DNA of 64,000 nt, taken from Stylophora pistillata. Its lineage: Eukaryota. The stretch lies in contig NW_019218252.1 of NCBI RefSeq assembly GCF_002571385.2, forward strand, positions 167,244 to 231,243. The letters run 5' to 3'. The position numbers and the translations under genes are program-made. Under the pieces are notes generated by a model that was given only the letters and a program-made list of their open reading frames with translations, was not told where the DNA came from and ran no database searches. How positions within the stretch are numbered: position 1 is the stretch's first letter; the number at the start of each line of letters is the position of its first letter. Shown piece by piece: positions 1 to 64,000 of the stretch.

Positions 1-2850
1 CCGCAAATGTTTCAAGCAGCCAAATTCGAAATTGGAAAGCCGATCGATCTGGAGATAAAAGCATCGCTAGTGAAAGATCTGTGGGAGGAATTGGGAATCG
101 AGTGAATGGAAATGAAACTGCAACATCTCTGCTTTGATTTTCTGGAGGAATCGAGACTGGTGGTAATTTTTTGGCGGAATTATTCGCTTCGGGCGACGGA
201 CACTTCTAAAATAGGTTTCCGGCCTTGTCTTTCTTTTAGCAGTTGAACACCAACATAGCGCTAACTCGCCGAAAACGCTTCAAAATGGCCTGAGACGCTA
301 GGAATCAACAAAGAAAACAACAAGGCAATAAGGTAAGTCCATTTTATTTCAAAACAAGACATTTTTTTCTCTCTTTTAAGGCAAACCGATAACATCCCAT
401 ACAAACCTTTATAAATATAATTTTTTTCGCAACACGGTAAGAGTCACGTCCGCTTTTCTAGCAGTGAGCTTGGGCTGCCTTTTTTTAGGCAAGAACCGAT
501 CAAAACAGCTAGTCTCGTGCCCAGACCTTTTACGGGCGTTTTTTTTTTCAGTTATAGTAACACAATAGGATCTGGGAACAAGATTCAGCTTATCCAGAAG
601 CCCAATGCTCCTGGCTTAGTATATCAGATATAAATAAAAATATCTTAACGTGTCCCTTTTTTTTTCAAAAAGAGAGTGGAAATGATACTCTTGCTCCCTC
701 TGCAACTCAGGGCGCTTTTTTTCGTGGGGGAAAATAGCCCCCCCCGGCCCCCCTTCCCTCTCCCCCTACAATCACTCCATAGATCCCTTTACTCTGCTCA
801 TTTTTCAGAACAGTATCACGTACAGAACTAAAGGGGAGAAGAGGATGACAGAATTGAAGAAAAACGGTTTTCTTTTAATTCGACTTGATCGTTTTTTTTG
901 AAAGAAAAAGAAAGAAATCTTTGTCACAAAGCACGAGACGGAAGGACTGCGTTGTAATTGTATGAAACGACTGAGATATTCGAGTGCCGAAAAATACAAA
1001 GGGAATACCAAACGGGAGAAAATATGAATTTTATGTTCGAGTGGCAAGAGCAATGTGTCACGAGTGTTCTTTTTTTTCGTGGTTGGTCGTAATGATTTAC
1101 AAGTGTCTTAGTTCCCACTAGTGAAACACTCGGCGCACCTTGTGTCGTTACGCGTTTATATCAATTTTTTCTTTTACACTGAGAACGTTTTTTTCTACAA
1201 GACAAAAAAAGGCAAAAGTTGTCCAAGCAACCGAGTTAAAACTTCCTTTTTTTCAAACTTCCTTAGAAAAAAGAGCGCTAAATTGCTTTTCTTGATCGTT
1301 CTTTATTTTTTTAACATACTCATCTAGACAGCTTCTGGAGGGTTCTCAAATTTACACCTGTTTATTTTTTTACGCACTGGCGTTTCTTTTGTTAAGCAAC
1401 TTTCCTAAAATAAATAACAAATGTTTTTTTTGGCCATAAGACATGTGAATTGATTGGTGTATTGTTAGAAACTTTGAAATACGCATAAGAGCCGTTATCA
1501 AACTCTGGTCCTATTAAAATCAGGAGATGAATCCTCTTCCATTTTTTTATAGCTTTGAAGACACCTCTGGTTATGTTCACGTTGTTGCTTTTGTTGTTAT
1601 TTTTTTTTCTCTTTTTATTACATGCTCACATCAATTCATTTGCTTCCTTAACTAGAGATTTTTTTTGTGATTCTTTTTTTTAATGGGGGAGGGGAGGAAG
1701 AGTGGTGGGGGAGACTAAGCCTTTAACACTGTCAAACTCATTACGACTTTGACAGCGTATAAACTCTTTGGTAAGTGTTTTTTTTAAGTTCCGTTGAAAC
1801 CCATGAGCACCCATTAGTTTCCAGCAACCTGTGTTTTATCTTTTTTATAGACGTGTGCTCTTCTACCCGCACACGTTAAAATCGTTCTCGAAGCCTTTTT
1901 TTCAACAGCTGTCGTTCCAAAATAAAGTTTTTGTATCTTATTGAAAGTGAGGAATTTTTTTTTTTTATATAAAGATCGGCAGTGCACAGACACACGGATG
2001 TCTTTAAATCAAGAGCCCCTTTCTTTGAGTGCCTAAATTATTTCCTGAATATTCCCATCTCGCTAGTTTATCGATTCATTTTTGCCGACATTTTGTGATA
2101 AGATATTATTTCCGCTTTGCACTGGTAATATTGCTCAACAGACCTTGTTTTCCTTTTGCTTTGGCGGCAGTTTCATCCAGATTTTTTGGCTTTTTTTATC
2201 TAAATTTACTGGACCTGAGTTCCACTGAGGAATAAAAAAAGTTGCAGAAATGACCCAGTGTATGATCTATGCTAATGCAATGAATTACGGGACATTAACT
2301 TAAGTAAATTTTTTTAATCAACCTTGCACGATGTTAGAGTTTTTGTGTTTTGATTAACTGAAGGCTTTTTTTTCATGTTCTCAATCTGCATTACTGTTTG
2401 TCCAGCTTTAAGGTCCCAGGACTGATTTGTAGTTGCGTGGTAAGTTACGTTTCCAATTCAAAACATCTCCAAGTGATGGCTCTGTTTTTTTAAAACGGTT
2501 ATGTAGAACAACACATTCACAGATTTTCAAGGACAAATTAAGTTTTTTTTGAGAAGCTTGTAAAACACAGGAGTACTCGCCATATAAAGAAATAAGACAA
2601 TGTTTTTTTAAGATGTCCTAGTGATATTTAAAATCTCGAAAAATGTAGAATATTCCAAATCTTTTTTTACGAGTACAGGGTCGGGTGGGATGGTGGCGTG
2701 TGTGGCCCATTTTCCCATGGGTCAATTCGACCGAGTACTATTGTAAAACCGGCCAACACGGCCATATTGGCAAAACAGGTTTTTTTCTAATGGTACTCTT
2801 TTCGTGACTGGTAGTCATTCCAGCTTGTTTAGTTCTTCTTTGGGTGAAAA

Positions 2851-5093
<2,243 letters not shown>

Positions 5094-8000
5094 AGGACTG
5101 TGGGTAAATGTAGATAGGTTTCATCTGTTGCACAAAATGTTTTTTTCAGACATGTGTCGTTTGAAGGACGTCTGCTATGACAGTTCCATTTATTATCTGT
5201 ACACACAATATTGCCTCCAGTGTCAGAGAAGCCACAAAATATCAGTTTGATAAGATAGAAAAATACTTAAATGAGATAAATAATGAACCATAAACAAGGA
5301 TGGTAAAACCATGCAACCATCTTGACATGCTCAGTGTAAGCGATTGACTGGGCACAAATTATCCCTTAATTCCTTTTTTTTTGCAGCTCAGAGTACATGA
5401 AAAAGTGCTCAATTCATTCTCTCTTTTGTCATTTTTTTTTTCATTCATTGTTTCAAAATTAACATAGGTTAACTGGATAGCATTCTAATGCTTTTTTTTT
5501 GCTAAATACACTTAGATATAAAATGGTGTTTGGTTTCTCTATTCTCTGTCCAAGGACTTATGTAGACACATGTAATTGGTATTAGTCATGCAAGGTAGTT
5601 GAAGTTACAGTTGAGGTCAGTAATAAGCCACCCGAGGATTGGATTAAAAAAAAAGGAATTGAATGTGTTTTTTTTTTGTGTTCTTTGTGTTCATTATGGA
5701 CTTCTAGAATATCAGGCCATGGATGTTTTTTTTTTTTTAATTTTAGTATTTGTCTGAAAAATATATATATATGTCAATGACTTTGTGTAAAGTTTCGTAG
5801 ATAAGCTGACCATTTGTGATTGAACTATTATTTTTAATACCATTAATTTTTTTTATACATTGTTCATACTAAGTAATCCCTAATAAGTAGCTGAGTAATA
5901 TCCTATTTTTTTTTTATTACATACATTCTGTTGGGAAGAAATTAAAGGGAACATCTTATTAAACCTTTTTTTTACAACGACGAGTAACAAAACAGCAGCA
6001 TTATTGTATTGCCTTGTTAGCAGTGGGTGCTCTAGAAAGATGGAATTTAGTTTGTGCGATAACAATGTAATGAAAGTGAGGAGTTTTTTTTTAGAGGAAA
6101 ACCTTTGAAAATATTGTGTGCAAGATTTTTGATGCATAAGAGACTAAACAATTCTGCCTCTTGAAGTTTAAAATCCTAAACACTTCTTTTTCCAACAGAA
6201 ATTTTTTTTTGAGGCAGAAATTGCAGAACAGTGCTTTAGAATTGCCATATTTATGTCTCAAAATGATGACTTCAGTTGAATAGAAACTTTCACTTCACTG
6301 AAATGTAGACAAATGTAAAGACTAAGAAGGTGGCTTTTTTGTTTTGCATTCTTACAGAAATGGTTGATGTTCTAATCAAGTTTTTAGAAAACCATAGGAG
6401 TTTTGGGTCAGTTTGATCACTCATACAGAAAATCTTATGGCAAGCGATCTGTACAGTATAGTTAGCTGCCCATAACTGTTAAGCTGTTGAATTGATGTTT
6501 TATTATTTTAATCAGCTAAGTATTAACCTTGATAAGTACAAAAAATATTATGGTAGAAATCCTGCCAAAAAAATTAAAGACTGCTTGTCTTTGCTAGACT
6601 TTTATAGGTTATTTGTGGTGGATTTATCCCGTAGAGAACAAAGAACATGTAAATTTCTCTTCACCAATTCTAGTTTTTTTTATGTTACTTTCTGGGTCAT
6701 CCACGGTGTAAAAACCTGACGAGGTTTTCTTTGTTTCATGAGGTATTGTTTTGCTGTATGCTATTGTTAATAACGTTTTGTTGTCTTAGTTTTATGTCAC
6801 TCGTGAGCTTCACAGGTTTTTGCACCGAGGATGAGCCTACTTTCTAGCCTGTGAAGAGAAATGCATTTCATTGCTGCTTAAAGATCTTTCTGAAAATGGT
6901 TAGCTTGCATTTTTTTGTAATTTTGGCAAATGGGTGCATAGTATGTTTTTGGTCAAAATTACAGCTGTTTTTTTTGTTGGTTTGTTTGTTTTTTTTCGTC
7001 AGTGGAAGGCTGGGGAGAGGAAAAAATGTAGCAAGTGGGCAAGTGACAGGTAAAGGAGAAAGAGGGGATGGGTAGGGGCAAATACTTCGATTAGACTGCC
7101 ATCCCATGTGGGGGAGGAATAGTAATACTTCTTTCTACTTCGTGTTTTTTTTACCAAGAGAAGCTCCCACAGACTTGTTTTGTTCAAGCAGATGTTTCCC
7201 TTGCTCAGCCTGGGAGGATAGGGGTCTCTTTTCTTTAAAGCAAACTTTCAAAAATGGTAATAAATTATTCATGATCAGCCTCCCAAAAAGATACCACCAC
7301 AGGTACAAAATCTTAAAAAATTTTTTTTTTTTATTGACAGCTATTCTTTGATATGATGTACATTAATTGCTGCCGATGAAATACCTTTGGTTGATCGTAC
7401 AATAAATTTCTCTTTCATTAGTTATATCGTCATTGACGTAAATATTGAAATGATGAGGTAACACTTTTGTCCAATAAATAATAGTTGCACGAATGATTTG
7501 AGAGCTGATGTTAGAAGTGCTATCTACTCTTTCAAAAACACGTTGAAACGTATCGCTCTGATTGCATATGGTTGGGCAATTCTCTAACAGAAAGTATATA
7601 CAATTGGAAAAGGTCACATCGTGTCGTCACCGCAGATTTATGAAAAATTATAAAGATCTGATTTTTCGTTAGATTCGGCGAAAATCAACATTTTAATTAC
7701 AGCAACAACATATGACTATATTGTTGACTTTATACTTATTAGATACGTTGTGCTTGGTGCGATGGGAATTTACTTCTTTCACAACTGTTTACCGTTTTTT
7801 TCGACCAGCAACGATTTGTATACGGAGCTACCTAGTTGCGATGTTATTAAGCTCGGCGATTGGTTTAAAATACGAAATTGCTGGAATCGATCAAAGTCAG
7901 CACGTTTCTTAGTTTTTTTGGTTCAGAAGTAGATTGCTTTTTAATGTAGTGTCGTGAACCAAACCACACGCTATCACAACGATGCAGTGTGCCATGAACC

Positions 8001-8262
8001 TTGTGGTGCGCATGCCAACCAGGAAGCGCGTTTTTTTGCGAGTAACCAACTCCGTTTTAGGTTTAAATCTGATTGGTTGAGAGGTTGAAAGGGGGATTCT
8101 AGACCAATCAGCAAGCGAGGTAAAGCAAGCTTACGATATTCCAGATTATTTTTTTCACTGAATTAAACAGCATTGTGAACAAAGGATTCCTCTCTGTTCG
8201 CGCACATTTTTTTTGCACCATGATTGGCTAGCTGTTTAAACAAATAACAGCCGCGCCTTGTG

Positions 8263-11200
8263 TTATTTCCGTCTTATCTTCATAACTACTGGTCCGTACG
8301 GCAATCTTCTGATCAGCTCAAGAACGTCCACATTTGCCATGTATGCCACCCTTTGTCCATTCACTTCAATAATTTCGTCCCCAGGCTTCAAAGCACCACT
8401 CCTTCCGGCCACGCTTTCCTTGAACACATATCTCACATGAATCGGAGCATCACCATAAAGCGAATCCTGGCCCCCTCCCAAAGAGAACCCTAATCCAGAG
8501 GCCCCCTTTTCAAGCGTTACTTCGGTCACAGAGGGTCCATGGGGTAATTTTTGGAGTCTTATGGGCCCACCGTTAGAGAAGAATCTCTTCTTTAAACGAT
8601 CGAAGGTAGAATGTTCTCCATTTTGTTTCGCTACGTCTAATGGGATTTTCTCGAACGTTGGCGGTGTGGCATTGTTTGCTTTTTTTAGGTTTTTCTTCTT
8701 AGTCAATTCCTCCCTCGTAGGCCAAGCATCAAAATGAGTTTTTTTTTCTTTGTTGGGATTTTTGTTTCGAAGAGGATTCGTCGCCTTAGATTGTTGTCTA
8801 TGTCCTAATGGCCGGCTTACAACAAGAGTAACCCGCTCAGGAGTGTCTTTGAGAAGTGTTAAGGCTTCTGAATTTGTTAATCCCTTGAAGGACTTGCCAT
8901 TGACAGACAACAGGATATCTCCCTTCTTAATATGTCCATTGTGAGCTGTGACGCTGTTGGAGAGAATCTGCCGCACCTAAAAAAACAAAAGCAAACAAAA
9001 TAAACGGCCGAAAGAGTTCACGATTTTACTACCACATCGCTTTAAGTGCTAACTCAAAGGACTCTGAAGTTCCAATAGATTTAAATCTATAATTAACAGT
9101 CCTCTGTGTTAGAAAGACAAATATTTAGTAAGATCTACCCTGCGTCCGCCAGTTCGTTGCTCGAATCCTGACGACGATAAGAGGAGGCTCGCTGGCTAAG
9201 TAAGCTCGTTTTTTTTCTTTCTGTATTTACAGAAATGAAAAAAAAAAACAAACAAACAAAAAAAAAACTTTTTTTAAAAAAAAAACAAGGAATAACGGTT
9301 GTGGGAAGGAACGAGTTGATACGATGATTTTTTTCACTATGCTAGAGGACATAGAGGGGGTTGGAGAAAGGAAGAAGGTCGAGGAATTTTTTTTGAAGAG
9401 GAACACAGTAGGAAGAGAAATAGGGGGATGAAGATGAACGAGTGCTGTGGGAAGAGAAGGACCAGCAGCGTCTGGTGAGAGGGAAAAACATGGAGAAGAA
9501 TTAGACTACTGGGGAGGAATTAGAGAACAATACGTGAGAATACAGGATGGTAGATTGGAGGGTAATAGGAAAGGGAAAGGATTAGGATAAACAAGGAATT
9601 CATAAGGAGACAACGTAAAAAGGATAACGCGTGATTCCAGTAAAGTTTCGAGTAAGAGACAAGAAAGTGCAAGAGGAGAGGTTTTTTTCTGGGAGCGTCA
9701 ATGATACTCACCATGATGTCTTCATGAGATGTGTCCACTCCCCCAGTGACACTCAGTCCCAAACCTGCCCGGCTATTCTTCAAGAGTTCTACAGTAAACA
9801 CCTTAGCGTCGTCACTACTGACTGCCCAACTGACGCTTTTACTGACAGGCTTGACTTCTTCTTCATCCTCTGTTGTTGTGGAGTCATACCCACCAGGAAT
9901 ACCATCAATAATGGTCACGGGAACGTCATCCTGACGAAGGGTCAGTGTCGGGCTCTCTGGCTCCAGGTAGGCGGGGATGTAGTCATCAGAATCATCCAAC
10001 GAACCACATGGAGAGGCCGGAGAAGGATCATTACTAAATGACGTTCCGAAAGACGAGAGGCTAATCAATGACTTGGGGCGTTGGCCCCTGTCAGGAAGTG
10101 GGCTCACGGGCAGATCTGACGCAGTCTTTGAAATTGTGCTCGATTCACGAGCGGAGGAGACGATAGGTTCTTCAGTGTCTGGAGCACGCCTTCCTTCCGC
10201 CACCAGTTCAATTTTTTTTCTTTCATTATTCTTCTTCCTTGCCACAGTGAGTTTCACCAGCGGTGGTGTGTTTTTTTTAATGTTCAAGGCCTCATTATGA
10301 GTTACTCCCACAAGACAATTATCATTGACCTGTAACAGCTGGTCTCCAACTCTGAGTCGATTGCAACTGGCGGCTGGAGAGTTGGGCTGAATATTTTTTA
10401 TATACAGCATGCCTAGATGGGTGTCCAGACCTCCCACGACCATTAAGCCAATAGATTTCTGTTCTTTAAGAAGCTGCATTCAAGGAAAAATGAATCGCTT
10501 AGCCATCTACGCATTACTGATTTCATAGAATGAACAAAGTTATTGTCTGTCATTGAACACCGATTCCATTTCCCAGCGGTAATAGGTTTGATCGATCACA
10601 CCCCTAACATTTTCCAGGTTCCCTACACGAGAACGAAATGACTAAATCAAACCTCACTTTTAACTTGGAAAGTGACTGAAGGTCATAATCAAGTTCACTC
10701 CTCCAATCAGTGTCACCCTCTGGGTCCACTGTCACTCCTTCTCCCATTAACTGTTCATATTTTGAATAAAAGATTCCGTTCCACGAAAGAACAGAGATCA
10801 ATTTTTTTTACGAATGATGGGTTATTAAACCCTCAGTACAACGACACTCACCTGCACCTCCTTTTTTTCTTCATCAACATCCTCCTCCTGGTTCCTGCTG
10901 TCAATAAGCCGCTGAAGGTTTCCAGTGTGCCAGTGATCCGCCTGCCCAACTCTTCCTTCTGACGCTTCATTCGTGTGGGAGTCGGCAAGAAGCTGAGGTA
11001 AAGAGGATGACCTTCTACGGAAGAAAGGAGGGGGACACTTTTTTTCAGGAGTGGATCGCTTCGTCGCCTCATCAACAACAGAGGGACGCTGAACTGGTTT
11101 TTTTCCGGCAGAAAAACTAGCACTTCTAGCGACCTTATTACCAGAAAAAAGTTGGCCCGAATATTCTTGAGTTGAACTACAAGTATCATCCCATTCAGAA

Positions 11201-14200
11201 GAAAAGTCTGAGCTATCAAAGTCATCCGTATTGTATGCATTGACCTCATGAGTGACATCCTGTGTGACTACTGGTTCTTCCCCTTGTGACAAGTGTGGAT
11301 AATCATTGTACTCATTCAGGTGAATTTGTGAAGGTAATGGGTCAGTGTTTTGTTCCCATATCTCAGGGTTGTTGAAATCTTTTTTGTCAACTTTTTTTTC
11401 GTTCTGTCTTGACAATGTAAGCTCGAGGGTGTTAGCTGTACTCTTCACGTTCAGGTCAGTAGGGATTGGAGGTAGCGGTTTCGTTTTTCGAGGCTCGTCA
11501 TTGTGCAGTACTGGCGCGACTATATCATAGTTATCTTCTTCATCATTCTGTTCCGTTGGAAATGTATCCTTTTTTTTTTTACTCCTACCGAGAATAGGAA
11601 TTGGAGGTAAAGGTTTGACAGTGGGAACACCAATTGTGCTCGATAGGTCTTCGTTTCCACTACCGATGTTCTTATTTGGAACCAGCGTTTTTTTAGGCGG
11701 AGGTGCTGGCTTAAAATTAGGAGGGCCCGGGGATACCGGAGAAACTGATGTTTCATCTCCTGTGGCATTCTCCTGCACAGTAACTGCCTTCAAAGATAAA
11801 GGTGGTTTTTTTGGTTTGAATCTAGGAGGGCCTGGTGAGTTGGGACAAAGTGGCGCTATATTAAAGTCGTCCTTCTCAGCTAGACTTGAACTGGCTTGTA
11901 GTGCCAATGGAGGTGGCATAGCCTTAAAAACTGGTGTATCAGGCGATGGAAAAACGTCACTGTTCTGGGCTTCGTTATCTTCAGTGTCAGAGGTAAGATT
12001 CCCAGTCATAAATGGTGACGTTCCCAGTCTTTCTTTGTTGATTTTCTGTTTGAGTTCATCTATAGTGTCTTTTTGTTGTCTACTAGGAGTACTGCCAGAC
12101 TTTAGGAAAGTGGGCTTCTTTGGAACAGGAGGTTTATAAGGAGATTTCGTTGGGAAGTTATCTTTAACGGCATTGCGCTCTTCATATTCAGCTGTTATCA
12201 CGGCGCTTACATTCGGTTGTTTTTCACGTCTCGGGGGAGATGGCGGAAGTGGCCTGTTTGCAAGGGATGTATCCACATCAGCAAGAACATGAGATTCCAC
12301 TACATCATCATCGTCTGTGAACAAACTGGCACCTTGAATATCAATCTCAAATTCCGTCTCATGATGATCCAAATTATCATTCTCGCCATTCGCGCTTTTT
12401 TTGCAAGATTCATCTTGTTCTATTGAACTACCATCTTCACTTTGCTGAAAATTTTTTTTTTTTGTCGCCACTGCAGGCCTCATGCCTTCATCATTTGTTT
12501 TTGACACACCAAATTTGTTATTGTGCCTTTCTACATAGTCTTTCCTCTGTGAGGATGGATCACTTAATTTAAAAGTATATGGCAATGTCTGTGAGAGAAC
12601 TTTAGTTTCGTCGAAAATTGGCTTTTCAACGTCGTCGTAAACCGAGCCATTTCTCCCAATCTCTTTCTTTTGTTTACTCAAAAAGTCCTTGTTTGTTGTG
12701 GGTGGAGGAAGAGGCGGACTGGACCTCTTTGATCTGGAAAACAATCCTCTTTTTTTTGATACAGATCGACTCCTGTTCTCTCGATCCTTTGGCTTCTCTC
12801 GGTTCTTGCTTCTACTTCTACTGCGAAAGCCAAAAAGTTTCTTGGTCCAAGATCGCGATCTTTCATGTTTTTTTGGATTTGTGTCAAATGAAGTGTCAGG
12901 TGATTGTAGATGGTTGGGATCAGCTTTTTTGTCCTTACTTTTATGACTTCTTGAGAACAGTTTCTTTGTGGACTTCTCTTTCATTGGTGAAGATAGTCTT
13001 TCTGGCTCTTTCTTGAGTTGCTGTGTTGGTTCTTGTGACGGAGAAATTGCTTTTGGTTTAACATCAGGCTTGGAGGGAAGCACAGCTATACCCCCTGGAA
13101 GCGACTTTCGAGGTGTGCCACTGGCCTTGCTTTTGGCAGGCGGTCTTGCAGGGATAGGGGGAGCTGGCCTCCTTTGCTTGGTGAAATTCTCAGCCGGATC
13201 TTCACCTCCAGTTACTTGTTTTTTTTTTTTCCCTTTTGATTTGAAATGTGTGTTACTTGGTGCTGGCCCTCTCAAGTCAATTTTTTTAGAATAGAGTTTT
13301 GACTCTACATTTGCTTCCGTCGAATTGATCGAGGAGCTATTTTTTTTGGGTTCCAAATCAGGTGTTCCTCCAGAGTCCGTGTCAGAAAGTTCCTCTTGTG
13401 ATGAAAAGGCGATGTTGGTCTGACCAAAACCTTCCGTTGACATCATGGAATGGTGAAGGGTCTCTTGATATGTATTTTCTGTTGATCCTTCCTTACTTTG
13501 TGAGGATTTTGTGTCCAGATTTGACAATTCCGTGAAAAATGATGGCGGCTTACAGGACGACGAGCTTCCTCCTTCACTGTCCTGCTCATTGCCAGAGCGT
13601 GACGAGTCCTCTAAAGTCAATATCCGATCCAGTAAAGCAAGCTCTGCTTCTGCTGCTCCGGCCTCTGACCAAAGCTCCATTTCCGGAGGTAAGGGGGGTG
13701 GGGACATTGCATCGGACGAATCTGTGACGGCAACGTCATCTTCCAGTGGGGCAAGATGCTTCCAGGAACCGTCTGCTGAGCGGTCTCTCTCGTGTACAAC
13801 AGGAAAATGAACTGACACGCCTCCAGATTCAGGTATGAATCCTTCAGCCTCCATCTCTATCACATTTCTTCTAAAAGATTTCTTCTTTTTCTTTGGAGAG
13901 GATTGAGATGGATGCACAGATGATGATGATATGGCTCTGTCTTCTTCAAGGGCTGAATGCGCAGGGCTGGTTTTAACGTTAACAACTTGTAAACCATCTG
14001 CAAAACTTTCCAAACTTTCTACAGTGAGGGGTGAAATCCTCGGTGGAGGAGGGGCTGGGGGTAAGCTTTCCATGTCATCATCGGGTGGCTCCACATGCGT
14101 CAATGAATCGGCTTCATTGGCATCACTTGACGTTATTGGAGCAACAAAATCCACCTGAATAGGGTGGGCTAGTGATTCATGGAGTCCATTGCCTCTACCA

Positions 14201-17200
14201 GAGGAACCAGATTGCTCCGATGGTTTTTTTCCTCTTTTTGACTTGCTTGGCAAGGGTAATATCCTTTTCTTTGAATTCTTTCGTTCTGGTTTGACGGGGT
14301 GTGGTAGAGGGTTGGTGTTATGAGTAGGTTGTACATCTCCAAGTGGCGATGGAACCGACTCATCAGATTTGACAGACCAGCTAGATGACCTGTTGACTGG
14401 ACAACGAGGTGGTGGAGGGGCAGGAGGAAGGCTTGACATGTCATCATCTACGTCATCCAGCGGCTGAATAGGCACGTCACTAAATGCATCTGGTATGCCA
14501 AATATGGAAGTATGTCCATGGGAAGGGGATGATGATCCAGATTCTACCATAAGATTCGAGCTTTCAATATTTGGTGAATGACTTGGCGATTCCCGATCAA
14601 ACCGACAAGAATGAAGTGGCGACGAAGAAGTCGAGGAATCTGTGTCCAGACTGATAAATTGTCTTCTTGGTTTAGGTGGCGGCGGAGCACTCGGTAAGCT
14701 TGGGAGACTTTCTAGCTCGTCATCAAACAAACTTGGCGGCTTGATTGGACTTTTATCCAGTCCATTCCACGGCAGAGACTCCAAAGCAGCTGCATCTTCC
14801 ACACACGAATAGTTCATGGCCTTTAAGGGTACTTCTTGATGTATGCTTTCATCTTTTACATTGTCTCCAAACAATCTAGGGGGTTTAATTGGTGGTATCT
14901 GTTGTTTTAAGTTCTCAGGAAGTCGTTTCTGCTTCTCTTGTGAAGCATATTGTATATCGGACTTTTGCTTTAAGTTCTCCTTCTTCTGAATTTTTTTTGA
15001 AGAGGGTGACTGTGCGTCTTCACTGAACAGACGCGGAGGCTGTGGTGCTAATGTGCTTACTTCCTCTACTTCTGGGTCGAAAGATAACGCAGATTCAATA
15101 CTTTCATCAACAAAGTCTTCGAAATTGGCTGGTGGGCTCAAAGGTACGTTATCTCCAATGTCTTCCGCTTTTTTTTCAGGCACTTCACCAGAATAACTTT
15201 CTTCATCTGTGTCATTTCTCGGCAATGGTGGAGGAGGAGCAGAAGGAGGCAGACCATCAAATTCAGTTTCTTCCAGTTCACTGTCTTCGCATCCCTCTGT
15301 TGTAATTAAGTCATCAGTAAGTTCTTGAGACAGAGTTATAGAGGTAACACTTTCTTCTGAATCTGGTATAATGTTTGATGAAAGTAAGTTTGAAACTGTT
15401 CCACCAGAAGTTTCTGCTGTTTTCAGAGAGATAAGCTCATTGGGGATGTCCACCCAAGGTGTTTGGGCTGCCACACTAGGAAAAACACTCGGTTGAGCTT
15501 CCCGGTCTGCTGGGCTGATTAGGTCAGGTATCTCTTCAAGTTGTCCCTTTTTCTTCTGAAATGAGACTGTTTCGTCAAGGTATTCGGTCGGCTTCGGTGG
15601 TTTAGGTCCGGCTTGGGCCACAATTCTTACATCTCCCCTTGGGCAGTTCTTGACCATATTTTGGACATCTTTAAGGGCCATTCCTTCTAGGGAGGAGTCG
15701 TTAATCGACAAAAGAACATCTCCAACCCTGAAATGCAGAGGACACAGGATGCTTTCGTTACTTACACGCGCTGGTATATAATAGAAAGCAGGGGTGAATT
15801 TCGGAAAAATCTTGGTTTTTTTTTATCCTAAAGCTTCCTATTTCAACCTAGAGCATGAACAAACCATTTTCACCTATTTTTTTCAAGTAAAGGGATTTAC
15901 CTTAATTCGCTTAATTAGGCAGAAAAAAAAAAGCATTTTTTTAAAAAATGCGCCACGTGAAACAAAACAAGTAATGATAAATAGTGATTTCATCCATTTC
16001 TTCGGTTTCGCATTATTCATACCTGATATTCCCATCTTTTCCCACTAAGCCAATTTTTTTAACATCTGACACAATGACCTTCCTCTCCCTTGTTAGGTCC
16101 ACTTTAAAGCCAAGGTTTCTAAACTTTCTCTGATAGGTAATAGCAAATGGAACATTCTCTACTCTTCTACCTTTTTTTGGTTTCACGTCAACGCCTATTT
16201 TGTGTTCAGTTGTATTTGGTGTTGTGATGTTCTTTGTGTGGTGACCTTTAACCGAGGATGGAGGACCTTTACAAACTCCAAATTCAGGTTTTGCTGAAAA
16301 TATTTCTAAATCCAGGTCTTGTAGACGCTTCTCGTAGCCACTTCCCTCTTTTTTTGATCCCGTGCTCGTCTCCAATAATTTCTCTGAATGAGTGTCCTTT
16401 GTTTTCATTTTTTTCGATGGCAAACCGGGTTTGCAATTGCCTGACAACGAAGTTGCCTCCGCGCTAGTTGTTCGTTCAGATGTAAACTCATCATCCTTTT
16501 CGTCTGAATTCAAATCGTTGCAAGCATCAAGCAAAGACTGAAAATCCCAACTCGTACCTGTTCCTTTGCCAGGAGAACAAGCTTTTTTTTTGCTAGAACT
16601 AGATTCCGGTGAGATCTCGTTGACTTCAATGGACTTGATTCTGTTGCTTTCATGATGATCAGTTCTGAAAGGGTCTTGCTCAAGGAATTCCTTCATTCTT
16701 GGACTAAGGTCGGGCGGTGGAGAAACAACGGGAATGGGTGATAAAGACAAGTCATAGTCAATTTTTTTTGGAACTGGTGAAGGAGGGGGAGAAAATGATG
16801 GAGGAGCTACAGACAGATCGCTTTCTAAAAAATCGTCTACATCCAGTAATGGTGGGGGCGGAGGTGAAGATGGCAGTTCTGGAACATCCTCTTCAACGTT
16901 TACATCTTCATCACTTCCTAAATAAGAGTCATCACTTCTACCTAATTTTTCCGATTCCCTGCTTTGCTGAGACGCGCCAAGAGATACAGCTTTTTCCGCA
17001 CACGGCAACGTTTTTGCCTCTTCTCCCTTTAACGACGATGATGGCTCACCGTGGACTCCGCATTCTTGAACGACAGTAGTATCTTGACCAGATGATAAAT
17101 CAGACTTGGATTCACTTTTTTTACTTGATATTTTCTCCTGACGATCTACTCCTTCCCGTAAAATCACAAACGTGACAACTTCTGTTGGTTTCTTGAGCAA

Positions 17201-20200
17201 CTGCAATGCCATCGAGTGAGTGACACCCTTCAAGGATGCGCCATTAACTGACACAAGTTTATCGCCAGTTTGAAGTTGTCCATCTTGAGCACACACCATA
17301 CCAGACTGTAGTCTGCGAATCTGTAAAAAGGTCAAAACACCTTAAATACCGATCAGTTAATTCACGGGGGATACACTCATCTGACTGGGAGGTTAGCTAT
17401 TTTCGGGATACTCTTCGCACTCGATTCCTTTCAACCACTACATTTTTATAGCTTCAAAAACTCGAATTCGAAGCTAATAGCTAATAAAATCATGCCCATT
17501 TGGTGCTTTTTTTAAGTCATGGACACACTTTTTTTATGGGGCAGGATCCACGGAGAAAAGCGATTCTACTAAAGGCTTAAAACATCAATTAAGCTGCTGA
17601 GTTTTTCTGATTGAACATGGGCAGTGAGAGTAAGAAGCATAATAAGTGCCACCTGTCTTCCCAATTCAAACTGAATCATGTACACTGATTCCAGTTCCAT
17701 TGCTATTACCTGGAAGTATCCCTTAAGGTTCCCATAGCTTGGGACCAAAGAAAGACCAAGCGTGGAGTTAGCTCCCTTCTTAATGCTTATTTCCATTTTC
17801 CTGTAGCCAAATGGAATCATCAAATTGTCCCCCAATTCGTCCTTAACTTTCTCCGAATTCTTATTTGTTGAGTGTTTGTCTGTGCTTATGACATCTGTGA
17901 CTGGTTTAATCTGTTCTTTAAATCGTGATTTTGATGCACTTCGCAATTCTTCTTCATTCTTTGTGCTCCTCTCTTGTTCGTCAGTGTTCCGTGGAACTAT
18001 AATTCCATTATGGTCTTTTTTCTCTGCAACATATTCTGTACGTGGAGCATCACTTTCTTTTTTTTTTTTGACACACTCGGAGGATGGCACCTCATCTGTT
18101 TTGTCAGATGACAGGAACCTCTCTTCCTGTGTACCAGGTTTTACCTTTCCCCTAAGACTCGACCTTCGCTTACTCCCCGGAGGTTTGGGAAGGGGCGTAG
18201 GGTGTTGTGGGACAGATTTCTTTGCTGGCTCAGTTTTCTTGTTTGCTCTTTGAGTAGAGTCCAATCCCTGGGAAGTCAACTTAGACCTTCTAATTTTTTT
18301 TTGCGTTGAACTTGGCAGATCTCTGAAGATCTTGATCACATCTTCTTGGTCCATTCCTCTGAGGTGGGTGCCATTGACTGCGATAATTTGATCTCCTGGT
18401 TAAAAAGAAATTTTTTTTTTCAGAAAACTCGTTTACTTATGCTCGAAATGTCATCTTTAGGTACTTTTTACATTTTTTTAATGAGATCATCAAATCAGTA
18501 GATAAAATCAAATTACTTCTAAAATCTGTTTCGGATTATCGTACATGTCTTCATCTAAAAGTTAAGTTGGACACATCCATTAAAGTTCACCTTAATCTGT
18601 GTTCAAGTCCTCTATACAAGGGACACATCCTACCGAAAGTAGTAGCCTTTTTTTTTTAATTTTACATACCAAAGAATCTTCACTTATCGTAACAGCCACA
18701 GAATTTCATGCTGGGAAGTTGAATGAAGATAGTTCTCTAAGTGTGTTATGGAAGTCATTAATAAAAATTTTTTTCTCACCGAGTTTTAGCCCCACTCCCC
18801 TTGGACTTCTTGCCAAAGCAGCAGATCCTCCTTCAGTTATACTTTTAACTGACACACCCTCAGCTATGGTGTTCCCACGAGACTTGTCGACTGTGACACC
18901 CATTCCCAGTCCAACTACCAAGAAAAAAAACGCAGCGGTGAGCTTTTTTTTTAATCCGCGGAGTTTTCGATGAGGCTTTCTATTTAAAAGTCTATCTTAT
19001 GGTTTTTTTTACCGGATGGTTGCTTTATAATTGTGTAGATGTCTTCCAGAAATTCGGCAGAATTTTTTTTAGTAAAGAATAAGCAAAACATGGTCAGAAA
19101 AAAGTTCTTATACTCAACAATTAAAAAATTAATCCTTTACAACTGGTCTTACGACCTATGTGGTTGGCAGTAGTTTTGTTTTTTTCGATCACACTTGGCA
19201 CTCAAATTGAGTATCCCTTCTTTCTCTTTTTTGACCTTTTTTTTCACATGCTGCTAGTCTTATCACAAAAAGATATCAACCTCAAATGTGACATCTTTGT
19301 TTCAACACGTCGTTGCCTCAGTCGTTTCCTTTTTTGAGATGAATACTTCAGGTTTCTTCAAAATAGGTCTTACCAGGTTCATAAGTGAAAACATCATCAT
19401 CTGACTCTTGAACTTTTTTTTACTAAAAGAAAAATGAAACAGAAGTATTAAACTGAAAAGCTATGTTTCAATAATAAATTTTCACATTCATTTCAGGCTT
19501 TGTATTGTTATGTATTGTGAATTATTTCTGTCCCTGAAAACTAAAAAGTCACTCGTAAGACAAACTTCATAATGACCAATTAGGGACAACTTTTTTTTCT
19601 AGACCAATTAGGGACAACTGATCATCATATTTACCTTCTTTTTCTTTTTTTTTTTTTTGGAGAGTGGAATGAGGAGATCACAAGAAGAAGAAAGACTTGT
19701 CAAATTGTCTTTTTTTTATTAAAAAAAGAAAAAGGAAATTAAGGCCTGCGGATAACCTTGACATGACATTTTTTTGCACGGCGATCAGTTACAGATGTTT
19801 TCATCCACAAAGAGTACCATCTTCTGATTTTTTTCCCCTGCATATTTGTGAGTAGTGGCAAGACTCCAACAGTTACTCAAAAGTGTAGTACCTTGGATAA
19901 CCTTTAAAAGTAGACATTCTACAGAGGTTAGATCGCAGTATTTTGTTTTTTTTAGTCCTTCAGGCAATTTGCTTGTTTACCCTTTGAGTTCTCACTGGCT
20001 CTTTTTTTTTTTTCTTTCTTTTTGAGTTGTGATTGGCTTGGTTTTACTTTATTGACACTCAGATTTTTTTCAGGCTATTGTACATTTGGAGCTAACAGTT
20101 GATCAAGGCTTATTAAATTGCCTTTTTTTCCATCATCTACCTTTAAACCTCTACACTCTATCAGGGCTCAACATTAACTTTTTTTTTTACTAGTTAAATG

Positions 20201-23200
20201 GCTAATAGTGCGACAACTTAGATGTTACAACAATTTCAATTTTTTTTCTGGTCAAAGTAGCTGGTGGAAATAAAAAACCACTAGTTAAAACTGAATTTCT
20301 TTTTTTCTGTGGCTAGTTGGCTACTGGTAGTGTCAAACCCTGCTCTATTATAAGTATGTTTTTTTTATTCTTTATACTGTTCTCTTTGCATGTTTTAATG
20401 TCCTGACAGGGTAAACATGTTTTACAGTAAAGAGCTGCTTAATAGTTGATGATCATTTCCTATATTCTCCTGACCTTTTTTTTTGATTCAGGGGTGACAT
20501 TGTCAGGAGAAATTAGATGCTAGTCACTCTTGGCATTTTTTTGTTAAAACCACTCACCACAAGACTCAGAGCTTTCTGATGCACCAGAGAGTGTTGATGC
20601 AGTTCCCGAATTCTTTGATTTCCCTGACATCTTTTTATCCAGTAATTGACGCTCACTTTGAAGCTTAGTGAGTTCATCATTAAGTTGTAGGGGTAACTTG
20701 TCAGATGCATTGTTTTTTTCAACTTTAATATATACTTTTCCTGGAGGAGTTTTATCTAGAATGTTGTAGATGTTTTCAACTGACAGTCCTTCCAGTTTCT
20801 TGTCATTAATTTCAAGGAGTTGATCACCTTTTTTTTTAATAAAACAAAACAAAACAAAACAAAAAAGAAGAAAAATTGAGAAAACCTTTTTTTTTTGAGC
20901 ATCAAAATTTATTGCATGTCAACATCGTAAGGATATTGTTAATGAAGGTTTTTTTTTACTCTTTTCTCCGCAGTTTAGCTTGCCATAGGCAAAAAACAGT
21001 AACCAGCAAAGGTGAACATTTATTTCATTTCAAGACAAGTATTTAATAATTTTGTTTGATTAAAGTAGCTGGCACTTTACATAAAAAGTAGCTTGTGAAA
21101 ATACCAGCCAGTTTGCCTTCTGGAGTTTTTTTTGGTTATGATAAACAGCAAAATCAAATTTGAAAATGAAAGTGCTGTGTCTGTTTTTTTTCTGTGGCTG
21201 AATAAATGAGTAGGAAGGTTTTACACGTCAGTAAGTTCAAAATTTTTTTTATGCTGTTAAACTGTTTGCATGGTAAGATCCCAAAAACCTAGAAAAAAAA
21301 AATTTTTTTAAAGGAATCTGATGGTTTATGTAACCATTCACTTTCATTGAAGTGTTTGCTTTTTTTTTCTTTCAATCCTATTCTTTACTTTCATCACTTG
21401 TCTGCTTGATGTTGTAAGGAGAAATTCTTTCTTGGTCATTCATGGGAGTTAAAGGGCTTAAGATGACGTTAAGTGTAAGATGTTGAAAATGAAAGGCTGA
21501 CAGCAAATTTTGTTGTCTATTTATGTTGTGCTTTTGTCAGTGGAGGGTGCAATAAAAAAATATAATTCACCTTAATCTCCCATCATTGTCTGCTGGTGTT
21601 CCTTGAATAACACACTGAACAAAGATTCCAGGTAGCTGATTTGATGGATGTTGCTCTCCTAGACCAATTCCTAAGCTGCTCCCAGGTTCTAAAAGCATGA
21701 ACAAATTAATTTTTTTTTTTTTGAGCAAGACCCTAGATAATTTTTTCACAAGCCTTTAAACAACTATATGAACCTTTTTTTATGGGCAATAAACAAGTTA
21801 CATGTATTGGCCACTGGTTCAAAGTAGTATGGCTACTGTTTGGCTGATAATATTAGGGTGAAACAAGTTTACTTCAAGAATCAAAAATAGAACACAGGGA
21901 AATCTCTTCAAAAACTGAATAAAAAATAGCTCAGACCATCACAATTTACCCTTTTTTTCTCTAGTCCTGGTTGCCTAATGATAACACTCTTTCTGTCACA
22001 TTCTGGTGATTTTTTTTATTGAAAGTACTTTCTGAGCTTACATTTAACCCTTAACAGGGCTCGATACTAACTCTTCAACTTACTAGCCAAGTGGCAAGTG
22101 ACATCTTAGATGTTACGACAATTTCAATTTTTTTTCTAGCCAAACTGACAAGTGGAAATCAAAAACCACCAGCCAAAACTGAATTACTGCTGGTCTGTGG
22201 CTAGTGGGCTACCATTAGCATTGAACCCTGCTTAAACTCCCAAGATTTTTTTTTTAATTCTCCGCTCTGACTGCTATACATTTCCTTGTAAAGTAGTCAC
22301 AAGAATTTGGTGTCAGATCAAGATTTATAACAACTTCTACCTGATAAGTTTGAGCACTCTCATTACTTGTTTGGTGGATGATGTATTGATTTTATGGGGA
22401 GAATTTACATGTTAGTCACTTATTTTTTTTTAATGGTTAACTCAGTCATTATATACATTAGACAATGCCTTGACCTTGTTCTTTTTTTTTTTTATTACAA
22501 TAAACTGAGAAAAAAAATTCTATAAATTACCCCTTTGAAGGTTTTTTTTTCCTTCTGAATTATTTCTTTAACAAGAAATATATGAACTAATCATTAGTGC
22601 AAGATTTGAGACAGGGACATAAACGTTTGTTCTTTCATAACTATTTATAATATTTTGATGCAGAAAACCATCCATGCCTTACCTATATAATTACTCATTT
22701 AACTCTTGACACTGATTATTTTGACTAAAATCCTTTAGAGAAATTATCAAACATGAAATCAAACTTAAAAGTGCTTATTTTTTTGACTAGTTCTTAATTT
22801 TTTTTTTTTTAAAAAATCATCATTAATTAAAGGTCTTTTTTTTTGCTCCTGTTGAAAGTGTTGGTGAAATAAAATACAATAACAAATATTTTATGTTTTT
22901 TTAACTAATCTCCTGAAAAATTTTAAATTTACTAGAACTAAAGGATATGCAAACTTTTTTTCAAATTCAAAACAAACCTTTATAAAGAACTATTTCATTG
23001 ATTTTCTCTTTCTTTTTTTTTTTCGGACGCAGCTTTCGAAACATTATTGGAGAAGACGAATTGCTGGAGCTGGTTGAGTCCGCTGTCACACCTCTGCTGT
23101 TCCGACGCAAACTTCCTGGTGAATTTCTGGGTGTTGTAAATGTTGATAAACTTGGAGCTCCAGGACTGTTTCTGTGCACTTTCAAAGTTACAATTCCTCT

Positions 23201-26200
23201 GCGAAGATTCTACAACCCAAGGATAGTATTTACTACAGCAAAGAATATTGTATAAGTTTCACCTGGTGAGTAAACTTCAGCAATGGATAGCACAATAGAT
23301 TGATAAGCTTTTTTTAGGAACTACTTTATTCTCCTACAATTTGATTATGAACTGCCGACTGAAAGTCAAAATAAAGGTGCAAAAAAATGTATATTTTGCC
23401 ATAAATTCTCAACAATTAAGATTTTGAACTGCGACCCTGTATGAATTGATAAAGTTTTCCTCTGTTTTCAATCTGTGTCAGCAATAATACTCTTTTGTTT
23501 ACTTTGATAAATCACTTGATCAATAACCTGGGGCAGGTGAATGTTGTACTTGTTTAATATTTAATCATAAATAGAAGTGATTGAAAGCCCACAGCCAGAA
23601 AGATTTTTTTTGTAGTTGAATATAAAGAAAATGTGATTTGTCAAATATTTTAGCAGTGCTCAAAACCCCAGATCTCCACAATTACTTTGTTAAAGTTTCT
23701 ATTTTAATTAGAGAGGCAGTTTCACACATTACCCATTATAGCAATGTTTTCAATTAAGCCATGGAGAATTTGTTTTTTCCCCCAGGAACAAACAAATGAC
23801 TTCATTTTGTTGACATTGGGAACAATAGCCAGCAATTTTTTTTTTTATTTATCCCCAAACACAAGAAAAAGAATATCAAATCAAATTCATCATTTCATCA
23901 GTAAGTGATTATCATAATAATCTGAGTTTCTCTGACATGTAAATAGGGTTGACTTGGTTTTTTTAATCAACATCAAGTTTTTGGATTCTCCACTTCTTTC
24001 CATCAACGTTTTAAGTTTTTTTTTTCTTAGAGAAAAAATAACCTCTTTCAATACTTATTCTTGACTAGCCAGAAAAAATTGCCAAAAATGGCTTTTGTTA
24101 ATAGTTTGGATGACTAATTAAGCAAATGATAAACTTAAACTAAAATTTCAGTAATTGAAAAATTTGATTAAAACTAAGTTAAATTCATTTGGATTTTTTT
24201 AACTCAATAAAGTCTTCTTCAGAAACTCATAAAAATGTTTGAAAGTTAAAGATTTTTTTATAACATTTGTGGATAACAAAAACAAAACTCTTAAGACAGT
24301 ATTTTGTTTATTGAATGTTAAGAAAGAATTCTCCAAATTTTCCCAAAGTCAGATGAATCATCTCTCTTTAACAGAACCATCCAATTCAAACTTTTAGATC
24401 AATGATTAACCTGAACACATAAAAAAAATTTTTTTTACAATTCTTTGTGAGATTCATGAACATGACAGTGAGAACTGCCTGCACTACTTACCTTTTGCTG
24501 TTGCTATTAATAATTACTAGATATAGAAAACAATTAATGATTATTTTTTTTTTATACAATTTATTAAGATCAATATAAAATCTGTCTGACTTATATTTTG
24601 AGTATTCACTCAACTCAAGCTGAAAGCAGTCACAATGAAACATACCAATCAATATATTCAAAAAATGAGTTTATGAATAGCCCATTTCCAAATTACCCTT
24701 GGCCTCTTTTTCAAAACGAGGCCTGGTGCTTAACCATTCTTGTAAAAATGAGTTTAATTTGCATGTGAATGGAAACTTCTAATTTTTTTAATGGATGAGC
24801 ACCAGGACTCGTTTTGAAAATGATGCCAAGGGTAATTCGGATTTTTTTTATTTGAATGCAATTTCCTAAGGGATTCCACTACTACGAACTATATATCAAT
24901 TTTTTTTATTGTTTATGAAACCTTTTTCATATGTGTAGCTCTAAAAAAGTTACCTAACATTTTTTTCTTGTAAATATGTTGATATCGCAAGGAGAAAAAT
25001 TCCATTTTGGTTGCTACTTTTTTTTAAAAAAATTCACCTCTTTTCACCTTCAAAAGTTCTCAACTCTGACCATTATTCATCCTTTACCTTAAAGGTGTCC
25101 AAGGCTTTCTGATGAGTGAAACCTTCAAAAGATGTTCCATTCACTGATAATACCTCATCACCTACAATTTGATTGCAAAGAACAAAGAAGATGAATTTGG
25201 AGGGCAGACTAGTGTAAACAAATTTAGAAATTTAACATTAAATCGACCTTCACATTTTTTTTGGCAAGAATTAAAAAAATTACTTTAACATCTAATATCC
25301 TTCATTTGCACTTTTTTTTTAAATAACAAGTAACCTTTTCTCATTCTTCCATCTGCTTCTGCTGCTCCACCATTTTTTTTATTCCCTATGTATACAGGCA
25401 TGTCGCCCTGAGGTGAGCCTTTTCCTCCAACAATAGTAAACCCGAGACCTTTTCCACTCATTCCCTTTACCAGAACAATGGTAACAATTTCCTCTTCCAT
25501 TGCTTTACTGATTCTTCTTTGTGTGCTGTCGTTGCTTCCCTTTCTCTTTTTTTTTTGCGAGTCCCGTTCATTACTCCCCACAAGATTTTGGGGTGTTGGC
25601 AAAGCTTTAGTCATTATGTTGGCGGGGGGATCCCCCAGATATCGTGCAGAAAAAGCGATTCCCATACCTCCTGGAGACTGAGGTCTTGGCAGGGAAGGTG
25701 AGATTTGACCAGGTTCTAGACTCATTTCACTTTTTGTAGGTTTCTCTTTAGGGGGTGAATTATTCAAGAAAAGGTTTGGTGAGTTTCTCTTCTTTGAAGC
25801 ATCTATAATTGGTGGGGATGGGGATGGTAGCTTTCCTGGTGAAGATTTTTTGGAAGACCCTTTGGAAAGTGGTTTATCCTCCAAAGTAACAGGTTCACTT
25901 TCTAAACTTTCTTCTCCTTTTGAAAGTAAGACATCTTTTGTGTTTGACTTTCCTAGTTCATTGGAACCATCAGATGAGGAGGAGCAGCTTCTGCCATTAG
26001 TCAACTTTTGTTCATTTCCATTTTTTTTGACATAATTTCCTTCATGATGTGACTTATCTTGCGAGTCTGTTGCATCAATTTGATTAATATTCTTTCCTGA
26101 ATTCAATTCTTCAGCTCTTTGCAAAAGATCATTTTCCATTGATTGTTGTAAAAGATTCTCAAATGACTTTGTGGTCCCTTTTCCAAAATTTTTATCAGCT

Positions 26201-29200
26201 GCTTTGTTCTCCTTTTCAATATGATCAGAGGACATTTTTCTACCTTTCTTCATCAAACTCTCTGCAGACTGCGCTCGAGGAAGGGTTTTTGAAATCTGTG
26301 TTCCAGTTCTTCCTGCTTTTTTTTCCAAAGACCTTTTTTTAAACCTTGATGCTGTCACCTTTTCCAACACAGACTGGCTTACCTTTGTGAAAAAAATAAA
26401 ACAAATAAAACTTCCATACTTGTGATTAAGATTTTTTTTTTTTAGATTGTAGTATAAAGTACTGACAGCAAAATACTTAATAATATAGAGTCTATCTGCC
26501 AAGGAATTATTCATGAGAAAACTGTTTGTTACCTGTGTTGAAATGACCAGTTGTATAAGCCTTGGTGATGCTCTAAGTAAGTCAACTGCCTCCTGTTGTG
26601 TGACGCCTATCAAGCTGTGGCCATTGATCCATAACAGCTCATCACCCTCCTTAAGGCGACCATCCCTAAATTTTTTTAAAGAAAACAAAATTTCAATTTA
26701 AAGTTAATTTGTTATAAGTAATAGTTATTGAAAGTTACCGATAAACATTTACTTGGATATATGTAGGTAAAATGAAATTCCAGTTTTCTCCCTTTAAGAA
26801 TTGTTAGTAATTAATAATGTGGGTGGAAATACTGGTATAAAAAACATGCAAACTTAACTAGTTACAAATATTTTTGACCCAAATTCATTTTAAGCTGGAA
26901 GATAATGCATATATCAAAAAGTGCATTTAGATTCATAGTATAGCAATAATATATAGTTTTAACAGTTTGTATGACCCAAATGCATCCCAGGCAGCTATAA
27001 TTCATTTAATAAATTTAATCCAAATTTTTTTCTTAACATCTATTTCAATCTACTGTTCAACTAAAATTATATTAATTTTTTTACTAAAAGAATCAATGCA
27101 TAAATTACAAATAATGGAAGGTTTATTCTTTAGGGTTAAATCTTTTTTTATCAGCATGGTTAGTAATTTTATCTTAAAACAGGATATTGGGTTATTTGCG
27201 CTTTTTTTTATTTTTGTAGAAAAAGCGCAAAATAAGTATTAAATATCATTATTATTATAATTTTTTTTCAATATTGAATTTGTTTTTAGATATTGAGTTT
27301 TGTGTCTTGGCTGTCATTGATTTTTTATGTCACAGTCACAATTTGAAATAATTTGCACCTGTAGAATTCCATCACTGTTACTTTATCTATACTGACTGTG
27401 TAACACTGATTTTCTAATATGCACAAAAAGTCTTGAATTTAAACTTGAACCAAGACAAGGTCAGGATTGTATACTTAGGAATTAACTCTTTGAATAATGA
27501 ATCTATTTGTAAGTAGTTGCTGCAACCAAATTTAAAAATCTGTATTCCTGTGAATGTATCATACCTTGTGAGTCTTTCTTCAATGTTTTACACAACAAGC
27601 TCAAATTGTGGTACTTAATTTTGATATTACAATGTCAATTGAAGGTTTCTCATGAAAAAAAATTATGATTTTTTTTTTTTTGATGTAGTAGTAACAGAAA
27701 CTCTACCTCTTCAGTTTCACATGTCATTATTGATTGTGAATTATTAAAAAAGCTGTATATGGTTCATTGAGTGAAAGAATATATTTGAACATTTGACCTG
27801 GCATAACTGTAAAACAATGCTGTTACATTAATCAATACATGTGAAATACCGCACCTTGCAGCAGCCCCACCAGGGCTCACATCAGACACAAACACACCCT
27901 TCTCTCCTGTTTCATGGTTGAGTTTCATTGATATTTGTACTCCAAGTCCACGGCTATCCTTTAAAATATGTATCTTCTTCACTCTGTTTTTCTGTGATGA
28001 AATATCAGGTGGACAATTCTCAAAATATGCAAAGCATCAAAACAATATATTTAATTACATGAAAATAAAATTTTAAAGTTCATTGTTTTTATTATTTCCT
28101 ATCATTTTCTAACATGACACTATAGTCAATAAAAAATAGTTTTAAGTCTGTTGACGTATCTAATTTTCATTAATTTTATTAAGGTCATTTAATATCTTTG
28201 TACACAGTGTAGGCCATACCTTAGGTAGCAAGACATGTCTGTTTTTACATCATAAATTATGCATTTTTTTAACTTATTCATGAAAGGATTTCCTATCATT
28301 TACTACGGTGCTGTTGCATCTGTTATTGCTTAGAATTTCATTTATTTTCCCACATAAGCACCAGTTACAAACTGAGTGTATTGATAAGTTACAATGAGTA
28401 AAAGTTGAATTCTGTGAATATAGTAGGGCTACACTTGGTCTCCAATATGCACGTCCACAACTGATCAGCCAATCTTCAAATTTTCTTTATATAAAATACT
28501 AAGACCATATTTACAAAATATTTCTCCCCAAAGAGACATTAGTCTGTTGCAAGTTCCATTAGTTCCAGCATTCAGTCACGATAAGTAATAACATAGGCTG
28601 GGATACTTATTACTAACAGTACATGTTTGAAGCTAGCCCTTTTTCAGTAAATGCACGGTTTGAAAACAGGAGTAAAAGTTGATGGTGTAGTCTGCTCACC
28701 CATGAGATTAGACTAGAGATCAAAGGGCTCCACTACTGTAGGTAATGAGGTCAAAATATCAGTCACTGTTGCCCACAACAGTCCTTCTACGGACTTCTCA
28801 ACGGGGATGACCAGACTACTTGTTCAATAAGTTATCACTTCTGTCAGATTTACAGTTGGGAAACTTATGAAATTGCAAGAACATATCACAAACATCTGAT
28901 TAAAATAATTAAAATTCTCTACTAGAAATGGCCTATAACATTTTCATCAATCTGTCAATTACAGGTGATAAATGGTTATTTATTTTAACACTATATCTGC
29001 AAAAGAATGTGAAATTTTTTAGAGTAAAAATTTTTTTATTTTAATCCTGTTAAAATTGACTTTTGCATTTCAAAGTGCAATCTTAGATATTTTTTTTTTT
29101 TAACCAAACCATGACAATAATGGAAAGAAAATACTCTTCTACCCTACTTTTTTTTGGGCCAGACGTGTAAAAGTCAAATTAAAAATTTGTTTGATTAAAC

Positions 29201-30505
29201 TTACAGATTTTTTTTTCTCAGAAGTGTTTTCATGTCTTGGAATAACACCATTCTTCACAGGTGTGATGTTGCTCCCACCAGGACCACGGAGAACTTTTAT
29301 TTTTAATTTTCCACTCCTCAAGGCACTCCCTAAGTACCATCTAAAACAAATCACTCCAATTAATATTAATTCGCGTTTACACATTAAATATCAGTTCATC
29401 TCAAAACCAAGACGTTATAAAATATTGTTTGTGAATAGCAAATGAAATACGTAACAATTGAGATTAAAAAATATATAATTTAATTCTGGCAATACTATTT
29501 CGGCGAGTTCTCTTCTGAAAATAAGTGTTTCATGCTAGAATTTGGATAGAAATTTGATATTATTAATTAATCGCCCTCTTTGTAGTCTAATTCTTATCAG
29601 GCGTCGAACGCAAATATTAATGCTGAGACAAGAATGTCGAGTACAAAAAACCTCACACAGCTGTGCATGCACAGGTAGCGATATTAAACGTAAACAAAAG
29701 GTCACACACAATGTGAGCCAATACAACTCAAATAAATGGCGCTAAAACGATCCCTATTTCAAAACAACAGACAAACATCCTCTACACCACCAGTGGTACA
29801 AATCTTCCAGCGTTTAAGTTCAATGAATAAATGATTTAGTGCCGAACAGTTCACAAGATTGCACTCAGATATAGCGTTAAGGTCCTAAATCGTTCGTTTC
29901 AGATTATAATAGTACACTCAAGGGAGAAATGGTTGTAGATGATACAACAGTTTTGTAAAGAAGCTTGACTATGATTTTTTTAATTCATTTATTCTTCGCC
30001 ATACAAAAATAGTACCTGTTGCGGTTTTTTAATAAACTTTGATGAAGCCTACGAGTTTTACCTTGCTCGCTCCAGGCTTGCTTTGGATAAATCGCGGCCA
30101 TTTATTTCCATTACTCTATCTCCAACTTCCAACAATCCATCCCGTTTTGCTTTTTTTTCCGGCAATAAATCGGCGATTCGAATATTTCCCAAGGCACTTC
30201 TTGCACAGCTTGGGCTGCTAGGATCTTTGTTTTCGAGCACGACTCCAAAATCTCCTGAGCACTCATCAAATTCGAACGATTTAGTGTCGCCTTCTCCATC
30301 CACGTCTCCGTTTCGAAGCGTATCTTCGGCCGCGGAAACCTTCTTTGATCGCGGAGAAAAAGCATCTGAAGAAGAAATCTTACCTTCTTTTTTTGTATTC
30401 AGTGTTAAACCACTAGTAAAATGGTCCTTGATGTTTTTCTGTAGTAGACATTCCTCCAATTTTTCCCGTCTTCGCAACCGAATCACAATAGGTTTGAGCT
30501 CGTTT
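8263..30505 (-). CDS. Giant multi-PDZ scaffold (~10 PDZ domains), PDZD2/pro-IL16-like. Approximate exons 30062-~30505, 29205-29340, 27855-27991, 26533-26666, 25334-26382, 25088-25161, ~22992-23210, 21571-~21690, 20558-20828, ~19374-19422, ~18780-18920, 17710-18397, 16023-17320, 10852-15727, 9712-~10475, 8263-8976.
   Basis: Repeated PDZ motifs (GLGFTIVGG, GLGLSVTGG, DGRLKEGDELLWING, GDKLVSVNG). The C-terminal PDZ (LEKGASGLGFSLGGGQDSLYGDAPI...LPYGPVVMKIRRK) closely resembles the IL16/PDZD2 C-terminal PDZ. Long Pro/Ser/acidic linkers. 5' end and small exons uncertain. Confidence 0.8.
24676..24852. mobile_element. Palindromic MITE (~177 bp)
   Basis: Left arm aatagcccatttccaaattacccttggc...ttttcaaaacgaggcctggtgct mirrors right arm agcaccaggactcgttttgaaaa...gccaagggtaattcgga[T7]tatt. 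Confidence 0.75.
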
Positions 30506-31344
30506 TTTTTTTATCTAGGTCACTAAACTTTTCATCTTTAAAATTCACACCAGAAATTCTCTGATTTTTTTCATGCTTTAAGGCGAAATGTTTTCTTTCC
30601 AACCGTAAGGATTCAACGTTTCTTTTTTTTTCCTTTGTTTCTGTTTGTACTGTCTTTTCTAAGTTAAATACAGTTGAATTACTTTTTTTTGACGTCATGC
30701 CCACGTACCACTCATCCCTTATGAAAATGTCTTTCTGTTTATATTGGCATGTTTCAGTTTTCTGTTTAAAGGATACAACATTATTCTTCCAAGCAATCCG
30801 AGCTTTCAACCTTTGGAAATTATCACTCTACAGCAGATATCGCAAAATGAAACATTCCTTTTTTTTTTGATCGAACTCATGCAAAAATGCGAACCCTACG
30901 GGGGCAGGGAAGAATATGGACCCCTTGAGGAGGGTCTGTGTCGTCTGGGTCAAGTCTGGCCTCTCGTGAGATACACGTTTTTTTAGATCACGTTTGACCT
31001 TTCAAAGTAATTTTCAAGTACCTTTTTTTCGTAAAATTTTTTTTTACAAATTGAAAAGGAGCCCGATTACATCCTTCACAGCCGTTTCCAATCTCTTTTT
31101 TTGTCGCACTCTCTCTGCGTGGAAACAAAACAAAAGCGGTGGTAGCAAGAAAAGAAAAAACGCGCGAGTGAGCGAACTAATGACCTCTGTCTTTCCCTCG
31201 CGCGTGCTTCACTTTTTTTTAGTCAAGTGCCGACTACTCCTGGTAAAGGAACTACGACGGTACCTTGAGACCTTTTTTTATATGTTTTTGCCAACACCTT
31301 AGGGCACAAACATTTCTGGTACGCTAAACAACACAACCCTGACC

Positions 31345-31731
31345 TAAGGCCCTGTTTACAAGCAAGGAGGGTAACCCTTGTGCTAGAGTTTTTTTTTCAG
31401 GAGGGTCAAAGATAGCCCGGGTTTACAAGCAAAATTTCACAGGCAGGGTTACCCTACCACCCGGGACAACGTACCTATTTATGGTAACCGCACGCATTGT
31501 TATCAATGTTTTTTTGGTCTGGAAACAAGTAAAAAGTTGTCCAGGGTAGGCGAGTTATCCCCAGCAGTTTTTTTACAAGGCAGCTAGGGTAACCCTAGTG
31601 CTAGGGTAACCCTAGCTGCCTTGTAATTTTTTTGATGAAAAAAAGAAGAAATGTGGGAGCGTTAGGGTAACCCTCCTGCCAGGGTTTTTTTTGCACTAGG
31701 GTTACCCTACCTGCTTGTAAACAGGGCCTAA
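31345..31731. mobile_element. MITE with 17-bp TIRs and TAA flanks (PIF/Harbinger-like), with internal GGGTAACCC palindromic subrepeats
   Basis: taa|ggccctgtttacaagca ... tgcttgtaaacagggcc|taa, plus many gggtaaccc/gggttaccc units. Confidence 0.8.
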
Positions 31732-32604
31732 GACGTCAGCGAATTTTTTTTGAAGTCCAAGTGCAGTATTGACTAAGTAACCTAAACGAACTGACCAATG
31801 AAGAGCGCAAGTTCAAATACAGTGGTAGTGCGCTGGTGTGGGGTATCACAAGATAATTTGGTTTTTTTTACTGAGTTCATCATGTGAATTTGCCATCATT
31901 TCGTCAGAGCGAAATTACGAAGGGCTCACGCTTGAAATGTCGGCTTTAGAGACCCTTTACGGCGTCCAATTCAAATTATCTTTTTTTAACTGCAAATTTA
32001 AGACTAAATCGAACCCACCTGTAACGCTGGTGAACTGCTTTTTTTTGATTAAGGATATTGGCGGATAAACCAATTACGCTAGGGAGCTGACCAAGGGAGT
32101 TAGTGAACTGACATGAAACGTCAGTAAACAGACTTGCGACTTTGGCGAACTAGCCCATTTTTTTGGCGAACTGACCCCAAACTAAACAGAAATGGAAGCG
32201 AACTATAAGCGAAACTGTCAGAAAACTGGATACATGTAGAGTCGGTGTAAAGGATAGTAAGTTGTCTTCGGATACAGGCGAGAAAAAAAGTGGTCCCGAA
32301 AACAAGAGGAAGTGTGCATAAAACTTGGACTGATAACTAATCAAGAATAGAGAACTCGGCAGAGGCTTCGTTGTTTCGGTAAAAGGACTTTTACACTTTC
32401 CGTTTGCTGTCTCTCTCTTCAAAGAGTGGCTAGATCCAAGAAACAATTAAAAGCCTGTAGACTTAGGCCCTGGTGAAATCAAAACAAGATATGAAAGGAT
32501 CTCAAATCCATCTTGATGAATGATTGACTAGCCAGAAAGAAGAGACATCAAGGACACGCATTTTTCTGGTTGAAATTTTATTTTACAGCTCTCAAAACAG
32601 GGCT

Positions 32605-34948
32605 TTACTCCCTAGATTTCATCTTTTCACGTGCCATCTTCTTCTTGGACACCTTTTTAACCTCGACCTCATCCTCGCCACGAGGAACCACTTGCTCGCG
32701 TTCAGCTAGGATCATCTCTATGTGGCATGGGGAGCTCATGTAGGCTGTTTTTTTCAAGGTTAGACTAGTTTAAGTTTTACAAGCATATCACTTCCATAGC
32801 TTATCTTTTTTTTTTCCATCAGTGACCAAGACAGAATTTCTCGTTACAATATCACTACAATGTCGAGCACACAAGTGATGAAAATAATGAATGAATTAAA
32901 CGTGAATTAGGAGATTGATAGTTGTTTTTTTTCCAAATTCTCCCCCCCCAAAAAAAAACATTCTAAGAGCTGTATGGCAGACAGTAAGGAGAATTTTTAT
33001 TGAGATCTTGGGAGTGAAACAAATAGGAGCTTACTACTCCAATTTTTTTGGATACATAAATATTAGTTACTAGATGAGAGATCCATGGGTAGAAATTGTG
33101 CCTGAGATTTTGGGCAAGGCCTGAGAAATGTCAATTACTGTCATCACAAACAATCCTAAGAAGACAATCCTTAACTACAGTATCACAAAGATGCTGAAGC
33201 AATCAAACCTTTTGCTGAAGTGACATTCTGAAGACTTGAGAAATATTGCCTGCCTATACCCTCCCCATTGCTTAAATGTTTTTTTAGAAACAAAGTGACT
33301 TACGATTGATACGTCCATGGGCTCTGTAGGTTCTCCTCCTCATCTTGGGAGCAGCATTGACTTGAATGTGCTCAACCACCAACGAGTCCACATCCATTTT
33401 TTTGATACAGAAACAAACACAGAGGACAATGAGGGAAGACTGTGCAGGGCTAAATTTTTTTTATACTGGTAGAATCACTCATGTAATCATAGAGATTTAG
33501 GGTTCCAAATTTCCATCATCTGGTTGCTAAGGCAATTGAAAAGGAACTTGGCCGCCACCAGAATTCCTGGCCATTTTTTTCAAGTCCTGTTGATGTTCAT
33601 CATGTAAGCCAGTAGTCAAGAAATTAAATATTTTTTTTTTTTCTTATGTGCTTTTATATACTCAGCTGGTGATTGTTCACCAAAAGGAATGTTTTTTTCA
33701 AAGAAACAACCAACAAAACTTTGTGTTTTTCTATTTCACAGTGAGGCATCCAATAACCAAAAAACTCACTTTAAATTCAGCATTGCTCTCAGCATTTTTG
33801 AGGAGCTGATTTTTTTTCTCTGCACTTTTCTTTGGCCAGCGGCCCTGGGATCCTGGAGCATTGAAGTTTTTTTTTTGGAAATGTAAATAATGTAAGTTTA
33901 TTTTCTCAATCATTACCTCTCCCAAGATTTTTTTAGTAATTCTCCTTTAAAACTAGCATACGTTTTTTTTTTTTCTTGTAAGTTAGTTTTTTTTTGCTGA
34001 TAAGTTTTTTGATTCCCAATACCAGTTCACAAGATAAGGTAGCTATTTTTTTAGGAGAAGTTACACTCTAATCAAGTCATGAAGTGTTACGTATAGAGAA
34101 AGTCTGGTGTGCTAGGATTATATAGAGGGAAATATCAGTCTCCTTTCTATTAAGCAGTTCTACACTGAAATTTGGGACTCTATATGATAAATAGGGCAGC
34201 AGACCTGATGGGAAAGGCTCCATTTTTTTAGTCACTGCAAATTAAACACTAGCATATAGCAGATTGAGAAATAACTTCTTATTTTTTTAGTTTCCAACTA
34301 TTAATTTACAGAAGACAAAGCCAATAGAGAGGATCATGCATGACATTGGTAGCTTTGGTTGATATGTCAGTTATTACTTCTACCAATAGTATACTGATAT
34401 TTTTTTATATCAAGACACAAGTTGACTATTGATCATCAGCCAATCAATGGACAACTATGGACCAGCCGTTGTTTTTGAAAAGTGACTGGCTTTCAGCAGA
34501 TATATTGCCCACCCATCCACCAACTATCGGCTGAAACATATCAGCCGAGGCCACCCATAGTAAGCTTGGCGGCTAATTTTTTTCTTCATGGTGGCGTTAA
34601 GGTACTTGGGAGAGCATTTTAAGAATCGTGGACTTTGGAAGTTCTTCAGTAAAGCCAAGTTATTTCAAACACATCGTACACGTAAATGACAAGTTTTTTT
34701 TTATTATGGGAGACATGGTATACATATCATACCTGAGCTTTACGTCCCACGCCACCATTGAATCTTCGGAAGGGAATGATCTGCTTCTTGGCAATAACAT
34801 CCTTGAGATATCTGTTTGCCTTACGTATGTGCATACCCTTGATGGCCACAGCCGTCTCGTGTGTGTTCTTGTTTTTTTCACGGAGGTTAGAGCCTCGTGC
34901 TTTACAAGACTTGGTTGGATTCTCCGGATCTTTTTTTTAACGAGTCAT
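32605..34948 (-). CDS. RPL17: 60S ribosomal protein L17 (uL22). Exons ~34732-34948, ~33766-33872, ~33304-33401, 32605-32744. Disrupted as written by T7 tracts.
   Basis: [42 protein letters not shown]...GGVGRKAQ; [22 protein letters not shown]; [37 protein letters not shown]. Confidence 0.93.
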
Positions 34949-35336
34949 CTTGAGTGACCTTTACCTGCAAACACATCGTGCATCGACATAATGGTTTTAA
35001 GTCTATCATATTATGCAAGGAAATCAAAGGGAAATTATATACATAGCTTTTTTTTTTTCACTCGGATACCACACAGTCCTTCAGACAAAACGAAATAATC
35101 TTCGAAAAATGCTAGGAATACTTAGACATGTTTCCCAAAGTTAGCAAATAATTTATTGTGGAGTAATAGATTCACTATCAGCGCGATTTTTTTACATTTA
35201 AAGTAATACTTCATTTATGTTATTGGGCAGAAGTACGCACTGATGTTGAAACTACAAACATCGGAAGTCTACCGAAAATTGAAATTTTTTTTGGGGAGAT
35301 AATTTGAGATTTTAACAACATATTGAAGTCAATCTC

Positions 35337-35498
35337 ACCTTCGAAGAGGAAGGTTGAAAGAGGACATCTACCCAGACTTCTTTTCGATATGACTAGCTCA
35401 CTACGCAAGCGCATTCATCAATTCAAAATGGCGTCTGATTCGTATCGCTAGTTGCAAGAACTTTTTTTGGTTTCCCTGGCCCTGTCTTGTAGTTCACG
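35337..35498. promoter_or_regulatory. Compact bidirectional promoter shared by RPL17 and the NPL-FKBP gene, including the RPL17 pyrimidine-rich (5'TOP-like) first non-coding exon
   Basis: Minus strand cctttcaaccttcctcttcgaag|GTGAGA at ~35337-35362. YY1-like AAAATGGCG at ~35425-35433. FKBP ATG at 35499. Confidence 0.6.
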
Positions 35499-38400
35499 AT
35501 GTTTTGGGGTGAGTATACCATTTTTTTCCTTTTTTAGTTCCTTTTCCATATGATCAAAATCTAAAGAGTGGAAAAGCGACTCCTCCAAACTGTAATATTT
35601 GATCAGCTAGATGTAGAGTTGCGCGCGGCATCGGGTTGAATAAATTGTTTGGTTGAGTACAAACACAGTAATCGTTTAAAAAAATCCACTTTTAATTTAC
35701 AACAATTATAAATTTTATAAAGAAGCTATAAATGGTTTATATATATAAGGCATGTATAAAGCAAATGCTGCTTCAATATTGGCATTTTAGAACGGCCAGT
35801 GCGCGCTCAACCGTATTTGCACAGCTTATGGTCTTTAACACGTGGAACATATTTGTGAGCTGGAGAAAACGTGTAAAAACTGCCCAAGGTGAAACCTAGC
35901 ATACTGTATGTTAGATAAAGTTTAGTTGAGGAGATTGCTAAAGCTGTGCTCTTGGAAGAATCATTGGAGACCGGAAGGCTCTCGATTCAGTACCAGCTGT
36001 TAAACCTTCAACCCGGCCCCTTGGAGTGATTTAAATGTAGCTCCTTCTTACGAGTCCAATGTTTTATCTTGCAAAGAGGTTAGGAGAACAGACAAACTTA
36101 TCAGTTCGAAGGCTTGTCTTGAATTAACACCTAATTTACAAGGAAATGTCAGGTAGTCAATGGGGTAAATTACTTATCTGATCTAAGAATAATTTTATAT
36201 ATAATAGCTTTCATCAAAGTGCAGTTATGCAAGTTTCTTTACAACAATTGTTAGTAGCCTGTGGTACCTGGACCCTACTATGACATAGAGAACAGTTAAG
36301 GTTTTATTCCTTGGAGTGTACCATGGACCTGTCAAAAGAACAGTTTTTACTTCCATACTTATTTTGTTCTCAGGGGTCACTCTTGATTCTGGAAACCGCT
36401 ACACCCAGACAGTGGAAAAGTCATTTCATTTATCAATGGCTGCTCTGGGCTTTCAGAACTTTTCGTCAGTACCAGTCACAGTAATGGTTGAGGTAGATAA
36501 AGCTCAGTTTGTACTGTGCACATTTTTTTTTGGAAAAATTCCACAACAGCCTTTAGACTATTGTTTTACAGAAGGAGAAGAGATAACTTTCTTTACAGAA
36601 GGCCCTGGGGATGTACATCTAACAGGTTTGTTCTGTTTTCTTGTTTTTGGTCACTATCATGATGGAGTAATTAGTCATTTTTTGGAATTTCTTTATTGAA
36701 TTTTTTTCAAGGAGGAATAAACAGGCAGACATAACCATATACGAAATGTAGGCAGAAGGTTTTTTTTTTTTATTTTGCTTTTTATTTTGCTTTTTATTTT
36801 GCTTTTTATTTTGCTGGCTTTTTTTTGGATTAGAAATTCATTATACTGTGTTCTTGGTGACACTGTGTGAGTTTCCATTTTTTTTTGTCTAGAGCATGTG
36901 CTTTTATTTTCTGTCAAGGGAGCAGGGATGGTGTAGTTTTTTTAACGCTTGCCTCCAACTGCTGTGACCTGGGTTTGATTCCCCAACCTGGTGTCTTTTT
37001 TTGGTTGAGTTTTATTGTTGGTTCTCCTCCTGCTCTGAAGGTTTTTCTCTGGGTCCTCCAGCTTTCCTACCTCCAAAAACAGCATTCCAAATTCCAATTC
37101 AATCCAGAAACAGTGGACAAGAAGGGCCACCTCATGGAATGTCAATTGCTATTGATAAATTGTTATTCCCATTCTATTAGATCACAGATATTGACATGAT
37201 GTACTTGTTTTTAAAAACTCACCTGTATTTTCATTGAATTGTGGTCTCGCTGTAGCATGTTACACAAACATGAACCCAATAATAATAAGCTTTCCATTAA
37301 ATGATAATACTTCATGGATAGGTTATTTAATGGAAGAACCAAGTACTTTGGAATTTGAAGAGTCTGCAGAGGAAGGAAGCAATTCTGATTCGGCAGAGGA
37401 GGACGATGAATCATCCAGTGAGGAAGTGACTCTTGGAGACTTATTTCAAAGTGGAGATTTGATTGGTGATGGCAGTGATGATGAGGATGAAGAGAGCGGA
37501 GATGTGGACTGGGACCCGTTGAAGGATAATCCAAAGAAAAAAAAAACAAGCAAGAAAAAGAAGAAGAAAAAACAGGCTGAGAATTTTTTTTTAAACAATA
37601 TTATATCTCTAATGGATGTTGAACAAGCTGAAGTAACTATGTCAAATGATGGTACGAGTGGTGAAAATGAAGATAGTACTGGAGGGCAGAATAGCACTCA
37701 ATCTGAAAATGAACTCAGAAAGAAAGATGGAAACAAGAAAAAGAGGAAAACGAGTGAAACAGAAAATCAAACAATTGAAAATGGATTTAAATCAGCTAAA
37801 AAACTCAAGAAAAAAGCCAAGAAAACTCAATTAAATTCACCAAACAGTGATGGCAAGATAGAAAAGACAAAAACTCAGGATTTTTTTAGTGGGCAAACTT
37901 CATTAGATACTAGCTCACCTACAAAAAACATTGACACTCAAGTTAAACAAGAAACACAAATGAATAAAGAAAAGGTGACACAACCGAGTTCTGGTAAACA
38001 GAATGATCAAGCACAAGCCACACCGGTAAGTATTTCTCAGGGTTGTAGCTAAGAATTTACACTGCTGGCAGAAATTTCAGGTGAGGAGGCTCAAAGGTGG
38101 GGAATGATTGTAAGTGTGTAACCTTAGAAGTGCCCATTGTAGTTTACCAAGCAATTGCCGGCCAAAAATCTAGCCTTTTTTTACTGCTTTTTCATTCAGT
38201 GAATTTCACAGGCACAGGTGCTTAGTGACAACCCTTTTTTTTTGCCTGATATTATGGAAAATTTTTGATTAGCTGTCTTTTCATTGTAAGTAATTTTTTT
38301 AGGGTCATTGCAGGTGAAAAGAAACATGGAAGGCTGCAAACTTTTGTTTTCCTTGGTTTAGAGGTAATCATGAATAAAATTTTTTGAAAAGATGGCAGTC

Positions 38401-40442
38401 TTGTTTGGTGTTGTGTAGTCAGTGTATTATTAATGTTGGCATAGTTCCAATGATAATCATTGGCATAATCTTTTTTTAGGAATATTTTTCTGCTTGATAT
38501 GGATGACACAATAGTTTGCAAAATTAACTTTTTTTTAAATAATTACTCTGGGATCTTGTGATGTATTTTAAGCAGGCAAAGAGGAAAATTTTTTTAGGAG
38601 GAACTGTGTTTGAGGACATTACAAAAGGAACAGGACCAGTGGCCAAAAAAGGACAGATGGTAAGGATGTACATAAATAATACGCAGCAGTACTTGTATCT
38701 TATTAACCAAGCGTGAGGGCTGTACTGGGAGAATATCGGCCTGAGGTCTTGACAGTACAGACCTCACTACGTTCGGTCTGTACAAAAAAAGACCGAGGGC
38801 CGATATTCTTCCAGTACGGTCCCGAGCAAGCTTGGTTAATAAGAGATTTATTATACGACTGAAGTTCAAAGGGACACAGGTGTGGTATCATTCGGGACCA
38901 TTTGGGACAGTGTCCGGTCAAATGCTGACAGAATATTGACCGGCAATAGAGCATTTTGATTGGTTGATTTTAGTTATTGGCCCTCTGACTGCCCGAGTTG
39001 TGTAATAATATAATGTACATGCCATGATCTTCACATATTTTTATGTGATCTACTTACAAAAACAAACTGTGTCTTCATAATTGTGCTACCATAATACTGC
39101 AACTGTCAAGCATTGAACACTGAACAAAAAATGTTGTGGTCTTTGTATGGCTATCTTATTGAGACAGTTTAAGCACAATTAATGTTTGTCCATGAAGTTG
39201 CAGTAAGTCAGTTGTGATATTTCATAAACTGGAAGTGGTAAGTTGGTGATTCAAGTAAACCACAAGAGAGCACCTGAATTGATCAATAGAATATTTAACC
39301 TTTCAGCTGTGGTTTTAAAGGTGTTTGTAGATCTTCCTTCTTGTTTGTTTGTTTGTTTTTTCTTGTTTTTTGTTTCATTACAATTTTTTTTTTAATTTCT
39401 TTCAACAGGTTCATGTATATTATAAAGGAAATTTAGCAAAGAATAAAAAGCAGTTTGATGCTTGTCTGAGTGGACGTCCATTCTCATTCAGAGTTGGTGC
39501 AGGAGAGGTCATACAAGGCTGGGATCTGGGTGTCACTGGTAGGTGTTTGAACATTTATTCTGCCAAGGCAATCTTCCTTTTAATTTGAATTTGAAGCCTA
39601 GAATTTCTTTATGCCAAAAACTGATATATGTCAAAATTAATTGCGAGTCAACCAAGGTTGTTCTTTTTCACACAGGAATGCAAGTAGGTGGAAAAAGAAG
39701 ATTAATAGTGCCTCCATCACAAGGGTAGGTTATCTGTTACAGTATCCTGGAGACATCTTTGATACGCAACGAACTTAATGTAGTGCTTAATTTGATCATG
39801 TTATGTGAAAGTACCCCACACATGCTTTTTGTAACAAGTAACTACCCCAGGTGAACTTTGCAGCCATTTTATTAGTAATCAAGTTTGTCAACTAGGGCAC
39901 CTGTTGAGCTCAGTCAATGTTACAGGTGAAAATGGCAATTACTGTCACATTACACTGGGGCACGTATCACAATGCTACAGGTGAAAATGGCAATTACTGT
40001 CACATTACACTGGGGCACGTATCACAATGCTACAGGTGAAAATGGCAATTACTGTCACATTACACTGGGGCACGTATCACAATGCTACAGGTGAAAATGG
40101 CAATTACTGTCACATTACACTGGGGCACGTATCACAATGCTACAGGTGAAAATGGCAATTACTGTCACATTACACTGGGGCACGTATCACAATGCTACAG
40201 GTGAAAATGGCAATTACTGTCACATTACACTAGGGCACGTATCACAATGCTACAGGTGATATCCTCAATGTAACAGTCACTTCAAAACTTAGTGACAGCC
40301 CTGGTGCAGAGTCTCGTACAATATCTTACAGAGTTGATGTGTAAATATGATTGTCATTTGCAGATATGGTCATAAAAAGATGGGACCAATTCCACCAAAC
40401 AGTACATTGGAGTTTGAAGTTCAACTTGTGAAACTTCAGTAA
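35499..40442 (+). CDS. Nucleoplasmin-like + FKBP-type PPIase nucleolar histone chaperone (FKBP39/Fpr3-4/AtFKBP53-like). Exons 35499-35508, 36374-36625, 37322-38025, 38576-38659, 39409-39538, 39676-39724, 40364-40442.
   Basis: MFWG start; NPL core (FHLSMAAL, LCT..GKIPQQPLD, GPGDVHLTGY); acidic then Lys-rich linker; FKBP domain (VYYKG, FD, F.VGAGEVIQGWDLGV.GMQVGGKRRLIVPPSQGYG, IPPNSTLEFEVQL). Confidence 0.9.
36918..37150 (+). mobile_element. tRNA-derived SINE copy in FKBP intron
   Basis: gggagcagggatggtgtagt (A-box-like) ... gggtttgattcc (B-box-like) ... ggtttttctctgggtcctccagctttcct ... ttccaaattccaattc, typical of anthozoan SINEs. Confidence 0.65.
38699..38843. mobile_element. Short palindromic MITE
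   Basis: ttattaaccaagc...gtactgggagaatatcggcc mirrors ggccgatattcttccagtac...gcttggttaataa. Confidence 0.75.
39916..40259. repeat. 55-bp minisatellite, ~6.2 near-identical copies, in the last FKBP intron
   Basis: Unit tacaggtgaaaatggcaattactgtcacattacactggggcacgtatcacaatgc at 39921, 39976, 40031, 40086, 40141, 40196 and partial at 40251. Confidence 0.95.
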
Positions 40443-42307
40443 TATACTAAATCAACTGAGACATGCTACTGTTATGCAAATCTGCTTTCCACATGTGCAA
40501 ACTCAGACCATTTCTACAAATTTGTAAGTTGGAGTTTTGATGGTCTACTTACGAAACTGTAATAATATACTACCAGTACCTGTAAATCGACTGTCAAGTG
40601 AGTCAGTTGCCTACATGTACATTGAATAACACTAGCATGTGAAGGACTGATATACCAAAACTACCACATCTTGAGTGAGAATAATTATCCTTCTTGCTTT
40701 CAATTCAATAACATTCTGCAATAGAGATATCCCCTCTGAGGTGGTTATTTCAGAATTTTATGATTGATTCTTTATCAGTTATCAAATTTCACAACCCTGC
40801 TGCAGAAAGCCACCATTTTCCTGTCATTATTTTAGCTCATTTTCTTCCATCATAATTTCATTTTCAAATATTGTTCCTATGCAAGACTCATGGTTGTAAA
40901 AGGTACTTGTCATTTATTCTTATAAAAAGGCATGTATGTGTCAGAGTTTAATGTGATGAACACTAGCTTTTCTTGCATGCATTTTAACTATTTCTTTCTT
41001 TAAAAGATTTTTCACTTTTGAAACTCCTATCATTTTAACAATATTTTATATGAAGAAAGTAACAGGTACATTTATTAGTTGATGGAAAAATGTAATAAAC
41101 AAAAGTATAAATTAACAAGTGTCCTCAATTGTACTAACAAAATTTGTTAGACTTAATGAAGAAAACAACCTCTGAGCTTTTCCCTTTGGATAAAGCTCAT
41201 GGTTTAGTAATGGTAATAGGATTGAGTGGCATCCAATTTGGTCGGAGTGTAAACAAAATTAGATGATTGTGCCACAGGATTCTGATTTGTTCATTGTGAG
41301 TATGATTACAGACCAAATTGGACAACATAAAGACTTCTTGCCAATTAATCATAAAAATTACAATTTCTGAGAAAAGAAGAATAGCCAAGTGATGAAAGAA
41401 AAGGAAAATTACATTTAAAGTCTGACAAAGGTGACATAATTTGTTTAACCTATTGACGTCCAGTGTGCCCGTAAGTGCCCATGTGGACCCACACTCTTTC
41501 TACACCTTGTGACGTCATCCCTTTTAACCCTGTAGCATGACTTTGAACACGTACTCGAACAGGTTGAAAATATCTTACAAACGAAACCAGAATGAGTGAA
41601 ATTGAATGAAGGAGATTGGAGAAATAGCCAAAAAACCATGTAACTTTGACCTGAAAATCTGCACGAAANGGGCAGGAGAAAGAGAGAAAAGTAAAAGAAA
41701 TTTTGCTTTCTGCGCGTGCCCGAGATTTTCAGACTACCATTTTGCATTTGGATTGAAAGGCTGTTGAGTGTACAAGCTGTCAATGGGTTTGTGGTAAGTT
41801 TGAGCTTTTAAAACCACAACAGTGACCCAAAATCTGCTCGACTAGCTTCAAAACACAGTTTTTCACAAAAGCTGTGTCTATTAATGGGTTAATGTAACTC
41901 TGAAATTGACTACAACCAACTTTGAATTTGATTGGTTGATGTAAACTACACCTTTGAATCTGATTGGCTTATTAAACTGTCTGATAACAAAATGTCCAAT
42001 AAGAAACTGTCCAATAACAACTTGGCAAGTGAATTAGTGGAAAATAGTAGTTTTTTTTTTAAACCAATCACAGTCAAGGAGATTGCATATTTTACGATTA
42101 AACAAGATATCAAACTGCAGTTAGAATAGCTTCCTACTTGGCCACAACTTGAATTAATGGCTGACGTCCTGTTTGAAATTCATTAAATGTAACATCTGAG
42201 CATGGAGGGGTGACTGATGCCATTGTTCAGAAGATTCAAATCATCAAAGCTGGTGAGGCATGTGAGGGAATATACACTGATGACACAGTGATGTTGTGAT
42301 GTTTTCA

Positions 42308-45300
42308 TCATTGTAATGTTTTCACTTGTTGTGACAAGCTGAGTCCTTTCCCACTCCCTGAAGTGTTCACTGCCTCACCATCAGCAATTAATCTACATGT
42401 AGTGGTGTCCTCTTTCAGCCCACCATCTTTAGCTTCAAGCAACTGCTTCATCAGCATATCCCTCTTTGAAACACACTTCCTTGTGAGTGAGTGCAAAGAG
42501 TCAACAAAGTGAGTTTGGAACTCTGAGAGAGCTGTGATACCTTAAAACAACAAATAATGTGACTTTTTAGAAGGACCTAAGACTTAGCGCCATGTTGCAA
42601 AATATAACGTTTCCTATTTCTGTGAGTTATGCCATGTTTTTGCTATAAAGCAGACCAGACTTTGTTTATCCCTTTTTATGTTATGAACATCATACATTCT
42701 TATGTGCAAGTTCAAAATTAATTGAATTGAGGTTTTTATCTTGCCTGATTCTTCCTTTTCCTTCTTGGGCTGAAGAAGATCCATTGCATCTGAGAACTAG
42801 TGAGACATTAGCAAACACTGAAGTAAAGTGACATCCTCCAATACTTTATCAACCCTCACATTTTAAGATTAGCTCTTCTAGTAATTTCATACTGTCTTAC
42901 CTTTTTTATCATTGTTTAAGTTAAACAACAAGTGACAGGGGATTTAACAAATCCAAACACCCAGTGGGGGAAGTAAAATAGACAACTTGCAGACATGTTT
43001 AAAGCAAATGAATTCCCTGTTCTCCAGCATCACATGGGATTCAGGGGCAGGGTTTAACATCATTGGCTCTCACAAGTAAAAGTTACTCTGTACCTGTGAT
43101 TCATGGTCCTTGAATGTGGACAGAAAAGTTTGCAAATCATCTTCAGAAGCTGTGTTCTTCAGTTTTCTGTAAGCACTGAGTATATCTGTCCAGAATAGAA
43201 AACAAAACCTGTAAATCAATAACTAAAATGGAAAATAAAAAGAGGAGGAAAATAAAAACAAAGTTACCTTCCAAAGGCTCACAAAGCAGTTTCATGAGAT
43301 TTCCTTCAAATTTCTGGTATGCCTCTCTGCCAATAATGAAAAAATATAATATTTCCCTAAATTTTCACTCATAAGATTTAATAGGATTTAATTATTCTAA
43401 AATCATTGTAAGTTGTTTTTAAAACCCTTCTTCTAATCATTAATTTGCTCTGTCCGATCGATAAAATTGCTGAAATTGAGAGTTTTACACCTCTGTTACT
43501 GAATATACAACATAACAATTTTACAACCCAGGCACAACCCCTTAAAACTTATGAATAAAGGCTGATAGTTTCCAAAGAAACTGTTTGGGACTGCGTTGGT
43601 GGGGGTAACAAAAAAATTTGGATATATCAACAAAGTTGAAATGGTAAATTGGCCACCGTAACGATTACAAAAGCTGACGTTTCGAGCGTTAGCCCTTCGT
43701 CGGAGCGAATAGAGGAATTGTGGGTTGTGTGTGCTTTTAAAGGCAGAAAATGGAGCTACATTATTGGTGGGAACATGGCAATGAGAAAAACACGAATAAA
43801 TCTGTGGAATGAAAAGCATTCATTGATCCCTGTGGGGTTTAGACTGCCAGTTTGAAAGATGAGCTTTTGTTTAAGAAAAAAACTCTTAAAACTTACCTTA
43901 CTGCAGACAGCAGGGACTCTGCATAATCAACCTGGCATTGATAAACTTGCCGATGAAATGATAGTTCCTCCTTGAGTATTTTTATCTACCAAAAGAAATA
44001 AAATCCTGTTTTCAACATTTCACTAAGAAAATTGATGTATACCTTTACCACAGGGTGTGGGGCTTATTCAGGGGTATTAGCTAATGATAATAGTTGGGTG
44101 TTTTAGTGTGGTCTGAATGCAGTATGATTTAAAAAAATAACAACAACAACAAAGAATGTGTACCATCAGATATACCACACTTATAAATTCACATAATTCT
44201 CATCTGGGAGGTAACATCTGTGCCATACCTCCAGTGACAGTATATGCTTTGTATAGCTAATTGACTTCATCAAGGCTTGCACAACTGATCTCACCTGTTT
44301 ATAATAATAATATTAATAATTAAGAATAAAATACTAACAGTACTTAAGCAAGCCGTCAAGAGTTGTATCTATTCAGAAATTCAACACCTTCGAATAACAA
44401 ATGAGGAATGCAGGACTATACCCAGTCATAGAGCAGTCTTTAAAGTAAAATCAATAAATGTACCTTAAAGACTTCACAAATGAACCTTTTAAAAGTATCT
44501 TGTTGAAAAATAGATGTATAAGTTACACTAGATGGATCAATTTTGATCACTGGATTGACAACCCCTGATGTACAAGAACACTTGGTTCAAATAAGGAAAT
44601 TGTATGATGTCAAGAAGAAGCAGAATATATGACCTCACTGTTGAAAAAGTTAATTCTCACAGTTATATTAAACATAAATGAAAGGTTTAACCTATTATTT
44701 CACTTTATGATTTCACCTCTTGTTGTTTTTTCCGGCTCAGCTCTGGCATGTGTGACATGACGTTCTCTTCTGTAAGGTCTTCTCTAATAACCTTCTTAAG
44801 AGGAGGCTGCAAAGTGCAACGAGTTGCCATTGGGATTATTGTTTTAATTTCTCTAATTACATTTTTTACATGTTATTATCACTAATTAAACCCCAGAAAA
44901 TCTCAGGACCATGGAATAGGTCCACATTTTTGCCTAGCTTCCTCTCCATTTATACTTCTACTGAGCCATCCACATTCCTGCCAGTTATTTTTGGTTGCTT
45001 GTGAACACTGGTAGGGGTTGCAAACAACTCACTACAATATGCAGGAATGTGGGTGGGTTAGCAAGGACAAAGTGGGAGCAGTGGCGAGACAAAAATTTGT
45101 ATCCTCCCTGCTTTTCCATGACTTTTGTCAGTGGTAACCAAGAACAGAAATTGTACTTATCTGGGGGCTAGGAGAAGGGAACTTGTGGAAATTTTAACTC
45201 AGGATATGTCACCATGCCCTTAAAAACTGCCCTTTGTACATAACAATCATTTGCAGTCCATAGTCAATTATAGGGCCTCACCTCCTTTTGTTACATTTGT

Positions 45301-48300
45301 AAGGCCTCACAGTGACCAACAATAGAAGTTATTAAAACACATGTTGGTCAGCTATTATGTGTAAGGTCAATTCCACGTTGCGGACGTGACATTTAGAGGC
45401 AAAATTTGAGTATTAAATGTCTCCTAAAGCCAGATCCGAACTATTTGAATTGAAATGAGTCATGTCATAAATTACCCCTGAAGTACCTTTTATTTTGCCA
45501 GAAAACATTTTGACTATCTCTTAGAGATCCAGAGAAAAGAATTTTTCAAAGTGTGTTGTGGATGTGACTCCTAAAACAACCACTGATTTGAATTGCTTTT
45601 GGTTAGTTCAAATTTCCTGTGAATTGAAAACCTTTAAAAAAAAAACTGCATACACTAACTAAATGCAATAGTAATTGTGCTTCATAAATCTGAAAAGATA
45701 TTATAGAAATTACTTGTTACCATGGATTTATTAACAAAAATGTTGTGTTGCGGACGTGACCAAAATTTNNNNNNNNNNTATGGAATAGCCCATAAGCAGG
45801 TAATCAGTACTTAACTGGACCTTACCCAGGGTGCAGCAGGATACAGGACAGACAGAGACAAGAGGTCCTGACAGCAGTCTCTCAAGATGTCTGTCACTGT
45901 TGTCACATGACCTTCTAGCCTATCTCTGATTGGCTGTGATATGTGTTCACTGCTTAAGCTTGCTGGTTGTGAGGAGATCTCAAGTTGAAGCATTTCATTC
46001 AGGCAAACCATGTTTTTATAGAGTTTGCAAAGCTTTGATTCCAGCCTAGACTGAGTAAGAAAGTGTTCACATCTCAATGACATTTTTGAAAGAGAGCATT
46101 TTCCTTGAAAAGCAAAGCTAAGAAGGTTGGTTTACATATATTTCAAAGAACTATTCTTTACTCATGCTTGCTATTATGAAATACCAATAGGTTTACTTCA
46201 TCATATTTTTTTCTGGAGATATTAGATTCAAATCTCTCCTTGTGTACCTCACATTTGTACTGCCAATTTATCATCCAAAATAAGTTGTTCATAAATTATA
46301 CCTCACCACATGCTTTAAGTTAAGATGTTCCACTTTTCCACTGCAACAATCTAACAATGTCAGGGTTTGATCTTCAACAGATTTTGATTGCTTTAAGAAA
46401 TCACCCATGTAAATGGCAGGCAGACAGAGGTCATCAGCCTCAGCAATCTAAGAGGACAAACAGTCAACAGAGTATTTTACTTGACTGTATTAAAAAAAAA
46501 ATCATTATTGTCATCATGACCATTATCAAAATTACAGAAAAACCTTTTAATACAAGGTAGTTGAGCTTTCCTCCCCCACTGACAACTATAATAAAAAATT
46601 CAGAATGTTACCTCTTTATTTTTGTATAAATCAAGTCTTGTTCCCTCTAATCTGTATTCCAAATTCTGTATACATTCTCGCAAAACTGTTATGTAATTTG
46701 ATGGATCATCTGGTGAGTAAAGACTCCTATAGAGTCAACAAAGAAAAAACAAATGGTGATGCTTTCATGTAGAGCAGATGTAAGAATACCAAGATCTAAT
46801 AATTTTCTATGAAATAAAAATGTTTTCCATGTCATGTTCACTTTATGTCAGATTAAATTGTTCTCCTTAAAAAATCAAGCTAGACACATGTTAATGGATA
46901 GAAGGTCTTCCATACCTCAATGCTTCTTTTAAGTTAAGAAGTTTATTTTCAATTTGAATGAACACATTTTTTCTGGCTTGCAAAGCACTTGCCTGGAGAA
47001 GAACCTGTTGAAAAAAAATTAATAAAGACAATTACATTTCCACCATAAGAACCAAATGTTCCACATTCAAATTTCTTTTAATTGTTAGCTATTGAGAATT
47101 TGATTTCAACTCCATTATTATAAAGTAGAAGTACAAAAACATTTTATAGTGTTACTTCTGGCCAAGGATAAAAATATATATACTTTCAGAAAAGTAAATT
47201 ATTTTATTGAGTACTTTTAATGTACTTACTTGTCTCTCTAGCTGTATAACCTGAGATTTAAGTAAATTAACTCTTCGTTCATCAAACCTCTCCTGAGGTG
47301 CCTCTTCCACAAGCTGTTTATAGAGAGAACTGCCGAAAAAAAGCTTTGTGAGTGTGTAAAATGCACCTTCACTGTGATTACACTACAACTAGTCCATCCA
47401 ATCTTTGACCCTTAAACTCCCATGAGTGACCAAGGCAGATTTTTTTTTTCTTACAATATCAATACCAAGCAGACAAGTAATAAGAATAAAGAAAAATATC
47501 GATTAGAGGATTTTAGGTTGATCCAATACAAAATTCTCCAAACTAACATCATAAGAACTGTATGGCTGACAGTAAGAAGAATCACTCGTGAGATCTTGGA
47601 GTGAAAAGATTGAAATATGTTTACCTGATGAATTGCAGCTCTGCTTTAAGTTCCTTGTTTTCTTTCTTTAGATGCTGAAAGAGAAGTAATCATTATGGAA
47701 GTAATTGAATTTTAGAGTACTTGAATTCCCCTTGTTCACTTAACAAAGGCATTGGATGAAATATAAAGACTTGAGTATAATGTATAAATCAGTGAAAAAT
47801 GTATCTAGGAAAGGTCTCTTAAGAGATCTGGCAAGCAAAGCTAAAATTGTTTTTCTCCAAGTAAGTTTCTACTCTGTCACTGAACAACCTCTGAAATCTA
47901 CCACATTACTGGATTGTTAAACTACTGATGGTGTCTATTCCTATTGATACTAACTTAAATCAGGTACTGTAAACTCTTTTCACTGTCTTACCTCTAACTG
48001 TTGCTGGTATTTTTGTAGTTGTCTATCCCTTGCACCTAATGACGTCTGTGTGCTTAAGAGTGTCTTCCCAAATACACTGTCACTTTTGGATGTCTGTTGG
48101 ATATCTGGTGTGGAGCTACTTGGAGACACCACAAGCCTTGCCTAGAAGCAGCAATTATTCAACAAAATCTCATTAACTTTCTTTAATTCAGTCAATTCTT
48201 TAATTTAGCAAGACCACAACGCGACGACAATGAAAGCTGGAAATGAATAGTGCATTGACTCTCTAAGCAAACCTCAGATTAAGTTTGGATCGATTTGACA

Positions 48301-48478
48301 TGGGTAAAAAAAATAATTTTATTTGGTATATTTGAAAAGGCGACATACTGTATCATATATGTATGAAAAAAAATGCAATTAGGTCCTCTACCTTCGAAGC
48401 ATTCCTTGTTTTGTTTACATCACCTGAATAGTGGGTACTTGATGGCGAATGGCGACGAGAGATCCGAGTTTTTTTCAT
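42308..48478 (-). CDS. Uncharacterised multi-exon coiled-coil protein; boundaries approximate
   Basis: Small GT-AG exons translate to MKKTRISRRHSPSS..., RDRQLQKYQQQLE, HLKKENKELKAELQF, ERFDERRVNLLKSQVIQLERQ, CEHFLTQSRLESKLCKLY..., ITALSEFQTHFVDSLHSL...KTLQ*. Family not recognised. Confidence 0.6.
43672..43710 (-). ncRNA. Degenerate minimal hammerhead-ribozyme-like motif of a Penelope-like repeat
   Basis: Minus strand gct-CCGACGA-agggc-taac-gctc-GAAAC-GTC-agc. The core differs from CUGANGA by one base. A related, more decayed copy lies at ~31901-31950. Confidence 0.45.
45769..45778. other. Assembly gap (10 N); single Ns also at 41669, 61496 and 63834
   Basis: Ns visible in the sequence, indicating a scaffolded draft assembly. 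Confidence 0.99.
47408..47610. repeat. Dispersed intronic repeat family; decayed copies also at ~4320-4430, ~22230-22440, ~32815-33017
   Basis: Shared motifs gtgaccaag.cagaattt, ttacaatatc, ccaaattctcc, ctgtatggc.gacagtaagga and tgagatcttgg.agtgaaa. Confidence 0.6.
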
Positions 48479-49104
48479 CGAAAGAACTTCGATAACTATT
48501 CTTGAGATAGTAAACTGAAAGTTCTACTTGAAATCATTTATTCCAATATCAGCCTTCGAGCGCCACCACTTGCCTTTCGACGCAGATTTTAGTTCTTCAA
48601 TCGGCCATGTTGCTAGTTGCGAAGGACTGGTGGTTCATGGATTTTGGGGGACTGGAGACTAGCCAGAGAAGGAAGGAAATCATTTCTAAAAGCCGCGCGA
48701 GTTATAGTCCCTTCTTTTGCTATGCTACTCGGTGTTTAATCTTTTGTGGTAAAATACATGTTTTATTGTAGATTTACTATGGCAGACTTTCACGGAGACC
48801 GGGGTTCAAGCAGGGTCTCCCTAACAGCGTGGTCCGTTGCAAAAGTTAAGAATCAGTTAATGCACCGAAGGAATCCGCCAAAAAGGGGGAACTATATATT
48901 CGTAGCTACAATTGCGGTTTTACGCTCGATATATTCGAAAAAGGGAGCAAAGTAACTTGTGACCGCTCTCAATTGAGGGGCACGTCAGTTTCAGGATTTT
49001 TACACTTTTTCATTAAATCGTTTTCTAAGCCAGGTCAAACAAAAGCAAACAATGAGTAAAGTAAAGGAAATCCCCATAGGTCATTGACTTTTGGTAAATT
49101 TGGT

Positions 49105-49120
49105 GGCTCTTAGAAGAGCC
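49105..49120 (-). terminator. Histone 3' stem-loop (SLBP site) of H3
   Basis: Minus strand aaaac-GGCTCT-TCTA-AGAGCC-acca, 30 nt after the stop. Confidence 0.92.
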
Positions 49121-49150
49121 GTTTTTCTTTAAATTATGGTAGAATCCACT

Positions 49151-51232
<2,082 letters not shown>

Positions 51233-54056
51233 CATTGATAGAATGATTTCATCTTTCTCAAATGATATATCTTTGTTAATTTTCTAGATTTTCTCAAATC
51301 TTTGATATTATGGTGTAAAAGTGGACATTTTGTGGGTTGCTAGGAGCCTCATTCCATAAGTTCTCAAGGGTGGAAGTGTGCCTATTTCAGCAAGCAACCA
51401 TTCTGAACAAAAAAAATTAAATTTATTAAATTATTTATTCACACAGCATTTTTGATTCTTTTTTCATCATGTTGTTATTGTTAAATAGACAGATCCCCTA
51501 TTTGGTTTAGATAAATAATAAAATTATTTCAGTGTTAAGTTTAGGTCCAGGTTTCCTAAGTGTCTGTTCCACTATCATAGAGCAGGCATGATGTTTCAGT
51601 TGGTTCGAAAGGTCAGATCTTGGGTTATAATAGGATGATTTGATACATTTTGTTAGCTTCTGCTTTATGATGTTTATTATTAAGGGGAGAGTGAATTGAA
51701 ATTGCAAAGATGGCTCTGAGCCTCAAAGTTTGCATATTAATGACAGTAGCATGAAATGATTTTTATTTATTTTTTAGGAGCCTGCAAAATCACTGCTTCA
51801 TTTTTGTTTTCAGGCCAGCTTAGCTGTAGTTGTGGTGTCCTGTGGATGTTACCTTTACCAAGGATATAACCCCCTTGATAAACTTTTGATATTATTAACC
51901 ACTTAAAGGGTCAGGGAAGTTTTATTCTTGAGTTTTATGGACAAAATGTTTTTTTTTTTCATGCAGTGTAGATACTTACACCTTATTTGTATTTAGATAA
52001 ATGTATTTAATTTTGGTGAAAGACATTCAGTGTCTCACTTTTAACAGTAAAATTTCTATTCACAAATTTTTGCCAGACAGCTCTGATTTATTTGTATAGT
52101 TGATCTTGAGTGAGGTGTTTATTTTATTGTATAATATTCTTTTAAACTTAAAGGTGGGTAGCAAATGCAGGGATCTGATCATGTTTCACTGGGACATTTT
52201 AGAAAAATTCACACATCAGGTATATTTTAAACAGCATTTCAGGTGTCACAAAATTAAAAGGGAAACCTTCAAATTTCTCTTCACCTGTTCAAGTTTTCAG
52301 GAAAATCTTGAGGTCTGAAATAAATGTTAGAAAAAAGATAACAGTCACATGTACTTAAGGAGGCACTGGTTCATAAATTAACAAATTGTGCTTGCTTTCC
52401 TGGTTTCAATTGCACATCATTTACACCAAGGGAAAGGCACAATTTGCAGAACTATAGCATGTGCCCTACCTTGAATTTATGAAGTTCTAGAATGCTTTGA
52501 TTTTAATTCAATGTCAAGTCAATTTCGCTGTGTGACTAAATTTACAGAAATTATCCAAGAAAAGACATGGCTTCTGTTTTTACTCCATTACACAGGAAAA
52601 CCTATCCACTCTTTGAACGTTTCAAAAAGACTGTTTTTTGGAGATTGTTGATTTAATTAGAGTGGAAAAGAGGATACCCCCACAGTGATTATCTTTGACT
52701 CAGTTTCACCCATATGCAATGAATAGCAATGAGTTGTGTATCATAAAATAACTGAGATTGCTTTAATATAAAGAGGTAGTGTTACCTAGTTGAGCAACTT
52801 TTCATTGGTGCCAATTTGTCTCATGACAAACTACTTAAATTGATGGTACATATTTTTCATGGGTGGTATTTAATTTTTTTTCATGTTCTGCATTATTTTA
52901 TTGTAATCAAGAATAGCTAAATCAGACCATGGAACAGAGTGCCACTGGTTTGTCAGTTTTATACTGTTATGTGTTTTACCCTCTTTAAATAAAGTTGATT
53001 ATTATTATTATTATTATTCAGTTAATATCTGAAACTGTGAAACAAGATGACAAGCATTCATATCTCCTCACATTTAAATTACTCAATAAATGATTTCTTT
53101 AGTTCCTTTTAAATAGTGAATCTTATTAGTTTTTCTGAAAGCCTGATATATATACCCACAGTTTGCATAGTTTTTTTTCTATTTTAAATTCATTTATTAC
53201 ACGACTCGGCCAGTCAGAGGGCCAAAAACTAAAATCAACCAATCAATATGCACTATTGCTGGTCAATATTCTCTCATTATTACACTTCTGGGTTTTTATA
53301 CCTGGCTTCCCTTTTTTTCATTTTTCAAAGAAACGTAAGTGTCTTTTACTTTTGGGGTGATTTGTTTTGTCTCATTTAGCAGTCTAGGCAATCTAAAATC
53401 CTATCTCCTTTATCTTTACCATTCAGAATACTTGATCTTCTTCCCGTTACAAGAATGTTGTTTGCGGTCTAAAACTGTCCAAAAAACAAAACTTGAACGT
53501 TGCATACAAAAAGATAAGGCAAAAAAAATTTGTTTCGAGCTTAAAATACAGATGTGGTAACCACAAAGTACATAAACTGTTTAAAATTACTCACACGTCT
53601 GTGTACTCTCAGTAGATAAGACCTCTCCCTTATAAACCCAGGTGTGACCTTTAAGAGACCAAGCTGCTATTGCTAATTTTTCAATTTTCCTTTTGATCAC
53701 GGGGCTTCAGAGGACAGAGTCTTGAGGGTAAAGTAAGCTTAAAACTAATCATCGGTCGCATCTTTTTTACATTTTGGCTTTGATAATTCTTCCAATAGGC
53801 TTCGACCCCCTGAAAAGACCTAGAGAAGTGATTTCACACTTGGCTGTATCCTCACTTTACTATGATTTGGTGGGAGGTGCAGTTGGAATGAGAAAATAAA
53901 TCGGATGTATTTCCATTGGGAATGCAAATTTTCTAAATTTGTACAGAACACCTTGAAAAAACAAACACCAAATACATCTGGGAGGAGGAAAGGAAAACAA
54001 TAACAAATAACATAAGATTATCGCTTTCGTTGGTCATTTCTTTCTTTTTATTTGGT

Positions 54057-54072
54057 GGCTTCTAAAGAAGCC
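54057..54072 (-). terminator. Histone 3' stem-loop of the H1-family gene, followed by a purine-rich HDE-like element
   Basis: Minus strand aaaac-GGCTTC-TTTA-GAAGCC-acca, then AAAAGAAAGAAA about 10 nt downstream. Confidence 0.9.
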
Positions 54073-54097
54073 GTTTTTTAATTTTTTTTGTTCCTTT

Positions 54098-54763
54098 CTA
54101 CTTCTTGGTCTTGGCTTTGGTCTTCTTGGCTGTCTTCTTTTTAGGAGTAGCTCGCTTTTTGGGGCTCTTTGTCTTTTTCTTTGCAGCAGTCTTTGTTTTA
54201 GGTTTCTTTGCTGCAGTTATCTTCTTGGCTGGAGACTTTCCCTTCTTGGTTGGAGTCTTCTTCCTCTTCTTCGTAGCTTTCTTAGCGGTTGTCTTTTTCG
54301 TTGTTCGCTTCTTAGGCGTGCCAGCCTTTTTTCTTGGCTTTTTAGTGACTGCTTTCTTCTTCCCTGGTTTCTTCCTTGGCGCGGCAGGTACTTTTCCAAC
54401 TTTAAAGGATCCCGAAGCACCAGTGCCTTTGGTGTGTATCAGCTTGCCAGTCTGCACGCCGCGCTTCAAAGCCATCTTTAGATGCGGAGATGGATCTCCA
54501 GTGATTCTGTTGTTTGCTTTAATGTATTTCTCAATGGCCTGCCTCGAGGAACCACCTCGCTCCTTCATCGCAGTGATGGCGGTGACGACCATGTCAATGT
54601 ACGGTGGATGTGCTGCAGCAGGACGTCGAGCTGTTCTCTTTGCTCTTGGTTTTTTTGCCTTTGCTATCTTGCTGCTGGGACTTTTGGATCTTGATCTCGA
54701 GCGGGATCTTGAGCGTGATCTTGATTTGGATCGCGAACGTGATCTCGGTAAAACAACAGACAT
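54098..54763 (-). CDS. Histone H1/H5-family protein with N-terminal RS repeat (protamine-like PL-I type candidate), 221 aa
   Basis: Winged helix HPPYIDMVVTAITAMKERGGSSRQAIEKYI...KGTGASGSFKV; K/A/T/P-rich tail with TPKK/SPKK; N-terminus PRSRSRSKSRSRSRSRSRSRSKSP. Confidence 0.93.
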   Translation of the reverse strand: MSVVLPRSRSRSKSRSRSRSRSRSRSKSPSSKIAKAKKPRAKRTARRPAAAHPPYIDMVVTAITAMKERGGSSRQAIEKYIKANNRITGDPSPHLKMALKRGVQTGKLIHTKGTGASGSFKVGKVPAAPRKKPGKKKAVTKKPRKKAGTPKKRTTKKTTAKKATKKRKKTPTKKGKSPAKKITAAKKPKTKTAAKKKTKSPKKRATPKKKTAKKTKAKTKK

Positions 54764-56368
54764 TTTGATCACTAATAAGGCGGGAGAGAAAAAGTTGCTC
54801 GGAATAGATTTCACGATGCAAGTAGCGTAATTTCACACTCGCGCCAAGTTTATTAGAAAAGACCCGACGTCTGAGGGAACAGTCCTCTGTCACGAACCAG
54901 ATTGAGTATCAGAGGCTAACATTTTGGAATTTGTGTTTCTTCTTGGGAATTGCGAACCACTCACTGTTAAGCAGAGCTTCGCAAGAAAACGGTAAATTGA
55001 GCAAAACTGAACTATAAGAACCAGCCTTTCGTGTGTGGTTCCAAAGCTGTCCCCGCTTAATGTATTCCTCGGTATTTTTAATTTCTTTCTAATCAAGCCA
55101 GGTGTCACAAGTGAATGTGAATGGTATTTAATGCAAATCATTTAACGACCTCAGACAGGATGCTGTTAAAAACGTTATGGGATCAAAAAGTGAGGATTAG
55201 GAAACAAGTTAAGCCAAAAATGAACTAGGATAATTGAATTCCAAGTTTCTGTTGGCTGCCGCGAATGCGGGAAACAAAGACAGATTACTCGGTCGCCATT
55301 TTGCTTTGTTCAGATGCGCTTGATTTATTGATGGAGAGATGGACTGCCTGTCTCTTTTCCCCATCTAGATTTGACGAATTCATGTTTTCTATGCTAATGG
55401 CTCAGAACTGTACTGTTGTTTGTTAGATTATTTCATCATTCAAATAATAGTTTAGAAAGTGAACTCAAAGGAACTCTCTGTGTGTTTTTGTTATTGCCAT
55501 GCTCAAAGCCGCTAGCAGCAAACAGATTTCTTATAAAATCTCATTCAATATTGTGTATGCCTGATTTGTAAAGGGTACTCTGCAAAGAAATACTCACAAA
55601 TTTTCTCCTGAAAGAGGGTTCTTGACTCACAGAATAAAGATTTTAGCTGTTCTTTTATGCTGAAGACTTCCGATTTTGACCCACATCAGAGTTCAATTTT
55701 TTACTCTCTGTGATTTCGTCTTCATGGTTGACACCTGAATTCCTGACAAAAGGCGCTTTTTTCTGATAATGAAAATTTTCCCTGTAGTTTAATAACCAAG
55801 GCTTGCCTGGACACAGCGATTGCTAAATTTAACAGACTAGAATCCTAGTTATCTAAGAAAGTATGTTACTTTATTAAGCGACTATTAAGGAAAAGTGAGT
55901 CTTTCAATACGTCAAATTACTACCGCCATTTTGGATGATACGAGTATGTTTCATGTTAGACCTGTAGCACTTTGTGCTACCTCACTGTATACTGAAATAA
56001 AATGACCAAAAACATTCAAACAAAGTCAAATCCATACTATGAATAATAGAAAAACATTTCAAGGCTTCATCGGAATGGTTCAAGACATTTTTTAGCGCTG
56101 CGAAGAGTATATTCAACCGGTAGTTTAACATATGGCCGCGTAATTTAAATTTGCTTTAAAAGCGTGATTATCCAACGATAAAACTCAACAAAGTTTTTTT
56201 TCAAGCACATCCATGTTAATAATAGCAAGCAATAGACAATAATCCCCCGACTGATCCTATACGGTTCCATTTATAGCATTTTAATTTTCTTCAAACTGAC
56301 CATGGAGGTTTTCCGCAATAACAAACACTGTTTGTATAAATTTAGTAGCAGAAACAAAGCTACGTAGA

Positions 56369-56600
56369 GCCAAGTTGTTCGAAGTCCGATTAAAGGTTAA
56401 AATTTAATCCGGGTTTCTTTATTCCTCGTCAGTTCGAGAGCCTTTTAATTTTTGGGATAAGTTTCTCTATTCTATTTAGAGCATTCAATCACCAAATTGT
56501 CGGCAAGAATAATTATACTGAATTTCTTTCAAAGCCTTCAGATCTCAAATCAGATCTCACACTAACCCTGTGTTGTCCCCAGCTTTGAATCACCTGGCCC
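56369..56600. mobile_element. MITE family B, copy 1
   Basis: gccaagttgttcgaag...ggttaaaatttaatccgggtttc...ttcagatctcaaatca...gctttgaatcacctggcc. Homologous to the copies at 61198 and 61901. Confidence 0.75.
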
Positions 56601-57724
56601 AAGATAATAACACTTATGAACATTCTTCCGTTATTGTCTCATTTATAATGTATTTTACCTTCCTTAATTGATTTGTTCTGTACATTTTTTAGGCTTCGCA
56701 TCAACAGAGGACAACCTCTCTTCTGACTTCTTCAAAACGAAAATTGGAATTATTTTCCTACGTGCAAAAACACAAGAATCACGAGGGAACAGGCGTTTAG
56801 GTGGTTAGTACTATTTCAATTCAGGTATTTTGTGGTAAAAATAAAAAAATTAATAAATAACTTACTAGTGTTCCGTTTTCATAATTTTTTTGCTTTCTGG
56901 ACGCGTATAAATTTTTTGCCTTTTTTTTTTCTGAAATGATAGGCTTAGGCGCTGTGATACAGAATGAAACTGAGTTAGAGATGGACATGCACGCAAGCCA
57001 GTTGCTTTGCCGGAGTGCTTTGATGCACAGTCTTTTCACATTGACAGTTGATCGAACCAGAGCTAATAGATCGAACTCTATCGGGCCAGGGTGTAAAATC
57101 GACTGATGTATGTCTGAATCTGACAAAAATCAAACGAGAAACTGTTTTACAGGAAAAAAAAATAAAACAAAACAAAACAAGATCGTGTTCAGGAATCTAC
57201 CCTCAAGTTCTCGACATACTTTCGGTTTCCACTCCCGAGAAACCATCCAGGAACTTGAAAGTGAACGACGGACAAAAGAATACTGCTTCATCCGGTCAGC
57301 CAAGCAAGGATCCTTTATTTTAAAACAAACTCTGGAATCTTTCTTTCACATCATTTCAAAACTGCCTGCGAAGTTCGCTCCTTGAACAACTGCTAAGTTA
57401 TCATACACAATGTGACTTCTTATATAGATACCACAATCTTTTTTAGAACCCTTTCTTTTTTTTCTTGCTGACCACTTGTACTGAAGGCTTTGAACAGACT
57501 AAACTTAAAGAGTATTATTGTCTGTTTCACGCTTTTCGTCGCCCAGGCCGCTTTCAAATGAATTTCTATTGCTCCTGGGGCTTGTAATTCTGCAGGGGAA
57601 AAATAGATTGATGGTTAGATCTGCAAAATACATTTCTTTCGTGCAATGCGGAATGTTGCGGTAAAGAGGAAGTAGATTCTAAGCATCATTCTTCTGGAAA
57701 CGAAGCAACGTGCCGCTAGCCGTC

Positions 57725-62560
<4,836 letters not shown>

Positions 62561-62847
62561 GTAAGTTCAGTAAAATTTGTAGAAGGAGTTGTAGAGGGTT
62601 ATCTAAGTGAGTTGTCTTTTTACTGGGGTCAGTGTTTTTCGTACAGTTCTCAGACACACAGAACAGTAATGCTTGGGAGATTATTATTTGCAAAATAAAC
62701 GTGGATTTTTTGTAAAGGTTTTGCAAATAGCATCATGATTTAACCTCCCAAAACAGCAACAAACCTCGCCTTCAGTCTGGCATGTGGAGGCAGTATTAAG
62801 TTCTAAGCAGTAATGTGAATAAGACATAGTTTGCTGGTACTTTGGTA

Positions 62848-63238
62848 TAAGGATTTAATGAATGTAACTGGGGAATTACAGTTCATTGATCCAATTTTTC
62901 CACACTCCTATCTAGTTACTTCATCAGGGGTGATCTAATTGTTGCAACAAGAGGTCCTTTTATATGCTCACAAGGTGTAAATTGGCGTCAGGTAGTGAGC
63001 CACCATCTTCATGATTCAAAGGAGTGTGGGCAGAGTTTATATCCCAGGTTTCCAAACAAAGGTGCTAGTGATAACACCAATTAGTGATAACAATTTTAGA
63101 ATTATCCCAATTGAATGGTTAGTTAGGCATGTGTGCTTTGACAAAGCTGAATTTTGCAAAAGAAGACAGCTTTTTGATGCTCTTTTAAAGGTTGGGTCGA
63201 TGAAATGCAATTCCCCGGTTACATTCATTAAATCCTTA
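62848..63238. mobile_element. ~390-bp non-autonomous DNA element with ~45-bp TIRs
   Basis: taaggatttaatgaatgtaactggggaattacagttcattgatccaa pairs with ttgggtcgatgaaatgcaattccccggttacattcattaaatcctta. Confidence 0.75.
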
Positions 63239-63695
63239 AGCCAGAGTAACATCAAACTTTGTCTGATCATCCACCCGGTTGCTTTGTGAACTTTATTATA
63301 TCAGAAACGCAAATAATATGCTGTCGGTACTGGGGATAATCAGTGATGTACAAGTATCCTATCCAAGGGCAGTACTGAGTGACCGAGGCCAGTAGGCAGA
63401 TTTTTAGTGACACAATTTTACTGTATAACTTTTTTGAAAAAGAAGTGGACATCCTAGAAACATTATCTTCCCCTCTCAACAAGTGAAACTCTGCTGGGTC
63501 TTTTAGCTCACCAGTTAGGAAAAGTGATGTGTCTTTGCTGAAATACAAAATTGAAGGAGTTATCCTTTATGCCTTGAAATTAATCTGCGCATTTTCTATG
63601 GTGTTCTCTATGTACATACATTTCCCGCAGTACTGAGTTGAAGAATTTCTACAACAATCAAGAATTTCTTAAGTTGGTTATTGTTTCTTTTAACC

Positions 63696-63832
63696 GCCTC
63701 CCGGTTAGCTCAATGGGTAGAGCGCTGGACTATTGTGAGGGAGGTCAAGGGCTCGAGCCCTGGCCGGACCAACACTCAGGGTCTTAAAATAATTGAGAAG
63801 AATATGCTACCTTTCTATAACATCAAGAAATG
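63696..63832 (+). mobile_element. tRNA-headed SINE (pseudo-tRNA head)
   Basis: A-box TAGCTCAATGG-GTAGAGC and B-box-like GGCTCGAGCCC, followed by non-tRNA body accaacactcagggtcttaaaataa. Confidence 0.65.
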
Positions 63833-64000
63833 GNGGCTTTGGAAGATTTCTGTGTCACTATGTAACTGCTTTTAGTTTAAAACGAGTTAATATTCGGCAT
63901 TTTGAGAGATGATAATGAAAGTGTAACTAACATGCTGCCTGCATATTAGTGTGTTGTCGTACACGGACTTGTCCACAACGCGTAAACAGTTTTAACATTC

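Follow-up and report, generated by a model that had tools for sequence, protein, structure and literature searches.

The window analysed here comprises 64,000 nt of the Stylophora pistillata assembly GCF_002571385.2 (NW_019218252.1, positions 167,244-231,243, forward strand; scaffold C468). It begins directly after a run of N in the scaffold (C468:165771-167243) with the end of a multi-copy repeat (1-480), whose copies number more than 40, share 96-98% identity and often form inverted pairs with a spacing of about 1 kb. GOLPH3 (GPP34) follows on the + strand with exons in 2757-5093, supported by RNA contig joints (3034/3111 and 3358/4668) and by comparison with orthologues. Exons of a multi-PDZ gene lie on the - strand in 8263-26688, those of uL22/RPL17 (compared with solved uL22 chains) on the - strand in 33284-34849, and a nucleoplasmin-like FKBP gene (NPL-FKBP) occupies 36316-40442 on the + strand. 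A second multi-copy repeat, MITE-like and with more than 40 copies at 91-95% identity among the matches listed, is located at 38696-39018. Superimposed on these features is a block (421-38595, + strand) in which 248 sites of a 59-base lattice carry exactly 7 T.

A sequence-only reading of this locus had described the 59-bp T7 lattice, and the pattern is present in the deposited sequence. Homopolymer runs of at least 7 nt are strongly skewed in the whole window (T 281, A 42, C 2, G 0). Pairwise distances between T tracts peak at 59, 118, 177, 236, 295 and 354, the best-fitting period is 58.99-59.00, and one lattice of 650 sites takes in 249 of the 262 T runs of at least 7 nt between 362 and 38650. 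The number of remaining runs, 13, fits the background frequency in the final 25 kb. By Rayleigh statistics on the starts of T runs of at least 6 nt, the periodicity is confined to the leading 38.7 kb (n=283, R=0.86, p~1e-91); these runs form no lattice over the final 25 kb (R=0.06, p=0.86), and A runs form none in the window. Occupied sites carry exactly 7 T, with flanking bases at background T frequency (about 0.31-0.36), and the 401 unoccupied sites are indistinguishable from control or ordinary sequence. Occupancy is 38% overall and ranges from 18 to 53% by region, with the minimum in 12001-16000, within a 1628-aa open frame of the multi-PDZ gene (10825-15711). The 52 bases between tracts are unique, and 7-mer matches at lag 59 involve T tracts or tract edges, which agrees with the earlier view that the block is no tandem repeat. 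The lag-59 comparison within the window revealed no lattice of anything other than homopolymers.

The register shifts at four places, namely by -1 near 2340, by -1 in 8748-9208, by -2 in 19071-19178 and by -1 in 24260-24543. All four steps are small and negative, and their net of -5 matches the drift of about 5 bp estimated before. At the first step a T5 run (2340-2344, + strand) is T6 in the reads of two sequencing runs. The listing of homopolymers at phase steps places two A6 runs (19098-19128, + strand) inside the -2 interval, and the intervals 8748-9208 and 24260-24543 likewise contain homopolymers.

The tracts disregard genes. They are T on the + strand whatever the strand of the host gene, as had been proposed, in GOLPH3 and NPL-FKBP (+) as well as in the multi-PDZ gene and uL22/RPL17 (-), and the same-length replacement hits conserved coding sequence on either gene strand. 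In GOLPH3 the deposited protein differs from its orthologues in Pocillopora, Nematostella and Exaiptasia by DCI>FFF, DM>FL and I>F, all in frame. In uL22 a deposited stretch of 12 residues stands in place of the A(K/E)FLLQLLKNAE of solved uL22 chains; FLL has become KKN and the reading frame is kept. The end of the block is no biological boundary, since the NPL-FKBP gene runs across it.

The sequence-only reading had called for mapping DNA and RNA reads to the locus. Reads were compared with the window as Logan contigs over 600-6500 (5.9 kb of the 38 kb), a comparison that shows presence better than absence. Three DNA runs (X1, X3 and X6; three samples from two studies) and one polyA RNA run (X14) were used. 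All four carry identical non-T letters, at full depth, at every occupied site examined in this interval; the site 1188-1194, for example, reads CCCCCAG instead of T7. The tracts are therefore absent from the contigs of all four runs in 600-6500. Relative to the window, the three DNA runs show 224, 218 and 216 changes from T to A, C or G, where about 251 are expected from the 52 occupied sites, and at most 10 changes of each other type. Few indels separate the reads from the window; among them is the additional T behind 2339, where the register first shifts. No run recovers more than 0.57 of the window 31-mers, which is what reads without the tracts should give. The T7 tracts are thus substitutions, i.e. 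same-length replacements of 7 native bases.

The repeat at the head of the window provides a second record of the native sequence. Its T7 at 362-368 (+ strand), the first homopolymer of at least 7 nt after the gap, is the first site of the lattice and lies in register, a placing with a chance probability of about 5e-4. This tract was previously taken as the origin of the lattice. It is, however, native to the repeat (T7 in 7 of 7 other copies aligned), and the first demonstrable overwrite is the T7 at 421, where seven other copies read AACGTTG at the same length. At 480, too, other copies read differently (GTG...). The native T7 at 362 is a possible seed of the stamping. The block thus starts within 421 nt of the scaffold gap. 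At its far end the last tract stops about 100 nt short of the high-copy MITE-like repeat, which is not accompanied by an N gap and likely marks the end of the original contig.

Stamping at 59-base steps recurs elsewhere in the same assembly with other lengths and letters. At least seven or eight further blocks were found on other scaffolds; 59-nt lattices occur on C9, C19, C169, C695, C896 and C1127, and probably on C8 and C996. The stamps are A7, T of at least 7 nt, A26 or G7, depending on the block. A search for chains of three exact T7 at 59-base steps gave 26 matches, on C169, C468, C695, C996 and C1127, where we estimate that about 0.001 would be expected by chance. This search was used instead of one with T runs of at least 7 nt, for which a period-60 control showed that the long-tract blocks on C19 and C8 fit both 59 and 60. 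The A26 lattice on C19, with about 93% of its sites filled, stops 17 nt short of a gap, the A7 lattice on C169 starts 48 nt after a gap, C896 carries the G7 lattice, and on C9 runs of at least 7 A come after the gap, ahead of a T lattice. An N gap lies at one end of four of the blocks examined (C468, C169, C19 and C9). In a scan of 185,579 prokaryote genomes the matches listed comprised only chance matches, true tandem repeats and kilobase poly-T runs, the latter in nanopore MAG contigs.

Our analysis provides compelling evidence that the lattice is a software artefact of the deposited S. pistillata assembly and not biology; we have very little doubt on this point. Seven true bases were overwritten by T at fixed 59-base steps with the length unchanged, and the DNA and mRNA of the coral have ordinary, conserved sequence at the stamped places. 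A technical or in-silico overwrite, which the sequence-only reading had already weighed, is borne out by the absence of the tracts from the reads, by the damage to conserved coding sequence and by the confinement of the 59-base peak to the block. A fault of software in the assembly pipeline, with partial read-based repair afterwards, is the likeliest cause. This fault probably hit the primary assembly at the level of a contig unit, because four of the blocks examined adjoin gaps and the present one has a gap at its start and a repeat at its end. We somewhat favor an order of events in which stamping would have come before a later read-based correction; such a correction would have restored about 62% of the 7-nt stamps and almost none of the 26-nt stamps, and would have changed a few homopolymer lengths, giving the four phase steps. 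The published pipeline runs from ALLPATHS-LG (HAPLOIDIFY) through L_RNA_scaffolder to SSPACE and GapFiller in three rounds, on Illumina libraries only (PMC5730576). Since it includes no separate polishing step, the later repair would have been internal to the assembler or unreported. It is slightly short of an even bet that letter and length of the stamps were copied from a native homopolymer at the block head, here the T7 at 362. Such copying would account for T and A 7-mers, for one 26-mer and, rarely, for G7; the idea rests on the one native T7 in register in this block. As a general rule, a seed that is simply the first homopolymer after the contig start is contradicted by C9, with its A runs after the gap. 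The full scenario, a reproducible and hitherto undescribed fault by which a native homopolymer is re-stamped every 59 bases to the contig end and later partly repaired, is offered tentatively, and we consider it rather unlikely to be right in all its parts.

Within the artefact explanation, the strongest competitor is a late fault in a post-processing or submission script, for example a 60-byte buffer handling 59 characters, without any later repair and with partial occupancy and drift inherent to the script itself. The exact period in base space, the sharp edges of the stamps, the relation 59 = 60-1 with its hint of a fixed buffer, and the fact that the damage is already present in the authors' own GenBank protein for GOLPH3 would all fit. 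In contrast, the -1 and -2 steps sit at homopolymers where the reads differ in length, which suggests editing after stamping; occupancy varies with region (18-53%) and with tract length (38% at 7 nt and about 93% at 26 nt), the pattern that repair from reads should leave; and letter and length vary between blocks. A script fault of this kind is accordingly a minority option. Specific mechanisms of the overwriting were considered as well. A fill of the type "2-bit all-ones" or "N written as T" fails as a general cause on the G7 lattice on C896 and on the exact tract lengths (7 or 26 nt); moreover, 33 + 26, the division of the C19 blocks, does not correspond to whole bytes. FASTA line-wrap arithmetic (60 bytes over 61-byte lines = 59.016) is incompatible with a negative drift (58.99) that accrues in discrete steps at homopolymers. 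The loss of one base per 60-column line is contradicted by the reads, which give substitutions and no periodic indels. A chain copy from 59 bases back (an overlapping memory copy) does not readily explain why stamped sites come after empty ones, unless a repair followed, nor is it helped by the lack of any lattice other than of homopolymers in the lag-59 comparison.

An origin in sequencing chemistry or raw reads, instead of in software acting on assembled sequence, is very improbable. Nothing speaks for it directly, although reads commonly contain errors in homopolymers; 100-150 nt Illumina reads cannot keep one base-exact register over 38 kb, and the Logan contigs of the 2016 DNA runs, possibly from the source sample, have native letters at full depth and none that are stamped. 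That the pattern might be confined to a corrupted local copy, outside the public record, can practically be dismissed, as PFX17490.1, XP_022803379.1 and A0A2B4RLW4 (UniRef100_A0A2B4RLW4), the public GOLPH3 entries, which are annotated on a contig of 249,087 bases (as long as C468), contain the FFF, FL and F encoded by the stamps. Least credible of all, with next to no probability, is the chromatin ruler once conceived for this locus, in which poly(dA:dT) every 59 bp (3x59 = 177) would place nucleosomes across a domain of 38 kb. The deposited sequence does contain periodic T tracts on one strand, and poly(dA:dT) disfavours nucleosomes, but the tracts have no counterpart in the DNA contigs of three samples or in mRNA (600-6500), nor in the other copies of the repeat at 1-480, they replace codons that are conserved in uL22 and GOLPH3, they have an exact length of 7 with sharp edges, and the same period occurs with A26 and G7 near scaffold gaps elsewhere in the assembly.

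The lattice is not a real genomic feature, and its value lies solely in a warning on data quality. Work on S. pistillata, a model coral, has this scaffold set as its standard reference. Blocks in which 7 to 26 bases per 59 are false occur on at least eight or nine of the scaffolds, and in the window about 1.7 kb of false sequence is spread over the GOLPH3, multi-PDZ, uL22/RPL17 and NPL-FKBP genes. False codons (FF on the + strand, KK on the - strand) have already reached GenBank, RefSeq and UniProt. At the affected loci they can distort rate and selection estimates in evolutionary studies, the calling of variants, the mapping of reads, and studies of expression or methylation. For genome scans in general, an exact periodicity in base space should lead to a check of the reads before any biology is proposed. 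If the re-stamping fault as outlined above were true, it may sit unnoticed in other eukaryote assemblies made with ALLPATHS-LG, SSPACE and GapFiller, and likewise in the protein sets based on these assemblies.

Three known systems invite comparison. Like poly(dA:dT) tracts and the PATCs of C. elegans, the lattice consists of A/T homopolymer tracts that are periodic along many kilobases. PATCs, however, recur at about 10 bp with statistical phasing, occupy introns and intergenic DNA and can be seen in reads, whereas the lattice has an exact 59-bp period and a fixed tract length of 7 nt, lies inside conserved codons and is absent from S. pistillata reads; when examined for PATC-like behavior it showed a single sharp period of 59.0 with binary 7-nt sites and no helical or nucleosomal statistical phasing. 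With a 59-bp minisatellite it shares the period of 59 bases, but the 52 nt between its tracts are unique and only the 7 T recur, while in a true 59-60-bp tandem repeat (e.g. L115) the whole unit is repeated. The base-exact 59-nt stride and the homopolymer stamps of block-specific length and letter also differ from described assembly artefacts; our literature search found no paper on this artefact, and we know of no described one that combines these two properties. Otherwise the lattice behaves like errors of assembly or post-processing software: it is absent from the reads and probably confined to units of one assembly, it changes the sequence regardless of genes or strand, and it spreads into the annotation.

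Counted as runs, homopolymers of at least 7 bases in the window comprise 281 of T, 42 of A, 2 of C and 0 of G. Pairwise distances between T-run starts peak at 59, 118, 177, 236, 295 and 354, a period scan of these starts gives 58.99-59.00 as the best period, and register tracking places 249 of the 262 T runs of at least 7 between 362 and 38650 on one lattice of 650 sites. Its phase changes in four steps only (-1, -1, -2 and -1; net -5), all of them negative and all in intervals containing homopolymers; at the first, the assembly shows T5 (2340-2344) versus T6 in two read sets. By Rayleigh test the first 38.7 kb reach R=0.86 (p~1e-91), in contrast to R=0.06 and no lattice in the last 25 kb. The period of 59 bp and the register over some 650 periods with about 5 bp net drift, both claimed in the sequence-only reading, are thereby confirmed, and the host genes are those it had named: GPP34/GOLPH3 and a nucleoplasmin-like FKBP on the plus strand, a multi-PDZ gene and uL22/RPL17 on the minus strand.

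Occupied sites carry exactly seven T between flanking bases of normal T frequency, and the 401 unoccupied sites are indistinguishable from control 7-mers. The 13 off-lattice T runs of at least 7 have the density seen as background in the last 25 kb. Occupancy is 18-53% per 4 kb, with its minimum within 12001-16000, part of a long unique 1628-aa open frame. The last 25 kb show a signal at lag 55, which comes from a 55-bp minisatellite in an FKBP gene intron (39915-40259; 6.3 copies, 99% identity).

The window corresponds to scaffold C468:167244-231243, and what the tracts replace is visible at its start, exactly where an N run (C468:165771-167243) ends. Positions 1-480 are the end portion of a multi-copy repeat (>40 copies, 96-98% identity), which was aligned with seven other copies. 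The T7 at 362, previously taken as the lattice start, is native and retained as in the copies; overwriting can first be demonstrated at 421. Here (421-427) the window reads TTTTTTT versus AACGTTG in every other aligned copy, and at 480-486 TTTTTTT versus GTG... in the others. Length is unchanged at both sites, so the tracts are “stamps”, i.e. 7-base substitutions and not insertions. Copies of the 480-nt repeat are often inverted pairs ~0.3-1 kb apart (e.g. G000:C132:90026-90505(-) with 91461-91940(+), and C170:307481-307961(-) with 308221-308701(+), G000 being the analyzed assembly), an arrangement suggestive of a young element bounded by long terminal inverted repeats; N gaps adjoin several of the copies. 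A MITE-like element of ~320 nt with internal inverted symmetry lies at 38696-39018 (>40 copies, 91-95% identity, some in tandem as at C730:51059-51968).

Public runs containing this stretch carry a coral label, and the best of them has only 0.57 of the sampled window 31-mers, about the share that stays if every stamp breaks the surrounding words. Contigs (not raw reads) of three DNA runs, from two studies and three samples, and of one polyA RNA run were compared with window 600-6500 at 80% likeness; one of the DNA runs, a 2016 set, is possibly what the assembly was built from. At the listed lattice sites all covering runs agree, at full depth, on non-T letters (e.g. CCGGA.G at 1070-1076, CCCCCAG at 1188-1194). 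Changes from T to A, C or G number 224, 218 and 216 in the three DNA runs and every other change type at most 10, where ~251 would be expected from 52 occupied sites with ~69% non-T native bases. Differences outside the stamps amount to ~0.5%, the level of ordinary polymorphism. Native letters also stand in the RNA contigs, whose splice joints 3034/3111 and 3358/4668 follow GT..AG. Within the contig evidence over 5.9 kb of the block, the tracts are absent from both the DNA and the mRNA of the animal. The chromatin ruler or nucleosome signal considered from the sequence falls with this absence, and the technical or in-silico overwrite offered alongside it is supported by the native letters in the contigs and by the same-length substitution in the repeat. 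A separate local misassembly or indel allele lies at 4137-4202, where all three DNA runs agree on 27 different letters in place of the 66 bases (joint 4136/4203); off-lattice T runs were noted with it at 4120 and 4133.

The stamps also damage coding sequence. In the uL22 exon, where the window and the solved uL22 chain 9eho_P were compared over 26 residues, FLL has become KKN through a minus-strand A7, with the frame kept. The best database match of the GOLPH3 exon is a Stylophora pistillata protein; this deposited sequence has 18 residues and SAFFK at the places where Pocillopora, Nematostella and Exaiptasia orthologues have FWNDCISSG, LLFDMTTHP and SAFIK. Since it carries stamp-encoded substitutions (PFX17490.1, the submitters' model; XP_022803379.1, RefSeq; UniRef100_A0A2B4RLW4), the stamps are present in the public record and not just in the copy analyzed. 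The stamped protein is alone in its own 90% cluster; one cluster holds the orthologues from seven further stony-coral genera.

Other scaffolds carry 59-step tracts as well. Chains of four T tracts of at least 7 give thousands of matches on both strands, a count inflated by long tracts. Chains of three exact-T7 tracts give 26 matches in the assembly versus ~0.001 by chance (our own estimate), on C169, C468, C695, C996 and C1127, as well as two genuine low-complexity repeats. On C19 (~1083962-1094725) the stamp is A26 (33 unique + 26 A = 59), ~93% occupied, with 17 nt between the end of its last tract and the following N gap; on C169 an A7 block starts 48 nt after an N gap and runs over 9 kb without drift; on C9 a block of T tracts of at least 7 begins no more than ~700 nt from a short N run; and C896:10777-13674 carries G7 at the same period. 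Other sampled parts of C468 show no lattice. Given these sister blocks and the lattice-free sampled remainder, the phenomenon consists of discrete blocks that share one fixed stride and each have a stamp of their own, four of them adjoining scaffold gaps. Single N letters and one N10 in the window (41669, 45769-45778, 61496, 63834) probably mark gaps that a gap filler closed almost completely.

From the base-exact stride over 38 kb, the sharp 7-nt boxes, the single strand, the indifference to genes and the absence from reads we infer software acting on the assembled string. The chief alternative to the scenario given next is that text was mishandled at a late stage, e.g. by a 60-byte buffer with 59 characters, which would include no repair step. 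In the scenario proposed here, the register would have been perfect in an earlier, slightly different version of the sequence whose homopolymer lengths were edited afterwards, as the negative phase steps in homopolymer-containing intervals and the T5 versus T6 at 2340-2344 indicate. Later read-based error correction would then have removed part of the 7-nt stamps and left the 26-nt stamps nearly complete, in line with the partial regional occupancy of the former and the near-complete occupancy of the latter. The first in-register tract (362) is a native T7 (chance ~5e-4) and the spectrum across blocks (many T/A 7-mers, one 26-mer, one G7) resembles that of native homopolymers, which together suggest that a native run was re-stamped downstream. 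Modules that fix bases and indels run late in ALLPATHS-LG and could fill the repair role. The published pipeline, with Illumina data only as input, used ALLPATHS-LG with HAPLOIDIFY, L_RNA_scaffolder and then three rounds of SSPACE + GapFiller (PMC5730576).

The lattice exists in the deposited file and not in the genome itself; there is no biological novelty. Its significance is low apart from its value as a data-quality warning, which concerns a coral reference in wide use together with the public proteins predicted from it. When prokaryote genomes were scanned for this pattern, the matches listed comprised nothing beyond chance hits, genuine tandem repeats and poly-T runs of kilobase length in nanopore MAG contigs. 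The last are uninterrupted runs of 1.3-2.7 kb within long-read soil MAG contigs (L049, L059, L085, L086, L116; MFD*.bin), probably another assembly or basecalling artefact unrelated to the window. The lattice is no PATC-like or nucleosome-positioning signal, because such a signal must first of all be present in genomic DNA, and the tracts are missing from the DNA contigs compared. A minisatellite is rejected, as only the 7 T recur; in contrast, a genuine tandem repeat in a Planctomycetaceae MAG (JAITKS010000437.1, L115:3998-4302) has ~6 units of 59-60 bp, each with a T7. In the literature searched, we came across no account of an artefact with this exact form, and the lattice belongs with software-introduced assembly errors.

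What the first reader, a model, noticed from the sequence alone, without database searches (positions are those of the whole stretch)
24842..24848. Internal control 1: T7 replaces exactly 7 nt of a MITE terminal inverted repeat
The left TIR aatagcccatttccaaattacc predicts a right TIR ggtaatt(t/c)gga-AATGGGC-tatt. The sequence reads ggtaattcgga-TTTTTTT-tatt at a lattice site. This is a length-neutral replacement of a mostly non-T heptamer, which excludes polymerase slippage or homopolymer expansion.
Basis: seen in the sequence. Interest (0 to 1): 0.75.

Follow-up and report, generated by a model that had tools for sequence, protein, structure and literature searches.

The report
Assembly artefact: periodic T7 overwrite
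The seven Ts are not coral DNA but one site of a computer-made, 59-base-spaced pattern of T blocks that overwrote real bases in this public genome assembly and has already leaked into public protein records.

Summary
Observation confirmed. Window 24842-24848 reads T7 where the mirror arm of the same 177-nt MITE, and 29 of 29 other aligned genomic copies, carry AATGGGC or a one-change variant, with no length change. Genome-wide, the normal 22-nt end occurs 298 times and the T7 version once.

The block is one site of an exact 59-nt lattice (window 362-38595) in which 249 of 649 sites are T7. It runs through exons, introns and repeats.

Contigs from two independent sequencing studies, and raw reads from two further runs, show ordinary non-T letters and no indels at neighbouring lattice blocks. 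The rows for this exact block were not displayed.

The lattice is in the deposited assembly. PFX17490.1, XP_022803379.1 and UniRef100_A0A2B4RLW4 all hold one identical protein sequence that carries F residues exactly at three lattice blocks, where all 12 compared relatives have D-C-I, D-M and I.

Other zones of the same genome have their own period (54-61), block length (7 or 26) and letter. An earlier scan note (s1-786338) reported a 61-nt A7 overwrite on another piece of this genome.

Verdict: a computational overwrite, not a biological feature. The root cause in the pipeline is unknown. Biological interest is low. It matters for data quality.

The parts
24842..24848 (.). The T7 block of the finding. 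It overwrites the heptamer AATGGGC of the right terminal inverted repeat.
24783..24789 (.). The neighbouring lattice block, 59 nt upstream and inside the same MITE. It overwrites TCATATG of the family consensus.
   Evidence: 21 of 29 copies have TCATATG, none has T7.
24676..24852 (+). A 177-nt MITE copy with long inverted arms, from a high-copy family of this genome.
   Evidence: 819 candidates, 40 scored; copies 91-93% identical; 52-nt arms, 88%.
362..38595 (.). The lattice zone. T7 blocks sit on an exact 59-nt stride and 249 of 649 sites are filled. The phase slips by -1, -1, -2, -1 near 2368, 9211, 19181 and 24548.
   Evidence: The rest of the 249-kb contig has no lattice. The zone begins just after a 1473-N run that ends at the window start.
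3134..3140 (.). A lattice block inside an exon of the Golgi phosphoprotein 3 gene. It yields FFF where relatives have DCI.
4786..4792 (.). A lattice block inside the last exon of the same gene. It yields FL where relatives have DM.
5081..5087 (.). A lattice block at the end of the same coding sequence. It yields F where relatives have I.
2851..5090 (+). The Golgi phosphoprotein 3 gene. The tblastn matches are 2851-3036, 3110-3367 and 4662-5090, but the last two overlap in protein residues 143-147 and the window departs from the protein from about 3357, so the second exon ends near there. Its public protein record carries the artefact residues.

Best explanation
The T7 at 24842-24848 is not part of the coral's genome. 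Some computational step in producing the deposited assembly wrote blocks of one letter over the true bases at a fixed stride. In this zone the stride is 59 nt, the block is 7 nt and the letter is T. The zone starts at or near the first base of a gap-bounded contig and runs for about 38.6 kb. The write replaced bases one for one, so lengths and reading frames are kept, and it ignored what lay underneath (exon, intron or transposon). One block landed on the last-but-four bases of a MITE terminal repeat.

Shown: the replacement, the lattice, its absence from reads at neighbouring blocks, and its presence in the public record.

Inferred: only 38% of sites are filled either because a later read-based correction step repaired the rest or because the write was conditional. 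The few 1-2 nt phase slips suggest the lattice was laid in an earlier coordinate version of the contig, before a last indel edit or haplotype choice. Which program did this is unknown.
For: Lattice:
- Exact 59-nt spacing with 249 of 649 sites filled. Chance expectation is about 9.6 on-phase runs.
- Only 13 off-lattice T>=7 runs lie in the zone. Outside it there are 19 T and 17 A runs in 25.3 kb.

Length-neutral overwrite of known sequence:
- Two blocks in one MITE differ from 29 of 29 family copies with no gaps. Genome-wide counts are 298 normal ends against 1 T7 end.

Reads:
- Contigs of runs X1 and X13 (two studies) read non-T letters at lattice blocks 22424, 22542, 22778, 22837, 22896, 22955, 23309 and 23604. 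Raw reads of X20 and X21 agree at most of these. That is 8 of the 10 filled blocks in the displayed range.
- No indels were reported at the blocks.
- In X1, T>A/C/G changes number 160, against about 75 changes of all other kinds.
- Contig pieces align without gaps (X1 record 7: 24826-27022, 63 other letters, 0 gaps).
- The best runs hold only 0.64-0.69 of the 31-mers, as expected if words spanning the blocks are missing.

Public record:
- The protein held as PFX17490.1, XP_022803379.1 and UniRef100_A0A2B4RLW4 sits on a contig of the same length, 249,087.
- It has F residues exactly at blocks 3134, 4786 and 5081, where 12 of 12 compared relatives have DCI, DM and I.

Same signature elsewhere:
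- A26 blocks at period 59 on C19, starting 15 nt after an N run.
- Clean T7 lattices at periods 54-61 on many contigs and both strands.
- A C7/G7 lattice on C896.
Against: - The rows for 24842-24848 itself were not among the 40 of 524 difference rows that read laying displayed.
- The two contig pieces that cover the block start only 16 nt to its left, short of the tool's own 31-nt bridging rule. Direct read evidence therefore exists for neighbouring blocks only.
- At block 22778 only one differing letter is displayed. X20's reads (0 of 4) do not show it, so some overwritten heptamers may have been T-rich already.
- Two filled blocks in the displayed range (22483, 23014) have no rows and lie in T12 and T11 runs.
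- Logan contigs drop rare variants, and X1 is only presumed to be the source sample.
- No simple software model explains zone-specific periods, letters and block lengths, the partial and GC-dependent filling (52% at flank GC below 0.30, 27% above 0.50), and the irregular slips.
Confidence: 0.93

Rival explanations
1. The T7 blocks were already in some of the reads used for assembly, for example a faulty library or cycle range, and the assembler took them over. The error would then be of sequencing, not of software.
For: Not every library of the project could be inspected. Only contigs of X1 and X13 and a fifth of the raw reads of X20 and X21 were laid. Filling falls with GC, as read coverage effects do.
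Against: A read-level fault cannot place blocks on an exact genomic stride for 38 kb or 17.6 kb (C743). Zone-specific periods and block lengths do not fit a cycle fault. The runs that best hold the stretch lack the blocks.
Confidence: 0.04
2. The T7 is real DNA of the sequenced colony: a biological, site-directed replacement, or an individual-specific variant of this MITE copy.
For: The exact site is not visible in the displayed read rows.
Against: At 8 neighbouring blocks, reads and contigs from up to four runs read other letters. No known process replaces 7 nt with T7 every 59 nt through exons, introns and transposons alike. The lattice would give a deeply conserved protein FFF/FL/F where 12 of 12 relatives agree on other residues.
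Confidence: 0.01
3. The right end of this MITE copy simply decayed, or belongs to a subfamily with a T-rich end, and its place on the lattice is a coincidence.
For: MITE ends do decay. 6 of 29 copies have one change in the heptamer.
Against: 0 of 29 copies, and 1 of 299 genome-wide ends, have T7. A second block 59 nt away in the same copy shows the same replacement. Six of seven letters change at once with no indel.
Confidence: 0.01
4. The lattice was put in by this scan's own data handling and is not in the public record.
For: The window and G000 come from the same held copy, so their agreement (L001) proves nothing.
Against: The exact protein sequence with the three artefact sites is held by NCBI (GenBank and RefSeq) and UniRef.
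Confidence: 0.01

Closest known systems
Coordinate-driven data artefacts in assemblies (hard-masking, gap filler, column or stride overwrites in sequence files)
   Same: Placement follows coordinates and not biology. Replacement is one for one, it is absent from reads, and it is confined to blocks of the file or contig.
   Different: The filler is a valid base letter and not N, so it passes as sequence and is translated. Only part of the sites are filled. Each zone has its own period (54-61), block length (7 or 26) and letter. The lattice here has four small phase slips. I found no description of such an artefact (literature: listings and abstract openings only, plus passages of PMC5730576).
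Earlier scan note s1-786338 (61-nt periodic A7 overwrite on another piece of this genome, read as a file-format artefact)
   Same: Same genome, same 7-nt homopolymer block, and the same conclusion that it mimics mutation. My one search finds T7/A7 triples at period 61 on several contigs.
   Different: The period is 59 here. The range of periods (54-61) and the slips argue against a plain fixed-line-width explanation.
Homopolymer length errors and polymerase or replication slippage
   Same: The result is a homopolymer run.
   Different: Slippage lengthens or shortens an existing run. Here a non-T heptamer is replaced at constant length.
MITEs (short non-autonomous TIR transposons)
   Same: The host element is an ordinary MITE: 177 nt, long inverted arms and hundreds of copies at 91-93% identity.
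   Different: Nothing about the element itself is unusual. Its target-site duplication could not be resolved, so I did not assign a superfamily.

Membership tests
Computational overwrite artefact (not in the organism's DNA) | Absent from independent reads and contigs of the organism | tested here: met
   non-T letters at 8 of the 10 filled blocks in the displayed range (22424-23604), in X1 and X13 contigs and mostly in X20 and X21 raw reads. Rows for 24842-24848 itself were not displayed.
Computational overwrite artefact (not in the organism's DNA) | Placement set by a coordinate stride, blind to sequence class | tested here: met
   (59-nt lattice, 249 of 649 sites). The blocks fall in exons, in a MITE and in non-coding DNA.
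Computational overwrite artefact (not in the organism's DNA) | One-for-one replacement (no length change) | tested here: met
   (no gaps against 29 copies). (contig pieces with 0 gaps, no indel rows at blocks).
Computational overwrite artefact (not in the organism's DNA) | Same signature elsewhere in the same assembly | tested here: met
Computational overwrite artefact (not in the organism's DNA) | The responsible program or step is identified | not testable with these tools
   Only the published pipeline description was read (passages).
Fixed-line-width (60-column) file-format overwrite | One period tied to the line width throughout the file | tested here: not met
   Clean lattices at 54, 55, 56, 57, 58, 59, 60 and 61 nt.
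Fixed-line-width (60-column) file-format overwrite | Perfectly regular in final coordinates, or slipping at a regular interval | tested here: not met
   Irregular slips of -1, -1, -2, -1 over 38 kb.
Homopolymer slippage or expansion | A pre-existing run of the same base, and a length change | tested here: not met
   The native heptamers are AATGGGC and TCATATG, and there is no length change.
MITE | Terminal inverted repeats | tested here: met
   (52-nt arms, 88%). The family copies extend the symmetry to the ends.
MITE | Short, and high copy number | tested here: met
   177 nt. 819 candidates in the first look. 298 exact terminal 22-mers.
MITE | Target-site duplication of fixed length | tested here: inconclusive
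   no flanking direct repeat of 2-9 nt in at least half of the rows at the boundaries tried. The left boundary in that script was one base off, and I did not repeat it.

The most novel reading that the evidence does not exclude
The lattices come from a fault in a widely used assembly, scaffolding or gap-filling program, not from a one-off file accident. Other public genomes built with the same tools would then carry the same hidden valid-letter overwrites and the same corrupted protein records. The phase slips suggest the lattice predates a last sequence edit. Zones starting at contig starts point to a per-contig processing step.
Probability: 0.2. Interest if true: 0.5.

Novelty: not a real feature. 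Interest (0 to 1): 0.2.

Why it matters
Biologically it does not matter: the T7 is not coral DNA. It matters for data quality. The overwrite uses valid letters and keeps length and frame, so it passes validation. It gets translated (FF on one strand, KK on the other) and looks like substitutions, decayed transposon ends or pseudogenes.

At least one protein held in GenBank, RefSeq and UniProt carries three such sites. The same window holds a giant PDZ-domain gene crossed by many blocks. Clean lattices were seen on more than 30 contigs.

Analyses of selection, repeat ageing, variant calling and primer or guide design on this reference will be misled inside these zones. The MITE test is a simple internal control that other scans can reuse.

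Tried and rejected
Two-bit packing idea: T would be binary 11 and block lengths of 7 and 27 would both be 3 mod 4 of a 59-base record. I rejected this because the C19 blocks are 26 long and a C/G lattice exists.

Byte-stride idea: a fixed byte stride in a 60-column FASTA would give a period of 59 with a regular +1 slip about every 61 sites. I rejected this because the slips here are -1, -1, -2, -1 at irregular spacing and the periods range from 54 to 61.

Hidden second structure or message in the filled/empty pattern: autocorrelation is 0.17 or less and there is no secondary period. I did not pursue it further.

Filling set by the overwritten letters: the native heptamers seen in reads are not T-rich, so this is unlikely. 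Filling does fall with flank GC.

Locus-specific native sequence from metagenome contigs: 0 hits.

Literature: four searches showed no report of such an artefact. I saw listings and abstract openings only. Of PMC5730576 I read the passages on assembly. Supplements are closed and may hold assembly details.

Scan of 286 kb of other fetched loci: a lattice appeared only in the C19 piece that was chosen for it. The zones are therefore a small part of the genome.

The target-site duplication of the MITE was not resolved.

Full report
**The observation**

The window reads GGTAATTCGGA, then seven Ts at 24842-24848, then TATT. The visible run is eight Ts because the first T of the native TATT follows the block.

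The left end of the same element (24676-24697) is AATAGCCCATTTCCAAATTACC, so the mirror image predicts AATGGGC at 24842-24848. The inverted-repeat finder pairs 24687-24738 with 24790-24841 (52 nt, 88%) and stops exactly at the block.

**The lattice**

- The window holds 281 runs of T>=7, against 42 of A, 2 of C and 0 of G.
- From 362 to 38589 the T runs are spaced by 59 nt or exact multiples of it.
- Walking the lattice gives 649 sites in that span, and 249 of them are T7.
- The phase slips by -1, -1, -2 and -1 near 2368, 9211, 19181 and 24548.
- Of 262 T>=7 runs in the zone, 249 are on the lattice. About 9.6 would be expected on one phase by chance. Thirteen runs are off the lattice.
- The 25.3 kb beyond the zone has 19 T and 17 A runs.
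- The site 24842 is on the lattice, and so is 24783, which lies inside the same element.
- The remaining 185 kb of the 249-kb contig shows no lattice.
- The zone begins just after a 1473-N run that ends at the window's first base. It stops about 38.6 kb in, with no N at that end.
- Filling is weakly clustered (lag-1 autocorrelation 0.17). It falls with flank GC, from 52% of sites at GC 0.25-0.30 to 27% above 0.50.

The element is a 177-nt MITE with hundreds of copies (819 candidates in the first look, 40 scored, 91-93% identical). Every match to other copies ends at query base 172, which is window 24841, the last base before the block.

I aligned 29 other copies (L002-L030):

| Position | Window | The 29 other copies |
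|---|---|---|
| 24842-24848 | T7 | 23 AATGGGC, 6 one-change variants, 0 T7 |
| 24783-24789 | T7 | 21 TCATATG, 8 variants differing from it by one to three letters, 0 T7 |

The window row has no gap inside the element. Genome-wide, the 22-nt end with AATGGGC occurs 298 times and the T7 version once, in this window. Two successive lattice sites therefore each replace seven known, mostly non-T letters at constant length.

**Reads**

The best holders of window 22000-27999 hold only 0.64-0.69 of its sampled 31-mers. That is what is expected if the words spanning the blocks do not exist in reads.

I laid two sets of run contigs (X1, possibly the source sample, and X13, another study) and two sets of raw reads (X20, X21) on the same 6 kb, with likeness set to 80. 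Only 40 of 524 difference rows were displayed, covering 22424-23714.

- Ten filled lattice blocks lie in that range. At eight of them (22424, 22542, 22778, 22837, 22896, 22955, 23309, 23604) the contigs read non-T letters.
- The few raw reads mostly agree: 4 of 4 and 3 of 3 reads at 23605, and 2 of 2 at 22955.
- The other two blocks (22483, 23014) have no rows and lie in T12 and T11 runs.
- At 22778 only one differing letter is shown, and X20's reads (0 of 4) do not share it.
- No indel is reported at any block.
- In X1, T>A, T>C and T>G places number 79, 34 and 47. All other kinds together come to about 75.
- Long contig pieces lie without gaps. X1 record 7 covers 24826-27022 with 63 other letters. 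X13 record 16 covers 24826-27230 with 79 other letters.

The rows for 24842-24848 were not displayed. Those two pieces begin only 16 nt left of the block, which is short of the tool's 31-nt bridging rule. Direct read evidence is therefore for the neighbouring blocks, not for this one.

**The public record**

The last exon of a Golgi phosphoprotein 3 gene lies in the zone. Its best database match, P0001, is 285 aa, is named for Stylophora pistillata, and sits on a contig of 249,087 bases, the length of this contig.

That exact sequence is held as PFX17490.1, XP_022803379.1 and UniRef100_A0A2B4RLW4. Its exons map to 2851-3036, 3110-3367 and 4662-5090 as tblastn matches. The last two matches overlap in protein residues 143-147, and the window departs from the protein from about 3357, so the second exon ends near there.

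P0001 departs from relatives exactly at lattice blocks 3134, 4786 and 5081:

| Lattice block | P0001 residues | P0001 | 12 of 12 compared relatives |
|---|---|---|---|
| 3134 | 70-72 | FFF | DCI |
| 4786 | 185-186 | FL | DM |
| 5081 | 284 | F | I |

. The lattice is therefore in the deposited assembly, not in this scan's copy alone, and it has been translated into public protein records.

**Elsewhere in the genome**

- Four T7-or-longer blocks at 59-nt spacing match 3826 times forward and 6860 times reverse. This count is inflated by long blocks.
- On C19 a zone starts 15 nt after an N run. It has A26 blocks at period 59 and about 85% filling.
- Triples of exact T7 (flanked by non-T) occur 26, 32 and 34 times at periods 59, 60 and 61.
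- At periods 54-58 they occur 100 times. The hit positions are exact multiples of one period within a contig, for example C743 at 54 nt over 17.6 kb, C229 at 55 nt over 6.5 kb, C391 at 56 nt and C53 at 57 nt. C547, with an 18-nt step, looks like a natural repeat.
- At 62-66 nt, the hits on C12 (multiples of 31) and C56 (multiples of 16) may be natural satellites.
- A C7/G7 lattice at multiples of 59 is on C896.
- In 286 kb of other loci I had fetched, only the C19 piece chosen for it shows a lattice.

**How it most likely arose**

Shown:
- The replacement is one for one and stride-placed.
- It is blind to sequence class.
- It is absent from reads at neighbouring blocks.
- It is present in the deposited record.
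- It recurs in many zones with zone-specific parameters.

Inferred:
- It is a computational overwrite made during production of the assembly.
- The three zone starts I could see lie less than one period from a contig start. This suggests a per-contig processing step.
- The only slip interval covered by reads (24253-24783) contains the only X1 contig indel in unique sequence, an extra T after 24391 (table 4). The lattice may therefore be exact in an earlier coordinate version, or in the other haplotype, and the slip may come from a later edit. This rests on one case, with a chance of roughly 0.1.
- Partial filling could be partial repair by a read-based correction step, which would work better in GC-richer, unique sequence and worse for 26-nt blocks. 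This is a guess.

The species' genome paper describes ALLPATHS-LG with HAPLOIDIFY, L_RNA_scaffolder, and three rounds of SSPACE and GapFiller (PMC5730576, passages read). I cannot say which step, if any, is responsible.

**Comparison, novelty and verdict**

The host element is an ordinary MITE, and the T7 is not a feature of it. The closest known kind is a coordinate-driven data artefact. It is unusual in that the filler is a valid base, filling is partial, and period, length and letter differ between zones. A plain 60-column file explanation fails on the range of periods and on the slips.

I found no published report (listings and abstract openings only). Supplements are closed.

As biology the finding scores low: it is not a real feature. 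As a data-quality matter it deserves a note to the database curators and users of this reference.

Noticed in passing
window 8263-31000, minus strand: A very large multi-exon gene with PDZ-like segments, with ORFs at 8263-8976, 9520-10479, 10825-15711 (1628 aa), 16013-17335, 17569-18354, 25285-26688 and 30058-30486. Many lattice blocks cross it, and on this strand they read as A7, which adds KK-type residues. Its public protein model is probably corrupted in the same way as the Golgi phosphoprotein 3 model.
   Followed up: no
G000:C19:1083785-1090000 (L050 3785-10000): A second lattice zone with A26 blocks at period 59 and about 85% of sites filled. It starts 15 nt after an N run, so nearly half of the sequence there is filler.
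   Followed up: partly
G000 contigs C743, C870, C205, C229, C391, C3892, C53, C87, C396, C1127, C70, C1405, C8, C303 and others: T7 lattices with other exact periods (54-61 nt) on both strands. C896 holds a C7/G7 lattice at multiples of 59 as well as a T7 lattice at 61.
   Followed up: partly
G000:C12:1099769-1102350 and G000:C56:446504-461584: T7 triples spaced by multiples of 31 nt (C12) and 16 nt (C56). These could be natural satellites or further lattice zones, and I did not read the sequence.
   Followed up: no
window 24391-24395: Run X1's contig has one more T than the assembly after 24391, while X13, X20 and X21 agree with the assembly. The site lies in the one lattice slip interval that was covered by reads (table 4).
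   Followed up: partly
window 22055-22421: A very high-copy repeat. Raw-read depth is about 1000-1800 per strand, against about 1-5 in the unique flanks. Many joints and loose ends sit at 22055, 22212-22218, 22327 and 22421.
   Followed up: no
G000:C468:128546-128600: An odd cluster of ten short N runs (1-12 N) within 55 nt, unlike the usual single N or long gaps.
   Followed up: no
window 31389-31692: Another first-stage note (s1-776300) says successive lattice sites overwrite subrepeats of a second MITE. My lattice walk shows filled sites at 31391, 31509, 31568, 31627 and 31686.
   Followed up: no

What the first reader, a model, noticed from the sequence alone, without database searches (positions are those of the whole stretch)
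31389..31692. Internal control 2: successive lattice sites overwrite GGGTAACCC subrepeats of a MITE
At 31686, agggt-TTTTTTT-gcactagg replaces the expected agggt-TACCCTA-gcactagg (mirror of cctagtgctagggtaaccct at ~31594). Further tracts lie at 31391, 31509, 31568 and 31627. The lattice keeps phase through a 387-bp insertion, which is not a multiple of 59. It was therefore imposed after the TE inserted and is younger than the repeat.
Basis: partly seen in the sequence, partly recalled or inferred. Interest (0 to 1): 0.7.

Follow-up and report, generated by a model that had tools for sequence, protein, structure and literature searches.

The report
Assembly glitch overwriting a real transposon
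The runs of seven T's that cut through this small, ordinary transposon every 59 bases are missing from its other copies and from the sequencing data laid on this region, so they were most likely written in by a software step during genome assembly and are not a feature of the animal's DNA.

Summary
T7 tracts stand at 31391, 31509, 31568, 31627 and 31686 on a 59-bp lattice that keeps phase across a 381-bp Tourist-like MITE (TAA duplication, 17-bp TIR). None of 23 other parsed copies has T7. One detail is wrong: the lost letters at 31686 are AACCCTA (22 of 23 copies), not TACCCTA. The lattice is later than the MITE, but not in a biological sense. All eight sequencing runs laid read other letters at lattice cells; over 5200-25100, 84-85% of all differences are T to A/C/G. 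The lattice fills one assembly contig (249 of 655 cells), starts after an N gap and changes conserved GOLPH3 codons. It recurs on other scaffolds with periods 16, 31, 54, 55, 57, 59, 60 and 61, once as T26. A second MITE copy inside a 61-bp lattice is overwritten at other places, with A7. Three phase slips (1, 2, 1 bases) match insertions of the same size in sequencing contigs, so the lattice likely predates a final read-based edit. Verdict: assembly artefact, of quality-control value only. The program at fault is not identified.

The parts
31348..31728 (+). Real 381-bp non-autonomous DNA transposon (Tourist-like MITE), with internal GGGTWACCC palindromic subrepeats
   Evidence: 40 candidate loci scored in G000; 98 exact matches to the 24-nt left end; alignments; both junctions are held by contigs of X13, the right one also by X2 (table 8)
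31345..31347 (+). Left target-site duplication TAA
31729..31731 (+). Right target-site duplication TAA
31348..31364 (+). Left terminal inverted repeat, 17 bp perfect (35 of the first 40 bases match the other end)
31712..31728 (-). Right terminal inverted repeat
31391..31397 (+). Artefactual T7; family has ACCCTAG in 17 of 23 copies, T7 in none
   Evidence: reads and contigs show A/C/G here
31450..31456 (+). Lattice cell that is not overwritten (TACCCTA, as in 20 of 23 copies)
31509..31515 (+). Artefactual T7; family has TTCAAAG in 21 of 23 copies
31568..31574 (+). Artefactual T7; family has AGCGTTT in 16 of 23 copies, T7 in none
   Evidence: loose ends AGCGTTT at 31567 in X2 and X13 (table 7)
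31627..31633 (+). Artefactual T7; family has ACACGTC in 19 of 23 copies
31686..31692 (+). Artefactual T7; family has AACCCTA in 22 of 23 copies
362..38595 (+). Whole 59-bp T7 lattice, first to last occupied cell; 249 of 655 cells occupied; phase mod 59 steps 8, 7, 6, 4, 3
4786..4792 (+). T7 cell inside a GOLPH3 exon; gives Phe-Leu where the human chain has Asp-Met in an otherwise identical stretch
8978..8978 (.). Phase slip of 1; sequencing contigs carry 1 extra base here (X1, X3, X15; not X13)
19122..19122 (.). Phase slip of 2; a contig in each of 4 runs carries 2 extra bases here
24391..24391 (.). Phase slip of 1; contigs of X1 and X13 carry 1 extra base here (not X3, X15)

Best explanation
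The MITE is real, but the T7 tracts are absent from the sequencing data laid here and were most likely written into this contig by a faulty software step that replaced 7 letters in every block of 59. Shown: the tracts replace letters without changing length; they ignore what lies under them (MITE, exons, introns); they are bounded by assembly gaps; the block length differs from contig to contig (16 to 61) and the width is 7, once 26; reads carry other letters. Inferred: a routine that handled each affected contig in fixed blocks put a filler value over part of each block, and the filler was rendered as T (A where the contig was later flipped). Inferred: a later read-based correction deleted a few bases, which shifted the phase, and probably restored many cells, leaving more damage where reads map poorly (repeats such as this MITE, and contigs with little intact sequence between tracts). 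The program and the exact fault are not identified.
For: Family: 0 of 23 other parsed copies hold T7; the window copy differs from the column majority at 27 of 35 positions in the five cells and at 9 of 346 elsewhere. Reads, 30500-32500: 36 of the 40 rows shown (170 not shown) are T to A/C/G inside lattice cells; T>A/C/G makes 91 of 110 (X2), 101 of 121 (X13), 89 of 156 (X20) and 96 of 163 (X21) differences; single contigs of X2 and X13 run through the unique flank 30513-31213/31372 with no gaps and non-T letters at the cells; raw reads agree where they cover (30984: X20 4 of 4, X21 4 of 4). Reads, 5200-25100: T>A/C/G makes 481 of 564 (X1), 483 of 575 (X3), 503 of 595 (X13), 487 of 571 (X15); 32 of 40 rows shown (619 not shown) are lattice cells read the same way in all four runs. 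Extent: the lattice begins after a 1473-N gap that ends at window position 0 and is absent from the rest of C468 1-241000. Other scaffolds: 11 further lattices were fetched and measured, periods 16, 31, 54, 55, 57, 59, 61, each within N-bounded stretches as far as fetched; C19 has T26 in 154 of 182 cells; C56 has T7 in 1244 of 1244 cells at period 16; period 60 appears in search listings. A second MITE copy at C37:25224, inside a 61-bp lattice, has A runs at other positions and intact letters at the positions damaged here that it retains. GOLPH3 Asp-Met becomes Phe-Leu at cell 4786. The three phase slips in the laid stretch match insertions of 1, 2 and 1 bases in sequencing contigs; rough chance for position alone 0.0005-0.002.
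Against: No contig or read spans the MITE interior with unique anchors, so the five in-element cells are read from pooled family copies, not from this locus alone (table 8). I cannot show that any laid run is the individual that was assembled. Nine of the 12 indels shown (16 in all) do not coincide with a phase slip, and the 19122 insertion is in one of several contigs laid there. The 'partly repaired' step is only partly supported: occupancy is 100% at period 16 and 85% for T26, but for T7 at periods 54-61 it ranges from 38% to 86%, not ordered by period, and these lattices were found by patterns that favour high occupancy. No flanking base predicts which cells are hit, so random skipping by the faulty step fits as well as repair. 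No paper describing this fault was found.
Confidence: 0.96

Rival explanations
1. The tracts were written after the assembly was finished, by file corruption or a deliberate spike in the deposited or locally held copy.
For: The lattice ignores all biology and is absent from reads; C8, C9, C19, C37 and C56 show no phase drift.
Against: In the window the phase slips four times, and the three slips that were laid match read insertions of the right size, so bases were removed after the lattice was written. Lattices read T on some scaffolds and A on others and stop at internal N gaps, which points to a contig-level step before or during scaffolding.
Confidence: 0.03
2. A real process in the assembled individual replaced 7 bases with T at fixed intervals over tens of kilobases (for example a processive editing or repair activity), after the MITE inserted.
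For: Phase is kept across the MITE; long reading frames are hit less often than the rest (39 of 179 cells against 210 of 476, p = 9e-8), which could look like selection; the source individual is not proven to be among the runs laid.
Against: All eight runs laid, from five samples in three studies, show other letters; the runs that share most words with the window (X1-X3) are among them. Period changes between contigs and ends at assembly gaps; at C56 7 of every 16 bases and at C19 26 of every 59 are replaced, which no working DNA would bear; a conserved GOLPH3 stretch is altered. Lower occupancy in exons is also what better read mapping would give.
Confidence: 0.005
3. The tracts belong to the MITE family or to an old 59-bp tandem repeat whose other bases have decayed.
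For: None beyond the regular spacing.
Against: 0 of 23 other copies have T7; Tandem Repeats Finder and self-BLAST of 1-40000 find no 59-bp unit; no position outside the cells and their lattice neighbours is associated with occupancy; the lattice crosses unrelated exons on both strands.
Confidence: 0.002

Closest known systems
Tourist-like MITEs of the PIF/Harbinger superfamily (e.g. rice mPing; PMC2836001, passages read; PMC2872659, first quarter read)
   Same: Under 500 bp, terminal inverted repeats, many near-identical copies, 3-bp TAA/TTA target duplication.
   Different: No autonomous partner with ORF1 and transposase was sought, so the superfamily rests on the duplication and structure only. 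This applies to the element under the tracts, not to the tracts.
CMITE group of coral MITEs (PMC2872659; abstract, introduction and part of methods read)
   Same: Small non-coding elements with TIRs in an animal genome.
   Different: CMITEs are tied to piggyBac-like elements (the piggyBac/TTAA class); this element has a 3-bp TWA duplication, not TTAA on both sides. The CMITE core was not aligned to it.
Consensus errors of genome assemblies (homopolymer errors, gap-filling and polishing errors; general knowledge, no paper read)
   Same: Present in the assembly, absent from reads, bounded by contig ends.
   Different: Usual homopolymer errors change the length of an existing run; here fixed-width blocks are replaced at a fixed, contig-specific period whatever the sequence. 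No description was found in four searches.
Phased A/T tracts in real DNA (about 10-bp periodic An/Tn clusters of nematodes, kinetoplast bent DNA; recalled, no call)
   Same: Regularly spaced A or T runs.
   Different: Those follow the helical repeat, are imperfect and are in the reads; these have periods of 16 to 61, exact width and are not in the reads.

Membership tests
Tourist-like (PIF/Harbinger) MITE | Small size, usually under 500 bp, no coding capacity (PMC2872659 introduction) | tested here: met
   381 bp here; 370-420 bp in 24 parsed copies of 31 loci examined; too short to hold a transposase
Tourist-like (PIF/Harbinger) MITE | Terminal inverted repeats | tested here: met
   17 bp perfect, 35 of 40 matching
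Tourist-like (PIF/Harbinger) MITE | 3-bp target duplication, TAA or TTA (PMC2836001 passages) | tested here: met
   TAA on both sides here; of 24 parsed copies, TAA/TTA on the left in 21, on the right in 17, identical on both sides in 11; 7 of 31 loci did not parse
Tourist-like (PIF/Harbinger) MITE | Many homogeneous copies | tested here: met
   98 exact left ends, 0 for the reversed control; alignment
Tourist-like (PIF/Harbinger) MITE | Autonomous PIF/Harbinger partner (ORF1 plus transposase) sharing the TIRs | not tested
   No search for a partner was run
CMITE / piggyBac-type MITE | TTAA target duplication | tested here: not met
   Flanks are 3-bp TAA/TTA, mostly C-TWA on the left and TWA-G/A/C on the right
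CMITE / piggyBac-type MITE | Conserved 60-bp internal core | not tested
   The published core was not aligned to the element
Assembly artefact | Absent from sequencing reads or contigs of the same organism | tested here: met
   8 of 8 runs laid show other letters at lattice cells
Assembly artefact | Limits follow assembly units rather than biological units | tested here: met
   Starts after the 1473-N gap; other lattices lie within N-bounded stretches; the last occupied cell here is 3.1 kb short of the next N
Assembly artefact | Absent from reads of the very individual that was assembled | tested here: inconclusive
   Runs X1-X3 share most words with the window and lack the tracts, but the source individual is not known
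Assembly artefact | Reproduced by a named program on the same input | not testable with these tools
59-bp tandem repeat | Sequence similarity between successive units outside the T run | tested here: not met
   No such array by TRF or self-BLAST

The most novel reading that the evidence does not exclude
An unknown processive activity in the assembled individual really replaced 7-base blocks with oligo-T at fixed intervals over tens of kilobases, and none of the eight runs laid comes from tissue that carries it. Not strictly excluded only because the source individual is unproven and the MITE interior is not spanned by locus-anchored reads.
Probability: 0.005. Interest if true: 0.95.

Novelty: not a real feature. 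Interest (0 to 1): 0.1.

Why it matters
It has no biological meaning, but it matters as quality control. At least 12 measured stretches of this assembly (this window included), and about a dozen more seen only in search listings, carry false T or A blocks. These change codons without shifting frames (GOLPH3 and a multi-PDZ gene in this window), so predicted proteins look whole but hold false Phe/Leu or Lys runs, and variant calls, repeat dating and primer design on these contigs will be wrong. Other scan findings of 'periodic T7' or 'phased A tracts' in this genome should be checked against the same pattern first. I found no description of this error type in four searches.

Tried and rejected
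Sign-extension or other single-base trigger for overwriting: no offset from -130 to +130 predicts occupancy apart from neighbouring cells, none in the other lattices, and unoccupied cells have ordinary composition; rejected. Period equal to an odd k-mer size: fitted 55, 57, 59, 61 and 31 but not 16, 54 and 60; rejected as a general rule. Recovering original letters across 19000-38700 from repeats elsewhere in G000: the search returned almost only this MITE. The best share of words in public runs (0.57) is near the 0.67 of 31-mers that avoid occupied cells; consistent but weak, not used as proof. The C8 hit looked like period 59 but is period 61; the first C8 count (210 of 861) ran beyond the lattice and was redone (212 of 558). 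Hits on C10, C91, C198, C364, C381, C742 and C784 look like natural short tandem repeats by eye and were not counted as lattices. Earlier scan notes: nothing for this genome or these words; one search returned only phage end arrays, unrelated. Literature: four searches for such an artefact found no paper; subscription journals and bioRxiv supplements are not covered.

Full report
Observation. They are part of a lattice that runs from 362 to 38595 of the window, with 249 of 655 cells occupied and the phase stepping 8, 7, 6, 4, 3. In 24311-38600 period 59 gives 89 of 242 cells, other periods from 50 to 65 at most 11; the lattice-free part of the window gives at best 4 of 405. Cells 31273 and 31745 are 8 periods apart, so phase is kept across the element.

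The element under the tracts. It is 381 bp (31348-31728), with TAA on both sides and a perfect 17-bp terminal inverted repeat. A search of the own genome scored 40 candidate loci, and the 24-nt left end matches exactly 98 times, the reversed control 0 times. Of 31 loci examined, 24 gave both ends; 21 have TAA/TTA on the left, 17 on the right, 11 the same on both sides. Size, TIRs, copy number and the 3-bp duplication fit Tourist-like MITEs of the PIF/Harbinger superfamily (PMC2836001, passages; PMC2872659, first quarter of the text). I did not look for an autonomous partner. Contigs of X13 hold both junctions of the element with its flanks, and X2 the right one, so the insertion is real.

Family test. 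None of 23 other parsed copies holds a T7 run. The family letters at the five cells are ACCCTAG (17 of 23), TTCAAAG (21), AGCGTTT (16), ACACGTC (19) and AACCCTA (22). The window copy differs from the column majority at 27 of 35 cell positions and at 9 of 346 other positions. The replacement is exactly 7 bases wide and changes no length.

Read test. On 30500-32500, two contig sets (X2, X13) and two raw-read runs (X20, X21) were laid. T to A/C/G makes 91 of 110, 101 of 121, 89 of 156 and 96 of 163 differences; 36 of the 40 rows shown lie in lattice cells, and 170 rows were not shown. Single contigs of X2 and X13 cross the unique flank without gaps and read non-T letters at cells 30565, 30624, 30683, 30860, 30978 and 31037. 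X20 and X21 cover the unique flank thinly and differ more from the window overall. On 5200-25100, four contig sets gave 481 of 564, 483 of 575, 503 of 595 and 487 of 571 differences as T to A/C/G; 32 of the 40 rows shown are lattice cells read alike in all four runs, and 619 rows were not shown. Limits: inside the MITE the reads are pooled from many family copies and no piece spans its interior with unique anchors, and I cannot show that a laid run is the assembled individual.

Extent in the assembly. The window starts right after a 1473-N gap of contig C468, and no lattice is seen elsewhere in C468 1-241000. A four-tract pattern at period 59 gave 3826 and 6860 matches in the genome, inflated by long runs. 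Eleven further lattices were fetched and measured: period 59 (C9; C19 with T26 in 154 of 182 cells), 61 (C8, 212 of 558; C37, 74 of 96), 57 (C29, C53, C4), 55 (C45), 54 (C32), 31 (C12) and 16 (C56, 1244 of 1244 cells). Listings show more at period 59 (C169, C695, C996, C1127) and period 60 (C70, C131, C157, C331, C539, C1378, C1405), which I did not fetch. Some read T and some A on the scaffold's + strand, and they lie within N-bounded stretches as far as fetched. One more copy of the same MITE lies inside the C37 lattice: it carries A runs 61 bases apart at other positions of the element. The damage therefore follows the contig, not the element.

Effect on genes. The lattice crosses a GOLPH3 exon on + and exons of a multi-PDZ gene on -. 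Cell 4786 turns a stretch identical to human GOLPH3 (KQNFLLF..TTHPL) from Asp-Met into Phe-Leu. Long reading frames are hit less often than the rest (39 of 179 against 210 of 476 cells). This could be read as selection, but better read mapping in exons would give the same result.

Order of events. The three phase slips inside the laid stretch (1 base between 8746 and 9209, 2 between 19070 and 19179, 1 between 24260 and 24544) each hold an insertion of that size in sequencing contigs: 8978, 19122 and 24391. The rough chance for position alone is 0.0005-0.002. The simplest reading, inferred, is that the lattice was written on a sequence that still held those bases and a later read-based edit removed them. 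This argues against corruption after the assembly was finished.

Mechanism. Best reading (0.96): a software step handled some contigs in fixed blocks and put a filler over 7 (once 26) letters of each block, rendered as T. A later correction shifted phase and probably restored many cells. Full occupancy at period 16 and 85% for T26 fit this, but occupancy at periods 54-61 spans 38-86% without order, and no flanking base predicts which cells are hit, so random skipping by the faulty step is not excluded. Periods 16, 54 and 60 rule out a simple odd k-mer rule. The program is not identified. Rivals: corruption after release (0.03), a real editing process in one individual (0.005), a family feature or decayed tandem repeat (0.002).

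Known and new. The MITE is an ordinary new member of a known kind. The tracts are not a real feature. Four searches of the held literature found no description of this error type, and earlier scan notes had nothing relevant. Interest 0.1, for quality control only.

Noticed in passing
G000:C56:446063-465951 (L077, L078): A7 on + every 16 bases in 1244 of 1244 cells over at least 19.9 kb; 44% of the positions are overwritten. The upper end lies beyond what was fetched.
   Followed up: partly
G000:C19:1083771-1094741 (L062, L063): Lattice of period 59 with 26-base A runs, 154 of 182 cells, filling one contig between two N gaps.
   Followed up: partly
G000:C37:25224-25560 (L089): Internally deleted copy of the same MITE, overwritten with A runs on a 61-bp lattice.
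   Followed up: yes
window 8263-30510, - strand: Exons of a large multi-PDZ protein gene (Pfam PDZ in four frames tested), with a 1665-codon open frame at 10825-15822; A7 cells put false Lys runs into it.
   Followed up: partly
window 4575-5093, + strand: Last part of a GOLPH3 gene (3e-69 to the human chain), damaged at cell 4786.
   Followed up: yes
window 49151-49657 (-), 49871-51232 (-), 54098-54832 (-): Outside the lattice: a histone H3 frame (named from recall of its sequence), an unbroken 453-codon frame that reads like 6-phosphofructo-2-kinase/fructose-2,6-bisphosphatase, and a linker histone H1 frame (Pfam). Pfam 6PF2K and His_Phos_1 matched the frame given as 49874-51232; I did not recheck its strand.
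   Followed up: no
window about 39930-40250: Tandem array of about six copies of a unit of about 55 bp, read by eye; outside the lattice.
   Followed up: no
L013-L015, L017-L020, L049, L051: A 420-bp subfamily of the MITE with two extra GGGTWACCC subrepeats; several copies end at N gaps or have mismatched flanks, as expected where near-identical copies break an assembly.
   Followed up: partly
window 24687-24841 and 38698-38844: Two further palindromic, MITE-like elements of about 150 bp; the first has very high depth in contigs. A high-copy repeat also lies at about 31840-31895.
   Followed up: no

What the first reader, a model, noticed from the sequence alone, without database searches (positions are those of the whole stretch)
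33397..34939. RPL17 is knocked out on paper by lattice tracts
The tract at 34931-34937 turns codon 4 (Tyr in RPL17 MxRYS) into TAA (ATG ACT CGT TAA). The tract at 34872 turns LRVHFKN into LREKNKN, and 33810 turns SAEFLL into SAEKKN. Tracts at 33869 and 33397 erase two 3' splice-acceptor AGs. Outside lattice sites the gene looks well conserved, unlike a decaying pseudogene. uL22 is essential, so either the tracts are not in the living genome, or another copy or a repair/editing process must exist.
Basis: partly seen in the sequence, partly recalled or inferred. Interest (0 to 1): 0.8.

Follow-up and report, generated by a model that had tools for sequence, protein, structure and literature searches.

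The report
RPL17 broken only by assembly artefact
The coral's essential ribosomal protein gene RPL17 looks knocked out only because this assembly has runs of seven T's stamped over the true letters every 59 bases; DNA and RNA reads show that the living gene is intact, spliced and highly expressed.

Summary
A minus-strand, four-exon RPL17/uL22 gene lies at about window 32565-34975. Six 7-base T tracts (plus strand) hit it. They make codon 4 read TAA, turn VHF into EKN and three residues after SAE into KKN, erase two acceptor AGs and overwrite one polypyrimidine tract.

The tracts belong to a 59-base lattice: 250 of 649 sites are occupied between 362 and 38595, against 0.24 expected by chance. 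Each tract replaces letters without changing length. The lattice is confined to one N-delimited piece of the scaffold (window 1-41668). Other pieces of the same assembly carry similar lattices with different settings: A26 at period 59, A7 at about period 61.

Contigs from two separate DNA-like studies, RNA contigs and raw RNA reads all show ordinary letters at every tract that the output listed. 128 of 149 differences in the best run are T>N. More than 1,200 spliced reads cross each of the three introns. The acceptor AG of exon 3 is seen restored in DNA.

The only other uL22-domain locus in the assembly is mitochondrial MRPL22. Because DNA and RNA agree, no editing or repair is needed. The tracts are an assembly or data artefact. 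The true letters at codon 4 fell in the truncated part of the table and are inferred. Earlier scan notes on this same window (s1-776286, s1-776300) describe the same lattice.

The parts
32565..34975 (-). RPL17 / uL22 gene (cytosolic large-subunit ribosomal protein), four coding exons. The 5' end is approximate.
   Evidence: Exon pieces match solved eukaryotic uL22 chains colinearly at residues 7-72, 78-105, 108-137 and 139-184. Pfam PF00237 is matched. Many RNA molecules end at 32565/32566, and depth falls upstream of about 34975.
34733..34948 (-). Exon 1 coding part, 72 codons, ATG at 34948-34946, donor GT at 34732-34731.
   Evidence: E 1e-30 to vertebrate RPL17. RNA joint 33868^34732 with 1250+39 raw reads.
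33770..33874 (-). Exon 2. In the assembly its first 6 bases and its acceptor AG lie under a tract.
   Evidence: RNA reads carry CTTAG (plus strand) between 33868 and 34732, so the mRNA reads ...CAG GCT AAG AAC TTC = AQAKNF. PDB match.
33304..33400 (-). Exon 3. In the assembly its first 4 bases and its acceptor AG lie under a tract.
   Evidence: DNA contigs read A.CCC at 33397-33401, which is AAGGGAT on the minus strand, so the AG and the Gly-Leu codons are restored. RNA joint 33396^33769 with ATC between, 1468+42 reads. PDB match.
32605..32744 (-). Exon 4 coding part with the stop TAA at 32607-32605. The 3' UTR runs to about 32565.
   Evidence: RNA joint 32744^33304 with 1311+28 reads.
34931..34937 (+). 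T7 lattice tract. It overwrites the third base of codon 4 and codons 5-6, giving TAA AAA AAA.
   Evidence: Coral relatives read MTRY(S/A)(T/S/A)D here.
34872..34878 (+). T7 lattice tract. It overwrites codons 24-26, so VHF reads EKN.
33869..33875 (+). T7 lattice tract. It overwrites the start of exon 2 and the G of the acceptor AG.
   Evidence: bridging letters CTTAG.
33810..33816 (+). T7 lattice tract. The three residues after SAE read KKN.
   Evidence: The solved chain 9eho_P has FLL in these three positions (SAKFLLQLL against the window's SAEKKNQLL).
33397..33403 (+). T7 lattice tract. It overwrites the acceptor AG and the first four bases of exon 3.
   Evidence: rows 33397-33401, in X1, X4 and X8.
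32748..32754 (+). T7 lattice tract. It overwrites the polypyrimidine tract just upstream of the exon-4 acceptor.
   Evidence: all of X1, X4 and X8 read CCGAAAA here.
1..41668 (.). The N-delimited piece of scaffold C468 that carries the lattice. Tracts are seen from 362 to 38595: period 59, plus-strand T7, 250 of 649 sites.
   Evidence: The N run C468:165771-167243 ends at the window start, and the next N is at window 41669. There is no lattice in sampled C468 pieces outside it.

Best explanation
The 7-base T tracts are not part of the coral's genome. They were written over the true letters, one for one, at a fixed spacing of 59 bases along one contig-level piece of this assembly. The process is unknown. 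I infer a software or data-handling fault at the contig stage, followed by partial repair and small indel edits. The RPL17 gene underneath is a normal, single-copy, intron-containing, highly expressed uL22 gene. No editing, repair or second copy is required.

Shown: the lattice, the length-preserving overwrite, the confinement to N-delimited pieces, ordinary letters in independent DNA and RNA data, and correct splicing.

Inferred: which step produced the tracts, and whether they are in the public record or only in the copy held by this scan.
For: 1. Lattice. 250 of 649 sites at period 59 hold T7, against 0.24 expected. Only 12 T>=7 runs in the block lie off the lattice.

2. Length-preserving overwrite. 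The reading frame and exon lengths are intact (558 nt = 185 codons plus the stop codon), and every lesion sits on a tract. Exon pieces align colinearly to solved uL22 chains, with unaligned spots only at EKN and KKN.

3. Reads.
- Single contigs of about 3.96 kb from X1 (2024 study) and X4 (2016 study) cover introns and exons evenly.
- They differ from the window mostly by T>N. In X1 the counts are 59 T>A, 42 T>C and 27 T>G, against 21 changes of all other kinds. X4 and X8 show the same pattern.
- Every tract listed in the table reads ordinary letters at full depth.
- RNA joints at all three introns have 1250-1468 raw reads each. They carry the letters that the assembly lacks (ATC, CTTAG).
- Exon depth is about 1000-1600 reads per bin and intron depth about 0-9. 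The strand bias fits a minus-strand mRNA.

4. Tied to assembly units.
- The window's block lies within an N-delimited piece.
- C19:1083771-1094741 lies between two N runs and holds 154 on-lattice A tracts (core 26 nt) at period 59.
- C9:264378-273470 lies between Ns and holds T7 at period 59.
- A C8 piece holds A7 at about period 61.

5. Internal control. An inverted repeat at 24687-24738 / 24790-24841 stops exactly at the tract 24842-24848 and resumes for 4 bases after it.

6. Relatives. Other corals read Tyr at codon 4 and VHF at the second tract.
Against: - The rows for the two exon-1 tracts (34872, 34931) were among 129 rows cut from the read table. The true codon 4 of this species was therefore not seen directly.
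- X1 and X4 are marked '?' and 'DNA?'. I call them DNA because depth is even across introns.
- Logan contigs show presence, not absence, and I cannot show that either run comes from the individual that was assembled.
- The cause of the lattice is not identified.
- 39% occupancy, clustering (runs z = -4.3) and a mild preference for AT-rich flanks are unexplained beyond the guess of partial polishing.
Confidence: 0.95

Rival explanations
1. The tracts are real DNA, and the mRNA is restored by RNA editing or some other repair process.
For: The mRNA is intact and abundant while the assembly is broken.
Against: DNA-like contigs of two separate studies already hold the same ordinary letters as the RNA at every listed tract, introns included. 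A 59-base lattice that ignores exons, introns, repeats and intergenic DNA alike, and that stops at assembly gaps, is not a property of a chromosome.
Confidence: 0.01
2. This copy is a dead pseudogene, and a second, working RPL17 lies elsewhere.
For: There is an in-frame stop at codon 4 and two acceptors are missing in the assembly.
Against: All lesions are on the lattice and none is off it. The introns are kept. RNA reads splice this very locus at high depth. The DNA search finds one copy only. The only other PF00237 locus, C108:133825-135219, matches mitochondrial MRPL22.
Confidence: 0.01
3. The tracts are absent from the public assembly. They were introduced later, in the copy of the genome that this scan holds, by file corruption or deliberate marking.
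For: Period, tract length and strand differ from piece to piece (59 or about 61; 7 or 26; A or T), like parameters set per record. No paper describing such an artefact was found.
Against: Phase slips of 1-2 bases inside the block, patchy GC-dependent occupancy and confinement to N-delimited pieces, even pieces bounded by a single N, look more like a contig-stage fault followed by polishing than a late overwrite. This rival does not change the verdict on RPL17.
Confidence: 0.25

Closest known systems
Eukaryotic cytosolic ribosomal protein uL22 (RPL17; Pfam Ribosomal_L22, PF00237)
   Same: All four exons align colinearly with solved vertebrate and invertebrate uL22 chains over residues 7-184. 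The gene is single-copy, intron-containing and very highly expressed.
   Different: Nothing biological differs. Only the assembly text differs, at six overwritten 7-base tracts.
Local assembly, gap-filling or polishing errors that break gene models (the kind that lead annotators to flag low-quality proteins; from general knowledge)
   Same: The reference differs from the reads of the same species. The lesions vanish when reads are laid, and they are tied to assembly units.
   Different: Ordinary errors are scattered indels or collapsed repeats. Here a homopolymer of fixed length is stamped in place at a fixed period (59, or about 61) along whole contigs, with no length change. I know of no described artefact of this form, and one paper search found none.
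Hard masking of sequence (N or X written over letters in place)
   Same: The overwrite is length-preserving and ignores the content beneath it.
   Different: The letter written is T (or A on the other strand), not N. It is written on a lattice, not on repeats or chosen features.
Periodic A/T clusters of nematode genomes (PATCs, about 10-base periodicity; from general knowledge)
   Same: Periodic A/T runs occur on one strand.
   Different: PATCs are real DNA, lie in introns and non-coding DNA, follow the helical repeat and never overwrite codons. Here the period is 59, codons are overwritten and reads lack the tracts.

Membership tests
uL22 / RPL17 (PF00237 Ribosomal_L22, cytosolic eukaryotic form) | Match to the family profile above the curated cut-off | tested here: met
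   The exon 3 piece scores 37.9 bits against a cut-off of 28. The genome search gives 39.2 bits at the same exon. Exons 1 and 2 match the adjoining profile positions below the cut-off, as expected for fragments.
uL22 / RPL17 (PF00237 Ribosomal_L22, cytosolic eukaryotic form) | Full-length colinear similarity to solved cytosolic uL22 chains, including the eukaryote-specific C-terminal tail | tested here: met
Exon pieces match residues 7-72 (E 1e-30), 78-105, 108-137 and 139-184 of 184-residue RPL17 chains.
uL22 / RPL17 (PF00237 Ribosomal_L22, cytosolic eukaryotic form) | Expressed and correctly spliced | tested here: met
   Three joints with 1250-1468 raw reads each. Exon depth is about 100 times or more that of introns.
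Decaying or processed pseudogene | Lesions spread without regard to the lattice, loss of introns, or no expression | tested here: not met
   All lesions are on lattice tracts, the introns are present, and the locus is transcribed and spliced.
RNA editing or programmed sequence repair | RNA differs from the genomic DNA of the same organism at the sites | tested here: not met
   DNA-like contigs X1 and X4 and RNA contigs X8 carry the same non-T letters at the listed tracts. Whether they come from the same individual was not established.
Assembly or data artefact | Absent from independent read sets of the species | tested here: met
   four runs from four studies. T>N makes up 128 of 149 differences in X1. 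The rows for 34872 and 34931 were not displayed.
Assembly or data artefact | Bound to assembly units rather than to biological features | tested here: met
   In four of four examined cases the blocks start after an N run. In the three where the far end was examined they also stop before the next N. The tracts cut across exons, introns, repeats and intergenic DNA alike.
Assembly or data artefact | The step of the pipeline that produced it is identified | not testable with these tools
   No access to the public record, the assembly methods or the assembler's intermediate files.

The most novel reading that the evidence does not exclude
The T7 tracts are truly present in the DNA of the one individual or clone that was assembled, for example through an unknown periodic in-place rewriting of DNA, while other colonies of the species are intact. 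The evidence does not strictly exclude this, because I could not show that any laid run comes from the assembled individual.
Probability: 0.01. Interest if true: 0.9.

Novelty: not a real feature. Interest (0 to 1): 0.12.

Why it matters
Biologically nothing is unusual. The coral has a normal RPL17, and no editing or repair system needs to be proposed.

The practical point is quality control. Lattice matches were listed on four scaffolds of this 398-Mb assembly (C8, C9, C19 and the window's C468), and four pieces were examined in detail. In-place poly-T or poly-A stamps there will create false stops, false Lys/Phe runs and lost splice sites in any gene they cross. Gene models, pseudogene calls and 'editing' calls made on this assembly in such pieces are unsafe. 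Other findings of this scan that fall in lattice pieces should be read with that in mind.

Tried and rejected
1. Second cytosolic copy. A DNA search of the whole assembly finds one locus. The PF00237 search finds only this locus and C108, which is mitochondrial MRPL22.

2. Editing. Rejected because DNA and RNA agree.

3. Direct view of codon 4 in this species.
- A pattern scan of metagenome contigs across the tract found nothing.
- The word search with exon 1 found only other corals (91% identity over the whole piece in alignment A1; 1 of 62 residues differs off the tracts). Their contigs are 81-87% identical in exon DNA, so they give the expected residues (Tyr, VHF) but not this species' letters.

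4. Genome-wide count of the lattice. Four T7 in a row at period 59 gives 3826+6860 matches. The same pattern at period 60 gives 4386+5997. Long tracts (26 nt) match at many offsets and periods, and the tool's own control is identical by symmetry. These counts therefore show only that such blocks occur on several scaffolds, not how many there are.

5. Cause of the lattice. I considered periods as odd k-mer sizes, A as the zero of a 2-bit code, and 60-column line wrapping. None fits all of period 59 or about 61 with tract lengths 7 and 26. Left open.

6. Literature. One full-text search for such an artefact found nothing relevant.

7. Exons were joined only in a local script to check length and frame.

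8. One listed hit was a human protein. It was not fetched or used.

Full report
**What is in the sequence**

Read on the minus strand, window 32565-34975 holds a four-exon gene.
- Exon 1 runs 34948-34733 (ATG at 34948-34946, 72 codons, donor GT at 34732-34731).
- Exon 2 ends at 33770.
- Exon 3 ends at 33304.
- Exon 4 starts at 32744 and ends with TAA at 32607-32605.

With the exon starts given by the reads (33874 and 33400), the four exons sum to 558 nt, which is 185 codons plus the stop.

Each exon piece was searched separately by reference. They match solved eukaryotic uL22/RPL17 chains colinearly:
- exon 1: residues 7-72, E about 1e-30;
- exon 2: residues 78-105;
- exon 3: residues 108-137;
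- exon 4: residues 139-184.

Pfam Ribosomal_L22 is matched above its cut-off by exon 3. It was built only inside a local script, to check length and frame.

**The lesions**

- Codon 4 reads TAA (34939-34937).
- RVHF reads REKN at the 34872 tract.
- The three residues after SAE read KKN at the 33810 tract.
- The tracts at 33869-33875 and 33397-33403 cover the places where the acceptors of exons 2 and 3 must be.

A sixth tract at 32748-32754 replaces the polypyrimidine tract in front of the exon-4 acceptor.

Of the 11 lattice sites in or touching the exons, 6 are occupied and 5 are free. The free ones carry normal coding letters. In the alignments to solved chains, the only unaligned spots are the tract codons.

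**The lattice**

Plus-strand runs of T>=7 number 281 in the window, against 42 for A.

From 362 to 38595 they sit on a 59-base lattice. The core is exactly 7 bases; longer runs are explained by neighbouring natural T's. 250 of 649 sites are occupied, where chance gives 0.24. Only 12 T>=7 runs in the block are off the lattice, a density no higher than in the lattice-free remainder of the window.

The phase (start mod 59) steps 8, 7, 6, 5, 6, 4, 3 along the block. That is what small indels introduced after the lattice was laid would produce.

Occupancy is clustered (runs test z = -4.3). It is somewhat higher where the flanks are AT-rich: 49% in the lowest GC quartile against 31% in the highest.

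**The lattice follows assembly units, not biology**

The window is G000:C468:167244-231243.
- An N run at C468:165771-167243 ends exactly at the window start, and the next N is at window 41669. The lattice therefore lies inside one N-delimited piece.
- Sampled 10-kb pieces elsewhere on C468 have none.

Other scaffolds show the same kind of block with other settings:
- C19:1083771-1094741 lies between two N runs. It has 154 on-lattice A tracts (core 26 nt) at period 59, the first 14 bases after the gap and the last 17 bases before the next.
- C9:264378-273470 lies between an N run and a single N. It has T7 at period 59 with constant phase.
- A C8 piece after an N run has A7 at about period 61.

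Inside the window, an inverted repeat (24687-24738 / 24790-24841) is cut off exactly by the tract at 24842-24848 and resumes for four bases beyond it.

**Reads**

The organism is a coral. I laid four runs from four studies on window 32400-35300 at 85% likeness.

*DNA-like runs.* X1 (2024) and X4 (2016) each give one contig of about 3.96 kb across 32825-35284, with even depth over introns and exons. I take that as genomic DNA.
- They differ from the window at 122 and 131 letters.
- By kind, X1 has 59 T>A, 42 T>C and 27 T>G, against 21 changes of all other kinds. X4 and the RNA contigs of X8 show the same pattern.
- The 23 occupied tracts in that span cover 161 positions. 128 T>N changes are what one expects if essentially all 23 are replaced by ordinary sequence.
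- Every tract shown in the table reads ordinary letters at full depth in X1, X4 and X8. For example, 32748-32754 reads CCGAAAA.
- 33397-33401 reads A.CCC, which is AAGGGAT on the minus strand. That restores the AG acceptor and the Gly-Leu codons of exon 3.

*Raw RNA reads.* X23 (about 2% of the run) gives three clean joints: 32744^33304 (1311+28 reads), 33396^33769 (1468+42) and 33868^34732 (1250+39).
- The last two carry the letters the assembly lacks (ATC and CTTAG on the plus strand).
- The mRNA therefore reads ...CAG GCT AAG AAC TTC... (AQAKNF) and ...AAA GGA TTG GAT... (KGLD).
- Exon bins hold about 1000-1600 reads and intron bins about 0-9.
- First mates lie on the plus strand about 25 to 50 times more often, which fits a minus-strand mRNA in the usual stranded library.
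- Many molecules end at 32565/32566, about 40 bases after the stop codon.

**What was not seen**

The table of other letters was cut after 41 rows, and the rows for 34872 and 34931 were among the 129 not shown.

The true codon 4 of this species is therefore inferred from three things:
- the T>N tally;
- the full RNA depth across those bins;
- coral relatives, all of which read MTRY(S/A)(T/S/A)DPENPTK and LRVHFKN.

Those relatives are other species. Their exon DNA is 81-87% identical and their introns cannot be aligned. A pattern scan of metagenome contigs across the tract found nothing.

**Other copies**

The 2-kb locus occurs once in the assembly. A PF00237 search of the whole assembly finds only this locus and C108:133825-135219. 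The latter matches mitochondrial MRPL22 chains, E about 3e-10. There is no second cytosolic RPL17, and none is needed.

**Conclusion**

The tracts are an in-place overwrite tied to contig-level pieces of this assembly. They are absent from independent DNA and RNA data.

How they arose is not shown. My best guess is a fault at the contig stage, later partly repaired and shifted by polishing. That would account for the N-bounded blocks, the per-piece settings, the phase slips and the patchy occupancy. I cannot rule out that the overwrite exists only in the copy of the genome held by this scan (about 1 in 4). Either way there is no biological feature here.

Genome-wide counts from the pattern tool are not usable as a measure of extent. 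A period-60 control gives similar numbers, because 26-base tracts match at many offsets. One literature search found no description of such an artefact.

Noticed in passing
G000:C19:1083771-1094741 (L016, L020): A gap-to-gap piece with 154 on-lattice poly-A tracts (core 26 nt; 71 runs are exactly 26, the rest up to about 31) on a 59-base period, at about 83% occupancy. Nearly half of this piece is overwritten. Any gene there is unreadable in this assembly.
   Followed up: partly
G000:C9:264378-273470 and G000:C8:~1413391-1419857 (L022, L024): Further lattice pieces. C9 has T7 at period 59 with constant phase and ends 4 bases before a single N. C8 has A7 at about period 61. Period, tract length and strand therefore vary from piece to piece.
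   Followed up: partly
window 32816-33019 (intron 3 of RPL17): A short interspersed repeat with very high summed depth in all runs (word depth up to about 280,000 in X1). It has many internal skip joints and loose ends that share a 'TAACCCTTTAACTC' motif. It looks like a very abundant MITE-like element. RNA reads of both strands also pile up there.
   Followed up: no
window 24687-24841: A 52-nt inverted repeat, 88% complementary, with 51 nt between the arms (a MITE-like hairpin). Its right end is cut by the lattice tract at 24842-24848. It is useful as an in-assembly control for the overwrite.
   Followed up: yes
G000:C108:133825-135219 (+) (L003, L004): The mitochondrial ribosomal protein uL22m (MRPL22) gene. 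It is the only other Ribosomal_L22 locus in the assembly.
   Followed up: partly
window 33389: C>T on the plus strand (GTG to GTA, synonymous Val in exon 3). It appears in about half of the raw RNA reads (975 of 1926) and in both DNA-like contigs. This is an ordinary polymorphism, not editing.
   Followed up: no
window 34949-35284: The RNA contig of X8 runs on upstream of the ATG to 35284. Raw RNA reads of X23 drop to under 1 per bin beyond about 35018. The mRNA therefore probably starts near 34960-35018, and the long contig probably reflects read-through or DNA in that library.
   Followed up: no
window 26, 35.5-36.5 and 38.6-41.7 kb: Long runs of unoccupied lattice sites inside the affected piece. 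Occupancy is clustered and mildly GC-dependent. No explanation beyond possible partial polishing.
   Followed up: partly
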